From: Nanobdellota archaeon
GTDB lineage: Archaea; Nanobdellota; Nanobdellia; Pacearchaeales; GW2011-AR1
DNA: 32,158 nt
NCBI GenBank assembly: GCA_038045105.1
Contig: JBBSYU010000025.1
Span: 1 to 32,158, forward strand
Reading direction: 5' to 3'
Part shown: positions 1 to 32,158 of the stretch, in pieces
Position numbering within the stretch: position 1 is the stretch's first letter
Layout of the letters: every line of letters starts with the position of its first letter
Notes under the pieces: generated by a model
What the model was told of the DNA's origin: nothing
What the model saw: the letters and a program-made list of their open reading frames with translations, nothing else
The model's database searches: none
Made by a program: the position numbers and the translations under genes

Positions 1-14
1 CACCAAAAGAATAT

Positions 15-34
15 CCACTTACTAAAGTAAGTGG
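15..34 (+). terminator. Perfect hairpin CCACTTAC-TAAA-GTAAGTGG followed by TTTAATTT; possible terminator of a + strand gene upstream of the window
   Basis: 8-bp perfect stem with a 4-nt loop read directly, and a T-rich tail. No gene context is available. Confidence 0.3.
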
Positions 35-73
35 TTTAATTTCGGACATAATAAATAATAAAATGAAAAAAGA

Positions 74-188
74 AATATTGGTAATGTGAAAAATTTAAGA
101 TATAAAGATGAGTAATAAAGCGAGAATGAGTTAATTGCTCTTCAAAATCTTAATCAACTACTAAACAAAGACATTAAGATACCAAAAC
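74..188 (+). repeat. MITE-like intergenic repeat, copy 1 (TTAATCAACTA subfamily)
   Basis: Starts AATATTGGTAATGTG. Contains AAGATGAGTAATAAAG...GAGAATGAGTTAAT and CTTAATCAACTACTAAACAA. Ends ACATTAAGATACCAAAAC. Interior matches copies at 23499-23616 and 27074-27233. Confidence 0.6.
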
Positions 189-191
189 AAA

Positions 192-581
192 ATGAAAAAA
201 GAAATAAAAACAAAATTTGAAAATATAAATAAAATAGCAGAAAAAATATTCAGCAATAAAAATGTTAAGGCTGTTTATTTATTTGGAAGTTATGCAACTG
301 GAAATCCAAAACCTCTCTCTGACATAGATTTATGTGTAATTGGAAATCTTAAAGAAAAAGATAAAATTAAAATTTCTGGTTATAGCTCTGATAATTTAGA
401 CATATCATTTTTTGATGAACTTCCTATTTATATTAAATTCAGAGTTTTTAGAGATGGAAAGCCACTTTTAATTAAAGATGAAAAATATTTATGGTTAATT
501 AAAAAAATTACCCTGAATCAATATAGAGACTTTAAACCCATAATAAATAAAAGAATAAAAGAGGTATTTGAATATGTTTAA
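192..581 (+). CDS. Minimal nucleotidyltransferase (Pol-beta superfamily, MNT/MntA-type antitoxin-like)
   Basis: 129-aa ORF. The motif AVYLFGSYATGNPKPLSDIDLCVIG fits the G[SG]...DxD signature of minimal nucleotidyltransferases. Confidence 0.75.
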   Translation: MKKEIKTKFENINKIAEKIFSNKNVKAVYLFGSYATGNPKPLSDIDLCVIGNLKEKDKIKISGYSSDNLDISFFDELPIYIKFRVFRDGKPLLIKDEKYLWLIKKITLNQYRDFKPIINKRIKEVFEYV

Positions 582-657
582 TAAAGAGAGAATAAGCATT
601 ATTATTGAATATAAAAAAGAGGTGAAAGAAAAGAAGCAAAATGGAAAAAACAAATAA
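574..657 (+). pseudogene. 27-codon ORF overlapping the MNT stop; possible truncated HEPN/DUF86 partner
   Basis: ATG at 574 overlaps the stop of the upstream gene (ATGTTTAA), the usual MNT-HEPN operon geometry. It encodes only MFNKERISIIIEYKKEVKEKKQNGKNK, whereas HEPN partners are >100 aa. Identity is not demonstrable from 27 aa. Confidence 0.2.
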
Positions 658-681
658 AATAATAAAAAGGGGTGAAAAATA

Positions 682-919
682 ATGGGATGGAAAGATTTGC
701 CTTACTGGCTGAAGGGGGGGGATAATTGTATTAATACCTGTTTTAATAATTAATATAATTATTTATTTTATGCTCTCTCAAGATATAGCAAACAGAGGTT
801 CAGAGGCATTTGCAGGAACATTTGTCTTTGGTTTTACAATATTTGGAGGTATTTTTTTAATACTTCTTGGAGTATTAATTGGTTATATTTACGGCAAAAA
901 TAAAGGAGGAAAGAAATAA
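682..919 (+). pseudogene. Small 2-TM membrane protein ORF interrupted by a frameshift at a G8 tract (714-721)
   Basis: GGGGTGA (669-675) lies upstream of ATG 682. MGWKDLPYWLKGG then stops at 751-753. The +1 frame continues IIVLIPVLIINIIIYFMLSQDIANRGSEAFAGTFVFGFTIFGGIFLILLGVLIGYIYGKNKGGKK to the stop at 917-919. G7 or G10 would restore a 78-aa ORF. Confidence 0.4.
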
Positions 920-920
920 A

Positions 921-2597
921 ATGAAAAAACAATTACTAATTTTATTTATTGTAATTTTTATTCTTGGCGCTGTTAATACATTAAATGCTCAAACATGGCC
1001 TGCATTTAATGTTTGCTGTGAAAAAACCCTGAGTGGTGCATGGTGTCAGAACACCTTGAAAGGAAACTGCGCAACTTCTATTGATTTAATTACAAAAGCT
1101 CCACTTAGAGAAACTCCAACAAGCTGTGATGCAACAAGTTTTTGCAAACTTGGATGCTGCATTGATTCTGCAGAAGGATTATGCATGGAGAATACTCCTT
1201 TGAAAGTCTGCCAGATATCAACAGGAACCTGGGTTGATGATGCTAAATGCAATGTTGCTCAATGCAGGCTTGGATGTTGTATTCTTGGTGATCAGGCTAG
1301 TTTTGTTACACTAACAAGATGCAAAAGATTATCTTCATTATATGGATTAAATACTAATTTCAGAAGAGACATATCATCAGAATCAAGCTGTGTTGCGCTT
1401 GCATTTAGCCAGGATAAAGGAGCATGTGTTTATGAAATTGAAAATCAGAAAACCTGCAGATTCACAACAAGAGGAGATTGCCTGAATTCAGAGAAAGCAG
1501 AAAAAGCAGAAAACTTAACTTCCAAGCCTGAATTTTTTAAGGATTATTTATGTTCTGCTGATGAATTAGGAACTAATTGCGGGCCTACAACAGATACTAT
1601 CTGCCTTCCTGGAAGAGATGAAGTTTATTTTAAAGATAGTTGTGGAAATCCTGCTAATATTTATGATGCAGGCAAGATTTATTCAAAAAACCCTGGTTAC
1701 TGGAAAAAAATTGTTTTAAAAACAAACAGCTGTAATTATAAATCAAAAGATGGAAGCAAAAATTCAAAGACTTGCGGAAACTGCAATTATCTTGATGGAA
1801 GCATTTGTGGAAAAGGTTCTGCTGCTTATGGAAATTATGTTTGCAAAGATGTTAATTGTTATAATACTGAAAATGGAAAAGATTATAAAAATGGAGAAAG
1901 CTGGTGCATTTATATGTCTGACACTGGAAATGGAAAAGATGATGTTGGAAGCAGGCATTTCAGGCATGTGTGCATTAGCGGGGAAGAGACAATAGAACCT
2001 TGTGCTGATTTTAGAAATGAAGTATGTTATGAACAACCTGTAAAAATTGATAATGGAAACTTTATAGAGGCTGGATGCAGAGTAAACAGATGGGCTGATT
2101 GCATTGACCAGAATACTGAAAAAAAATGCCTTAACACAGACAAAAGAGAGTGTTACTGGTATCCTGGATTTTCATATGATGGAGCAGGAAAGAAAAATAA
2201 AACAGCAACTAATTCTTTGCTTCAGGGCACTAATCAAAAACAAGGAACAGGAATTGTAAATGGAACAGGAATCTGCCTTCCAAATTATCCTCCTGGATTG
2301 AAATTCTGGGAATCAGGTGATGCAGGAGGTGTCTGCAGTTTAGGAAATTCAATACAGATTGTTGAGTATAGCACAAATATATTTGGCTCAAAAACATGCA
2401 AAAACAATTGCGATGTTTTAGAATCTGCATGGGCAAACAGGATGAATGAAATATGCACAAGCCTTGGTGATTGTGGAGCAAAATCAAATTTTGTTGGAGT
2501 TTATACTGATGATGGAATAGAATGGAAAGATAATGGAAATTTAAAAACTTTAGGGGGAGCTATAATTGGAGGTATTGGAGAAAGTGCAAGAGAATAA
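921..2597 (+). CDS. Secreted cysteine-rich protein (unknown family)
   Basis: The ORF track gives 879-2597. I prefer ATG 921 because GGAGG sits at 905-909 and the signal peptide MKKQLLILFIVIFILGAVNTLNA follows. About 43 Cys by my count, with a duplicated C[KR]LGCCI motif. No further TM segment. Confidence 0.8.
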   Translation: MKKQLLILFIVIFILGAVNTLNAQTWPAFNVCCEKTLSGAWCQNTLKGNCATSIDLITKAPLRETPTSCDATSFCKLGCCIDSAEGLCMENTPLKVCQISTGTWVDDAKCNVAQCRLGCCILGDQASFVTLTRCKRLSSLYGLNTNFRRDISSESSCVALAFSQDKGACVYEIENQKTCRFTTRGDCLNSEKAEKAENLTSKPEFFKDYLCSADELGTNCGPTTDTICLPGRDEVYFKDSCGNPANIYDAGKIYSKNPGYWKKIVLKTNSCNYKSKDGSKNSKTCGNCNYLDGSICGKGSAAYGNYVCKDVNCYNTENGKDYKNGESWCIYMSDTGNGKDDVGSRHFRHVCISGEETIEPCADFRNEVCYEQPVKIDNGNFIEAGCRVNRWADCIDQNTEKKCLNTDKRECYWYPGFSYDGAGKKNKTATNSLLQGTNQKQGTGIVNGTGICLPNYPPGLKFWESGDAGGVCSLGNSIQIVEYSTNIFGSKTCKNNCDVLESAWANRMNEICTSLGDCGAKSNFVGVYTDDGIEWKDNGNLKTLGGAIIGGIGESARE

Positions 2598-2640
2598 TAT
2601 GAAAAAAATGGATAATAAAAATATTGGCAATGTAAAAAGA

Positions 2641-2680
2641 GGTATTTGTAATACAAAACTTTTTAAAAAAGTTTTAACAC
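2641..2680. repeat. Palindromic module P, copy 1 (GGTATTTGTAATAC-AAAACTTTTTAAAAAAGTTTT-AACAC)
   Basis: Nearly identical to 9160-9197 and 15199-15237. The core AAAACTTTTT/AAAAAGTTTT is a 10-bp palindrome. Confidence 0.8.
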
Positions 2681-2682
2681 AT

Positions 2683-2737
2683 CAGAAAATCTATGAGATT
2701 TTCTGTGCCCAAAAATTCTTATGAAAGAATTTTTTGG
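2683..2737. repeat. Twin stem-loop insert
   Basis: Hairpin 1 is CAGAAAATC-TATGA-GATTTTCTG (2683-2705). Hairpin 2 is CCAAAAATTCTT-ATGA-AAGAATTTTTTGG (2709-2737). The segment is absent from the otherwise collinear copy at 15180-15300. Confidence 0.7.
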
Positions 2738-2829
2738 AAATCGGGATTTATCCTGACATGATATAAAACTGATGAGTTATGCAGATGAGATGATTAAAAG
2801 AGAATGAGAAACAAAACTATTAAAATAAA

Positions 2830-5076
2830 ATGAAAAAACAAAATAAAACCAGCCCTTTTAAAAAAAGTTCTGGGGTAAAACAAATTGAAAAAAATAAATT
2901 GAAAACATATTTCTTAATTGTAAATTTAATTTTATCAATTGTTGCGTTCAGTTGTTTGATTAATATTTCTTTTGTGAATGCTCAGACACCTACAACTCCA
3001 ACTACACCTAATCCTACTCAGCCACCAAGCCTTACTAATCCTCCTCAAGTAATACAGACTCCTCCTTCAGGAACTCCAACTCCTGGAACAGGCGGAATTC
3101 CTGGTGCAACTCCTCCTGGAAATCAACAAATTTCTAATCAAGGTGGAGGGGTTGCTGTGATTGGTGGAGGGCCTCCTGGATTAGAAGGCCCTGGTGTAAC
3201 AGGTGGAGATGGAGGTACTGGTGGAGGTGGTGGAACAGGTGGAGGTACTGGTGGAGGCACTGGAGGCATTATAACAGGAGGGGGAGCAGGCACTATTTTA
3301 AGTTTTAATATGCAATCAATAATACAAAAAGCTGGTTTTGGTTCAATGATTTTTGGAACAATAGGAACTCTTGCAGGAGGAGATAATGGTGCATATTGGG
3401 GAGCATTAGCAGGAACAATTGGAGGAATTGTTGCTGGATTAACAGAACAGTCATTAGGACAAAGAGGCTCAATATTATTAGGATTAGGTGTTGCAGCAGC
3501 AATATTTTTATTAACATTTGCAAAAAAATCAAAAGAAATAGTTGAATTCAATTGCCTGCCTTGGCAAGCGCCTATTGGTGGTGAAAATTGTGAATTATGC
3601 AATGATTATAAAGAATGCTCTGACTATACCTGCAAGAGTTTGGGACAGGCATGTGAAATAATAAATAAAGGAACAAAAGAGCAGAAATGCATCTGGAAAA
3701 ATCCTCATGATGTTAATTCTCCTATTATTAAATTTTTAAGAGCAAGTAAAGAGCATAAATCTGCGCCTGATTCTGCAATAAGACCTCCTGATACAGGAGT
3801 AAGAATAACTAATGATAAAGGAAACTGCATAAAAGCATTTACACCTCTTGAATTTGAATTTGCAACAGATGAGCCTGCTCAATGCAAGATAGATTATAAT
3901 TTAACGAGAAATAAAGATGGATTTGAACAAATGCCATTTTATGTTGGAGGTGATAATTTGTTTAGTTATAATCATACTGAAAAAATGGCTCTTCCAGGGC
4001 CTGATGCTGTAAATGCTGCTGCACCTGAATTAAAAAATAACGGAGAATATATATTATATATAAGATGCAGAGATGCAAATGGAAATATAAATGAAAATTC
4101 ATTTTCAGTAAGCTTTTGCGTTGACAAAGGGCCTGACACAACTCCTCCTGTGATTGAAAGCGTGAGCATTCCAAGTGAAAAACCTCTGCAATTCAATCAG
4201 ACAAGTTTATATTTGGAGGTTTATGTGAATGAGCCTTCTGAATGCAGATGGAGCAAAGAAGACAGGGCATATAAAAATATGGAGAAAAATATGAGTTGTA
4301 ATACAAATGTCTGGGAAATGAACAGCAATCTTGTTTACACATGCAGGACAGATTTAACAGGAATTGAAAGCAGAAAAGAAAATTTATTTTATTTCAGATG
4401 CAAGGACAAGCCATGGGCACAAGAAGCAGACAGAAATGAAAACAAGCAGAGTTATTCATATAAAGTTATTGGAACCCAGCCATTAAATATAATGAATTCA
4501 GGACCTAAAGGAAAAATATCAGGCGCAACAGACACTATTCCTGTTTTCCTGAATATAGACACTGATAATGGATATAAAAACGGGAATGCTCTTTGCTATT
4601 ATTATATTGGAAAACCTGCAAAAGATGAGGATTATATATTATTCTTAGAAACAGAAGGAAACAATCACACGCAAAGGCAAGACCTTGTTCCTGGAAATTA
4701 TATTTATTATTTCAAGTGTGTTGATTTAGGGGGTAATGCTGCTTATAATACAACTTCCTTTAGTGTTGAAAGTGACAGGTCTTCTCCAGTTGTTGTGAGA
4801 GCATATAAGGAAAGCGGTGAATTAAAAATAATAACAAATGAGCAGTCTGAATGCAGTTATTCAACAAAAGACTGCAATTTTGAGATTGAATCTGGAATAG
4901 AAATGAATACGCAGGATAATCTTGCTCATAATTCAGAGTGGATTGTTAATACAAATCTTTTCATAAGATGCAAAGATAAGTATAATAATCAGCCAAATCC
5001 AAATACCTGCTCAATAGTTCTAAGGCCTACAAAAATAGATTCCAAGAAAGAAGTGATTGAGTTTGCAAGTTATTAG
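2830..5076 (+). CDS. Large surface protein: N-terminal hydrophobic anchor/signal, Pro/Thr-rich and Gly-rich low-complexity region, Gly-zipper-like hydrophobic helices, four tandem Cys-containing ~90-110-aa repeats
   Basis: 748-aa ORF. Features are TYFLIVNLILSIVAFSCLINISFVNA, TPTTPTTPNPTQPP, GGTGGGGGTGGGTGGGTGG, and hydrophobic GTIGTLAGG...GLGVAAAIFLLTFA. The repeats share xxEC[KRS]... and Y-x-[LF]-[YF]-[IF]-[RK]-C-[RKV]-D. Confidence 0.85.
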   Translation: MKKQNKTSPFKKSSGVKQIEKNKLKTYFLIVNLILSIVAFSCLINISFVNAQTPTTPTTPNPTQPPSLTNPPQVIQTPPSGTPTPGTGGIPGATPPGNQQISNQGGGVAVIGGGPPGLEGPGVTGGDGGTGGGGGTGGGTGGGTGGIITGGGAGTILSFNMQSIIQKAGFGSMIFGTIGTLAGGDNGAYWGALAGTIGGIVAGLTEQSLGQRGSILLGLGVAAAIFLLTFAKKSKEIVEFNCLPWQAPIGGENCELCNDYKECSDYTCKSLGQACEIINKGTKEQKCIWKNPHDVNSPIIKFLRASKEHKSAPDSAIRPPDTGVRITNDKGNCIKAFTPLEFEFATDEPAQCKIDYNLTRNKDGFEQMPFYVGGDNLFSYNHTEKMALPGPDAVNAAAPELKNNGEYILYIRCRDANGNINENSFSVSFCVDKGPDTTPPVIESVSIPSEKPLQFNQTSLYLEVYVNEPSECRWSKEDRAYKNMEKNMSCNTNVWEMNSNLVYTCRTDLTGIESRKENLFYFRCKDKPWAQEADRNENKQSYSYKVIGTQPLNIMNSGPKGKISGATDTIPVFLNIDTDNGYKNGNALCYYYIGKPAKDEDYILFLETEGNNHTQRQDLVPGNYIYYFKCVDLGGNAAYNTTSFSVESDRSSPVVVRAYKESGELKIITNEQSECSYSTKDCNFEIESGIEMNTQDNLAHNSEWIVNTNLFIRCKDKYNNQPNPNTCSIVLRPTKIDSKKEVIEFASY

Positions 5077-5085
5077 CAAACTCAA
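5057..5085 (+). terminator. 10-bp perfect hairpin spanning the stop codon of the 2830-5076 gene
   Basis: TTGAGTTTGC (5057-5066) pairs with GCAAACTCAA (5076-5085) across a 9-nt loop. No oligo-T tract follows, so terminator function is uncertain. Confidence 0.3.
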
Positions 5086-5103
5086 TAGAAGATTTGATAT
5101 ATT

Positions 5104-5220
5104 ATTTATTGGAATTGTATATAATTTAATAGTTATTGTATCTGTTTCATAAGTTGTTTCTCATTAGCCTCCTAATCATCTCATCTTCATAACTTATCAG
5201 ATTTTACATTACCAATATTT
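5104..5220 (-). repeat. MITE-like intergenic repeat, copy 3 (near-consensus)
   Basis: TTATTGGAATTGTATATAATTTAAT...TATCTGTTTCATAAGTTG...CCTAATCATCTCATCTTCATAACTTATCAGATTTTACATTACCAATATT. This is the reverse complement of the + consensus. Confidence 0.85.
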
Positions 5221-5345
5221 TATCTTATTTTGTTTTTATTATTGCTAATATATTTGTAACTACTCATAAGATACAACAAATAGAAAGATTTATATACTAG
5301 TTTTGCCTATATAAATTAACATAAAAATAGGATAAATAAAACAAT

Positions 5346-6143
5346 ATGATACTTACAAATAAACTAAGAAAAACTGGATTTGCCTTAGCAGGCTTAGCAG
5401 GCTTAGTTGGAGGAATGAATTATTCTGGAGAGGGATATGCTCAACAGCAAAATAAACCCGGAGTAAGAGTTTCTGATGGCGCTGATTATGTAATAAGAGC
5501 AGATTACAGAGACAGGGAACATGAATGGAGTTTATATAAAGAACAAGTTAAAAATCCTAGAAAACCCTCTGCAACAGGCAGAACAGATAATGGAAATACT
5601 CAGATAAGCAATCTAAATGAGGATAGAGTTTATGGTATTGGAGGACAAACTGAAAATGATTCAGAGCCTAGATTATCGAGAAATTTTATATTAGAGGATT
5701 TTGCAAAAGCCTATGGAATATCAAAATGGAAAATGTGCTTAACTGAAAGTGAAAGACAAAAAACAGCAGAATTATTTAATAGGCTGGATTTAAATGGGAG
5801 AAAGACTTTATGCAATGTATATGCTAATACTCCGGGTTTTTATGAGGCTAGTTTTTCAGCTGAAGGCAAAAAATCATTTGAAAAATTAAATCAGGCTTAT
5901 CAAAATCTTGTTACAGCAAAGAAAGCAAATGCTTCTCAGGAATTATTTAATAGTGAATTAGAAGGAGCAGTTAGAAAACTTTATCCTTGGATAAGATTTG
6001 ATAATGGAAGGCCTTTGAATGTTCCTGACAGGATGCTTGTATTATGGGTTGCTGACAGCCTGGAAAAGAAATCTGGAAAAAGATTAATTAATTGGGATAA
6101 TGTTGCAAAATACAGTTCAATGCCTGTTCAAGAGAGATTTTGA
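5346..6143 (+). CDS. Secreted/hypothetical protein
   Basis: 265-aa ORF with an N-terminal hydrophobic segment TGFALAGLAGLVGGM. No family recognised. Confidence 0.7.
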   Translation: MILTNKLRKTGFALAGLAGLVGGMNYSGEGYAQQQNKPGVRVSDGADYVIRADYRDREHEWSLYKEQVKNPRKPSATGRTDNGNTQISNLNEDRVYGIGGQTENDSEPRLSRNFILEDFAKAYGISKWKMCLTESERQKTAELFNRLDLNGRKTLCNVYANTPGFYEASFSAEGKKSFEKLNQAYQNLVTAKKANASQELFNSELEGAVRKLYPWIRFDNGRPLNVPDRMLVLWVADSLEKKSGKRLINWDNVAKYSSMPVQERF

Positions 6144-6164
6144 TAATTGAAAAAGTATTAATCA

Positions 6165-6299
6165 TATATTATTGGAATTGAATATTTTTGAGAGTTATGG
6201 CGTCTGTTGATTTGTTGTTTATCAGTTTTTCTACTATACTCTTACTCAACTTAATCTCCTCATCTTCATAGATCATCAAGTTTTTACATTACTGATATT
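6165..6299 (-). repeat. MITE-like intergenic repeat, copy 4a
   Basis: ATTATTGGAATTGAATAT...GAGAGTTATGGCGTCTGTTGATTTG...CTTAATCTCCTCATCTTCATAGATCATCAAGTTTTTACATTACTGATATT. Confidence 0.8.
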
Positions 6300-6323
6300 T
6301 ACCACCTCCTAAATGATATGGAT

Positions 6324-6408
6324 TTATTCTCAATTAAGATATGATGCATCTGTTGTTTTGTTATGGCTTCTTATTATTCACTTTTGTCTTCTTACCTTAT
6401 TTTTATTC
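6324..6408 (-). repeat. MITE-like intergenic repeat, copy 4b (degenerate ends)
   Basis: CAATTAAGATATGATGCATCTGTTGTTTTGTTATGGCTTCTTATT closely matches 21453-21495, but the termini are eroded. Confidence 0.5.
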
Positions 6409-6443
6409 AAAACATTTAAAAAAACTAAATAACTCTTTAATAA

Positions 6444-7181
6444 ATGGAAAAGAGGTTAAATAGGTATGGGCAGGTTTCTGGATTTGTCATATTTGCTATT
6501 TTAATTGCGGGAATTATTTTAATATTTTTTTTATTTAGAACTGGAAGTTTTCAGAATATTAAAGTTAATCCTGTTGCTCTTCCTGTTTATAATTATGTTG
6601 ATGCTTGTGTTAAAGAAACAGGAAAAACCAGTCTTTATGATATTGGGCAGTCTGGAGGATATTTCATAAACCCTGAGATTTCACTGAATAGTATTGCTGT
6701 TTATTTTGACAGGGGAGATAATTATATTCCTTCAAAAGAAAAAATACAGGAAGAGCTTGCTCTTTATATGAATAATATACTGTTTTTTTGCGTGAAAGGG
6801 TTTAGTAATTTTCCTGATTTTGATGTTTCACAGGATGAAATAAAAACAAGTGCAAAAATTGAAAATAACAGAGTTGTTTTTGATATTGTTTATCCTATAA
6901 GTGTGACAAAAAATGGAAAAACTTATGCTTTTGAAAAGTTTAGTGCAGAAGTTCCTGTGAGACTGGGCATGATTTATAATGTCTCTGAAAAAATAATACA
7001 AGAGCAGATGAAGAACCTAAAAGATATCTGCCTGACTTGCTTAAGCAGGATTGCTTTTGAAAATGACTTATTCATAGACATGGCTGATTATGAAAATGAT
7101 TCTGTCTTATTTGTTATCAGTGATGAAAACTCTAAAATAAATGGAAAGGAGTATAAATTTTATTTTATAAATAAATATTAA
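6444..7181 (+). CDS. Class III (type IV pilin-like) signal-peptide protein
   Basis: 245 aa. The N-terminus is MEKRLNRYG/QVSGFVIFAILIAGIILIFFLF (basic, G-Q, ~20 hydrophobic residues). 4 Cys in the mature part. The gene ends 9 nt before the next gene. Confidence 0.65.
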   Translation: MEKRLNRYGQVSGFVIFAILIAGIILIFFLFRTGSFQNIKVNPVALPVYNYVDACVKETGKTSLYDIGQSGGYFINPEISLNSIAVYFDRGDNYIPSKEKIQEELALYMNNILFFCVKGFSNFPDFDVSQDEIKTSAKIENNRVVFDIVYPISVTKNGKTYAFEKFSAEVPVRLGMIYNVSEKIIQEQMKNLKDICLTCLSRIAFENDLFIDMADYENDSVLFVISDENSKINGKEYKFYFINKY

Positions 7182-7190
7182 AAACTTAAC

Positions 7191-9146
7191 ATGAAAATCA
7201 TAATTGTTTTTGTTATAGCGATGATTCTTGCTAGTTTTATCTGTTCTGCTGCAAATTTTGCAACAACAGATATTGATACTCTTCCAGTTAGCCAGAGCGC
7301 AACAAATACTGCTGCAAGTTCTGCTGCAAGCCAGAAAGAATATTCAGCAACAGTTACAGATGAAAAAGATATTGGAACAAATATTGGCTTGGAAACAGGA
7401 AAAATTAAAGTAAAAGGAATTAAAGTTGAAAAGCCTGCTGGAAAAAGCACAACTTTATCATTTATTGACAAAAATAGTTATGTTGAATTAATAGATTCAA
7501 AAGGAAACTGGAGAAGATTTTTTGGCTTGGATAAATTAAAAGTTAAAGTTAATGGAGCTGAAAAAGAATATGCACCTAAAATAGTAGTTGATGGAAATGG
7601 GCAGATTGAAGAGGCTTATTTTACTTCAACAGAAGGGGGCAAGTATGCTTTTGGAGACAGTGAAGTTGATGTTCCAAAAGGAGGAGGCGTGATATATCAA
7701 AAAAATAAAGGAAAAGGTGAATTGCAGTTATCAGTTCCTGCTAATACAAAAATTACTGCACCTAAAATATTTGATGATAAATCAAATGTCAAGCTGGCAA
7801 AGGTTTCATACATAAGCTGGGATAATAGTTTTTTAGAATTGGAAAATGGAATGAAAATACAGGGTGCGAGTGTTCATTATATTGATGGAAAACTTGCTTT
7901 TTCAGGAAAAAATATAAATTTTAATGGCTTGGTTATAAGGGATGCAAGTGCAGAAAAAATAAGTTATTTAGATTTCACAGGAAAAAATCTTGATGTTCCT
8001 GGCCCATACATTTCAATGAATCTTAATGAAAAAATAATTTTTATTGGAACAAATACAAATCAGGATTCTCATTCTTTAATGTTTCAGAAAGGAAATCTAT
8101 ATGGCTTGACTTTTGATGCTGATACAGACCACATGGCTGTGAGAGTTTTGGGTGATGAAAAAACAAAGTCTTATTTTTCTATTACAGACAAAGACAGGAC
8201 AGATAAGGGATTTGTTCCATTAGGGAAGATAGTTGGAAATGTTGCTGTAAATGTTGATGATGGAGGTGTTGGAACTTATTTGAAAAATAATGAAATTTAT
8301 AAATCACAGGTTGGAAGAGTTATTAGTGATTTTTCTGATATTCCTGGAAAAACAACAATTCCTGTTGAATTATCTTTTTATAAATTAAATCAAAAAGGCG
8401 AGGAAGTTCCTGTTAGCTTGAAAAGAGTAATAATAAATGGAAAAGAAAGTGTTGCAGAGGAAAGGGTTGTTTTAAGCAACAGGAATGAGCTTGGGATTGG
8501 TGCTAATCCTACTTGGATTGCAGGAAGTTTGTATTCTAGAAATTATCCTGTATTAACAAGAGGTGTTTCAAACAGGGTTGCTTATAATTATGTTCAGTTT
8601 ACTCCTGAAGGAGTGTCTAAGTTTACAGGAGTAAGAATAATTCCGGATAGTTATTCCAGAAATGTTTTAAAACAAGATGATTACAGAATGTTATTGGATT
8701 GGCTGAATTCTCTTTCTCCTTTTGCAAGAAAAAGAGTAGGAGAAATTTATCTTCATGAAAGAGCTACAATGGGGGGATATGAGGCATTAGCATGGGGAGG
8801 GCCTGGAGGAATAGAAATAGGTGTTGGTTCTGGAGCATTCACTCCTGGGATTATTACTCATGAAGCAACACATGCTGTAAATATTGACAATAATAATTTT
8901 TGGAGTGCTTGGACAAGTGTTGGTGGGAAAAGTGATTCCGAAGACCCTTCTGAATTTGCAGAATATGCATTTAAAGATATAAGAGGAAATTTACAAAGCA
9001 GCAAATCATTCAGAGGAAAAATGGCTGTTCTTGTTCAGCAGGGAGTTATAAGCCAGTATGTATTTGACCAGCAGCTTTTAAGAGCAGGATTAGAAACAGG
9101 AACACAGGCTACTGAAAGATATATTAGGGAGGCAAGAGGAAGTTAA
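7191..9146 (+). CDS. Large secreted protein with C-terminal HExxH motif (candidate zinc metallopeptidase)
   Basis: 651 aa with signal peptide MKIIIVFVIAMILASFICSAANFA. The body is beta-rich. HEATH lies at nt 8859-8873 within GIITHEATHAVNIDNN. Confidence 0.8.
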   Translation: MKIIIVFVIAMILASFICSAANFATTDIDTLPVSQSATNTAASSAASQKEYSATVTDEKDIGTNIGLETGKIKVKGIKVEKPAGKSTTLSFIDKNSYVELIDSKGNWRRFFGLDKLKVKVNGAEKEYAPKIVVDGNGQIEEAYFTSTEGGKYAFGDSEVDVPKGGGVIYQKNKGKGELQLSVPANTKITAPKIFDDKSNVKLAKVSYISWDNSFLELENGMKIQGASVHYIDGKLAFSGKNINFNGLVIRDASAEKISYLDFTGKNLDVPGPYISMNLNEKIIFIGTNTNQDSHSLMFQKGNLYGLTFDADTDHMAVRVLGDEKTKSYFSITDKDRTDKGFVPLGKIVGNVAVNVDDGGVGTYLKNNEIYKSQVGRVISDFSDIPGKTTIPVELSFYKLNQKGEEVPVSLKRVIINGKESVAEERVVLSNRNELGIGANPTWIAGSLYSRNYPVLTRGVSNRVAYNYVQFTPEGVSKFTGVRIIPDSYSRNVLKQDDYRMLLDWLNSLSPFARKRVGEIYLHERATMGGYEALAWGGPGGIEIGVGSGAFTPGIITHEATHAVNIDNNNFWSAWTSVGGKSDSEDPSEFAEYAFKDIRGNLQSSKSFRGKMAVLVQQGVISQYVFDQQLLRAGLETGTQATERYIREARGS

Positions 9147-9157
9147 AAACAATAAAT

Positions 9158-9330
9158 GAGTATTAGTAATACAAAACTTTTAAAAAAAGTTTTAACAAAA
9201 ATTAAAAATAATGTGAAATAAATAAGTTATGAAGATGAGTGAGCAAGATGAGTAAGAATATAGAATATACAACTGATAACCTAACAATCAACACACAACA
9301 TAACATTTAAACAATTAACATTACCAGAAT
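9158..9330 (+). repeat. MITE-like intergenic repeat, copy 5 (carries palindromic module P)
   Basis: GAGTATTAGTAATAC is followed by module P, then AATGTGAAATAAATAAGTTATGAAGATGAGTGAGCAAGATGAGTAAG...CTGATAACC...AATTAACATTACCAGAAT. The element ends 4 nt before ATG 9334. Confidence 0.75.
9160..9197. repeat. Palindromic module P, copy 2
   Basis: GTATTAGTAATACAAAACTTTTAAAAAAAGTTTTAACA. It matches copies 1 and 3 except for the T/A run partition at the centre. Confidence 0.8.
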
Positions 9331-9333
9331 AAC

Positions 9334-10032
9334 ATGATAAACAAATCAATAAAAAACAAAATTTTATTCATGGGAATTTTACTATTGACAAATATATTAA
9401 TGACGAATATAATCAGTGCCAGTCCTTTTTATTATAAAATTTCCATGGATTATAATAAAGATGTGATTGATATTAAAGAGATTGGAGTTATATTTTCACA
9501 AGAAGATTTAACAAATGGTTATGGAAGTTATAATATTGAAACTATTGATGCAAATAATAAAAAAATAGATTCTCAAAACTTTGTTGTGCCAAATACAAGA
9601 TTTTATGATAAAGGTGAGAATGGGAATATTAGTGAGGGAGGAAGTGTTGTTCTTGAAAATGTTTCTTTTATTGTTTATGCTCCTTATTATGCAAATGCAA
9701 AAGAGATAATTATTTATGATAAAACAAATAAAGAATTAACAAAAGCTGATGTAAGCATGTATTCCAGGATAACAGAAAAAGAAAATGTGATTAACAATGT
9801 TGGGGGAGACAAGGATGAGTATGGATGCTTGATTGCTGCTGGTTATTCATGGTGCGAAGAAAAGCAAAATTGCATAAGAACATGGGAAGAGACATGTTCT
9901 TCTGCAAAAAAAACTGAAAAAACCTCTGGTAATAACTTGTTGGAAAACATTTCTAATTATTGGTGGGTTTTGATTATAATATTAATAATCCTTATTATAA
10001 TACTTGCATATGCTATGAAAAAGAAAAGATGA
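9334..10032 (+). CDS. Exported protein with C-terminal TM anchor (candidate sorting-signal protein)
   Basis: 232 aa with N-terminal signal ILFMGILLLTNILMTNIISA. A 4-Cys motif GCLIAAGYSWCEEKQNCIRTWEETC is present. The C-terminus is NYWWVLIIILIILIIILAYAMKKKR. Confidence 0.8.
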   Translation: MINKSIKNKILFMGILLLTNILMTNIISASPFYYKISMDYNKDVIDIKEIGVIFSQEDLTNGYGSYNIETIDANNKKIDSQNFVVPNTRFYDKGENGNISEGGSVVLENVSFIVYAPYYANAKEIIIYDKTNKELTKADVSMYSRITEKENVINNVGGDKDEYGCLIAAGYSWCEEKQNCIRTWEETCSSAKKTEKTSGNNLLENISNYWWVLIIILIILIIILAYAMKKKR

Positions 10033-10096
10033 AAAAGATTATATAATAACAATGGACAATAGATAATTTTTTAAGGGCTGAATTATTGGAATAAAC

Positions 10097-10333
10097 ATGG
10101 AAAAACAAATAATAGATTTTAATGTATTGATAGGACAAGATGAAGATGGAATTTATGTAGCAAGAGTTCCAGAAATAGAAGGATGTTACACACAAGGCAA
10201 AACTTTGCAGGAAGTATTGGAAAGAATAAAAGAAGCAATTGAAGTATGTTTAGAAGCTGACAAAGAAGAGGTAAATCCTATGAGGTTTGTTGGAATACAA
10301 AGAGTTCAAGTTGAAAGGCCTCAAATGGCTTAA
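10097..10333 (+). CDS. hicB: HicB-family antitoxin (UPF0150-like)
   Basis: 78 aa. GIYVARVPEIEGCYTQGKTLQEVLERIKEAIEVCLE is the typical HicB N-terminal domain pattern. Confidence 0.7.
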   Translation: MEKQIIDFNVLIGQDEDGIYVARVPEIEGCYTQGKTLQEVLERIKEAIEVCLEADKEEVNPMRFVGIQRVQVERPQMA

Positions 10334-10334
10334 G

Positions 10335-10400
10335 ATGACTAAGCTGATTACTATTTCTGGTAAAGAAATGTGCAAACTGTTTGAGAATTATTTATATTAA
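10335..10400 (+). pseudogene. Truncated HicA-like toxin remnant (21 codons)
   Basis: The ATG lies 1 nt after the hicB stop. MTKLITISGKEMCKLFENYLY resembles the HicA N-terminus (..sGkelikaLek.Gf..) but stops before the RNA-binding core. Confidence 0.4.
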
Positions 10401-10425
10401 TAAACTTTAAAAGAAACTTAATCTT

Positions 10426-12375
10426 ATGAATCAGATGAAAAAGAGCATTAGTTTTTGGCATGGGTTTGCAGTGATATTTATATTCTTATTTTTAATTGGA
10501 TTTGCTTATGCAGAGGATGTAGGAACAGGCAGGATTATTATTGATAAAGATAAAATTGTAAAAATCAAGGGCAATGATTATAATGTAAATGCAGGAAGCT
10601 TGTTTATAATCAAAAATGATGAACTTGCAGAGGGAACTAGCTTTGTTGCAGGAAAAAATGGAGGAATTTTCAGATTAAAAGGAGTTAATGTCAAACTTCC
10701 TGAAAATACAAAAGTTTTATTTAAAGATGGAAAAATAAAAATAGAACTTCCTGATGGAGTAAAATTAGATACTCTGAATGTAAAAGAGTTGGAAAAAGCA
10801 AAAGGAGTTAAATTTGAATTTGTTTCAAAAGATAAGGGATTTAATCTTCCAAGCGGAGATTTATTCAAAGGAATTTTGAATTATGATATTGATAAAAATG
10901 GAATAGGAAATCTTTATTTTTCTGATAAAGAAGCTGTTTTAGATGGTTTAAAAGTAAAAAATCCAAAACAAGAAAGAATAGACTTGGATTTAAAAGGAGA
11001 GGTTTCAAAATCTTATTCTGGAAATTATATTTCTATTGACAGCAGGAATTCTAAATTAGTTATTGGAAAAAATAGCAATGGCGCTGGAGTTAGGGTTGAA
11101 AAACAAGGTGAAAATGTTGTTTTTAGGGCTGGAAAAGATGATGGCAAAGATGCTGGGGATAAAGCTGGAAAAGGGACAATAGTTATTGAAAATAGTAAAG
11201 TCAAGACTTATGGTGATTACAGGATTGATAATGGTGAATTATCTGTAGAAACAGGGATTAATAAAAAAGGAGAAAAAACACTTATTATGCCTAGTGATGT
11301 TAATAAAAATGGGAAAAAATCTTCTCGAATGGAAATTGCAAGTTATGATAATGATGGAAAGCTTTTATTAAAATCAGGCAAGAAAGTAGTTATTAATGAA
11401 AATAATGGATTAGAAGTTTATTCTATTAATAATGCTGTTCAGGATGCAAGCGAAGAAAAACCAAGAGTGACATTTAATACCCAGGAAAGCCCTCAAACTG
11501 CGCAAGTTCAAAATAGTGAATCTAATAATCCTGCTAGCGGGCTTAAACTTGGAATTCTTTCTCCCGTTAATAGAGGTTATAATCCATCTAATTCTGTTTA
11601 TGAAGATATTCTTGGGCATAGCCAGACTGTAACAATTTATGGGACAGATAAGGGCGGGCAGGCTACAACTTTGCATGAAAATGAACATGGTGCAAATGCA
11701 GAGGCAACAATAAAAGCTATTAGGGATTTAAGTGCTTCTGGAAATCCAGATAAATGGAATTTAGATTATGTTTCTGGATATTATCTTGGAAATAATCAGT
11801 ATGCAGTATTATTAGAGCCTGGATTAGACAGAAAACAAATATATAAAAACTATGTTCCTAATGAATTAATCAATAAGGGTTATACTACAAATTATTTTAC
11901 AGATGATGACGGCATTAAAAAAGGGCTTCAAAGAGCTGAAAATTCTAATTATATTCATGATGAATGGATGGCAGGTATTAAAGAATTTGAAGGAAGCATG
12001 CAACTCATAGACAGAAATCAGTGGACAAGCGGAGTTGCAAGCAGAGGACAGCAAGGAATCGGTGTTATGGATACTGGAGAACTTGCTGCATTTACCACAA
12101 ATTCGCTTGCTGTTGCAACAGCAGTAAGAGAGCAAAATCCAAATTATTGGAATAATCATCCAGAATACAGAAGTTTTGTTGCTGTAAATTTAATAAAATC
12201 AAAGCAGTTATATGATGCTGCAACAAGTTCAAAATATAATGGATATTTTCTGAATAATCATAATAATTATTTTCAGACACTTAGAACAGGCAGCAATCCT
12301 GCTATAGAAAAAATGAGAGAAACAGCAAGACAAGTTTTAGGCAGTGATGCTTCAAAAAGAGTTCTTGGATTTTGA
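10426..12375 (+). CDS. Large secreted protein with HExxH motif (candidate zinc metallopeptidase)
   Basis: 649 aa with signal FWHGFAVIFIFLFLIGFAYA. The N-terminal half is beta-rich. HENEH lies at nt 11674-11688 within TTLHENEHGANAE. Confidence 0.8.
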   Translation: MNQMKKSISFWHGFAVIFIFLFLIGFAYAEDVGTGRIIIDKDKIVKIKGNDYNVNAGSLFIIKNDELAEGTSFVAGKNGGIFRLKGVNVKLPENTKVLFKDGKIKIELPDGVKLDTLNVKELEKAKGVKFEFVSKDKGFNLPSGDLFKGILNYDIDKNGIGNLYFSDKEAVLDGLKVKNPKQERIDLDLKGEVSKSYSGNYISIDSRNSKLVIGKNSNGAGVRVEKQGENVVFRAGKDDGKDAGDKAGKGTIVIENSKVKTYGDYRIDNGELSVETGINKKGEKTLIMPSDVNKNGKKSSRMEIASYDNDGKLLLKSGKKVVINENNGLEVYSINNAVQDASEEKPRVTFNTQESPQTAQVQNSESNNPASGLKLGILSPVNRGYNPSNSVYEDILGHSQTVTIYGTDKGGQATTLHENEHGANAEATIKAIRDLSASGNPDKWNLDYVSGYYLGNNQYAVLLEPGLDRKQIYKNYVPNELINKGYTTNYFTDDDGIKKGLQRAENSNYIHDEWMAGIKEFEGSMQLIDRNQWTSGVASRGQQGIGVMDTGELAAFTTNSLAVATAVREQNPNYWNNHPEYRSFVAVNLIKSKQLYDAATSSKYNGYFLNNHNNYFQTLRTGSNPAIEKMRETARQVLGSDASKRVLGF

Positions 12376-12385
12376 ATTATCTTAT

Positions 12386-12470
12386 TATTTATTAGTAATA
12401 TGCCATCCTAAAAAGTTATGTAATTAGTTGATTAAAGAGATTATGCATATTTCAAAAACCAAATAATTTA
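12386..12470 (+). repeat. MITE-like intergenic repeat, copy 6 (short, degenerate)
   Basis: TTATTAGTAATATG...AAAAGTTATGTAATTAGTTGATTAAAGAG...CAAAAACCAAATAA. It contains the TTAATCAACTAATTA motif in inverted sense, so orientation is ambiguous. Confidence 0.4.
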
Positions 12471-12489
12471 TTAAGCAGGATTTTTTAAT

Positions 12490-13023
12490 ATGTCTATGAT
12501 AAAAAAGAGGGTTAGAAATAAAAAATCCCAAGAAGCTATTGGAATGTCATTTTCAATGATATTTTCAATTATCTTGATAATATTTTTTATTGCTGTTGCA
12601 TTCATGGCAATAAGATATTTTTTAAAAGTGCAAAACTGCGCAAGAGTTGGAGATTTTGTCAGTGAAGTAAAGATAAAGACTACAGAAGCATGGGATTCGC
12701 AAAAATCAGGTTTTGAAAAAAAATATATTCTTCCGTCTAATCTTGAGTATGTCTGCTTTGCAGATTTGTCACAGGAGCTTAGGGGGCAAAATGAAGCAGT
12801 ATTGGAGGACTTAGGATTTTTTCAGGAATGGGAAAAATCAAATATGCTTTTATATCCAAAAGGAAATTCATGCAATATGCCTGTGCATAATATAGAGCAT
12901 TTAGATATTGCAAAAATGACAAAAACAAAAAATCCTTATTGCATTGAAGTTAAAAGCGGGCAGATTACACTTAAATTTGAAAAAGGATATGTTGACAGAC
13001 TGGTTACTATTTCAGGTGTGTGA
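12490..13023 (+). CDS. Class III (type IV pilin-like) signal-peptide protein
   Basis: 177 aa with N-terminus MSMIKKRVRNKKS/QEAIGMSFSMIFSIILIIFFIAVAFMAI. 4 Cys in the mature part. Confidence 0.65.
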   Translation: MSMIKKRVRNKKSQEAIGMSFSMIFSIILIIFFIAVAFMAIRYFLKVQNCARVGDFVSEVKIKTTEAWDSQKSGFEKKYILPSNLEYVCFADLSQELRGQNEAVLEDLGFFQEWEKSNMLLYPKGNSCNMPVHNIEHLDIAKMTKTKNPYCIEVKSGQITLKFEKGYVDRLVTISGV

Positions 13024-13028
13024 ATAAT

Positions 13029-13168
13029 ATATATTTGTAATAGAAAAACCTAAGAAGTTATGAAGATGAGATGATTAAATGAGATAAACAGAAATAAAAT
13101 TTGAGAATCAGAAGCTATAACAAATCAACAGATGTATCATATCTCAAATTACATACAATTCCAATAAA
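13029..13168 (+). repeat. MITE-like intergenic repeat, copy 7a
   Basis: ATATATTTGTAATAGAAAAACCTAAGAAGTTATGAAGATGAGATGATTAAATGAG...AGCTATAACAAATCAACAGATGTATCATATCTCAAATTACATACAATTCCAATAAAT. Confidence 0.85.
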
Positions 13169-13175
13169 TAAGATA

Positions 13176-13292
13176 AAATATCGGTAATGTAAAATAAATA
13201 AGTTTTGCAGATGAGATGATTAAAATATTAGTGAGGAGCAAAATTATGGAACAGATGATATAACTAATAAAAAACATACAATACTAAGGTAA
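13176..13292 (+). repeat. MITE-like intergenic repeat, copy 7b
   Basis: AAATATCGGTAATGTAAAATAAATAAGTTTTGCAGATGAGATGATTAAAAT...AACAGATGATATAACT...ACATACAATACTAAGG. Confidence 0.8.
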
Positions 13293-13294
13293 GA

Positions 13295-13428
13295 AATTAT
13301 TAGTAATAAAAAAACTTGAGAGATATGGATGAGCAGATTAAGAGAGTAAGAAGGTAGTAGAAAAAACTGATAACATACTTAACAACTGATACTCTAACTC
13401 TTAAATTATATACGATACTGACATAATA
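13295..13428 (+). repeat. MITE-like intergenic repeat, copy 7c
   Basis: AAATTATTAGTAATAAAAAAACTTGAGAGATATGGATGAGCAGATTAAGAG...CTGATAACATACTTAACAACTGATACTCTAACTCTTAAATTATATACGATACTGACATAAT. Confidence 0.75.
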
Positions 13429-13451
13429 AAATAATCTAAAAAAAGAGAGAT

Positions 13452-14396
13452 ATGCTAAAAAGAAGCAATAAAAAAGCAATTGAAATGGGTTTTAACTGGT
13501 TATTTGCAATAATAGCAGGAGGTTTTATACTTTTTATTGCTGTTTATTCTGCAAGCAAATTCATTGGAATTTCAGAGCAGAAATATGGGACAGAAAGTGC
13601 TGCAAAATTTGTATCTCTTTTTGACCCTCTTGAAATAGGACTTGTTGCTGGAAAATCCTCTGAAATTGATTTTGTGAAAAATACAAGAGTTTTTTTTGAT
13701 TGCGATGCAGATGTCAATGCTCCTTTTGGAAGGCAGACTATTTCTTTTTCAGAACAGATGTTTGGGAAAAAATGGAGTGAAAAAAGCAACAGGGTATCAA
13801 TAAAAAATAAGTATGTTTTTAGTGAAAATGTTGTTGAAGGCAAGAGATTCTATCTTTTTTCATTTCCTTTTTCAATGCCTTTTAGTATTGGAGATATTGT
13901 TATAACTGAATCTGGAAGTTATTGTTTTTATGATGCTCCTAATGAGATTGTTGATGATATTGAAGGGCTTAATATTAAAAATGTAATATTTCCTAATTTA
14001 ACAACCGAGTGTAATGGAATAAAAGTTTGTTTTGGAGGACATAGCAAATGTGATATTAAAGTATCAACTTCTGAAAGTTATGTTGAAAAAAACGGGAAAA
14101 AGATGTATTATTATGGAAATTTGATATATGGCGCTATTTTTTCTTCTCCTGAAAATTATGAATGCAATGTCAAGAGATTAATGAGCAAGCTAAATGAATT
14201 AGGCAAAATCTATATTAGCAAGATAAAAATAATGGAAAGAGAAGATTGTGAGCCAAAGATTGAGGCTAAATTAAGCATGGAAATGGGAATTGCTAAGAGC
14301 ATCACTTCTTCAAGAGATTTAATCAGGCTTGGAATTAGTTCAGAAGAAATTGATGAAATAAATGAGGCTGGAAAACCAGGATGCAAGCTGTATTAG
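13452..14396 (+). CDS. Class III (type IV pilin-like) signal-peptide protein
   Basis: 314 aa with N-terminus MLKRSNKKA/IEMGFNWLFAIIAGGFILFIAVYSA. 8 Cys in the mature part. Confidence 0.55.
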   Translation: MLKRSNKKAIEMGFNWLFAIIAGGFILFIAVYSASKFIGISEQKYGTESAAKFVSLFDPLEIGLVAGKSSEIDFVKNTRVFFDCDADVNAPFGRQTISFSEQMFGKKWSEKSNRVSIKNKYVFSENVVEGKRFYLFSFPFSMPFSIGDIVITESGSYCFYDAPNEIVDDIEGLNIKNVIFPNLTTECNGIKVCFGGHSKCDIKVSTSESYVEKNGKKMYYYGNLIYGAIFSSPENYECNVKRLMSKLNELGKIYISKIKIMEREDCEPKIEAKLSMEMGIAKSITSSRDLIRLGISSEEIDEINEAGKPGCKLY

Positions 14397-14418
14397 GATG
14401 AAACTAATGAATAAAATC

Positions 14419-14548
14419 TATATTGGTAATATCAAAAAAACTGACAAGTTATGGGTGAGATGATTAAATTGAGTGAGAGTATAGCAAAAAACTGATAACT
14501 CGCTTAACAACTGACACCATAACTTTCAAATTATATGATACCAATACT
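14419..14548 (+). repeat. MITE-like intergenic repeat, copy 8
   Basis: TATATTGGTAATATCAAAAAAACTGACAAGTTATGGGTGAGATGATTAAATTGAG...CTGATAACTCGCTTAACAACTGACACCATAACTTTCAAATTATATGATACCAATAC. Confidence 0.85.
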
Positions 14549-14550
14549 AT

Positions 14551-14569
14551 GTTGGTAATCAATTCCAAC
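14551..14569. repeat. Terminus-only mini element (left and right termini fused: GTTGGTAATCAATTCCAAC)
   Basis: TTGGTAAT (left-terminus core) abuts AATTCCAA (right-terminus core) with no interior. It lies directly after copy 8. Confidence 0.45.
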
Positions 14570-14575
14570 AAGAAT

Positions 14576-15151
14576 ATGATAAATAAAATAACCAAAAAAT
14601 CAAAGAAAGGGCAATTAAATATACAGGAAATGGCATTTATGCTTGTGGCTGTTGTATTGTTTTTTGGACTTGTTACTTTGTTTGTGCTTACAATTGTGTA
14701 TAAAAACATGTATTCGCAGTTAAATATAATAAATCAGGAAAAAACACTTACCTCTCTGATAAATCTTGCTGATTCTCCTGAATTTCGGTGCGTTACTACA
14801 AAATCCAATTGTGTTGATGGTGATAAAGCTATTTCTCTGATGAACAGAACTGTTTATTCTAATTTTTGGGGGTTCAGCAGCCTGACAATAATAAAAATGA
14901 GTGGTTTTGCTAAAAATGAAAGCCAGTTGATAAAATGCAATATTGCTAATTATCCTGATTGTGATTTAATTGTTATTTATGATAAAAAGGTTAAAAATGA
15001 AAGGGCAATATCAAGTTATGTTGCTTTTTGCAGGAAAAAATATGAAAAAGTTGACACTTATACAGGCTATACATATGATAAATGCGAGATAGCTAAACTA
15101 GTGGCTGGCACAGAACTTAAAAACACGCCTGGAACAGCGCCTGCGAGATAA
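14576..15151 (+). CDS. Class III (type IV pilin-like) signal-peptide protein
   Basis: The ORF track starts at 14549, inside repeat sequence. I prefer ATG 14576, giving MINKITKKSKKG/QLNIQEMAFMLVAVVLFFGLVTLFVLTIV. 6 Cys in the mature part. Confidence 0.7.
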   Translation: MINKITKKSKKGQLNIQEMAFMLVAVVLFFGLVTLFVLTIVYKNMYSQLNIINQEKTLTSLINLADSPEFRCVTTKSNCVDGDKAISLMNRTVYSNFWGFSSLTIIKMSGFAKNESQLIKCNIANYPDCDLIVIYDKKVKNERAISSYVAFCRKKYEKVDTYTGYTYDKCEIAKLVAGTELKNTPGTAPAR

Positions 15152-15179
15152 AATGATAAAAATAAAAAATCAAAAAATA

Positions 15180-15375
15180 AATATTGATAATGAAAAGAGG
15201 TATTAGTAATACAAAACTTTTTAAAAAAGTTTTAACAAAATCAGGATTTATCCTGACATGATATAAAACTGATGAGTTATGCAGAGGAGAGATTAAACTA
15301 GTGAAAGTAGATTAAAAGACTGATAAACACTTAATCAACAAATGACATAACTGCTAAATAATTAACATTACCAAC
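15180..15375 (+). repeat. MITE-like intergenic repeat, copy 9 (composite; uninterrupted paralogue of copy 2)
   Basis: AATATTGATAATGAAAAGA is followed by module P, then ATCAGGATTTATCCTGACATGATATAAAACTGATGAGTTATGCAGAGGAGAGATTAAA...CTGATAAACACTTAATCAACAAATGACATAACTGCTAAATAATTAACATTACCAAC. Confidence 0.8.
15199..15237. repeat. Palindromic module P, copy 3
   Basis: GGTATTAGTAATACAAAACTTTTTAAAAAAGTTTTAACA. It differs from copy 1 at about 2 positions. Confidence 0.85.
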
Positions 15376-15391
15376 AGCCCTTTTGGAAAAT

Positions 15392-15412
15392 CCAGAAAAT
15401 GAAATTTTCTGG
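15392..15412. repeat. CAGAAAAT hairpin module, copy 2 (CCAGAAAAT-GAA-ATTTTCTGG)
   Basis: 9-bp perfect stem. The same stem sequence occurs at 2683-2705 and 27144-27165 with a different loop each time. Confidence 0.7.
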
Positions 15413-15432
15413 CTCTTCAAAACTAAAAGTTT

Positions 15433-16002
15433 ATGAAGAAGTCCTGGGGTAAAAAAATAATAAACATGATACCAAAATCAAAAAAATCGCAGCACGAGGC
15501 ACTGGGATTTGTGCTTATAGTTGCTATTGTAACTATAATAATTGTTATTTTTCTTTCATTATCTGCTGGAAAAGGCAATGTAATGAGGCAGAATAGTGTT
15601 GAAATATCTAATTTACTTCAGGCTTCTATTTATTATACTTCAGAATGCGCTATTAATTTTGTTCCACAATATCAGGAAGTGCAGGATTTAATATCTGCAT
15701 GCTATAAAAATCCAGAGCAAAAATGCTTGAATGGAACAGATGTCTGCCAGGCTTTAAATGAAACAATAAAAAAGGTTATAGAACAAAGCCTGAGAATCAG
15801 CCCTGATTCACCTAATAAAGCCTATAAATTAAATATATATTATAGTCCTTTGAATAATATCCAAAATAAAGAGATAATATTGTTGTCTGAAAAGGGTGTT
15901 TTTGACAAGTGCAAGTCAAGGCCAGGTGGAAGTTATTCATTACCTGCTGGAACATTCAGTTCTTCAACAATAAACATAGAATTAGAAGTTTGTGTTGGAT
16001 GA
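15433..16002 (+). CDS. Class III (type IV pilin-like) signal-peptide protein
   Basis: 189 aa (alternative start ATG 15466). The N-terminus is ...MIPKSKKS/QHEALGFVLIVAIVTIIIVIFLSL. 6 Cys in the mature part. Confidence 0.65.
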   Translation: MKKSWGKKIINMIPKSKKSQHEALGFVLIVAIVTIIIVIFLSLSAGKGNVMRQNSVEISNLLQASIYYTSECAINFVPQYQEVQDLISACYKNPEQKCLNGTDVCQALNETIKKVIEQSLRISPDSPNKAYKLNIYYSPLNNIQNKEIILLSEKGVFDKCKSRPGGSYSLPAGTFSSSTINIELEVCVG

Positions 16003-16021
16003 ATTAAGCTCAATAACAACC

Positions 16022-16171
16022 TGCTCTGTCCGGAATAACCTTATGATAGACTTATATTCTCCAAAAATAGCCTGTTTTTTATTTTTCTCCCCCTATTAAT
16101 GAGGGAGAACAAATCAAAAACGAGGAAATAATTGTGCAAAAGTGTATTAATTTAAAACTCCGGACAGAGCA
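16022..16171. repeat. 150-bp element bounded by perfect 13-bp GC-rich inverted repeats (TGCTCTGTCCGGA / TCCGGACAGAGCA) with nested co-centred stems
   Basis: The arms lie at 16022-16034 and 16159-16171. The inner stem is TTCTCCC (16085-16091) / GGGAGAA (16103-16109). The mid stem is CCTGTTTTT / AAAAACGAGG. No ORF. Unrelated to the main repeat family. Confidence 0.6.
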
Positions 16172-16187
16172 TAACAGCCAAAAGATT

Positions 16188-16210
16188 TATATATAACTCA
16201 GTTATATATA
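16188..16210. promoter_or_regulatory. 10-bp perfect palindrome TATATATAAC-TCA-GTTATATATA upstream of vapBC (TATA-rich promoter or operator candidate)
   Basis: Read directly, about 75 nt upstream of the vapB ATG. AbrB-type antitoxins commonly autoregulate through palindromic operators. Confidence 0.35.
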
Positions 16211-16223
16211 ATTATATATAAAT

Positions 16224-16294
16224 TCAAAATGGAAATAAAAAAATTTATAAAATTTTAGTCTTTCCATTTTTCGTATACTCAAAATGGAAATAAA
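16224..16294 (+). repeat. 16-bp perfect direct repeat TCAAAATGGAAATAAA (16224-16239 and 16279-16294); the second copy contains the vapB start codon
   Basis: Read directly, with 55-bp spacing. TGGAAA/TTTCCA inverted repeats lie between the two copies. Confidence 0.6.
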
Positions 16295-16496
16295 GACAAT
16301 CGCTAAAAGATGGGGAAGTTCTATTGGAGTTATCTTGCCCAAATCATTTGTAGATGAAAATAGAATCAGGGAAAATGAAGAAGTAATTATTGAAGTTAGG
16401 AAAAAAACATTAGCAGGAGATCTGTTTGGAAAATATCCTGAATGGAAAAAGTCTGCACAAGAAATCAAAGATGAGATGAAAAAAGGATGGGATTAA
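16284..16496 (+). CDS. vapB: AbrB/MazE/SpoVT-family antitoxin (VapB-like)
   Basis: 70 aa. MEIKTIAKRWGSSIGVILPKSFVDENRIRENEEVIIEV is a swapped-hairpin AbrB-type motif. The gene overlaps the downstream PIN gene by 10 nt. Confidence 0.75.
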   Translation: MEIKTIAKRWGSSIGVILPKSFVDENRIRENEEVIIEVRKKTLAGDLFGKYPEWKKSAQEIKDEMKKGWD

Positions 16497-16861
16497 AAAA
16501 ATATTTTTTTGACAGTTATGCCATAATAGAGCTTATGAAAGGAAATCCTAACTATGCTAAATATGTTTTTGAGGAAGTAACTATTACTGTTTTTAATCTT
16601 ACAGAAATTTATTTTTCAGCATTAAACACTCAAACTGAAGATGTTGCTGAAGAGATATATAACAAATATAAAGAAAGTGTTGTTAAGCTTACTGATAAAA
16701 TAATTCAAGAAGCTATGAAATTCAGAAAAAAGGTATATAAAGATAAAAAAATATCATATGCAGATGCAATTGGATATACTCATGCTTTAAAAAATAATAT
16801 GATATTTTTAACAGGGGACAAGGAATTTAAAGATCTAGATAATGTTGAATTTGTAAAATAA
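16487..16861 (+). CDS. vapC: PIN-domain ribonuclease toxin (VapC-like)
   Basis: 124 aa with an N-terminal FFDSYAIIEL (acidic D), an internal ..YADAIGY.., and C-terminal FLTGDKEFKDL, all typical of PIN domains. Translationally coupled to the AbrB gene. Confidence 0.75.
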   Translation: MGLKKYFFDSYAIIELMKGNPNYAKYVFEEVTITVFNLTEIYFSALNTQTEDVAEEIYNKYKESVVKLTDKIIQEAMKFRKKVYKDKKISYADAIGYTHALKNNMIFLTGDKEFKDLDNVEFVK

Positions 16862-16876
16862 GCTTTAAATAGAATA

Positions 16877-17731
16877 TCAAAAATTTCCGCTTCTTATTTT
16901 TTCCAATTCACTTCTGTCTTGCTCTAATTTTCTTTCAGCTTCTTTTATTTTTTCTTTTCTTTGTTTTATCTTGCCGATTTCTTCTTGTGCAAGCTTTATT
17001 TTTTCTTCTACTGCATTTAAAGCATCATCATCAGAATCATAACCTGATTTTTTATCAAAATATTCCTTAGAGCTTACTACCTTAAATGACTGATTTTTGT
17101 TTTTCAGCCTTTTTTTAGCAAAAACAACCATAAAAAGAATAACTATTATAAAAACAATTCCTATTACAAAATAAAGAGTTAATTTCCAGTTGATTTTTGA
17201 ATTTACTTTTGAACCAAAATCTTTTACATTAACTGCAAAGCCTGTCAAACCTATTTTAGATTTATTTGTTTCTTGAATGTCTGTTTGTTTAGACTCATTT
17301 GCAAGGGGAGTTGCAGTTAAATTGGTTTCAGTGATGTTTGTTTGATTTACAACCGGTTCTATCTCTTTTTTCTCTATTATGCTAACATTACCTGGAATAA
17401 AACTTATGTATACTGGGCTCCCTGTTTTTATATTTTCAATTCTTTCATTTAAAACAGTTTTTGAATCCTCTTTCAAAATCAATCTTAAATCAATTGATTT
17501 TTCACTAAAAGAATTTGAAACAAGGACTTCTCCATTCATACCTGTCCCTTTTGTAGTGCTGTTCTTAATTAGAACATAGGTTTCCCCAGACTGAAGATAT
17601 TGTATGAATAATTTTCTATTTGGAAGAGTTTTAATGCTTATGTCTGTTGCTGCGGCTAAAATATTTGCTACTAAAAGTAATAAAAAAATCAAAAATATTA
17701 TTAGTTTTTGTTTACCTTCTTTTCTTAACAT
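16877..17731 (-). CDS. Type I membrane protein with cytoplasmic coiled-coil tail
   Basis: 284 aa with signal LIIFLIFLLLLVANILAAA and TM LTLYFVIGIVFIIVILFMVVFA. The charged C-terminal tail is EEKIKLAQEEIGKIKQRKEKIKEAERKLEQDRSELEKI. Confidence 0.75.
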   Translation of the reverse strand: MLRKEGKQKLIIFLIFLLLLVANILAAATDISIKTLPNRKLFIQYLQSGETYVLIKNSTTKGTGMNGEVLVSNSFSEKSIDLRLILKEDSKTVLNERIENIKTGSPVYISFIPGNVSIIEKKEIEPVVNQTNITETNLTATPLANESKQTDIQETNKSKIGLTGFAVNVKDFGSKVNSKINWKLTLYFVIGIVFIIVILFMVVFAKKRLKNKNQSFKVVSSKEYFDKKSGYDSDDDALNAVEEKIKLAQEEIGKIKQRKEKIKEAERKLEQDRSELEKIRSGNF

Positions 17732-17793
17732 CTTAAATAGAGTAATATGCTCTTTATAAATTTTTTTATAGTGTTAAGATTATGTAGTTAAGA

Positions 17794-18189
17794 TTATAAA
17801 TCAATTGTTATAACAACCTGGTCAGCATCAACAATAGGCATTAGCAATTCTCTTCCTTTTTTATGCGACGCAATCAATTCTATAAAACCAAATTGCTCCA
17901 GAATTTTAATATCATGCCTTACTGATTTGAAATCCCTTCCCAAGAGCTTTGCCAATTGATATATTGATTCTGGTTTTTTAGTCTTTGCAATATGCAAAAG
18001 CCTTGCTTTTTCATTGCTCAGTATATGCCTTATATTTGAAACTTCTGATGCCCTGATATCTTTAGAATCTCCTTTAAGTTTATGAAATATTGATGAAAAA
18101 GTGCCTTCTTTCAATGAAACTGAAATATTTTTAATTTGTTTTGCCATATCTGAATCTATTTTTATCTGTGTTTTTAATAAACAGGGCAT
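17794..18189 (-). CDS. Winged-helix (ArsR/MarR-like) transcriptional regulator
   Basis: 131 aa (the likely true start is MAKQIK at 18147). ESIYQLAKLLGRDFKSVRHDIKILEQFGFIELI is an HTH plus wing pattern. The gene is divergent from the S-layer-like gene. Confidence 0.6.
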   Translation of the reverse strand: MPCLLKTQIKIDSDMAKQIKNISVSLKEGTFSSIFHKLKGDSKDIRASEVSNIRHILSNEKARLLHIAKTKKPESIYQLAKLLGRDFKSVRHDIKILEQFGFIELIASHKKGRELLMPIVDADQVVITIDL

Positions 18190-18406
18190 ACTATATAAAT
18201 CTTTCCATATATCTGAGATATATATATTTATGATACTGGTTTATGATTATAATATATGTCATAAAATATAGTGTATCTTAAAAAAATAGATTTTAAGAGC
18301 TTGAGATAGATTATAAAAGATGTCTAATGATTAGTATCTATTTGTCAGTTACAACATAAGGTTTATAAATAAATGCCTTAAAAATAGTATTTCTTAGAAA
18401 TATTTT

Positions 18407-18420
18407 ATGCTTATAAGCAT
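18407..18420. promoter_or_regulatory. 14-bp perfect palindrome ATGCTTATAAGCAT in the 412-bp regulator/S-layer intergenic region
   Basis: Read directly. Confidence 0.3.
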
Positions 18421-18464
18421 GCTAAGGCAGAAAGCTTTTTAAACAAAAATTAATATAGGTTTGT

Positions 18465-18487
18465 ATTACTTAATCTAATTAAGTAAT
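18465..18487. promoter_or_regulatory. 10-bp perfect inverted repeat ATTACTTAAT-CTA-ATTAAGTAAT upstream of the S-layer-like gene
   Basis: Read directly. It has the same 10+3+10 geometry as the vapBC palindrome. Confidence 0.3.
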
Positions 18488-18601
18488 AATAAACTGGCTG
18501 GTTTATACAGTTTTTTCAAAAAGAGATGACAGTAACAAAAGTCTGTAAAGAATTTAAAAAACAGACATTAATTATTATATTAGTGAAAGGAGGTTTAAAA
18601 A

Positions 18602-21226
18602 ATGAAATTTAATTATAAAAAAATAGCTTCTGTGTTAGCTAGCGCAATAATGCTATCAAGCACTATTGGATTCGCTGCTGCTGTAGGCACATATCCTGCA
18701 CCTTTTGTTGCAGGAGGAACAGCTAATGGAGCTGTTATTGTTGGTGCAAATGCAGCCCCAAGTGATTGGGCTTTAGCTATTGATGTTGGACAAAAGCTTA
18801 GCGCTCTTGTATCATCAGGAACAACAAGCACAAATGTTGCAACAACAGGAGAAACAGCTGCGCTGTTTACTAGTTCATCAAAAATCAATGTAAATGACAC
18901 ATTGAGACAGGTTAAAACTGTTTTAACAAAAAGTGAACTTCCTACTGTCTTGAAAGACCAGAGTTTTTCAGGAAATGTTGATGCTACTCTTGTTCAAACT
19001 ATTGATCTTGGAACAAATCCTGCAATAACGTTTGCAAAACAACCAGTATCTACAAATGATCCTAGATTAGGATTAACAGTAGCAACAAGCACTAATAATG
19101 TTATTTACAATTCTTCTGTAACATTTAACAAGGCTGTTAATTTAAGCCATGCTGATTCAGAAGGACAGGAAATAACTTTGTTTGGACAGAAATTCACTAT
19201 TGCTGCTGCAACTAGTGATACTGATTTAGTGTTATTAAAGTCAGCTCAAAAAGTTTCTTTAACATCAGATAGTCCTACGGCAGAAGTTACTGTTGGTGGA
19301 AAAACATACACTATTGAATTAATCTCATCATCAGATACTGCTGCAACTATAGCTGTTACTGATGATGCTGGAACAACAGAAAGCAAAGAAGTTAGTGAGG
19401 CTGCTTCAAAAAAGATTAATGGATTAACAATTGCTGTTAATACTGCTGATGAAACTAATTTGAAATTATCAGCATCTGTAATTGCAGGCGCTGAAAAAAT
19501 GACTTTTACTTCTGGAGGCGCTGTAACAACTGGAGATTCTGCAACTTCAATTGAGGGAACTCTTGTTACAATGACAGGAGGAGTTGGTGCAATGACAAAA
19601 TTAGTTATAGGTATTGCTGCAAAAAATTCAGATAATGATGCAATAATGCCTGGAGAAACTTTTGTAGATCCTGTATTTGGGACATTCAAAATTGATTTTT
19701 CAGGTGGATTGAATATTGCTGATACTTTTACTGATAATGCACAAAGAGAAAGCTTTGAAGTAAGAAATGTTGGTGATGACAAGATGTCAGTAAAATTCAA
19801 GAATCATAAAGGTAATGAGGCAACTGTTCAGTTTGCAAAAAATACAACACATACAATGCAACTTGCTTATGATGATGATATCAAGAATATAACTGTTCTT
19901 GAAAAAGAAAGTATACTTAAAAATGGTTATGTTGTGGTAGGAAATCAAGATGAGGGATACTTGTTAAGAGTTTCTACATTAACAAATTCTTCTGCTCATT
20001 CAAATGACAAAATTGTTTTAACAGATGTGTTTGATACTTCAAGCACATATACAGCAACAATAACGGCAGAGGGAGTAGGAACAATAACTATTGGAGGAAA
20101 AGTATATAATGTATATGGTAATATCACTAATGTTGACAGTGATAGTATTGTTTTAGATTATCCTGATAGTTCTGCTGCTGGTTCAATAATTGCATATCCT
20201 ACAATACAAACTTCAAAGGGAGCAAAGATTGCTTTCTATGAACCATTGACAATAAATTTAGTGGATGTTGATGGACGTTTAGCTACAACAACTGCGGCTA
20301 CGCAATTAAAAATTCCAGATGGGGATGGTTATACTGATTTTACACTTACTCATTTAACAGGAGCAGGTAATTGGACTATTGGAACTCAGACAATTAATAC
20401 TACTGATCCAATAGAAGCTGGCAATGCAAATTTAACTGTTGGTAGGTTAATTTTTACAGCAGTTTCTACAGCAGTATCAAACCAAACTAAGCTTTATCTT
20501 AGAGACCCAACAACTCCACAGACTCTTATCAGAGACCCTGCATTAATCATTTTTGAAGAAAAAGATGATGCAACAAATTATGAAGCAATAGTTATTACTT
20601 TAGAGACAGGTGCAACAAGCACTGATGGTATTGGAGTGGATGATATTATAAGAACATGGGGCGGTGATAGTGTTTGGGATGCAACAGCTCTTGCAAGCAA
20701 GAGCACACATTCAAAAGAAGTTGATTTGTTTGGAACAATTGCATTAGTTGACACTGGAGATAGTGACCAAGCAACTGCAATAATAAGTTATCCTGACGAG
20801 CAACTTTATGCACAATTATATATTGGAACTGAAGCTTCTGCAATAACTCCTGGAACATCTGTATCAGGAGGAGGAGGACAGGTTCTTGTTGTAAAAGACA
20901 CTCAAGTTGACTCTGTTAAAGACAAAAACTTGTTTGTTGTTGGAGGAAGTTGTATCAATGAAGTTGCTGCAAAAATATTAGGGGCAAGTACTCCTGTTTG
21001 CGGTGCTGACTTTACTAACATAGCTAAGATAAGTGCTGGAGGGTATATAATAAAAACTGTTGAATCTCCTTATAGCGCAACTAAAGTGGCAACACTTGTT
21101 GCTGGTTATAATGCTGATGATACTTCAGTTGCTGTTGCTAAAGCCTTAACAGGTGTTGCAACAGACAAAGATACTTCAATAACATATCCAGAACTTTCTA
21201 CAGGCACAACTACAACAACTGAATAA
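18602..21226 (+). CDS. S-layer-like major surface protein
   Basis: 874 aa. A strong SD (AAAGGAGG) lies 8 nt upstream, and the signal is KIASVLASAIMLSSTIGFAAA. The protein is Thr/Ser/Ala/Val-rich and acidic with many N-x-S/T sequons. A long oligo-T terminator follows, and GC is higher than in neighbouring genes. Confidence 0.6.
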   Translation: MKFNYKKIASVLASAIMLSSTIGFAAAVGTYPAPFVAGGTANGAVIVGANAAPSDWALAIDVGQKLSALVSSGTTSTNVATTGETAALFTSSSKINVNDTLRQVKTVLTKSELPTVLKDQSFSGNVDATLVQTIDLGTNPAITFAKQPVSTNDPRLGLTVATSTNNVIYNSSVTFNKAVNLSHADSEGQEITLFGQKFTIAAATSDTDLVLLKSAQKVSLTSDSPTAEVTVGGKTYTIELISSSDTAATIAVTDDAGTTESKEVSEAASKKINGLTIAVNTADETNLKLSASVIAGAEKMTFTSGGAVTTGDSATSIEGTLVTMTGGVGAMTKLVIGIAAKNSDNDAIMPGETFVDPVFGTFKIDFSGGLNIADTFTDNAQRESFEVRNVGDDKMSVKFKNHKGNEATVQFAKNTTHTMQLAYDDDIKNITVLEKESILKNGYVVVGNQDEGYLLRVSTLTNSSAHSNDKIVLTDVFDTSSTYTATITAEGVGTITIGGKVYNVYGNITNVDSDSIVLDYPDSSAAGSIIAYPTIQTSKGAKIAFYEPLTINLVDVDGRLATTTAATQLKIPDGDGYTDFTLTHLTGAGNWTIGTQTINTTDPIEAGNANLTVGRLIFTAVSTAVSNQTKLYLRDPTTPQTLIRDPALIIFEEKDDATNYEAIVITLETGATSTDGIGVDDIIRTWGGDSVWDATALASKSTHSKEVDLFGTIALVDTGDSDQATAIISYPDEQLYAQLYIGTEASAITPGTSVSGGGGQVLVVKDTQVDSVKDKNLFVVGGSCINEVAAKILGASTPVCGADFTNIAKISAGGYIIKTVESPYSATKVATLVAGYNADDTSVAVAKALTGVATDKDTSITYPELSTGTTTTTE

Positions 21227-21235
21227 AGCTAATCT

Positions 21236-21270
21236 TATTTTATTTTTTTCTTTTTTTTCTTTTTTTATTT
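21236..21270 (+). terminator. Oligo-T terminator after the S-layer-like gene
   Basis: TATTTTATTTTTTTCTTTTTTTTCTTTTTTTATTT. Archaeal termination occurs at oligo-T tracts. Confidence 0.65.
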
Positions 21271-21304
21271 AACCTATTATTTGGAGATTTATTAGAATTC
21301 TCTT

Positions 21305-21428
21305 ATATTATTTATTGGAATTGAATATAATTTTAAGAGAGAACAGGTAGTTCATAAAGTGAGTTTGCATCTCAACTCTATTTCTTGCGCTCACCCATAA
21401 CTTAATTAATTATTTACATTACCAATAC
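21305..21428 (-). repeat. MITE-like intergenic repeat, copy 10a
   Basis: ATATTATTTATTGGAATTGAATATAATTTTAAG...GCGCTCACCCATAACTTAATTAATTATTTACATTACCAATAC. Confidence 0.75.
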
Positions 21429-21430
21429 TT

Positions 21431-21522
21431 TTCTTATTGGAATTGTGTATAATTTAAGATATGATGCATCTGTTAATTTATTATGGCTTCTGATTCATCA
21501 AGTTTTTTACATTACCAATATC
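21431..21522 (-). repeat. MITE-like intergenic repeat, copy 10b (short; lacks the GATGAG core)
   Basis: TTCTTATTGGAATTGTGTATAATTTAAGATATGATGCATCTGTTAATTTATTATGGCTTCTGATTCATCAAGTTTTTTACATTACCAATATC. Confidence 0.8.
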
Positions 21523-21650
21523 TATTTTAGTATCATATATTCTTTATCAGTTATGACATCTGTTTATTTTAGAGTTTGATATTGCTTCATCTCAACTTAC
21601 GCTTTAATCTACTCGTTAACATTTCTTAAGCTTCTATATTACCAATATCC
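21523..21650 (-). repeat. MITE-like intergenic repeat, copy 10c
   Basis: TATTTTAGTATCATATATTCTTTATCAGTTATGACATCTGTTTATTTTAGAGTTTGATATTGCTTCATCTCAACTTACGCTTTAATCTACTCGTTAAC...CTATATTACCAATATCC. Confidence 0.8.
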
Positions 21651-21775
21651 ATTTTGGTATCATATGTCTATTATCAGTTATAACATCTGTTTATTTTAGA
21701 GTTTGATATTGCTTCATCTCAACTTACTTTCTAATCTTCTCACAAACATATCTTATTCTTTATATTACTAATAAT
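21651..21775 (-). repeat. MITE-like intergenic repeat, copy 10d (near-identical tandem twin of 10c)
   Basis: It shares a >40-nt identical run (ACATCTGTTTATTTTAGAGTTTGATATTGCTTCATCTCAACTTAC) with 10c and ends TATATTACTAATAATT. Confidence 0.8.
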
Positions 21776-21860
21776 TATATTTTTGTTTTAAAATCTAAAT
21801 TCGAAAGTATTTTAAAGTGAAAAAATCTGTTATTTTCATATAAATTTTTATAAGAACAAG

Positions 21861-22442
21861 ATGAGAAAAATAATGACTAGAACAGAATTGGAAAGGAAAA
21901 GCAGGAGAAACCAGTGGATAGTTGGAGGAGTATTAATGTTAATAATGTTATTCAGCACTCTTGGTTATGCATTAAATTATGAAACAAAAACTACGACAGA
22001 AGTTGTTGATTATAAAGGTATAAAATTCATAAAAAGCGACAGTTACTGGAACTTTAACAGCCAGGGACAGAGCCTTATTACAAGATATAATCCAGAAGAA
22101 ACAAAAAATATCAGTCTTATTGGAATAAATATAAACCTTAATGATTATAAAAACAAACCATTATATTTTGTTGGAAATTTTCAGGAAACAAATAATGAGT
22201 TAGGGAGAAATATAAATACATTTGTATTAAGAATGCAGGATGCATGTCTGGAAGGTGAAAACTGCACTTCTGATTTTCCTGTTAAAAGTTGCTCAGAGGA
22301 TAATGTAATTGTTATAAAAGAGCCTTATGAAAAAATTAAAGAAAGTGTTTATAAAAATGAAAAATGCATTTTTATAACTGCAAATCTTGAAAATCAGACA
22401 AGATTTGCAGATGCTGTTTTGTTTAAAATTCTGGGTATCTAA
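21861..22442 (+). CDS. N-terminally membrane-anchored exported protein (hypothetical)
   Basis: 193 aa with RKSRRNQWIVGGVLMLIMLFSTLGYAL. 4 Cys in the mature part. Confidence 0.7.
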   Translation: MRKIMTRTELERKSRRNQWIVGGVLMLIMLFSTLGYALNYETKTTTEVVDYKGIKFIKSDSYWNFNSQGQSLITRYNPEETKNISLIGININLNDYKNKPLYFVGNFQETNNELGRNINTFVLRMQDACLEGENCTSDFPVKSCSEDNVIVIKEPYEKIKESVYKNEKCIFITANLENQTRFADAVLFKILGI

Positions 22443-22469
22443 TTCTATTTTAATTTATAATATTAATTT

Positions 22470-22563
22470 TAAAAAAGTTATAGCATCTGTTCATTTCTTT
22501 GTTTCTCATTAACATATTAATCTCCTCACCCATAACATCTTAGTTTTTTGTATTACTGATAAT
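22470..22563 (-). repeat. MITE-like intergenic repeat, copy 11 (one terminus eroded)
   Basis: AAAAGTTATAGCATCTGTTCATTTC...CATATTAATCTCCTCACCCATAACATCTTAGTTTTTTGTATTACTGATAAT. Confidence 0.65.
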
Positions 22564-22630
22564 CTATTACATTTAAGACATAGTTTTTCTTATTCATAAT
22601 CTTTAAAAAGCAAGTTTTTCTTTAATTAAT

Positions 22631-23479
22631 ATGCCAAGAAAAAAGAAGATAATTGAAAAAAAAGAAAAAGGAGAAATTATTGAAGATGGTACAGAGAAAA
22701 ATATAGAAATAAATAGAAGCAATGAAAAAGTTCAGGAGGAACAAAAAATACAGGAAGAATCTTCATTAAAAGAAAATGATAAGAAAAAACAAAATAGCCA
22801 GATAAAGATTGCTGTTATTTTAATGATTTCAATAATTGCTGTTATAATTATAGCTCCTTTTATTTATGGTCATTTTTTTACTAAATTCTACTATATTAAT
22901 CTTGAATTTCAAAAAACAAAATTAGGAGATTTAAAGTTTTATTCTACAAGAATTCCCATTGCTGACCAGTCTCCTGCTGAAGGACAGTTACTTGACAGAG
23001 ATAAAAAAACAGCTGAATATTTTATTAATTTAAGGGCTGATCCAAGAAAATTAGACAATGTTAAGGTAAATCTTAGCTATAATAATACAGAGCAATTAGA
23101 TTTTATGAGAGCAAATGAGGTTTACATATCTTTTGATCCTAAAATGAAAAAATGCGATGATAATTCTGTTGCTTTGATAGATCTTTCTGGCTTTCTCAAG
23201 GAATTTGCAGGACTTAAAATAAAATCTGCTGTTTCAGATAAAAATGCTTCAGCAGAACTAAAAATCCCATATGTAACCTGCAATAAAAGCCAGTATATTA
23301 CTGTGATAAATATAAGAAGTGGAAATGAAACAAAAATACAAAAAACAGGCGGAAATTGCTATGAATTAACATATGCAGATTGCGAGATAATACAGGTTAC
23401 TGAAAAATTTAATCTTATTCTTATTGAGCAGTATATGAAATATTTTGAAGAAAAAAAGAGCTGGTGGAATTTTGGATAG
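22631..23479 (+). CDS. Membrane-anchored protein with Lys/Glu-rich cytoplasmic N-terminus (hypothetical)
   Basis: 282 aa. A ~65-aa charged N-terminus is followed by TM IKIAVILMISIIAVIIIAPFIYG and an extracytoplasmic domain with Cys pairs. Confidence 0.7.
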   Translation: MPRKKKIIEKKEKGEIIEDGTEKNIEINRSNEKVQEEQKIQEESSLKENDKKKQNSQIKIAVILMISIIAVIIIAPFIYGHFFTKFYYINLEFQKTKLGDLKFYSTRIPIADQSPAEGQLLDRDKKTAEYFINLRADPRKLDNVKVNLSYNNTEQLDFMRANEVYISFDPKMKKCDDNSVALIDLSGFLKEFAGLKIKSAVSDKNASAELKIPYVTCNKSQYITVINIRSGNETKIQKTGGNCYELTYADCEIIQVTEKFNLILIEQYMKYFEEKKSWWNFG

Positions 23480-23498
23480 ATAAAAAATATAAAATTAA

Positions 23499-23616
23499 AA
23501 ATCAGTAATACATATCATTTAAGAGATGTTGGTGAGAAGATTAGGTTATGGAAGATTAAAATAAATCTCTTAATCAACTAATTAAACAACTTCTAAGAAT
23601 TAGACATTACCAAATT
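23499..23616 (+). repeat. MITE-like intergenic repeat, copy 12 (TTAATCAACTA subfamily)
   Basis: AAATCAGTAATACATATCATTTAAGAGATGTTGGTGAGAAGATTAGGTTATGG...CTCTTAATCAACTAATTAAACAACTTCTAAGAATTAGACATTACCAAATT. Confidence 0.75.
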
Positions 23617-23668
23617 ATTTAGCTGATTTTCAGATAGATATTTAAAGATTATTCCTTTAAATTAGATT

Positions 23669-24235
23669 ATGAAAAAAAGAGCGAAAAGAAAAGAAAATAA
23701 GCCTGAAAATGTTAAGTCCTCTGATAACATACCTGCTGTTTTAATAAGATATTTAATATTATTGGGATTAATGTTTTCTCTGCCTTTAATTTACAGGATT
23801 TTTGCTCCTTTGACAATGTATCCTGTTGTCTGGTTGCTTAAGATTTTCTATAATGTTTCTCTTTCAGGAAGTTTTATATTAATCAATCTTATTCCAAAAA
23901 TTGAACTAATTCCCGCATGCATAGCTGGTTCTGCTTATCTATTGCTTTTAATTTTAAACCTGACTGTTCCTATGAAGATTAAGAAAAGGATTTATTCAAT
24001 AATTCTCTCTTTTTTGCTTCTGCTTATATTAAATATATTGAGAATCTTCTTTTTAGCAATACTTTATCATAATAATTTTGCTTATTTTGACATTACACAT
24101 AAATTCTTCTGGTATTTCCTAAGCACTATATTTGTTGTAGGAATCTGGTTGTTTATTGCAAAGATATTTGCAATAAAAGAGATACCTGTTTATAGTGATA
24201 TAAAGGGATTGATGAAAGATCTGAAAAAGAAATGA
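23669..24235 (+). CDS. Exosortase/archaeosortase-family protein (short, archaeal type)
   Basis: 188 aa with about 5 TM segments. Conserved-looking Cys (IPACIAGSAYLLL), Arg (LILNILRIFFLAIL) and His (DITHKFFWYFLSTIFVVG) occur in the order expected for the family's Cys/Arg/His triad. Confidence 0.65.
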   Translation: MKKRAKRKENKPENVKSSDNIPAVLIRYLILLGLMFSLPLIYRIFAPLTMYPVVWLLKIFYNVSLSGSFILINLIPKIELIPACIAGSAYLLLLILNLTVPMKIKKRIYSIILSFLLLLILNILRIFFLAILYHNNFAYFDITHKFFWYFLSTIFVVGIWLFIAKIFAIKEIPVYSDIKGLMKDLKKK

Positions 24236-24275
24236 TTTTATTAGAATTATTATATTTCTCCTTCCTGCCACTCTT

Positions 24276-24418
24276 TTCTTATTGGAATTGCCTATCTCTT
24301 ATCAGTTATGGCTTATGTTGATTAAGCGAGATTGTAGTTTTTGTTGCTCTCTTACTTTCCTCACAACCATCTTAATCTTCCCATAAACATTTCTCATATT
24401 GTAGATTACTGAAATATT
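24276..24418 (-). repeat. MITE-like intergenic repeat, copy 13a
   Basis: TTCTTATTGGAATTGCCTATCTCTTATCAGTTATGGCTTATGTTGATTAAGCG...CCATCTTAATCTTCCCATAAACATTTCTCATATTGTAGATTACTGAAATATT. Confidence 0.7.
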
Positions 24419-24420
24419 TT

Positions 24421-24577
24421 ATTAGAATCATAAAAATTTTAACAGAGGTTTAATTAGTTGATTAAATTTTGACATCTGATAATTTGTTTTACTTTTGAAT
24501 TCATATCTTCCTGCTTCTCATCTCAATAACTTAATCTCCTTATAAATAACTTATCAGTTTTTAACATTACCAATATT
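24421..24577 (-). repeat. MITE-like intergenic repeat, copy 13b (TTAATCAACTA subfamily)
   Basis: ...GGTTTAATTAGTTGATTAAATTTTGACATCTGATAATTTG...CTGCTTCTCATCTCAATAACTTAATCTCCTTATAAATAACTTATCAGTTTTTAACATTACCAATATT. Confidence 0.75.
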
Positions 24578-24691
24578 TATTGGAATTGCATATTATTTAA
24601 AATATGGAGCATCTGTTGATTTGTTATGGCTTATGTTTCATGTCTCTTGCTTCTCATCTGCACAACTTCTTAGTTTTTATATTACTAATAC
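24578..24691 (-). repeat. MITE-like intergenic repeat, copy 13c
   Basis: TATTGGAATTGCATATTATTTAAAATATGGAGCATCTGTTGATTTGTTATGGCTTATG...CTTGCTTCTCATCTGCACAACTTCTTAGTTTTTATATTACTAATAC. It abuts 13b terminus-to-terminus. Confidence 0.8.
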
Positions 24692-24742
24692 ATTATCAAA
24701 AGATAGATAATAAATATTACTAAAAAAATATATAAGAAATTC

Positions 24743-26467
24743 TTATTGATATCCTTCTCTTGGAGAAGAAACCATTCTTCTTATAACAGCGATTATAGCT
24801 ATGATTAATATTAAATTAACCAATACTATCAAGTATATGAACCAGTTGTTCTTAAAGTGATTAACAACTGACTGATAGTCTGTTGATTGTGCTTTTACAA
24901 CTGAAAGAGATACTTTTTGTTCAACTGCTTTGTCTCCTGCTGTTCCATAAGCAGCCCTTATTATAAATTCTTTGTCTCCTTGTGCTGCTGAATCTACATT
25001 AAGAACTATGCTTGCATCTTTTGATTGTCCTGGAGAAAGTGTTATAGTCTGGGGGTCTATTGAAACTAGGCTTGACCATGCACTATTTCCATATATTGAT
25101 AAAGTATAAGTAGTGTCTGTAGTTCCTGTATTTTTCAGTGTTGCCTGGATTATTACTTGTTTTCCTGCTGATGCTTCTGGTGTTTGGGGGTCAAGCTGAG
25201 CTGATATTTTTAATTGAGAGGCAGGTGTTGTTGGAGTTGCTGCTTGGCAATTTCCTAATACTTTAATTGTTTTTGTGAATTTCTTGCTTGATATTTCGCT
25301 GTAACTTCCTGAACCACTGTCATCATAATCATAATATGTTTTAAATTCTAAATCATAAGATTTTTCAGCAGCTTTAGCAGGTATGTTAAAACTAAAGTCC
25401 ACTGTGTATGAATCTCCCTGGTCAAGGTCTTCTTGTATTACCTGATTTAAGTCAATTCCTAATTCTTTATTATATAGTGTAACTTTAAACTGATCTAGAT
25501 AATCAACATCACCTATATTTACAACCTCTGCAGAAGCCTGAACAGTATCACTGCATTGAGCTGTTTCTTCTGGTGACAATACTATCTTGTCAACAACAAC
25601 ATGTTTATCAATATCTTCTTCTCTTGTTCCAGAGACTGCTTGAAAATATCTTCCATCTAAATCAGAAGAAAAAGAACTGCATATCTGGTCTTCTTTTCCA
25701 CTTGAATAAGTTTTTATTACAAGATTATAATTTCCTTCTTTAAAGTCTGTTGGAACATTAAATTTGAATTCAACTGTTTTCTCCTTGCTATCTGCAAGAC
25801 TGCTTAAGCTTATTTTTTTATTATCTAAATTATCCATATTTCCAATAACATTTTTTCCAGTTGAATCAAGTAATCCTAATTCAACATAAACACTGCTTAC
25901 TCTATTATTTCCTGTATTTTCAACTTTTACTTTAACACTTATTGGATCTAAAGGCGTCCATTCAGTGTCATCTCCATCATCATTTCTTATATCCACACTA
26001 GATATTGTTAATGTTTGGTCAGCTGTTCCGACTTCTCCTGATTTACAAAATGTGCTTAAAAATTTTACAGGTATAGTTAAAGGATGAGTGATAGAAGAAT
26101 TAGTAACAGATGTTGCTGTTGCAATTATATTTTTTGTATATTCTCCTACTTTAAAATTAGTCGCATCTCCTGAATAAGCAAAACTTATCAATCCTGTGTT
26201 TTGATTTGTTAAAACATTATTATAAACCAAAGATGAAGGTGTTGTAAGTGTAAGAATATGTGTGTTTCCATCATCAAATATAATAGGAAGCCCTGTAAGC
26301 TGTATATTTACTGCATCTGTTCCTGAATTAGTTATTGTAAAATTAGTCTGTGTAAGTGATTTTGTTAAACTAGCAGGAGTTGTTGAAGCGATTAGGACTG
26401 CTGCATTGACAACTGCAAGTGTTAAAATTGTCGTTAATAAAAATAAAGATATTATTTTTGATTTCAT
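24743..26467 (-). CDS. Surface protein with CARDB/COG1361-like beta-sandwich repeats and a C-terminal TM anchor
   Basis: 574 aa with signal IISLFLLTTILTLAVVNA. Repeated motifs are VENTGNNRVSSVYVELGL, VVNIGDVDYLDQFKVTLYN and LKNTGTTDTTYTLSIYG. The C-terminus is NNWFIYLIVLVNLILIIAIIAVIRR. The gene is convergent with the archaeosortase-family gene. Confidence 0.8.
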   Translation of the reverse strand: MKSKIISLFLLTTILTLAVVNAAVLIASTTPASLTKSLTQTNFTITNSGTDAVNIQLTGLPIIFDDGNTHILTLTTPSSLVYNNVLTNQNTGLISFAYSGDATNFKVGEYTKNIIATATSVTNSSITHPLTIPVKFLSTFCKSGEVGTADQTLTISSVDIRNDDGDDTEWTPLDPISVKVKVENTGNNRVSSVYVELGLLDSTGKNVIGNMDNLDNKKISLSSLADSKEKTVEFKFNVPTDFKEGNYNLVIKTYSSGKEDQICSSFSSDLDGRYFQAVSGTREEDIDKHVVVDKIVLSPEETAQCSDTVQASAEVVNIGDVDYLDQFKVTLYNKELGIDLNQVIQEDLDQGDSYTVDFSFNIPAKAAEKSYDLEFKTYYDYDDSGSGSYSEISSKKFTKTIKVLGNCQAATPTTPASQLKISAQLDPQTPEASAGKQVIIQATLKNTGTTDTTYTLSIYGNSAWSSLVSIDPQTITLSPGQSKDASIVLNVDSAAQGDKEFIIRAAYGTAGDKAVEQKVSLSVVKAQSTDYQSVVNHFKNNWFIYLIVLVNLILIIAIIAVIRRMVSSPREGYQ

Positions 26468-26656
26468 TTTTGTTATAATTTTTGAGTTATAACACCTTTA
26501 TAAACTTTTCTGTCTTGAAAAATATATGTCAGAAAAATAGAAAAAATAAGAAATTAGTGTCTAAATTCAGTAATAAAAAAGTTTATAAGAGGGTTTTACT
26601 TAGAATAAACAATAGCATAGGGCTATGAATAGAATAAACATAAAAAGGAGGTTCAA

Positions 26657-27019
26657 ATGAAGCTTAGAGATAAAATAGGTGCATGGATTTTTTTACTAGG
26701 GGTAGTGCTTGCTGTAATCTCAGGAATATTTACTGTTTCTAACAGCATTGTGTTTGCGCTTTTAGTATTAGTTGGAATTTTAGTTGGTTTTTTGAATGTG
26801 ACTGGAAAAGAATCTTCTAAATTTCTATTGGCAGGAGCTGTATTAGTTATTGTTTCTTATATGGGACAGAGTGCTATTTCTGCTTTCAGCACTATTACTA
26901 TAGGGCCATTAACTATAGGGACAATGATTACTGGAATATTAAATGCATTGTTAATACTATCTGTTCCAGCTGTAATAATTGTTGCACTAAAATCAATAGT
27001 TAATATTGCTAAGAACTAA
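26657..27019 (+). CDS. Small polytopic membrane protein (about 4 TM, hypothetical)
   Basis: 120 aa. A strong SD (AAAGGAGG) lies 7 nt upstream, and the protein is hydrophobic throughout. Confidence 0.75.
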   Translation: MKLRDKIGAWIFLLGVVLAVISGIFTVSNSIVFALLVLVGILVGFLNVTGKESSKFLLAGAVLVIVSYMGQSAISAFSTITIGPLTIGTMITGILNALLILSVPAVIIVALKSIVNIAKN

Positions 27020-27022
27020 ACC

Positions 27023-27050
27023 TTTTGTTTTTTTATTTTTTTTGTATTTT
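27023..27050 (+). terminator. Oligo-T terminator
   Basis: TTTTGTTTTTTTATTTTTTTTGTATTTT lies immediately after the stop at 27017-27019. Confidence 0.6.
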
Positions 27051-27073
27051 GTGTAGATTGCCTATTATATAAT

Positions 27074-27233
27074 AGAAGTAATAGGATGAATTAAGAGATG
27101 TGGGTGAGAAGCAAGAGTTATTTTATAAGATGCATAATCACTTACAGAAAATAATAATTTTCTGTCTGTTAAATTCTTACGAATTAAACATAATCAACTA
27201 ATTAACCATCTCCTAAAGTTTTACATATTATCC
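27074..27233 (+). repeat. MITE-like intergenic repeat, copy 14a (TTAATCAACTA subfamily; carries a CAGAAAAT hairpin)
   Basis: GAAGTAATAGGATGAATTAAGAGATGTGGGTGAGAAGCAAGAGTTAT...[hairpin]...ACATAATCAACTAATTAACCATCTCCTAAAGTTTTACATATTATCCAG. It parallels copy 12. Confidence 0.65.
27144..27165. repeat. CAGAAAAT hairpin module, copy 3 (ACAGAAAAT-AATA-ATTTTCTGT)
   Basis: 9-bp perfect stem nested inside repeat copy 14a. Confidence 0.7.
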
Positions 27234-27239
27234 AGAAAG

Positions 27240-27382
27240 TATCAGTAATGTATAAACCTGATAAGTTATGAAGATGAGATGATTAAGATGTTTATGAGAA
27301 AGAAAATAAGTAGATGAATACAATTCATCAAGGTGACAAATCAACAGATGAAACATATCTTAAGTTATAGATAATACTATAG
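27240..27382 (+). repeat. MITE-like intergenic repeat, copy 14b
   Basis: TATCAGTAATGTATAAACCTGATAAGTTATGAAGATGAGATGATTAAGATG...GACAAATCAACAGATGAAACATATCTTAAGTTATAGATAATACTATAG. Confidence 0.8.
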
Positions 27383-27484
27383 TGAATAACATTAATTTTC
27401 GTAACTTTTGATGTTATTCCCTAAATAGTAAATCACTAACACTTATACGATTATTAAAGTGATTTCCTATAATAAAGATTAATA

Positions 27485-28108
27485 TTATATTTCAGAAATT
27501 TCTGCGTAATTAATAATATCCGGGTTATCATATGATAATCCTAAACATGCTGTATTTACCCAGGAATCTATATTAAAGTTCTCAAACTGGGTTGTGTCTA
27601 TATTATTAGAAAGGAAAATAAATGCATTTTTCCCTTTTTTGCTTAGTTTTTGCCTTAATTTAATAGCAAGTTCAATATTTTCCTGTCCTGGCTTTGTTGA
27701 AATCAGTATTCCTATATTGTTTGCCTTAAGGAATTTTAATAACGCAGCTCTTCTTTTTGCTTTTAGTTTTTCTATTTCTTCTTTAGGTATTTGTTTTATT
27801 GAGTTGTTAGCTATTATATATAGGCTAGAAACCTGGTGAAGAAGATTAAGATAGTGAAAGTCTCCGCCCCCAATAAAAAGCACAGGAAATTGGGTATTAA
27901 TCTTTGAACATCCAAGAACCTGCTGAAAACCTGTTATTTTTATTTTGTTTTCTTTATTGCTTGTTAATTGTTTTTTTATTTTTAGTGCAATGTCCTTATA
28001 TTGCACAGAATAAGCAATAAAGAGCATTTTAGGAAGCTTTTTTATTCCATTATCTGAAATATTAATATCCAAATTCTTTAGTTTTGATTCTATGTAGAGG
28101 ATTTTCAT
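27485..28108 (-). CDS. dph2: Dph2-like diphthamide synthesis protein lacking the N-terminal domain
   Basis: 207 aa. QQVLGC, VLFIGGGDFHYLNL, IGILISTKPGQ and WVNTACLGL match, from memory, the domain 2-3 motifs of archaeal Dph2 (QVLGC, ILFIGSGIFHPLGL, FGVIVSIKKGQ, VVVACPR). Archaeal Dph2 is normally ~330-350 aa. Confidence 0.65.
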   Translation of the reverse strand: MKILYIESKLKNLDINISDNGIKKLPKMLFIAYSVQYKDIALKIKKQLTSNKENKIKITGFQQVLGCSKINTQFPVLFIGGGDFHYLNLLHQVSSLYIIANNSIKQIPKEEIEKLKAKRRAALLKFLKANNIGILISTKPGQENIELAIKLRQKLSKKGKNAFIFLSNNIDTTQFENFNIDSWVNTACLGLSYDNPDIINYAEISEI

Positions 28109-28165
28109 AAAAAGAATAGAAAATGGAGATTTAAAGAAGTTTTGATTAAATAATTCATATTGTTT

Positions 28166-28258
28166 ATATTAGTAATATGCAATTTTATCAGTTATGGCAT
28201 CTGTTAATTTCACTTAATCTCCTCGTTAACATTTCTTAAGTTAGTTACATTACCAATA
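28166..28258 (-). repeat. MITE-like intergenic repeat, copy 15 (short)
   Basis: TATATTAGTAATATGCAATTTTATCAGTTATGGCATCTGTTAATTTCACTTAATCTCCTCGTTAACATTTCTTAAGTTAGTTACATTACCAATAA. Confidence 0.8.
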
Positions 28259-28302
28259 AATATATCTTTCATACTATAAATTATCCAATTTTATTTCCAG
28301 AA

Positions 28303-28746
28303 TCACTCATTCATTCTGTTTCTGTCTCTGTCCCTATCTCTGTCTCTGTCCCTATCTCTGTCTCTATCCCTGCCATCCCTATCCTGCGGAGGCGCTGGTC
28401 TTTCAGAAGACTTGTGGATTTCTGCAAAAGAAGGTGTTACAATAATTATGTTTTCGCCAAAACCAGCTATGCTTCCTTCTAAAGCATCTGTTGTCTTTTT
28501 TATTTTGGAAATTGCTCTTTTTAATTCAATAACATCCTTTGCCCTTAATGGTTTTATGTCAATTATTGCAATTGTATAACCTTCTCTTAAAGAATTAAGA
28601 ATAGGTGTAATGTCTTCAAAGCTTTTTAGAACAAAAGGACGCACTAAAATCTTGGATTTTTTGACTTCTCTGCCTAAGTCAATCTCAATATATTCTGGCT
28701 CGTCACCGCCTCCTCCGAACACTCTTTTTAATTTATCAAACACCAT
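28303..28746 (-). CDS. sepF: Archaeal SepF-like cell-division protein with C-terminal Arg-Asp dipeptide-repeat tail
   Basis: 147 aa. The N-terminal amphipathic MVFDKLKRVFGGGG is followed by the core ILVRPFVLKSFEDITPILNSLREGYTIAIIDIKPL...GSIAGFGENIIIVTP, typical of SepF/DUF552. The tail is RDGRDRDRDRDRDRDRDRDRNR. Confidence 0.75.
   Translation of the reverse strand: MVFDKLKRVFGGGGDEPEYIEIDLGREVKKSKILVRPFVLKSFEDITPILNSLREGYTIAIIDIKPLRAKDVIELKRAISKIKKTTDALEGSIAGFGENIIIVTPSFAEIHKSSERPAPPQDRDGRDRDRDRDRDRDRDRDRNRMNE
28321..28374. repeat. 3 x 18-nt tandem repeat (TCTGTCTCTGTCCCTATC) encoding the (RD)n tail of SepF
   Basis: Units lie at 28321-28338, 28339-28356 (identical to the first) and 28357-28374 (2-3 substitutions). 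Confidence 0.85.
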
Positions 28747-28834
28747 GATTTAAAATTAAATTATATAGTTTATAAACATTTCTATGATGTGAAATAGATT
28801 ACTCTTTGAAACAATAAAAATTAGATAATATGCC

Positions 28835-28952
28835 TGGGGAATGTTAATAATTCAAAGCGAATCATCTGTTTATTAAGGAGTTTTGCAATTGCTCTCATCC
28901 GTAACTTAATCTGCTCATCAATATTTCTTAATTCATTACATTATTGATATAT
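28835..28952 (-). repeat. MITE-like intergenic repeat, copy 16
   Basis: TGGGGAATGTTAATAATTCAAAGCGAATCATCTGTTTATTAAGG...CTCTCATCCGTAACTTAATCTGCTCATCAATATTTCTTAATTCATTACATTATTGATATAT. Confidence 0.7.
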
Positions 28953-28976
28953 TCATCCAGTATAAGAATACTAAAT

Positions 28977-29345
28977 TTATTTTATTTTTTTCATGACTTC
29001 TTCTTTTAATTTTTCTGACTGCTCTGTCAGATGAGATTCCTGCTTTTCAAATGATTTTAATCTCAAAGAAAGAACATCAATTTTCTGCTTCAAATCTTTT
29101 TCTGTTTTTTCTTTTTGTGTTTTTATTATTATGTTTCCTATTAATTTGAAAATATCTTCTTTTGATTTTGAAATTTCAGAAAGAGCATTTTCTGATTCAT
29201 TCAATTCTGCCTGGAAAACCTGTTTTTGAAGAAGCAATCCATGAAGATTCTGCTCATAAGCCTGAAGCTCTTGAATTTTTTCCTGCGTTTCTTTGTCAAT
29301 GTTCATTTTATTAAAAATCACCTCAATAATTTTTGGTAATATCAC
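28977..29345 (-). CDS. pfdB: Prefoldin beta subunit
   Basis: Coiled-coil protein. IQELQAYEQNLHGLLLQKQVFQAELNESENALSEISK...IDVLSLRLKSFEKQESHLTEQSEKLKEEV fits the prefoldin beta architecture. The likely true start is MNIDKE at 29306 (109 aa). Confidence 0.75.
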   Translation of the reverse strand: MILPKIIEVIFNKMNIDKETQEKIQELQAYEQNLHGLLLQKQVFQAELNESENALSEISKSKEDIFKLIGNIIIKTQKEKTEKDLKQKIDVLSLRLKSFEKQESHLTEQSEKLKEEVMKKIK

Positions 29346-29461
29346 AACTTACAAATCTTATTCTCACTTGATTGAGCTGTAACCTGAATGAATTTTATTC
29401 ATTTACTTACTTTACATTGATATATTACAAATATGTTTTTTATTAAGCATTAAATAGATAA

Positions 29462-29599
29462 TCAGACAGCTTTAATCTTTACAACTGTGCTTCTTGGTTT
29501 ATAAAATATTTTAGAGCCGCAATGAGGACAAAGAAATCTTTTTTGAAGAAGATTGTTTGTGATTTTTTTTCCGCATTTGAAACATTTGTATGTTGCCAT
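29462..29599 (-). CDS. rpoP: DNA-directed RNA polymerase subunit P (Rpo12/RpoP)
   Basis: This 45-aa ORF is not in the track. MATYKCFKCGKKITNNLLQKRFLCPHCGSKIFYKPRSTVVKIKAV has a CxxC...CxxC zinc ribbon with the C-terminal FYKxR typical of RpoP. It sits in the usual rpl37ae-rpoP neighbourhood. Confidence 0.75.
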   Translation of the reverse strand: MATYKCFKCGKKITNNLLQKRFLCPHCGSKIFYKPRSTVVKIKAV

Positions 29600-29649
29600 T
29601 TTATTTGTTGTTTTTTATATTATTTAAATTTTTCCTAAAATTTAAATCC

Positions 29650-29679
29650 CTCTAAAATTAATATCTCAAAATTTTAGAG
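29650..29679. other. 10-bp perfect inverted repeat CTCTAAAATT-N10-AATTTTAGAG immediately downstream of the rpl37ae stop
   Basis: Read directly. It lies between rpl37ae and rpoP on the - strand and may be an intercistronic hairpin. Confidence 0.35.
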
Positions 29680-29919
29680 TTATTTAAGTTTTGCTGTTAC
29701 TTCTTCTTTTTTTGGAAGATAATAAGCATGCGCTGCAAACTTTTTATTGCATTTTCTGCAATGCCAGATTCCTTTTGAAGTTCTTTTTGCAATTCCATTG
29801 CAAAATATGCAATTTTGTTTTTTTCTCTGAATATTTTCAACTTCTGTTATCTTAAGCCTGACGCTTCTTCCATATCTTGCCTTGAATCTTCCTGCTGCTT
29901 TTACTTTTTTTGTTCTCAT
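29680..29919 (-). CDS. rpl37ae: Ribosomal protein eL43 (L37Ae)
   Basis: 79 aa. KKVKAAGRFKARYGRSVR...CIFCNG...WHCRKCNKKFAAHAY is the characteristic N-terminal basic motif plus a C4 zinc ribbon. Confidence 0.9.
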   Translation of the reverse strand: MRTKKVKAAGRFKARYGRSVRLKITEVENIQRKKQNCIFCNGIAKRTSKGIWHCRKCNKKFAAHAYYLPKKEEVTAKLK

Positions 29920-29994
29920 GTTGAATTTTTTCTTATTTGATTTTATTTAATTTATATTAATAAATAAGATATTATTTGATGGAAATGAGGGTTT

Positions 29995-30411
29995 TTAAAA
30001 TGTGTGGTTTTTATTTAGATGTTTATAAATTTCTTTTAGTATGTCAAGATCATGCTCAACACCTTTTAAATTAAAGCAATCATTTAATCTCTTGACTACT
30101 GGATTACCTTCTCCATTTTTTAATTTATTCAAATCTGGCATTGGTGCAATATAAATGAATCTTTCAACCTCAAGATTGATTGTTTTAAAAATCATTTTGT
30201 CTTTTTTGAAAAATTCATATTCTTTAATAGTTATTCCTAGTTCTTCTTTAATCTCTCTTTTTAAAGCCTCATCGGGAGTTTCATTTTCTTCAATTCCTCC
30301 TCCAAAAAATCCATATTCTTCTCCATGTTTACTAATTTCTCTCCTATCCTGCAATAAAATATTTCCTTTTTCATCATAAAAAATAATTATAGAAACTTTT
30401 CTTTTTTCCAT
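29995..30411 (-). CDS. NUDIX hydrolase
   Basis: 138 aa with the Nudix box GGGIEENETPDEALKREIKEELGI (Gx5Ex7REUxEExGU). Confidence 0.85.
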   Translation of the reverse strand: MEKRKVSIIIFYDEKGNILLQDRREISKHGEEYGFFGGGIEENETPDEALKREIKEELGITIKEYEFFKKDKMIFKTINLEVERFIYIAPMPDLNKLKNGEGNPVVKRLNDCFNLKGVEHDLDILKEIYKHLNKNHTF

Positions 30412-30420
30412 TTTAAATAA

Positions 30421-30494
30421 TGGGGTCGCTGAGATTTGAACTCAGATCGCAAAGTCCCAAACCTTGAATGTTAACCAGATTGCACCACGACCCC
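30421..30494 (-). tRNA. tRNA-Pro (anticodon UGG), no encoded CCA
   Basis: The reverse complement folds as a cloverleaf. The acceptor is GGGGTCG/CGACCCC. The anticodon stem is CAAGG/CTTTG with loop TTTGGGA (anticodon TGG, G37). The T arm is CTGAG-TTCAAAT-CTCAG and the discriminator is A. Length 74 nt. Confidence 0.9.
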
Positions 30495-30568
30495 CTGAAA
30501 ATATTAAAATTAAGCTATTTATAAAGATGTTGATTTATAGAAGAATATTAAAAGAGAATTAATCAAAA

Positions 30569-31312
30569 TTATTTCTTTTTCTCAGCAGGCTTTGTTGCAG
30601 CCGGTTTTGATGCTGCTCCTGCTGAACCTGCTCCGGGTTTAGCACCTTCTGTTTTTGGTGCTGCAGATGTTGCTGTTGTTGCTGCTCCTGCCGCAGGCAC
30701 TGCTGCAGCTGTTGCTTTTGCTGCTTCTGCTTCTTCAGCAGCTTTCTTAGCTAGATCTGCTTTCAAGTCCTGAGCAACTTTTATCTTTTTATAAAAATCA
30801 TCAAGTTTTTTTCTTTTTTCAATCGGAGTCTCTGATAGTTTTTGATTTATTTCTTTATCAAATTTTCCCTCTGCAACTTCAATAATTAATTCATTTGGAT
30901 TTTTGTCTTCAACAAAAATTCCCATTGCTGCACAAGTTCCTAAAATTGATTTAACTGCTGATTTGAAATCTTTTTCAAGCATATTTGCCTGCTTTACCTT
31001 AGCAACCTTGATTATGTCTTCAATAGATGCGTTTCCCATTTTTATTTCATTGATTTTTGCAGAACCTTTTTCTATTTTTAATTCTTTTTTAATTAATTCT
31101 GATGCAGGAGGTGAAAATACTTTTACATAAAACTCTTTTGTTTTTTTATCAACATCAATTTCAACAGGAACTTTCATTCCATGAAATTCTTTTGTTGAGT
31201 TATTTACTTCAGAAATAACCTTACCTATATTGATGCCTATTGGGCCAAGCTGTTGGGCTATTGCAGGGCCTGGCTTCATGTCTCCGCCTTCAATTAGCAA
31301 CTTAATAATCAT
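30569..31312 (-). CDS. rpl11: Ribosomal protein uL11 with ~85-aa Ala/Lys-rich C-terminal extension
   Basis: IKLLIEGGDMKPGPAIAQQLGPIGINIGKVISEVNNSTKEF...GTCAAMGI is the L11 core (~160 aa). An additional tail follows: ...AEEAEAAKATAAAVPAAGAATTATSAAPKTEGAKPGAGSAGAASKPAATKPAEKKK. The start overlaps the spt5 stop by 11 nt. Confidence 0.9.
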   Translation of the reverse strand: MIIKLLIEGGDMKPGPAIAQQLGPIGINIGKVISEVNNSTKEFHGMKVPVEIDVDKKTKEFYVKVFSPPASELIKKELKIEKGSAKINEIKMGNASIEDIIKVAKVKQANMLEKDFKSAVKSILGTCAAMGIFVEDKNPNELIIEVAEGKFDKEINQKLSETPIEKRKKLDDFYKKIKVAQDLKADLAKKAAEEAEAAKATAAAVPAAGAATTATSAAPKTEGAKPGAGSAGAASKPAATKPAEKKK

Positions 31313-31865
31313 CAGGTATTAATCCTCCGCTTGGTTCATCATAACTTTTATTTATTTTCAGTTCTTCATCTGATTCATCCTTTTTAATGTTTTCTCCTTT
31401 ATCTGATTCTTCAGTTTCTCCTTCTTCTTTTTCTCTCCTTATTACTTTGATATTATCAAGTTTTACTGTAACTGGAATTGGAACAATTGCTGCAAGAAGA
31501 GTAACAACTGCTTCTCCTTTTGACTTGTCAATACGAATGACTTTTGCTTTTTCCTTTTTGAATGGCTCCCCAATTATCTCGACAATGTCTCCTTTTTCAA
31601 TATTAATCTCTTCAAGAACAGGCTCTATCATATTTTTTATTTCAGAATAATCAACGGTTTTTCCGATTATTCCTTTTACATAAGGAAGATTATATGCTGC
31701 TTCTTCTGCTGATTCCCTGTCTTCTGCTTCCAGGAAAATATAACCTCTCAAGCCATGAGGGCGTGCAAGAGCATAAACATTAAGATTATGTTTGTGAACT
31801 TTTACAGATATCATTTCCAATGCTCTGTCTTCCTTGTTTGTTGTTACTTTAATTATAAAAATCAT
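31302..31865 (-). CDS. spt5: Transcription elongation factor Spt5 (archaeal NusG) with acidic C-terminal tail
   Basis: The NGN domain is FIIKVTTNKEDRALEMI...RGYIFLEAEDRESAEEA...VKGIIG. The KOW motif is KGDIVEIIGEPFKKEKAKVIRIDKSKGEAVV. The gene lies upstream of rpl11 as in most archaea. Confidence 0.9.
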   Translation of the reverse strand: MIFIIKVTTNKEDRALEMISVKVHKHNLNVYALARPHGLRGYIFLEAEDRESAEEAAYNLPYVKGIIGKTVDYSEIKNMIEPVLEEINIEKGDIVEIIGEPFKKEKAKVIRIDKSKGEAVVTLLAAIVPIPVTVKLDNIKVIRREKEEGETEESDKGENIKKDESDEELKINKSYDEPSGGLIPDDY

Positions 31866-31883
31866 TTTTTATTTATCTGTGTT

Positions 31884-31997
31884 ATATTGGTAATGTAATA
31901 TTAATAAGTTTTGGCTTCTGTTGATTTGCGTTAAATCATGTTGATTCGCTTAATCTCAGTAGCTTATCTTATCTGTTTATACAATACTAATATTTAT
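31884..31997 (-). repeat. MITE-like intergenic repeat, copy 17
   Basis: ATATTGGTAATGTAATATTAATAAGTTTTGGCTTCTGTTGATTTGCG...CGCTTAATCTCAGTAGCTTATCTTATCTGTTTATACAATACTAATATT. Confidence 0.7.
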
Positions 31998-32158
31998 TTA
32001 TGCTTTGTTTATATTTATTTATTTATCGCCCAGCTAACTAATAATATCATTAGAAGCCTAATATTATTTAAAATTATGGGTTTATAAATATTTGTTTTAC
32101 GGATAATTGCTCAGATGATATGAGAATTCTTAAACGAAAATTAGATTAAAGCTGATGC

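Follow-up and report, generated by a model that had tools for sequence, protein, structure and literature searches.

Correia elements of Neisseria are about 100-150 bp long, lie between genes, have inverted ends, occur in full and internally deleted forms, and carry promoter- and terminator-like parts that affect neighbouring genes. They are also characterised by a TA duplication, hairpins cleaved by RNase III, high mutual likeness and a share of ~2% of the genome. The BOX elements of Streptococcus pneumoniae and the Rickettsia palindromic elements are dispersed repeats of modular, mosaic make-up, with boxes that are conserved and interiors that vary; they have no recognisable duplication and no known transposase, and have expanded in small or host-dependent genomes. 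The Rickettsia elements fold well and are also found inside genes. Palindrome-associated elements derived from IS200/IS605, for example in Haloquadratum, have no duplication and no terminal inverted repeats, and show strand-biased orientation, subterminal hairpins and a fixed short target. For MITE-rich DPANN archaea, a 2024 census gave 146 MITEs per Mb in Ca. Altiarchaeum and 105 per Mb in a Woesearchaeon; no archaeon in it exceeded 146 per Mb, and no prokaryotic genome a share of 1.23% (PMC11602168, PMC10969869). According to a recent review, the plant-like MITE share of 8-10% has not been observed in prokaryotes.

Here we analyse a repeat family in a 32,158-nucleotide stretch of DNA (the window) from a Nanoarchaeota/Pacearchaeota-type genome from Hainich groundwater. 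The repeats are probably lineage-specific, short, non-coding and non-autonomous insertions of the MITE kind in the intergenic spacers of this one genome. Like archaeal MITEs such as SM1-SM4 of Sulfolobus solfataricus, they are AT-rich, multicopy and specific to the host lineage, have inverted repeats at their termini and lack a transposase gene of their own. Unlike archaeal MITEs, the copies are only ~63% identical pairwise, and neither a target-site duplication nor a parent insertion sequence was identified. Their density, ~700-800 per Mb or 7-8.5% of the sequence, stands against the census maxima given above, which were obtained by methods that require near-identical copies with duplications. 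The family resembles Correia elements in size, inverted ends, intergenic filling and the occurrence of full and internally deleted forms, but their TA duplication, RNase III-cleaved hairpins, high copy likeness and ~2% genome share were not found here. Its architecture is like that of the BOX and Rickettsia palindromic elements, to which it has no sequence relationship; unlike the latter, its copies are strictly intergenic and mostly non-folding. The absence of a duplication and the strand bias are in common with the IS200/IS605-derived elements, from which the family differs in its long inverted arms and its lack of hairpins and of a fixed target.

Copies and anatomy of the family

An iterative nhmmer search seeded with one copy (13026-13175) converged on 24 matches in the window, and rebuilding the model to include copies on other contigs raised this to 26 at E<=0.01 (Table 1), the number of copies given in the original prediction. 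They belong to one family of 85-175 bp and cover ~2.74 kb, so that the predicted share of about 10% of the window falls to 8.5%. The statement that nearly every spacer longer than ~100 bp is occupied was too strong: the rebuilt model places copies in 17 of the 24 spacers of >100 bp, leaving 582-878, 10033-10425, 16003-16486, 18190-18601, 26468-26656, 29346-29994 and 30412-30568 without one. Spacers hold from 0 to 4 copies, many of them truncated or internally deleted. The arrays described earlier were recovered at 13032-13418 (3 copies), 21317-21773 (4) and 24284-24690 (3); the nested insertions described with them were not seen. Array neighbours (identity 0.68) are no more alike than distant copies (0.63), which suggests that the arrays are mostly independent insertions or very old.

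No significant match to the nhmmer model was found inside any gene of the window. A further 36 copies were found on eight more contigs of the same groundwater well, which come from the same population, adjoining housekeeping genes such as those for eRF1, a class I (Ile/Leu/Val/Met-type) tRNA synthetase, ScpB, the CCA-adding enzyme and a DEAD helicase, among others. Together the nine contigs contain 61 copies in 85.5 kb, or about 700 per Mb and 7.2% of the sequence, a density that is biased upward outside the window because the eight extra contigs were retrieved by the repeat motif and possibly represent more than one genome. All 61 copies are intergenic, which has a probability of ~1e-39 by chance given 23% intergenic DNA. 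The locus was assembled in replicate with 99.9-100% identity across the aligned length, which excludes an assembly artefact, and no presence/absence polymorphism was seen between the assemblies.

Table 1. Copies and related features of the repeat family in the window
Feature	Position	Strand	Remarks
Copy	76..187	+	Right arm ...AATCAACTACTAAACA...GATACCAAAA subfamily; end 4-5 nt 5' of ATG at 192; nhmmer E 6e-7
Long composite variant	2643..2815	+	Left terminus (TATTTGTAATAC), extra hairpin modules, left-arm core; without right arm
Full copy	5107..5217	-	Anti-oriented to + strand flanking genes; nhmmer E 6e-18
Full copy	6169..6297	-	Anti-oriented; E 1e-20
Partial copy, right half only	6320..6388	-	nhmmer match
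Long variant	9161..9327	+	Right end ACATTACCA, 8 nt 5' of ATG at 9334
Copy, TTAATCAACTAATTA subfamily	12390..12476	+	13 nt 5' of ATG at 12490
Full copy, array of 3, no. 1	13032..13167	+	E 2e-18
Full copy, array of 3, no. 2	13179..13284	+	E 1e-13
Full copy, array of 3, no. 3	13298..13418	+	E 4e-16
Full copy	14421..14546	+	Sole strong hairpin among window copies, z -6.75
Terminus pair TTGGTAAT-C-AATTCCAA, back-to-back, without interior	14552..14568	+	1 match vs 0.02 expected; either a mini-element or a footprint
Long variant with hairpin modules	15201..15374	+	Right end ACATTACCAA
Full copy, array of 4, no. 1	21312..21427	-	3' of S-layer-like gene; anti-oriented
Short variant	21434..21520	-	Both termini present; left-arm core deleted internally
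Full copy	21530..21647	-	Identity to next copy 86% (alignment columns), 85% (BLAST)
Full copy	21656..21773	-	nhmmer match
Copy without right terminus	22473..22561	-	Anti-oriented; E 4e-13
Near-symmetric copy, TTAATCAACTAATTAAACA subfamily	23499..23613	+	Model matched in both orientations
Full copy, array of 3, no. 1	24279..24412	-	Convergent spacer
Full copy, TTAATCAACTAATTAAACC subfamily	24421..24577	-	nhmmer match
Full copy	24578..24690	-	E 2e-16
Weak, diverged copy	27078..27217	+	E 0.008
Full copy	27240..27377	+	Exact 30-nt core quoted in the original prediction
Short copy	28174..28258	-	sepF-dph2 spacer; sister-genome spacer 41-72 nt, empty
Copy	28837..28949	-	pfdB stop codon and conserved native sepF promoter on its two sides
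Copy	31885..31992	-	Upstream of spt5

The consensus of ~130 bp includes two imperfect inverted arms of ~47 nt, each with three boxes in the order TATTGGTAAT (terminal), AGTTATG and TGATTAAG. The left consensus arm aligns to the reverse complement of the right with a score of 15, compared with 0.1 +/- 3.6 for shuffled sequence, and 0 of 2000 shuffles reach 15, in support of the imperfect inverted-repeat ends proposed earlier. Similarity ends at the proposed termini: information content jumps sharply at the left end, TATTGG, and drops after ATACCAATA at the slightly fuzzier right end. Copies start with TATTGGTAAT and finish with ATACCAATA, or in single cases ACATTACCAATA, and the terminal box is 90-99% conserved. 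The three arm boxes are likely to be binding sites of the mobilising enzyme. Pairwise identity is 0.70 in the left arm and 0.64 in the right versus 0.47 in the middle, a contrast overstated by the poor alignment of the indel-rich middle, and the similarities of the two arms between copies are uncorrelated (r = -0.03); together these observations fit constraint or gene conversion on the arms as well as they fit multiple source elements. The middle is variable and indel-prone, with extra hairpin modules in the longer variants. All motifs quoted in the original prediction occur far above chance, with 4 matches to CTGATAAGTTATGAAGATGAGATGATTAAG (0 expected) and 10 to ACATTACCA (0.22 expected), including the three named right ends at 9318-9326, 15365-15373 and 23604-23612. 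Its two interior subfamilies are likewise real (AACAGATGCATCATATCT, 5 matches; TTAATCAACTAATTAAACA, 4 matches). Read by eye, the consensus has stop codons in every frame, and no ORF is associated with the copies. The left-arm core alone also occurs between genes in AT-rich archaeal contigs of other metagenomes, in one case (L124) upstream of a gene for endonuclease V, at a distance of 45 nt.

The long imperfect hairpin that had been proposed holds for only two of the 28 copies tested, 14419-14547 (z -6.75) and L128:7961-8083 (z -3.4), which fold better than shuffled sequence; the other 26 do not (z -2.1 to +2.0). Apart from tRNA, an Rfam search found nothing at the gathering score or overlapping a copy, and at E<=1 it gave two weak, unrelated matches.

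Related genomes and evidence for mobility

Three related contigs, L131, L132 and L134, have a gene order in common with positions 16877-31865 of the window. They contain no family copies at the syntenic loci and no dispersed repeats of any kind, and their spacers are much shorter than those of the window (41-72 vs 194 nt, 21-50 vs 507 nt, and 143-172 vs 634 nt). The copies have about doubled the intergenic fraction relative to that of relatives: by arithmetic on coordinates, intergenic DNA makes up 23.8% of the window block and 13.5% of L134, an excess of 1,785 bp, of which recognised copies (1,427 bp) contribute about 80%. The promoter block of sepF has 2 mismatches to L131 in ~75 nt, and this conserved block lies outside the inserted element. 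These syntenic contigs are deep relatives only (Dph2 66-77% identical), and among them no exact empty site was found. The absence of copies from the sister loci, the shorter spacers and the position of the sepF promoter indicate lineage-specific insertions, not promoters of paralogous genes. A promoter or leader of paralogues is also contradicted by the occurrence of both orientations, by the distance from copy to next start codon, which ranges from -8 to 845 nt, and by the unrelated genes downstream. In another related genome, L139, a different young element lies in the very same spacers.

The original prediction had looked to target-site duplications and to a longer, transposase-bearing element with the same termini as signs of transposition. 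Duplications of 2-9 bp were sought in 32 full-length copies at fixed and free offsets, and none exceeded permuted controls. They may have been lost through decay of old flanks. The 90-99% conservation of the terminal box without a duplication argues against ends kept by descent alone, because young copies should show one. Pfam searches of the 28 window ORFs, 10 of which were re-scanned with NCBIfam, revealed no transposase or integrase, as predicted for the window, and the same was true of 20 ORFs of L119, L120, L123 and L128 (48 ORFs in 85 kb overall). No longer element with matching termini was found on the scanned contigs. The window does contain a second, young MITE of 151 bp at 16020-16170. 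Its inverted repeat of 13 bp is perfect, it has a duplication of 8 bp (by eye), and copies on L119 and L123 are 95-99% identical to it; its perfect ends and duplication show that transposition does occur in this genome.

The family thus has the small size, non-coding nature, terminal inverted repeats and many dispersed copies of MITEs, and is absent from the orthologous loci of related genomes; a target-site duplication and stable hairpin potential were not found. None of the three refuting outcomes named in the original prediction was observed, be it similarity running past the termini, a constant orientation and distance to the start codon, or a lack of copies elsewhere; all three results favour a dispersed inserted element. 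That it is mobile, non-autonomous and not the promoter of paralogues, as the original prediction held, is well supported. A classical transposase-driven MITE is not proven, given that neither a duplication nor a transposase was found among the copies and ORFs scanned, that most copies fold no better than shuffled sequence, that orientation is biased and that the arms are far more conserved than the middle. The family looks old and not demonstrably active.

Orientation, transcription signals and competing explanations

Both orientations occur, as had been noted, but they are strongly biased and not random. Of the spacers between co-directional genes, 21 are co-oriented with the flanking genes and 5 anti-oriented (p = 0.0025). 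Orientation is uniform within every spacer and is the same along contigs L119 (10/10), L122 (4/4), L126 (4/4), L123 (5/5) and L128 (5/5), in the last two irrespective of local gene direction; it switches in 9 of 53 adjacent pairs. Cut-and-paste elements with inverted ends do not usually show such a bias. None of the 61 copies has a T run of at least 5 on its A-rich sense strand, versus 33 of 61 on the antisense strand; oligo-T is an archaeal transcription termination signal. Copies lie after a gene's stop codon or terminator and before the next gene's native promoter. Eleven of 41 co-oriented copies lie within 33 nt of a start codon, and anti-oriented copies never closer than 53 nt. Where sense copies lie 6-33 nt from start codons there is no other TATA-like box, and their right arm carries AAATTATATA or TTTAAACAATTAA at native promoter distance (-27 to -37).

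On our preferred reading, that of MITE-kind insertions, the element would be mobilised by a transposase acting in trans, encoded elsewhere in the genome or now lost, and insertions would then be kept only where harmless. Inside transcription units only sense-oriented copies would survive, since the antisense strand has T runs and oligo-T terminates archaeal transcription. The TATA box of an abutting gene may in some cases now come from a sense copy.

The orientation bias and the intact arms can also be read as signs of function. Under this explanation the copies would be intergenic cassettes under selection, their boxes acting as host-protein sites or as promoter (sense) and terminator (antisense) modules, and, whatever the route of its first spread, the element would keep its present sequence because it organises the chromosome or transcription units. 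Such selection would account for conserved arms (0.70, 0.64) with uncorrelated similarities around a near-random middle (0.47), for termini 90-99% conserved though no duplication survives, for the 21:5 orientation, uniform per spacer, for AAATTATATA or TTTAAACAATTAA in the sense copies at 6-33 nt, and for the recurrence of the left-arm core alone in archaeal contigs of other metagenomes (L124). Yet at these genes the sister genomes manage with no such element, sepF has a native promoter distinct from it, spacers hold anything from 0 to 4 copies in either orientation, many copies are truncated or internally deleted, no binding protein is known, and the contrast between arms and middle is exaggerated by alignment; we regard selected cassettes as unlikely. 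Also possible, if rather doubtful, is that selection or gene conversion keeps the arms intact as orientation-dependent transcription punctuation, or as sites for DNA-handling proteins, after a duplication-free, strand-specific spread. Sense copies would then be transcribed through, sometimes providing the TATA box of a leaderless gene, and antisense copies would act as oligo-T stops.

Single-stranded-DNA mobility, by a palindrome-associated IS200/IS605-type derivative or another duplication-free element, would account for the strand bias and for the lack of a duplication, since such elements insert in one orientation relative to replication. It agrees with the uniform orientation along whole contigs, with the few switches (9 in 53 pairs) and with a left end better conserved than the right. 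We nevertheless consider it improbable: ends mutually inverted over ~47 nt are foreign to the IS200/IS605 family, stable subterminal hairpins are absent (fold z-scores near 0), the left end is flanked by background A-richness only, with no conserved 4-5 nt target, and the scanned ORFs include no TnpA or TnpB gene. Gene and replication direction are, moreover, inseparable on such short contigs. Multi-copy genes for small structured RNAs, or cis-regulatory RNA leaders, would fit the sense-strand bias with transcription, the strongly conserved sequence blocks and the one copy that folds very well; they are very improbable in view of the lack of a matching Rfam family even at E<=1, the 26 of 28 copies that fold no better than shuffled sequence, the wide variation in length and interior, and the absence of the family in relatives. 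Ordinary duplication, whether of the upstream regions of paralogues or tandem and segmental, without mobility of the element itself, is hardly credible. One adjacent pair is 85-86% identical with a 127-bp period, and the first half of the window contains many unannotated, possibly related surface-protein genes, but the flanking genes on many contigs are unrelated housekeeping genes, similarity ends at the element ends, neighbours in arrays otherwise show no greater likeness than distant copies do, and copies occur in both orientations. By these four observations ordinary duplication is largely refuted.

Implications for compact archaeal genomes

DPANN archaea are usually called streamlined, densely coding and poor in mobile elements. 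The DPANN lineage analysed here has about twice the intergenic DNA of its relatives, and a single repeat family makes up about 80% of the excess. If true genome-wide, the density would exceed the highest archaeal MITE load on record several-fold and come near the plant-like proportions that the recent review describes as unseen in prokaryotes. This bears on the strength of selection for compactness in episymbiotic archaea, and on a possible rewiring of promoters and terminators by such elements where transcripts are leaderless. The different young element in the same spacers of L139 suggests that repeated element invasion of these archaea may be common, and it may have escaped notice, as standard MITE finders require copies that are near-identical and have duplications.

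Repeat copies in the window and their anatomy

An iterative nhmmer search seeded with a single copy of the intergenic repeat converged on 24 matches in the window. The model, extended with copies from other contigs and with a consensus bounded by TATTGGTAATGTAAAAAATTGATAAGTTATGTAGATGAGAAGATTAAG...AATCAACAGATGCCATAACTCTTAAATTATATACAATACCAATA, finds 26 at E<=0.01, confirming the number given in the original prediction. The motifs quoted there, the exact-complement termini, the subfamilies and the arrays were likewise all found, far above chance. Its other estimates were somewhat high: the copies cover ~2.74 kb, or 8.5% of the window rather than 10%, and they occupy 17 of the 24 window spacers longer than 100 bp, for which "nearly every spacer" is too strong. 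No significant match to the extended model lies within a gene of the window. Replicate assemblies across the copies are 99.9-100% identical, so the copies are not an assembly artefact. Pairwise identity of the copies is only ~63% (maximum 86%), and neighbors in an array are no closer in sequence than distant copies.

The consensus of 128 positions reads TATTGGTAATGTAAAAAATTGATAAGTTATGTAGATGAGAAGATTAAG-(variable)-AATCAACAGATGCCATAACTCTTAAATTATATACAATACC(AATA), with family termini TATTGGTAAT...ATTACCAATA. Conservation begins abruptly at TATTGG on the left; the right boundary, after ATACCAATA, is less abrupt. The left arm aligns with the reverse complement of the right arm over ~47 nt with a score of 15, as against 0.1 +/- 3.6 for shuffled sequences, and three boxes are common to both arms: TATTGGTAWT, AGTTATG and TGATTAA. 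Conservation per position is 80-99% in the boxes and 40-60% in the middle, and identity is 0.70 and 0.64 for the arms versus 0.47 for the middle. Left-arm and right-arm similarity between copies are uncorrelated, and the TTGG, TCAG and TTAG variants show no clear co-variation of the arms within copies. In addition to the short and long variants listed in the table, we found left-arm-only pieces and a subfamily that has a different right arm, still ending ACATTACYRATA.

The long hairpin that had been proposed for the repeat holds for only 2 of the 28 copies tested, 14419-14547 (z -6.75) and L128:7961-8083 on another Hainich contig (z -3.4); the remaining 26 lie within ~2 standard deviations of shuffled sequence. 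The copies match no Rfam family, either at the gathering threshold or at E<=1. Three identities for the core GATGAGATGATTAAG were considered by eye and dropped: a C/D-box RNA (the second GA of the C box is missing), a small ORF (the short ATG-started frames are not conserved) and a Shine-Dalgarno-like site (the resemblance to a ribosome-binding site is partial).

Among 32 full-length copies, tests with fixed and with free offsets detected no target-site duplication of 2-9 bp. Of 49 left ends, 43 have the dinucleotide TA before TTGG, but only about one third of right ends have it after CCAA; we therefore reject it as a target-site duplication and assign it to the left terminus. Pfam searches of 48 ORFs from the window and other contigs, with NCBIfam for ten of those in the window, identified no transposase or integrase.

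Coordinates of repeat variants, other modules and compared loci (positions without a contig label are those of the window)
Feature	Location	Size or identity	Remarks
Short variant	21434-21520		Internal deletion
Long variants	2643-2815, 9161-9327, 15201-15374		Extra small hairpin modules
Left-arm core (AGTTATGCAGATGAGATGATTAAGCTT) alone	L117:920-973, L124:403-448		Intergenic; AT-rich archaeal contigs, JGI metagenomes Ga0315292, Ga0315276
Second MITE	16020-16170, L119:8669-8818, L123:10400-10553	151 bp	Young, unrelated to the family
210-bp element	L139:5605-5814, 10541-10750	210 bp; two copies, 98% identical	Different element; ends TAATAACTATAGT...GACTATAATA
Hairpin pair	2683-2740, 15393-15440, 27145-27185, L123:225-247, L128:9419-9436		Adjoining or within family copies
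Hairpin pair	L139:5654-5700, 10590-10640		Inside 210-bp element; stem sequences differ, pairing kept
Syntenic loci	L131, L132, L134	77%, 67%, 66%	Dph2 identity
Spacer sepF-dph2		Sisters 41-72 nt; window 194 nt	
Spacer after CARDB gene		Sisters 21-50 nt; window 507 nt	
Spacer before S-layer-like gene		Sisters 143-172 nt; window 634 nt	

Related loci and distribution of the family

The window is AT-rich (~30% G+C). Its right end carries the housekeeping genes dph2, sepF, prefoldin beta, L37ae, a NUDIX gene, tRNA-Pro, L11 and spt5, and elsewhere it includes an S-layer-like gene, a CARDB-domain gene, an HTH gene and a PIN gene. A run of window ORFs has no Pfam match, and ten of these also lack an NCBIfam match above the cut-off. 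Groundwater assemblies from Hainich well H43 contain identical contigs with the gene for the prefoldin protein; metatranscriptomes of the Hainich wells exist (PMC12960796). Dph2 (MEK6859330.1) is assigned at NCBI to a 'Nanoarchaeota archaeon' MAG, and its nearest homologues carry the name Pacearchaeota. Dph2 (27485-28108) is short, at 207 aa spanning positions 64-274 of the 302-position Pfam model, and L11 (30569-31312) is long, at 247 aa. Since the closest Dph2 homologues among those listed are likewise short (199-238 aa) and L11 has 243-253 aa in the relatives fetched, these are traits of the group and not truncations that the repeats produced. The ORF called from 14549 starts within a bare terminus pair, TTGGTAAT-C-AATTCCAA (14552-14568); the ATG at 14577 (MINKITKKSKKGQ...) seems to be its true start, which is similar to that of the ORF at 9334 (MINKSIK...).

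Homologues of Dph2 led us to three sister loci, L131, L132 and L134, that share the gene order of window positions 16877-31865. None of them contains a family copy, even at E<=10, and L132 and L134 have no dispersed repeats whatsoever, versus 14 repeat pairs in the equivalent 20.6 kb of the window. Spacers of the sisters and the window are compared in the table. By arithmetic on coordinates, the intergenic share is 23.8% in the window block versus 13.5% in L134, and recognized copies (1,427 bp) equal ~80% of the 1,785-bp intergenic difference between the two.

In the spacer between pfdB and sepF, the final ~75 nt before sepF (28747-28820, minus strand) are near-identical in L131 and recognizable in L132 and L134, and hold GAAATGTTTATAAAC where other window genes have a TATA-like box. 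We read this block as the promoter and leader of sepF, or possibly as a small conserved RNA. The family copy lies upstream of it, directly past the pfdB stop, and this arrangement gives direct evidence of an inserted element distinct from the sepF promoter. The conservation of the block is much beyond what is expected of a spacer, the Dph2 of L131 being only 77% identical. One contig (L003, Logan ERR3858118) matches the window perfectly until just past the pfdB stop codon. Its 78-nt tail (L003:1100-1177) matches nothing fetched and does not rejoin the sepF promoter, and for these reasons we rejected it as an empty site of this copy; it is probably a chimeric join, or else a strain variant of the spacer. 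Contigs examined as an extension of the window through FtsZ are different relatives.

A metagenome collection was searched with a 21-base core pattern, yielding nine contigs of the same well, none overlapping the window, with L125 duplicating part of L126. On the eight non-redundant contigs analyzed are genes for eRF1, a class I (Ile/Leu/Val/Met-type) tRNA synthetase, ScpB, the CCA-adding enzyme, thioredoxin-reductase-like and GTPase proteins, a DEAD helicase and OapC. Across these contigs and the window, 85.5 kb in all, there are 61 non-overlapping copies, every one of them intergenic. This amounts to 713 per Mb and to 7.2% of the sequence, for contigs that were picked via the repeat and whose origin from a single genome is unproven; two of them do, however, have a second element in common with the window, at 95-99% identity. 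The same search returned two AT-rich contigs from other metagenomes with the left-arm core only, indicating that the core is present beyond the Hainich population; on L124 it is followed after 45 nt by an endonuclease V-like gene, and a gene for an L15e-like protein is on the same contig (both by eye, from translations). A scan of species-representative genomes used an overly loose pattern and gave 112 single chance matches in unrelated bacteria, uninformative on distribution. Three patterns searched in viral contigs gave nothing but a chance 31-nt match in one virus represented four times.

Archaea are already known to harbor MITEs. In a 2024 census, the highest archaeal densities were those of DPANN genomes, at 146 and 105 per Mb, and the MITE share was at most 1.23% in any genome (PMC11602168). 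Plant-like loads of 8-10% are unseen in prokaryotes according to a 2024 review (PMC10969869). Relative to the census (PMC11602168), the family reaches ~5x the archaeal maximum by count and ~6x the maximum fraction, in a sample of 85 kb and with methods that are not comparable.

Other mobile elements and possible modules

In the second MITE, the terminal inverted repeat (TGCTCTGTCCGGA...TCCGGACAGAGCA) is perfect over 13 bp, and an 8-bp duplication of the target site is evident by eye (CTTCATTA on L119; in the window, TAACAACC/TAACAGCC). Its copies, in the window and on two of the eight Hainich contigs, are 95-99% identical, and it shows recent transposition in the window genome. GCTCTGT is common to its terminus and to the inverted repeat of an IS5-type element in a further relative, L140 (Logan SRR21361663), where a 265-aa DDE_Tnp_1 (IS4/IS5-type) transposase gene (L140:10538-11335) lies between ftsZ and spt5, with inverted repeats on either side (GGCACAGTTGAAAATCTC and the reverse complement of GAGACATTTTCAACAGAGCC). 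A likely toxin-antitoxin pair adjoins the second MITE in the window: a 70-aa ORF (MEIKTIAKRWGSSIGVILPKSF..., which resembles an antitoxin by eye) and a PIN-domain gene (16487-16861; region 16284-16861) whose start it overlaps.

Another relative, L139 (a Nanoarchaeota MAG, GCA_038044985.1, JBBSYY010000031.1), has no family copy. Its 210-bp elements lie in the spt5-L11 and pfdB-sepF spacers, the latter of which has a family copy in the window. Together with the L140 transposase gene, this means that invasion of these spacers recurs in the group.

A small hairpin pair also recurs at the sites listed in the table: CAGAAAAT-loop-ATTTTCTG, then an A/T hairpin such as AAATTCTT-ATGA-AAGAATTT. The pair could represent an independent mobile module, or else a structured signal. 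A 95-nt stretch that is 96% identical between window 27378-27472 and L123:11751-11845 adjoins a family copy in both places (27240-27377 in the window) and is another repeated module.

Orientation and origin of the family

Copies sharing a spacer always have the same orientation, and orientation switches in only 9 of 53 adjacent pairs. Among spacers between co-directional genes, 21 are co-oriented versus 5 anti-oriented (p = 0.0025). The sense strand is 43.5% A and lacks runs of five T; such runs occur on the antisense strand of 33 of 61 copies. Co-oriented copies lie 6-33 nt from start codons in 11 of 41 cases, and anti-oriented copies are always at least 53 nt away. Genes 6444 and 22631 have their own TATA-like boxes at -29. 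For genes 9334 and 12490, a TATA-like stretch of the right arm falls near -34 and -28, the native promoter geometry here. Oligo-T is the archaeal termination signal, so antisense copies would stop transcription. Selection after insertion is the simplest explanation of the bias: antisense copies would be tolerated only ahead of genes with a promoter of their own, as at 6444 and 22631, and sense copies can sit within a transcription unit or right next to a start codon.

The original interpretation of the repeat as a mobile element is partly supported, by insertion relative to the sister loci and by the inverted ends; a duplication and a transposase were looked for and not found, and the long hairpin fails for most copies tested. 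The family departs from a textbook MITE in having no duplication, no transposase found, low copy identity, arms better kept than the middle and a biased orientation. A non-autonomous element gives no account of a missing duplication at termini so well kept, and this leaves room for constraint or gene conversion acting on the arms, or for a duplication-free mechanism. A single-strand, IS200/IS605-type origin would explain both the strand bias of the copies and the missing duplication, but the family has long inverted arms and lacks the end hairpins and the fixed target. Spread of a non-autonomous element would have needed an enzyme that recognizes the three-box arms, and no such enzyme was found among the 48 ORFs scanned. 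The best reading is an unusually dense, new MITE-type family of lineage-specific, non-autonomous elements with inverted ends that have roughly doubled the intergenic DNA of the genome.

What the first reader, a model, noticed from the sequence alone, without database searches (positions are those of the whole stretch)
921..16002. 15-kb co-directional island of 11 exported proteins, five with class III (pilin-like) signal peptides and no assembly machinery
Every protein gene from 921 to 16002 except hicB starts with a signal peptide or N-terminal anchor, and all are on the + strand. Most are separated by repeat copies, giving a cassette-like layout.

Five genes carry the archaeal class III pattern (basic residues, then G/S/A, then Q/I, then ~20 hydrophobic residues):
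- RYG|QVSGFVIFAILIAGIILIF (6444)
- KKS|QEAIGMSFSMIFSIILIIF (12490)
- KKA|IEMGFNWLFAIIAGGFILF (13452)
- KKG|QLNIQEMAFMLVAVVLFFG (14576)
- KKS|QHEALGFVLIVAIVTIII (15433)

Their mature domains look unrelated to each other by eye. Each has an even number of Cys (4, 4, 8, 6 and 6 by my count), consistent with disulfide-stabilised extracellular domains.

No pilus ATPase (PilB/FlaI-like), platform protein (PilC/FlaJ-like) or prepilin peptidase (PibD/FlaK/EppA-like) is in the window. The pilin-like genes are interleaved with a ~43-Cys secreted protein, a four-repeat surface protein and two ~650-aa HExxH proteins.

For an episymbiotic small-genome archaeon this is a plausible host-attachment or host-attack surface toolkit. 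As an ensemble it does not match a described operon type that I recognise.
Basis: partly seen in the sequence, partly recalled or inferred. Interest (0 to 1): 0.7.

Follow-up and report, generated by a model that had tools for sequence, protein, structure and literature searches.

The report
Conserved pilin-like surface gene cluster, Pacearchaeota
This stretch is not a variable island but part of a cell-envelope gene cluster shared by Pacearchaeota (tiny, uncultured, probably host-attached archaea); it encodes five previously unclassified pilin-like proteins plus large adhesin-like partners, which are good candidates for the filaments these cells are thought to use to hold on to hosts.

Summary
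Observation confirmed. Eleven exported proteins lie co-directionally at 921-16002, and the Cys counts are right. Five carry a class III-type N-terminus.

The motif holds up in orthologues from 80 species genomes. [KR][GAS]|Q directly precedes the hydrophobic helix in 82-95% of members of four families, and [KR][AG]|I in the fifth. Two neighbouring N-anchored families show no such pattern. The sites match Methanococcus Epd pilins (KGQV/KGQL/KGQI, cut by EppA) and Sulfolobus Ups pilins (KAIS/KGIS).

The "island" reading is wrong. H177-I314-J200-K189, then a regulator, the S-layer gene, two anchored proteins, pacearchaeosortase and its PACE-CTERM substrate, is syntenic across Pacearchaeota.

A558 (43 Cys) and B748 (glycine-zipper hairpin plus four beta-sandwich domains) occur fused into one protein in paralogous modules. 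D245-type pilin-like genes are paired with large secreted partners, including the HExxH protein.

No Pfam, NCBIfam or PDB relative exists for any of the five.

Missing ATPase, platform and peptidase genes in 32 kb is normal for archaeal pilin genes. Whether Pacearchaeota encode them could not be checked.

The "cassette" repeats are a window-wide intergenic repeat family inserted into an otherwise compact operon.

Verdict: new variant of a known kind, moderate interest.

The parts
921..2597 (+). A558: Sec-secreted protein with 43 Cys, the 'head' half of an A+B surface protein
   Evidence: Signal peptide and 43 Cys. No Pfam, NCBIfam or PDB hit. Orthologues share the CCEKTxxGAWCQ start. Aligns to residues 65-527 of a 1181-aa fused paralogue in L091 (E 3e-80).
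2830..5076 (+). B748: membrane-anchored stalk protein, made of an N-terminal TM, a disordered Pro/Thr/Gly linker, a glycine-zipper helical hairpin, a Cys-rich knot and about four beta-sandwich domains
   Evidence: AlphaFold pLDDT 76, about 90 in the ectodomain. Foldseek hits to Ig/Fn3/cadherin arrays at E 1e-12 to 1e-8. 643 homologues at 50-80% identity. Aligns to residues 613-1181 of the L091 fusion (E 1e-62).
5346..6143 (+). C265: member of a lipoprotein-like family that sits between A and B in relatives; the lipobox Cys is missing in the window copy
   Evidence: N-termini of relatives carry L-[AT]-G-C. The window copy reads LVGGM.
6444..7181 (+). D245: class III (pilin-like) protein, 4 conserved Cys, paired with the following large secreted protein
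   Evidence: Family motif [KR][GAS]|Q[IV][ST]xF in 26 of 30 members. 9-nt gap to E651. The same D+E pair, overlapping, stands alone in another genome.
7191..9146 (+). E651: Sec-secreted ~650-aa protein with a C-terminal HExxH motif (putative zincin), partner of D245
   Evidence: HExxH invariant in 10 homologues. HEFAH in the L093 homologue. No Pfam or PDB hit.
9334..10032 (+). F232: exported protein with a signal peptide and a C-terminal TM anchor; follows E651 in relatives
10097..10333 (+). hicB antitoxin gene, an insertion and not part of the system
   Evidence: Pfam HicB_lk_antitox 2e-8. Absent at this position in relatives.
10426..12375 (+). G649: Sec-secreted ~650-aa protein with HExxH, weakly similar to the N-terminal half of E651; found only in close relatives
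   Evidence: BLAST E 0.011 to E651; HExxH kept in 2 of 2 sequences.
12490..13023 (+). H177: class III pilin-like protein, first gene of the conserved H-I-J-K operon
   Evidence: [KR][GAS]|Q then GMSFxxIFSIIL in 69 of 73 orthologues. 4 Cys, two invariant and two in about 77% of orthologues. N-terminal ~100 residues homologous to I314.
13452..14396 (+). I314: class III pilin-like protein, the largest of the four, with 8 invariant Cys
   Evidence: [KR][AG]|I then xMxFNWIFA in 47 of 51. 344 homologues. 1620 cluster representatives at 50% identity. AlphaFold pLDDT 85: helix 16-55, a beta-sheet, then a C-terminal helical domain. No PDB fold match.
14549..15151 (+). J200: class III pilin-like protein with a near-invariant QLKIQEMAFML N-terminus (start may be 14576)
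   Evidence: 69 of 76 with [KR][GAS]|Q. 6 Cys conserved in 80-100% of orthologues.
15433..16002 (+). K189: class III pilin-like protein; Q, E, G and F are invariant in Q-x-E-I-x-G-F
   Evidence: 60 of 73 with [KR][GAS]|Q. 6 Cys conserved in 89-99% of orthologues.
17794..18189 (-). HVO_A0114-family wHTH regulator, a conserved neighbour
   Evidence: Pfam PF25212 4e-15. Follows K189 in 55 of 80 loci.
18602..21226 (+). S-layer protein (S_layer_C), a conserved neighbour
   Evidence: Pfam PF05124 1e-7. Syntenic in 49 of 80 loci.
21861..23479 (+). T193 and U282: two N-terminally anchored 4-Cys proteins that always follow the S-layer gene; no class III motif, so used as internal controls
23669..26467 (.). 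Pacearchaeosortase (23669-24235, +) and its PACE-CTERM putative S-layer protein (24743-26467, -), the end of the conserved envelope supercluster
   Evidence: NCBIfam NF033505 at 1e-56 and NF033506 at 3e-111. Synteny.

Best explanation
The region is the upstream half of a conserved cell-envelope supercluster of Pacearchaeota (DPANN archaea).

**What it encodes**
- Five lineage-specific families of type IV pilin-like proteins.
- These are D245 and the four-gene operon H177-I314-J200-K189.
- It also encodes their large extracellular partners.

**Proposed mechanism**
1. Each pilin-like precursor is inserted by Sec (inferred).
2. A prepilin peptidase encoded elsewhere cuts after [KR][GAS] (inferred). 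The invariant +1 Gln suggests an EppA-like enzyme for four of them.
3. The new hydrophobic N-terminal helix is used for assembly (inferred). A type IV filament ATPase and platform encoded elsewhere would build a short filament or pseudopilus through the S-layer.
4. H, I, J and K behave like a set of four distinct minor or tip pilins (inferred, by analogy).
5. D-type subunits are genetically coupled to cargo (shown), and may tether or present it (inferred). One cargo is the A558+B748 pair: a Cys-rich head on a glycine-zipper-anchored stalk of beta-sandwich domains, which is one polypeptide in paralogous modules. The other is the secreted HExxH protein E651.
6. The likely role is surface attachment, to a host or other surface, and envelope organisation.

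**Shown**: the motifs and their conservation, the synteny, the fusion, the predicted folds.

**Inferred**: cleavage, filament assembly, function.
For: - **Taxon**: pacearchaeosortase at 1e-56 and PACE-CTERM protein at 3e-111. The source is a Hainich groundwater MAG.
- **Motif**: [KR][GAS]|Q immediately before the hydrophobic core in 69/73 H, 69/76 J, 60/73 K and 26/30 D-type proteins. [KR][AG]|I in 47/51 I.
- **Controls**: T193 and U282 match at 25-36% with no preferred residue.
- **Known sites**: they equal experimentally defined ones, EpdA-E RAQI/KGQV/KGQL/KGQI with EppA needing +1 Gln, and UpsA/B KAIS/KGIS (PMC4371748).
- **Shared N-terminal domain**: I-H 95%, H-K 78%, H-J 72% by hhalign, as is usual for pilins.
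- **I314 model**: 40-residue N-terminal helix, then a beta-sheet, pLDDT 85.
- **Disulfides**: most Cys positions are kept in over 90% of orthologues, and all 8 of I314 are invariant.
- **Synteny**: HIJK in order in 60 of 80 loci and IJK in 71. Most of the 80 loci are cut short by contig ends, so these are lower bounds. Median intergenic gaps are 13, 1 and 1 nt.
- **A+B fusion**. B748 is a tandem beta-sandwich adhesion-molecule architecture.
- **D+E pair**: overlapping genes, kept together in an unrelated context.
- **Literature**: archaeal T4P loci typically add Ig-fold S-layer-like proteins and adhesins. Pilin genes commonly lie away from the ATPase (PMC4858521; 2026 TFF preprint). Epd-type System 1 is reported in DPANN. 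Pacearchaeota are enriched in the host-attached size fraction. The same study imaged pili-bearing ultrasmall cells in groundwater, identified only as likely CPR or DPANN by size (PMC7906910).
Against: - No curated class III or pilin model recognises any of the five, neither Pfam nor NCBIfam, even when the N-termini are scanned alone at E up to 10.
- No PDB sequence or fold relative was found.
- No T2SSE-type Walker A and no GxGD peptidase motif occurs within 10 kb of the cluster in any of the 82 loci then in hand. I could not establish that Pacearchaeota encode this machinery at all.
- None of the five looks like a typical major pilin, which is short, duplicated and fast-evolving. All five are single-copy and well conserved.
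- The acidic residue sits at +2, +3 or +6, not at the +5 of Epd pilins.
- The window's D245 has Tyr at -2.
- Cleavage was predicted by rule only. SignalP and FlaFind were not available.
Confidence: 0.55

Rival explanations
1. The five proteins are uncleaved, N-terminally anchored (type II) membrane proteins of the space under the S-layer. They anchor, space or assemble the S-layer and the sortase-processed PACE-CTERM protein. No filament is formed.
For: - Invariable adjacency to the S-layer gene, its regulator and the sortase system.
- Single-copy, well-conserved genes.
- No TFF genes nearby in the 82 loci then in hand.
- No pilin model hits.
- ArlF (formerly FlaF) sets a precedent: a monotopic membrane protein of the archaellum that binds the S-layer protein (title and abstract of PMC4425475, listed).
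Against: - A plain anchor has no reason to conserve [KR][GAS]|Q at the start of the helix. The true plain anchors next door, T193 and U282, do not.
- The N-terminal helices are more conserved than the ectodomains. That fits helix-helix packing or recognition by machinery.
Confidence: 0.2
2. A type II secretion-like pseudopilus. H-I-J-K are the four minor pseudopilins (compare GspH-I-J-K). The D-type subunits couple specific secreted cargo (A+B, the HExxH protein) to a piston that pushes them through the S-layer.
For: - Four distinct pilin-like subunits in one operon, with one much larger and carrying an added helical domain. This recalls the size pattern of GspH/I/J/K (my own knowledge).
- D-type genes are translationally coupled to Sec-secreted partners in three module types.
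Against: - No fold match to GspK or any pseudopilin.
- No ATPase or platform was found.
- To my knowledge no archaeal T2SS has been described (my own knowledge; not checked in the papers read).
- The partners have their own Sec signals, and B748 is membrane-anchored.
Confidence: 0.1
3. One reading: a strain-variable genomic island of host-attachment or host-attack factors in cassette layout.
For: - E651, F232 and G649 occur only in closer relatives.
- Toxin-antitoxin genes (hicB, mazE/PIN, nucleotidyltransferase) are inserted.
- Repeats lie between the genes.
Against: - Base composition shows no step at either end of the region: the same G+C range and the same positive GC skew as the flanking + strand genes.
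- The core genes are syntenic across the order.
- B748 is 50-80% identical across hundreds of homologues.
- The repeats are window-wide, on both strands.
Confidence: 0.08

Closest known systems
Epd pili of Methanococcus maripaludis (archaeal TFF 'System 1' / Makarova clade 1): pilins EpdA-E processed by EppA
   Same: - Short basic leader ending in [KR][GA], followed by an obligatory +1 Gln (KGQV, KGQL, KGQI, RAQI) and a hydrophobic helix.
- Several different pilin-like genes in one operon.
- The major pilin and many other class III genes lie away from the machinery.
- System 1 is reported in some DPANN.
   Different: - No sequence or profile similarity to Epd pilins or to Pfam Class_IIIsignal/DUF361.
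- The acidic residue is not at +5.
- Ser is frequent at -1.
- No EppA, ATPase or TadC genes in the locus.
- The ectodomains are larger and disulfide-rich.
PibD substrates of Sulfolobales (Ups and Aap pilins, bindosome sugar-binding proteins)
   Same: - I314's K-A|I site resembles UpsA/UpsB KAIS/KGIS.
- Precedent for class III signals on large functional ectodomains that are not classical pilins.
   Different: - No homology.
- No ABC transporter or ATPase/platform genes nearby.
- Four of the five have +1 Gln. That residue is the hallmark of EppA substrates rather than of the known PibD substrates, although PibD is reported to be little selective at +1.
Bacterial core minor pilins / minor pseudopilins (FimU-PilV-PilW-PilX with PilY1; GspH-I-J-K)
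   Same: From my own knowledge of these systems:
- A conserved operon of four different pilin-like subunits of unequal size.
- Encoded next to a large adhesin-like protein.
- Thought to form a priming or tip complex.
   Different: - Analogy only.
- Foldseek found no significant match. The best pilin hit is the S. sanguinis PilB minor pilin at E 0.63.
- Archaeal-type cleavage motif, with no G|F-x-x-x-E.
Ig-fold 'S-layer-like' and adhesin accessory proteins of archaeal T4P and archaellum loci (e.g. arCOG05057)
   Same: B748 is a membrane-anchored array of beta-sandwich domains encoded beside pilin-like genes and near the S-layer gene.
   Different: - B748 carries a glycine-zipper hairpin anchor.
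- It is the C-terminal half of a split or fused protein whose N-terminal half is a ~40-Cys domain.
- No sequence relation to those arCOGs was tested.

Membership tests
Archaeal class III signal peptide (type IV pilin-like) proteins | Short charged leader ending in [KRDE][GAS], immediately followed by a hydrophobic helix of about 20 residues | tested here: met
   Present in all five window proteins. Conserved in 82-95% of orthologues against 25-36% unpatterned matches in control anchor families. The window's D245 has Tyr at -2.
Archaeal class III signal peptide (type IV pilin-like) proteins | Cleavage by an A24-family prepilin peptidase (PibD/FlaK/EppA) | not testable with these tools
   No peptidase gene in the window, which is a whole contig, nor in the 82 related loci then in hand. 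This needs the whole genome and N-terminal proteomics.
Archaeal class III signal peptide (type IV pilin-like) proteins | Pilin fold: a long N-terminal alpha-helix packed on a beta-sheet | tested here: inconclusive
   The I314 model has helix 16-55 followed by strands (pLDDT 85). There is no significant Foldseek match to any solved pilin.
Archaeal class III signal peptide (type IV pilin-like) proteins | Recognition by curated models (Pfam Class_IIIsignal and Pilin_N, NCBIfam archaeal pilin/archaellin N-terminal models) | tested here: not met
   No such hit for the full proteins or for isolated N-termini at E up to 10.
Archaeal class III signal peptide (type IV pilin-like) proteins | Assembly by a FlaI/PilB-type ATPase and a TadC/FlaJ platform | not tested
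   None lie within 10 kb in the 82 loci then in hand. Linkage is not required, since pilin genes are often elsewhere (PMC4858521).
Epd-type (EppA-processed) pilins | Invariant +1 Gln | tested here: met
   Q at +1 in the H, J, K and D families. Not in I314, which has Ile.
Epd-type (EppA-processed) pilins | +5 Glu and DUF361-type N-terminal domain | tested here: not met
   Glu is at +6 (J, nearly invariant), +3 (K, invariant) or +2 (H and I, variable). No Pfam hit.
Zincin metallopeptidases (for E651 and G649) | HExxH motif plus a third zinc ligand in a recognisable zincin fold | tested here: inconclusive
   HExxH is invariant in 10 E651 homologues and in an 11th from another context. There is no Pfam or PDB match and no structure model.
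Genomic island / mobile cassette array | Patchy distribution, atypical composition, mobility genes or cassette boundaries | tested here: not met
   Base composition shows no step at either end of the region. The core is syntenic in 60-71 of 80 species genomes. The repeats are window-wide.

The most novel reading that the evidence does not exclude
H-I-J-K is the archaeal counterpart of the four-subunit minor-pilin tip or priming complex. Together with the D-type subunits, it forms a short type II secretion-like pseudopilus that displays or exports the genetically coupled cargo through the S-layer. That cargo is the Cys-rich A+B adhesin and the HExxH protein. This would be a Pacearchaeota-wide host-contact organelle and the first secretion-type use of a type IV filament in archaea.
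Probability: 0.12. Interest if true: 0.85.

Novelty: new variant of a known kind. Interest (0 to 1): 0.5.

Why it matters
- **What these organisms are.** Pacearchaeota are abundant, uncultured, have among the smallest archaeal genomes, and are enriched in the host-attached size fraction of groundwater. Nothing is known of the molecules involved.
- **What the locus provides.** It ties 15-25 kb of a genome of roughly 1 Mb to a conserved set of surface proteins:
  - five new pilin-like families with a clear processing motif;
  - a split or fused Cys-rich / beta-sandwich surface protein;
  - pilin-cargo gene pairs.
- **Where it sits.** All of it lies beside the S-layer and sortase genes.
- **What it makes possible.** It gives named targets for proteomics, cryo-ET and metatranscriptomics of DPANN-host contacts. 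It also supplies profiles that current pilin predictors and Pfam miss.

Tried and rejected
- **Family scans.** Pfam and NCBIfam scans of all cluster proteins and of isolated N-termini found nothing for the 11 exported proteins.
- **PDB sequence searches.** Profiles of H, J and K and the single sequences of E, G and A gave nothing.
- **Foldseek of the I314 model.** No significant match.
- **Extending the contig.** Exact-protein look-ups at both ends showed the window is the whole contig.
- **Looking for the machinery.** I searched for T2SSE Walker A and A24 GxGD motifs in all ORFs of the 82 related loci then in hand and found none.
- **Literature.** I looked for a statement that Pacearchaeota do or do not encode TFF ATPase, TadC or prepilin peptidase and found none.
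- **Mobile island.** Rejected on composition and synteny.
- **G649 as a sixth class III protein.** Its KKS|ISF start is not kept in its homologue, which has a plain Sec signal.
- **T193 and U282 as class III proteins.** The residue at -1 is Asn or Lys and the pattern is not conserved.

Full report
**Origin and observation**

The window (30% G+C) is an entire 32,158-bp contig of a groundwater MAG from the Hainich aquifer. Exact-protein look-ups at both ends find no longer contig. NCBI lists the 314-aa protein as AABX54_00740 of a "Nanoarchaeota archaeon".

A pacearchaeosortase (NF033505, 1e-56) and its PACE-CTERM protein (NF033506, 3e-111) place the organism in Pacearchaeota.

The Cys counts (43; 4, 4, 8, 6, 6) and the quoted N-termini are correct. 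Apart from HicB, none of the proteins between 921 and 16002 matches any Pfam or NCBIfam family at or near its curated cut-off.

**Are the class III signals real?**

No dedicated predictor was available, so I used conservation. A scan of one genome per species returned 127 relatives of the 314-aa protein, and 80 loci with 10-kb flanks were kept. I called ORFs in them and assigned them to the window's proteins by BLAST.

In orthologue alignments the leader varies in length and sequence, but the junction does not.

| Family | Motif at the junction | Members with it |
|---|---|---|
| H177 | [KR][GAS]-Q | 69 of 73 |
| J200 | [KR][GAS]-Q | 69 of 76 |
| K189 | [KR][GAS]-Q | 60 of 73 |
| D245-type | [KR][GAS]-Q | 26 of 30 |
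| I314 | [KR][AG]-I | 47 of 51 |
| T193, U282 (controls) | loose pattern, no preferred residue | 25-36% |

T193 and U282 are neighbouring families with ordinary N-terminal anchors.

These sites are the same as experimentally defined ones. M. maripaludis Epd pilins have RAQI, KGQV, KGQL and KGQI, and their peptidase EppA requires the +1 Gln. Sulfolobus UpsA/UpsB have KAIS and KGIS (PMC4371748).

Further points:
- The helices that follow are more conserved than the ectodomains, for example QLKIQEMAFML in J200 and Q-x-E-I-x-G-F in K189.
- Profile comparison links the N-terminal parts of the families: I-H 95% probability over ~100 columns, H-K 78%, H-J 72%.
- The AlphaFold model of I314 (pLDDT 85, pTM 0.80) has a 40-residue N-terminal helix, a beta-sheet and a C-terminal helical domain.
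- Most Cys positions are kept in over 90% of orthologues, and all 8 of I314 are invariant.

Against membership:
- No curated class III or pilin model fires, even on isolated N-termini.
- No PDB sequence or fold relative exists.
- The acidic residue is not at +5.
- The window's D245 has Tyr at -2.

**Not an island**

One gene order recurs across the 80 species genomes:

(B748-type) - D-type - A558 - lipoprotein-like - B748 - H177 - I314 - J200 - K189 - regulator (HVO_A0114 family, opposite strand) - S-layer protein - T193 - U282 - pacearchaeosortase - PACE-CTERM protein - Dph2 - SepF.

Counts over the 80 loci:

| Feature | Loci |
|---|---|
| H-I-J-K in order | 60 |
| I-J-K in order | 71 |
| Regulator within seven genes after K189 | 55 |
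| S-layer gene within seven genes after K189 | 49 |

Most of the 80 loci are cut short by contig ends, so these counts are lower bounds. The same order appears on contigs of 133-339 kb.

The I314 family has 1620 cluster representatives at 50% identity. B748 has 643 homologues at 50-80% identity. Base composition shows no step at either end of the region. E651, F232 and G649 are restricted to closer relatives.

**The partners**

The B748 model (pLDDT 76, about 90 in the ectodomain) has these parts in order:
1. an N-terminal TM helix;
2. a disordered Pro/Thr/Gly linker;
3. a helical glycine-zipper hairpin;
4. a Cys-rich knot;
5. about four beta-sandwich domains.

Foldseek matches only generic adhesion-molecule arrays: RPTP-delta Ig/Fn, cadherins and the GhpA grappling hook, at E 1e-12 to 1e-8.

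In paralogous modules one protein of 1,100-1,400 aa carries an A558-like N-terminal half (E 3e-80) and a B748-like C-terminal half (E 1e-62). A558 and B748 are therefore two parts of one surface protein.

On a 339-kb contig, D-type pilin-like genes precede each large partner:
- D + fused A·B;
- D + A + B;
- D + E651-like + F232-like.

A D + E pair with overlapping genes and an HEFAH motif also stands alone among housekeeping genes in another genome. HExxH is invariant in the E651 family.

**Missing machinery**

No ATPase, platform or peptidase gene is in the window. No T2SSE Walker A or GxGD motif is within 10 kb of the cluster in any of the 82 related loci then in hand. This is not unusual.
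- Most archaea keep pilin genes outside the T4P operons, including the Methanococcus major pilin (PMC4858521).
- Epd-type systems occur in some DPANN.
- Undinarchaeota encode VirB11, TadC and EppA.

I could not check Pacearchaeota themselves. This is the main gap, and it decides between the pilin model and the plain-anchor rival.

**The repeats**

The inter-gene repeats belong to a family found all over the window on both strands. ATATTGGTAATGTAAAA gives 18 hits against 0.66 expected, followed by ...GATGAGATGATTAA.

In relatives the H-I, I-J and J-K gaps have medians of 13, 1 and 1 nt. In the window they are 428, 152 and 281 nt. The repeats have invaded a compact operon. They do not delimit cassettes.

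**Verdict**

- The class III interpretation is supported by conservation, though not by any curated model.
- The "island without machinery" framing is not supported.
- The best reading is a conserved, lineage-specific variant of an archaeal type IV pilin-like surface system with coupled adhesin-like and HExxH partners, embedded in the envelope supercluster. My confidence in that reading is about 0.55.

It is a new variant of a known kind and of moderate interest.

Noticed in passing
window-wide, e.g. 75-91, 2621-2637, 5202-5218(-), 13031-13078, 13178-13223, 14420-14467, 21412-21758(-), 24560-24576(-), 27240-27286, 28243-28259(-), 31884-31900: Intergenic repeat family of about 50 nt. ATATTGGTAATGTAAAA is followed 10-20 nt later by AAGTTATGAAGATGAGATGATTAA. 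There are 18 core hits against 0.66 expected, on both strands, including a tandem 127-nt pair at 21505-21758. The repeats fill spacers that are near zero in related genomes.
   Followed up: partly
window 2642-2698, 9160-9216, 15200-15256: A second repeat directly after the stop codons of A558, E651 and J200. It holds a palindrome, AAAACTTTTT/AAAAAAGTTTT, so it may be a terminator-like or REP-like element.
   Followed up: no
window 683-917 (poly-G at 714-721): A run of 8 G splits a small ORF. MGWKDLPYWLKGG is in one frame, and a ~65-aa two-TM peptide ending in GKNKGGKK is in the next. The same G8 run is in an independent assembly (L001). It may be a frameshift or phase-variation site, or a pseudogene.
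   Followed up: partly
window 10335-10400: A 21-codon ORF (MTKLITISGKEMCKLFENYLY) just after hicB looks like the N-terminus of HicA. If so, the toxin half of the pair is truncated.
   Followed up: no
L091:3998-7543 (also L058:4985-9142, L089:959-4555, L055:5879-9388): Proteins of 1,100-1,400 aa that fuse an A558-like Cys-rich half to a B748-like half. The window has the split form only. A fused copy and its D-type gene may lie on another contig of this MAG.
   Followed up: yes
L093:10001-12723: A D-type class III gene overlapping a 659-aa HExxH (HEFAH) protein stands alone between a Fe-hydrogenase-like gene and FEN1/PolB. The two-gene module therefore moves as a unit.
   Followed up: partly
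window 9334-10032 (C-terminus) and 24743-26467(-) (C-terminus): F232 ends in ...NISNYWWVLIIILIILIIILAYAMKKKR. The PACE-CTERM protein ends in ...KNNWFIYLIVLVNLILIIAIIAVIRR.... The shared N-x-W plus TM plus basic tail suggests F232 may be a further pacearchaeosortase substrate.
   Followed up: no
window 192-581, 10097-10333, 16284-16861; L009:5267-6638: Toxin-antitoxin-type genes (nucleotidyltransferase, HicB, MazE/PIN; in relatives ParE and MNT/HEPN pairs) are repeatedly inserted at different points of this conserved surface cluster.
   Followed up: no
window 28303-28746 (-): The BLAST-defined homologues of this gene keep the same place in the synteny of several related loci. By eye it looks SepF-like, but NCBIfam found no family for it and it was not scanned with Pfam. 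It ends in a (DR)n repeat tail, RDRDRDRDRDRDRDRDRNRMNE.
   Followed up: no
window 5346-6143: C265 belongs to a family whose other members have a lipobox (L-[AT]-G-C). The window copy has Gly in place of the Cys, so it may no longer be lipid-anchored.
   Followed up: partly

Follow-up and report, generated by a model that had tools for sequence, protein, structure and literature searches.

The window, a stretch of 32,158 nucleotides from a Nanobdellota archaeon, encodes a pacearchaeosortase, assigned by profile search to the minimal (about 170–200 amino acids) branch of the exosortase/archaeosortase polytopic cysteine endopeptidases, and, convergent with it, a 574-aa PACE-CTERM protein. The latter is very probably its single dedicated substrate and, by analogy with ArtA, would be processed in an ArtA-like manner. 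Both families are already known and named by NCBI models, and to this extent the identification is correct and largely ordinary. What is added beyond the curated names is a corrected sorting motif, a conserved intramembrane Asn, evidence for a single substrate and a link to a PAP2-type phosphatase. The features of the window are collected in Table 1.

Table 1. Positions of the features discussed in the text, numbered from the first nucleotide of the window.
Feature	Position	Strand	Remarks
232-aa secreted Cys-rich protein, C-terminal TM anchor (NYWWVL...KKKR)	9334..10032	+	
874-aa secreted S-layer-like protein	18602..21226	+	PF05124 S_layer_C, 32 bits
193-aa gene and 282-aa gene (one TM helix)	21861..23479	+	Conserved neighbours, synteny
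Inverted repeat, left arm, 18-nt perfect, TTAATCAACTAATTAAAC	23570..23587		Flanks sortase gene
TATA-like box ATATTTAAAG	23638..23647	+	Ends 21 nt before sortase ATG; candidate promoter
Pacearchaeosortase gene, 188 aa	23669..24235	+	NF033505, TIGR04178, invariant Cys/Arg/His
Cys84 codon tgc	23918-23920	+	Putative catalytic residue
Arg125 codon aga	24041-24043	+	Putative catalytic residue
His144 codon cat	24098-24100	+	Putative catalytic residue
Inverted repeat, right arm	24448..24465		Flanks sortase gene
PACE-CTERM putative S-layer protein gene, 574 aa	24743..26467	-	NF033506
PACE-CTERM sorting signal, residues H537-Q574	24746..24859	-	Counts over 125 distinct tails

The 188-aa protein matched NF033505 ('pacearchaeosortase') with 191.3 bits (cutoff 80; E 1.2e-56), the match being full-length, from residue 23 to 185 of the protein and from position 3 to 166 of the 167 in the profile. 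This supplied the subfamily assignment by HMM search that the original prediction had called for. TIGR04178 (exo_archaeo) also scored above its cutoff (35.3 bits, cutoff 23; residues 80–165, profile positions 3–93 of 97). Pfam PF09721 (Exosortase_EpsH) reached 17.4 bits, below its gathering threshold of 25.7; a precomputed match to this family is present on many homologues of the sortase. These homologues number more than 1100, and several are named pacearchaeosortase by NCBI in Pacearchaeota or Nanoarchaeota MAGs. The branch is found in Pacearchaeota and in further Nanoarchaeota (DPANN). Next in rank among the NCBIfam matches, over the catalytic region (residues about 66–168), came short exosortase-family enzymes of dedicated one-to-one systems (such as XrtX, XrtH and XrtY) and heimdallarchaeosortase; membership of these models was rejected on scores far below their cutoffs (32 against 170, 21 against 86 and 21 against 130).

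The motifs PACIAGSAY, NILRIFF and THKFFW, by which the protein had been predicted to belong to the exosortase/archaeosortase superfamily, are present at residues 82–90, 122–128 and 143–148. Cys84, Arg125 and His144 within them were invariant in an alignment of 21 diverse homologues (56–71% identity), which, with the TIGR04178 score, bears out the prediction. A Cys/Arg/His triad has been proposed for the family (bioRxiv 10.1101/2023.06.07.544157), and Cys173 and Arg214 of ArtA are needed for its activity (PMC9263693). Cys84 and Arg125 lie 41 residues apart, as do C173 and R214, the comparison with ArtA consisting of this spacing and the invariance. The sequence has hydrophobic segments and basic N- and C-termini, and the AF2 model (mean pLDDT 77) is helical and polytopic, with helices at residues 21–60, 87–99, 104–134 and 143–166 plus an amphipathic C-terminal helix. 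A polytopic integral membrane protein is thus predicted. A search of PDB sequences with a sortase profile returned nothing at E≤1, nor did a Foldseek search of the PDB with the AF2 model at E≤0.001.

The two convergent open reading frames of the original prediction were found in place, with a 507-nt gap between them. The 574-aa protein matched NF033506 ('PACE-CTERM-PROT, putative S-layer protein') with 373.3 bits (cutoff 110; E 2.6e-111). The match covers residues 24–566 and profile positions 112–625 of 627, and so includes the C-terminal signal, in agreement with the claim that the neighbour is a surface protein ending in a motif, a TM helix and basic residues. A Sec-type signal peptide is followed by CARDB and NPCBM-associated Ig-like domains (Pfam CARDB, NPCBM_assoc); the S-layer role is putative, being the prediction of the NCBIfam curator. 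In all related loci holding both genes (±10 kb around each sortase was compared) the two are strictly adjacent, with gaps of 22–1853 nt. As both proteins match their respective models, the lineage-specific sortase/substrate pair that had been suggested is real, yet already curated, and the signal is not the new one it was taken for: NCBIfam holds NF033505 and NF033506, and NCBI already names homologues accordingly. The window resembles the curated pair in full-length matches, adjacency, taxon group and C-terminal signal, and nothing essential differs.

The window also shares conserved synteny with eight genome-collection relatives. The titles of six describe archaeal MAGs (Pacearchaeota, Nanoarchaeota, Woesearchaeota); of the other two, one is an unclassified 'archaeon' and the second (L007) bears the label Candidatus Paceibacterota bacterium. 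Nearly every related locus has the 193-aa and 282-aa genes flanking the sortase; their products matched no Pfam or NCBIfam family above cutoff.

The tail of the 574-aa protein reads HFKN-N541-W-F-I-Y, then a TM helix (residues 546–562) containing Asn551, then R563-R564 and finally MVSSPREGYQ. It is a tripartite signal and, as had been noted, not of the PGF-, PEF-, PEP- or VPXXXP-CTERM type. A common tail was found on 84 homologues, and the family-wide signal is [HN]-[LIF]-[KR]-x-N-W-[FY]-[IL]-[YW], with a TM helix and then a basic cluster after it. The signature adjoins the helix without a spacer, as PGF-CTERM and PEP-CTERM signatures do. Within the helix the positions N, L, I and A-I-I are near-invariant; the intramembrane Asn, ten residues past the motif Asn, is present in 125/128 tails. 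Nowhere is the PACE-CTERM protein more conserved than in a stretch of 28 residues of its tail (majority-residue fraction 0.80, compared with 0.55 for the body). The 10 residues past the basic pair, kept as M-x-S-P-[RK] in this clade, are atypical for tripartite signals. The intramembrane Asn is analogous to the near-invariant Asp-Pro that lies mid-TM in JDVT-CTERM (myxosortase-type), nine residues past the signature residue, although that system is bacterial and has a Cys-based motif and an Rce1-like glutamic protease. Tail subtype correlated with sortase similarity (rho 0.43); this correlation is not relied on, because it is confounded by shared phylogeny.

Both tails quoted in the original prediction were located at the nucleotides given there, and apart from the ORFs of the 574-aa and 232-aa proteins no real ORF of the window finishes with a TM helix and basic tail. 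The motif N-x-W-[WF], said to be common to them, proved to be out of register. Its first residue (position -11) is N in only 21/125 distinct tails of the S-layer-like family, while the next residue is N in 123/125, followed by W in 103/125; N-x-W-[WF] was accordingly rejected as the common motif, the invariant pair sitting one residue later. As a regular expression with TM helix and basic tail, it matched 9/65 family tails in related loci. The corrected NW[FY][IL][YW] matched 48/65, and 0 of about 1470 other ORFs.

A search of a library of 1.84 billion representative proteins with the tail profile stood in for genome-wide partial phylogenetic profiling. It gave 315 hits, of which the best 150 were all C-terminal; 141 of these 150 were new, 132 with an S-layer-like body and 9 being fragments of ≤124 aa. 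In the related loci the profile matched one protein per locus. Among the best 150 of the 315 hits the tail is thus essentially confined to one protein family, and the system accordingly looks dedicated, pairing one enzyme with one substrate instead of several. 'Dedicated' one-to-one sorting systems, with enzyme and single target encoded by neighbouring genes, have been described in the literature.

The original prediction had instead taken the 232-aa protein for a second substrate, a reading in which the sortase would serve several proteins that share N-x-W-[WF] plus TM plus basic tail. The 232-aa tail is the second-best match to the PACE-CTERM tail profile outside the S-layer-like family, at 11.3 bits (other TM anchors, 2–7.5 bits); this corresponds to an E of 0.012 in a search of only 1534 ORFs. 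The register differs (N-Y-W-W-V instead of N-W-F-I-Y) and the Asn typical of the PACE-CTERM helix is absent. Six orthologues (P0206–P0211) strongly keep an aromatic stretch at the outer helix end, but as a conserved tail of their own, [NSQ]-Y-W-W-V-L plus TM plus basic end (Y-P-R-K-K-K in four of them), again without the TM Asn; plain TM anchors commonly have an aromatic belt where the helix meets the membrane surface. In none of the other loci (about 90) was a homologue of the 232-aa protein present within 10 kb of the sortase. In favour of several substrates, one related locus (L040) encodes a second CARDB-like protein (17512-18798) with a closer tail, KNKFLYV..., at 22 bits. Given the differing register, the missing Asn and the one-family distribution of the best library hits, we consider a multi-substrate system unlikely, and the 232-aa protein is not retained as a substrate.

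The preferred reading, an enzyme dedicated to the 574-aa protein, takes its proposed mechanism from the Haloferax ArtA/PGF-CTERM system. Sec would export the substrate, which its C-terminal TM helix would then retain transiently. The sortase would recognize N-W-[FY]-[IL]-[YW] adjoining the helix, probably along with the intramembrane Asn, and Cys84, aided by Arg125 and His144, would cut away the helix and basic tail. The new C-terminus may then be passed to a membrane lipid, or the protein freed into the envelope. Cleavage, its site and lipid attachment are what we infer from this analogy; a literature search found no paper or experiment on pacearchaeosortase or PACE-CTERM.

The likeness to ArtA of Haloferax volcanii extends, beyond the residue spacing, to the common TIGR04178 signature and to the substrate, a (putative) S-layer protein in which a motif adjoins a TM helix and basic residues come after the helix. 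The window enzyme is smaller (about 190 aa; the 912-bp artA gene encodes about 300 aa) and its signal is N-W-[FY]-[IL]-[YW] with an intramembrane Asn instead of P-G-F. It appears to serve one substrate; in H. volcanii the PGF-motif proteins number nine, and genomes with ArtA have 1 to 52 predicted substrates. Membership of ArtA/PGF-CTERM was rejected: the PGF motif is absent from both the 574-aa and the 232-aa tails, and no ArtA-specific model was among the NCBIfam matches of the sortase at E≤1.

Another view of the tail is that its helix anchors the 574-aa protein permanently, as in Sulfolobus SlaB, the sortase acting elsewhere or else maturing or turning over the protein without lipid transfer. 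The conserved cytoplasmic extension (M-x-S-P-[RK]...) could then be a functional tail rather than a discarded peptide, and a tail-less S-layer-like protein encoded nearby could be the lattice that the 574-aa protein anchors. A plain anchor needs hydrophobicity alone, yet the helix positions are near-invariant and the helix-boundary motif is invariant, a pattern that suggests a specific reader within the membrane. The retention of the invariant Cys/Arg/His by the enzyme and the strict gene adjacency across hundreds of lineages likewise argue against a permanent anchor, which we judge very unlikely.

The S-layer-like protein in question, of 874 aa, had correctly been described as lacking such a tail: it has a signal peptide and an S-layer N-terminus (PF05124) and no TM tail. 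It is encoded 3.5 kb from the PACE-CTERM gene and has homologues in the related loci L002–L008 and L096, a conserved synteny partner and possibly the lattice subunit.

Under processing of one dedicated substrate, a DPANN archaeon with a reduced genome would keep a minimal archaeosortase for one envelope protein. The enzyme of roughly 190 aa and the signal of about 38 aa are probably the smallest natural enzyme–signal pair of the superfamily, and would therefore make a practical model, both for structure prediction and for heterologous experiments on the way in which exosortase-type enzymes read a signal within the membrane.

A membrane phosphatase of the PAP2 type (polyprenyl-diphosphate-phosphatase-like) is encoded divergently from the sortase in 35/66 related loci with enough upstream sequence. 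The spacer between the two genes is most often exactly 48 nt, with one palindromic TATA box, and on several occasions the two genes were inverted together. Two differences set the lineage of the window apart from the curated pair: the sortase is flipped, and hence convergent with its substrate, and PAP2, present in about half of the relatives, is absent. No remnant of it was detected, either by BLASTP among the window ORFs or by tblastx of the spacers against other loci. In the ArtA system PssA and PssD are involved; neither was noted near the window sortase, and the relatives link a PAP2 phosphatase instead. The divergent linkage, the 48-nt spacer and the inversion as a unit suggest that PAP2 may supply the lipid acceptor. 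On this proposal PAP2 would be a third component of the system, lost or moved in the lineage of the window, and would provide the acceptor for the S-layer protein C-terminus by an anchoring chemistry unlike that of ArtA. We regard it as speculative and rather improbable.

The family tree shows inversion of the sortase gene, alone or with PAP2, against unchanged neighbours on six or more separate branches. In the window it is flanked by a perfect 18-nt inverted repeat, longer than the maximum obtained by shuffling (13 in the window, 12–15 in sister contigs) and present only in the window and contigs of its own population. Beyond this core, the spacers around the sortase (189 nt and 507 nt) held no significant extended repeat or conserved element, no DNA or translated (tblastx) similarity to other loci, no Rfam family and no convincing small ORF. 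The repeat and the recurrent inversions would suit a programmed invertible segment, bounded by the 18-nt arms, that toggles S-layer processing by phase variation. Such a switch is highly improbable, however. All five other population contigs with an identical sortase carry it in the same orientation, none in the opposite one; other flipped loci are without a significant flanking repeat; and no recombinase gene was found among the window ORFs scanned. Moreover, a TATA-like box belongs to the segment itself, and inversion would therefore leave the promoter attached to the sortase. This box is a candidate promoter for a transcription unit of the sortase itself, and most related loci have a TATA-like element with the consensus ATTATTTAAATAG at an equal spacing ahead of the sortase ATG.

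The 188-aa polytopic protein, encoded in a window of about 30% G+C, was compared with family models. NF033505 ('pacearchaeosortase', NCBIfam) covered it over its full length at 191.3 bits (cutoff 80), and the superfamily signature TIGR04178 was passed at 35.3 bits versus a cutoff of 23, confirming the predicted membership of the exosortase/archaeosortase family. The NCBIfam models for XrtX, XrtH, heimdallarchaeosortase and XrtY matched the same region more weakly and below threshold, and Pfam Exosortase_EpsH was also below threshold (17.4 versus 25.7). More than 1100 relatives were found in the homologue search; several, in Pacearchaeota and Nanoarchaeota MAGs, are already called 'pacearchaeosortase' by NCBI, and Hainich groundwater contigs carry an identical sortase.

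The convergent neighbouring ORF, across a 507-nt gap, encodes a 574-aa S-layer-like protein that matched NF033506 ('PACE-CTERM-PROT, putative S-layer protein') up to the profile end at 373.3 bits (cutoff 110) and contains CARDB and NPCBM-associated Ig-like domains (Pfam). It has 84 relatives among the matches listed, several of them called 'putative S-layer protein'. The lineage-specific sortase/substrate pair of the original prediction is real and its family was correctly assigned, but the system is already curated, as NF033505 and NF033506. Since these NCBI names exist and a literature search found no publication naming pacearchaeosortase or PACE-CTERM, the pair appears to be known to curators yet unpublished. 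The details that go beyond the curated names are a corrected motif, an intramembrane Asn and a single substrate and, likewise unpublished, a PAP2 partner with a candidate bidirectional TATA box and recurrent gene flips.

Coordinates of the sortase, its substrate and other features (window positions unless a locus is named)
Feature	Position	Strand	Remark
Sortase ORF, 188 aa	23669-24235	+	ORF reading
Cys84 codon	23918-23920	+	within sortase ORF
Arg125 codon	24041-24043	+	within sortase ORF
His144 codon	24098-24100	+	within sortase ORF
S-layer-like protein ORF, 574 aa	24743-26467	-	ORF reading
874-aa secreted protein	18602-21226	+	signal peptide; N-terminal PF05124 'S-layer like' match
SepF homologue, (RD)n repeat at end	28303-28746	-	housekeeping context
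tRNA gene	30421-30494	-	Rfam 54.7 bits; adjoins ribosomal L11 and Spt5 genes
PAP2 example	L001 (related locus) 3963-4592	-	immediately upstream of sortase; likewise in 34 other loci

The Cys, Arg and His motifs first noticed in the sequence were present and their codons were located. As predicted, C84, R125 and H144 were unchanged across 21 aligned homologues (56-71% identity), in which N97, N122, T143 and W148 were likewise invariant. Cys/Arg/His is the triad proposed for the superfamily (Haft, bioRxiv 10.1101/2023.06.07.544157). ArtA activity requires Cys173, Arg214 and Arg253 (PMC9263693), and its Cys-to-Arg spacing of 41 residues equals that of the window sortase. The AF2 model of the sortase (mean pLDDT 77) is polytopic and helical, with a small beta-hairpin ahead of Cys84; neither sequence search nor fold search returned a solved structure resembling it.

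Both predicted C-terminal tails were found in place, and the 574-aa protein and a 232-aa protein are the only real ORFs of the window with a strong TM helix and basic cluster at the C-terminus. The motif proposed for them, N-x-W-[WF], did not hold: its first N is a variable position, and it matched only 9 of 65 family tails. When 125 distinct tails were anchored on the intramembrane Asn, the PACE-CTERM motif read [HN]-[LIF]-[KR]-x-N-W-[FY]-[IL]-[YW] (N in 123/125, W in 103/125). The core NW[FY][IL][YW] matched 48/65 family tails and none of about 1470 other ORFs. Of 128 tails, 125 have the helix Asn, exactly +10 from the motif Asn; near-invariant helix positions further include L(+3), I(+7) and A-I-I. 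The helix is followed by [RK]-[RKS]-M and, in the window clade, by an extra S-P-[RK]...[FY]-[EDQ] extension. Nowhere is the S-layer-like protein better conserved than in this stretch (0.80 versus 0.55). Its signature adjoins the helix with no spacer, a layout also described for exosortase and archaeosortase signals (bioRxiv 10.1101/2023.06.07.544157).

The sequence-level prerequisites of an ArtA-like mechanism are present. With ArtA as the model (PMC6098224; PMC7157517), the substrate would be exported by Sec and anchored transiently by its C-terminal helix; the membrane-embedded enzyme would recognize N-W-F-I-Y together with the intramembrane Asn and form a thioester on Cys84, to be resolved by a lipid amine, another acceptor or water. 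Cleavage and lipidation of the substrate are what we infer from this analogy.

The 232-aa protein had been proposed as a second substrate. When every ORF of 94 loci (856 kb) was searched with a tail profile, each locus yielded one strong match, always the S-layer-like protein; beyond these, only two matches were notable, the 232-aa protein (11.3 bits, E 0.012) and, in the related locus L040, a 428-aa CARDB-like protein (22 bits). A search of 1.84 billion representative proteins with the same profile returned 315 matches at E<=1e-3. The match was at the extreme C-terminus in all of the best 150, of which 141 were new; 132 of these had an S-layer-like body and the remaining nine were fragments of <=124 aa. 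Orthologues of the 232-aa protein keep a different tail, [NSQ]-Y-W-W-V-L, a TM helix without Asn and a basic end (Y-P-R-K-K-K in four), and the 232-aa protein itself is encoded within a conserved cassette of three genes without linkage to the sortase. From the profile results and the differing tail we conclude, on sequence grounds, that the sortase probably serves the S-layer-like protein alone, as in the dedicated one-to-one systems described previously (bioRxiv 10.1101/2023.06.07.544157), and that a second substrate in the window is unsupported.

Sortase and substrate genes adjoin in every locus holding both, within a kept order: 193 aa, 282 aa, sortase, S-layer-like protein, 120-aa TM protein, Dph2, SepF, prefoldin. 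The usual arrangement, found in most loci, places the sortase downstream of the substrate gene and in the same direction. With its neighbours unchanged, it is flipped in the window, in L096 and L097 (the closest relatives of the window) and in L003, L017, L019, L022, L030, L035, L056 and L083; on a neighbour-joining tree the flipped loci occupy at least six separate places. Five sister contigs of the window share its orientation. In the window lineage alone, a significant inverted repeat (18 nt, perfect, TTAATCAACTAATTAAAC) flanks the sortase (23570-24465). A TATA-like box about 22 nt upstream of the sortase ATG, in the window and most relatives, suggests that the gene is its own transcription unit, so that flips would be harmless.

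Of the 66 loci whose upstream sequence is long enough, 35 have a PAP2-superfamily membrane phosphatase gene that divergently adjoins the sortase; the window has no such gene. In 19 of the 35 the spacer measures exactly 48 nt and is centred on a palindromic TATA-like box (TATTTAAATA; ATTATTTAAATAG), which is a candidate for a bidirectional promoter. PAP2 and the sortase flip together as a single block relative to the conserved neighbours.

The 507-nt gap (24236-24742) holds no ORF, no Rfam match and no similarity to other loci. It contains direct repeats: 24279-24323 resembles 24577-24621 (45 nt, 71%), and GTTATGGCTTATGTT occurs at 24305 and 24623.

The L040 CARDB-like protein (17512-18798, +), of which the window contains no homologue, is secreted, has a PACE-CTERM-like tail (KNKFLYV...RIKRRK) and lies 7 kb from the L040 sortase; in that genome it may serve as a second substrate. 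The three-gene cassette (window 6444-10032; L094, another related locus, 884-4410) encodes proteins of 245, about 650-670 and about 232-236 aa and received no family assignment. Its position in L094, two genes upstream of a gene with a Bro-N domain, suggests that it may belong to a mobile or viral element. The 232-aa protein bears a widespread Cys-rich module, GGDKD..GCLIAAGYSWCE...C.RTWEE.C.

The 874-aa protein lacks a TM tail, as originally stated; it has no membrane anchor and its synteny is conserved. Together, it and the anchored PACE-CTERM protein could make up an envelope of two components, a lattice and a stalk, by analogy with SlaA/SlaB. The products of four consecutive genes at 12490-16002 (+; 177, 314, 200 and 189 aa) each begin with a basic N-terminus and then a hydrophobic helix, resembling the signal peptides of type IV pilins or of class III; the synteny of these genes with the sortase region is conserved in the related loci L002-L007. 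The SepF and tRNA/L11/Spt5 genes are ordinary housekeeping context.
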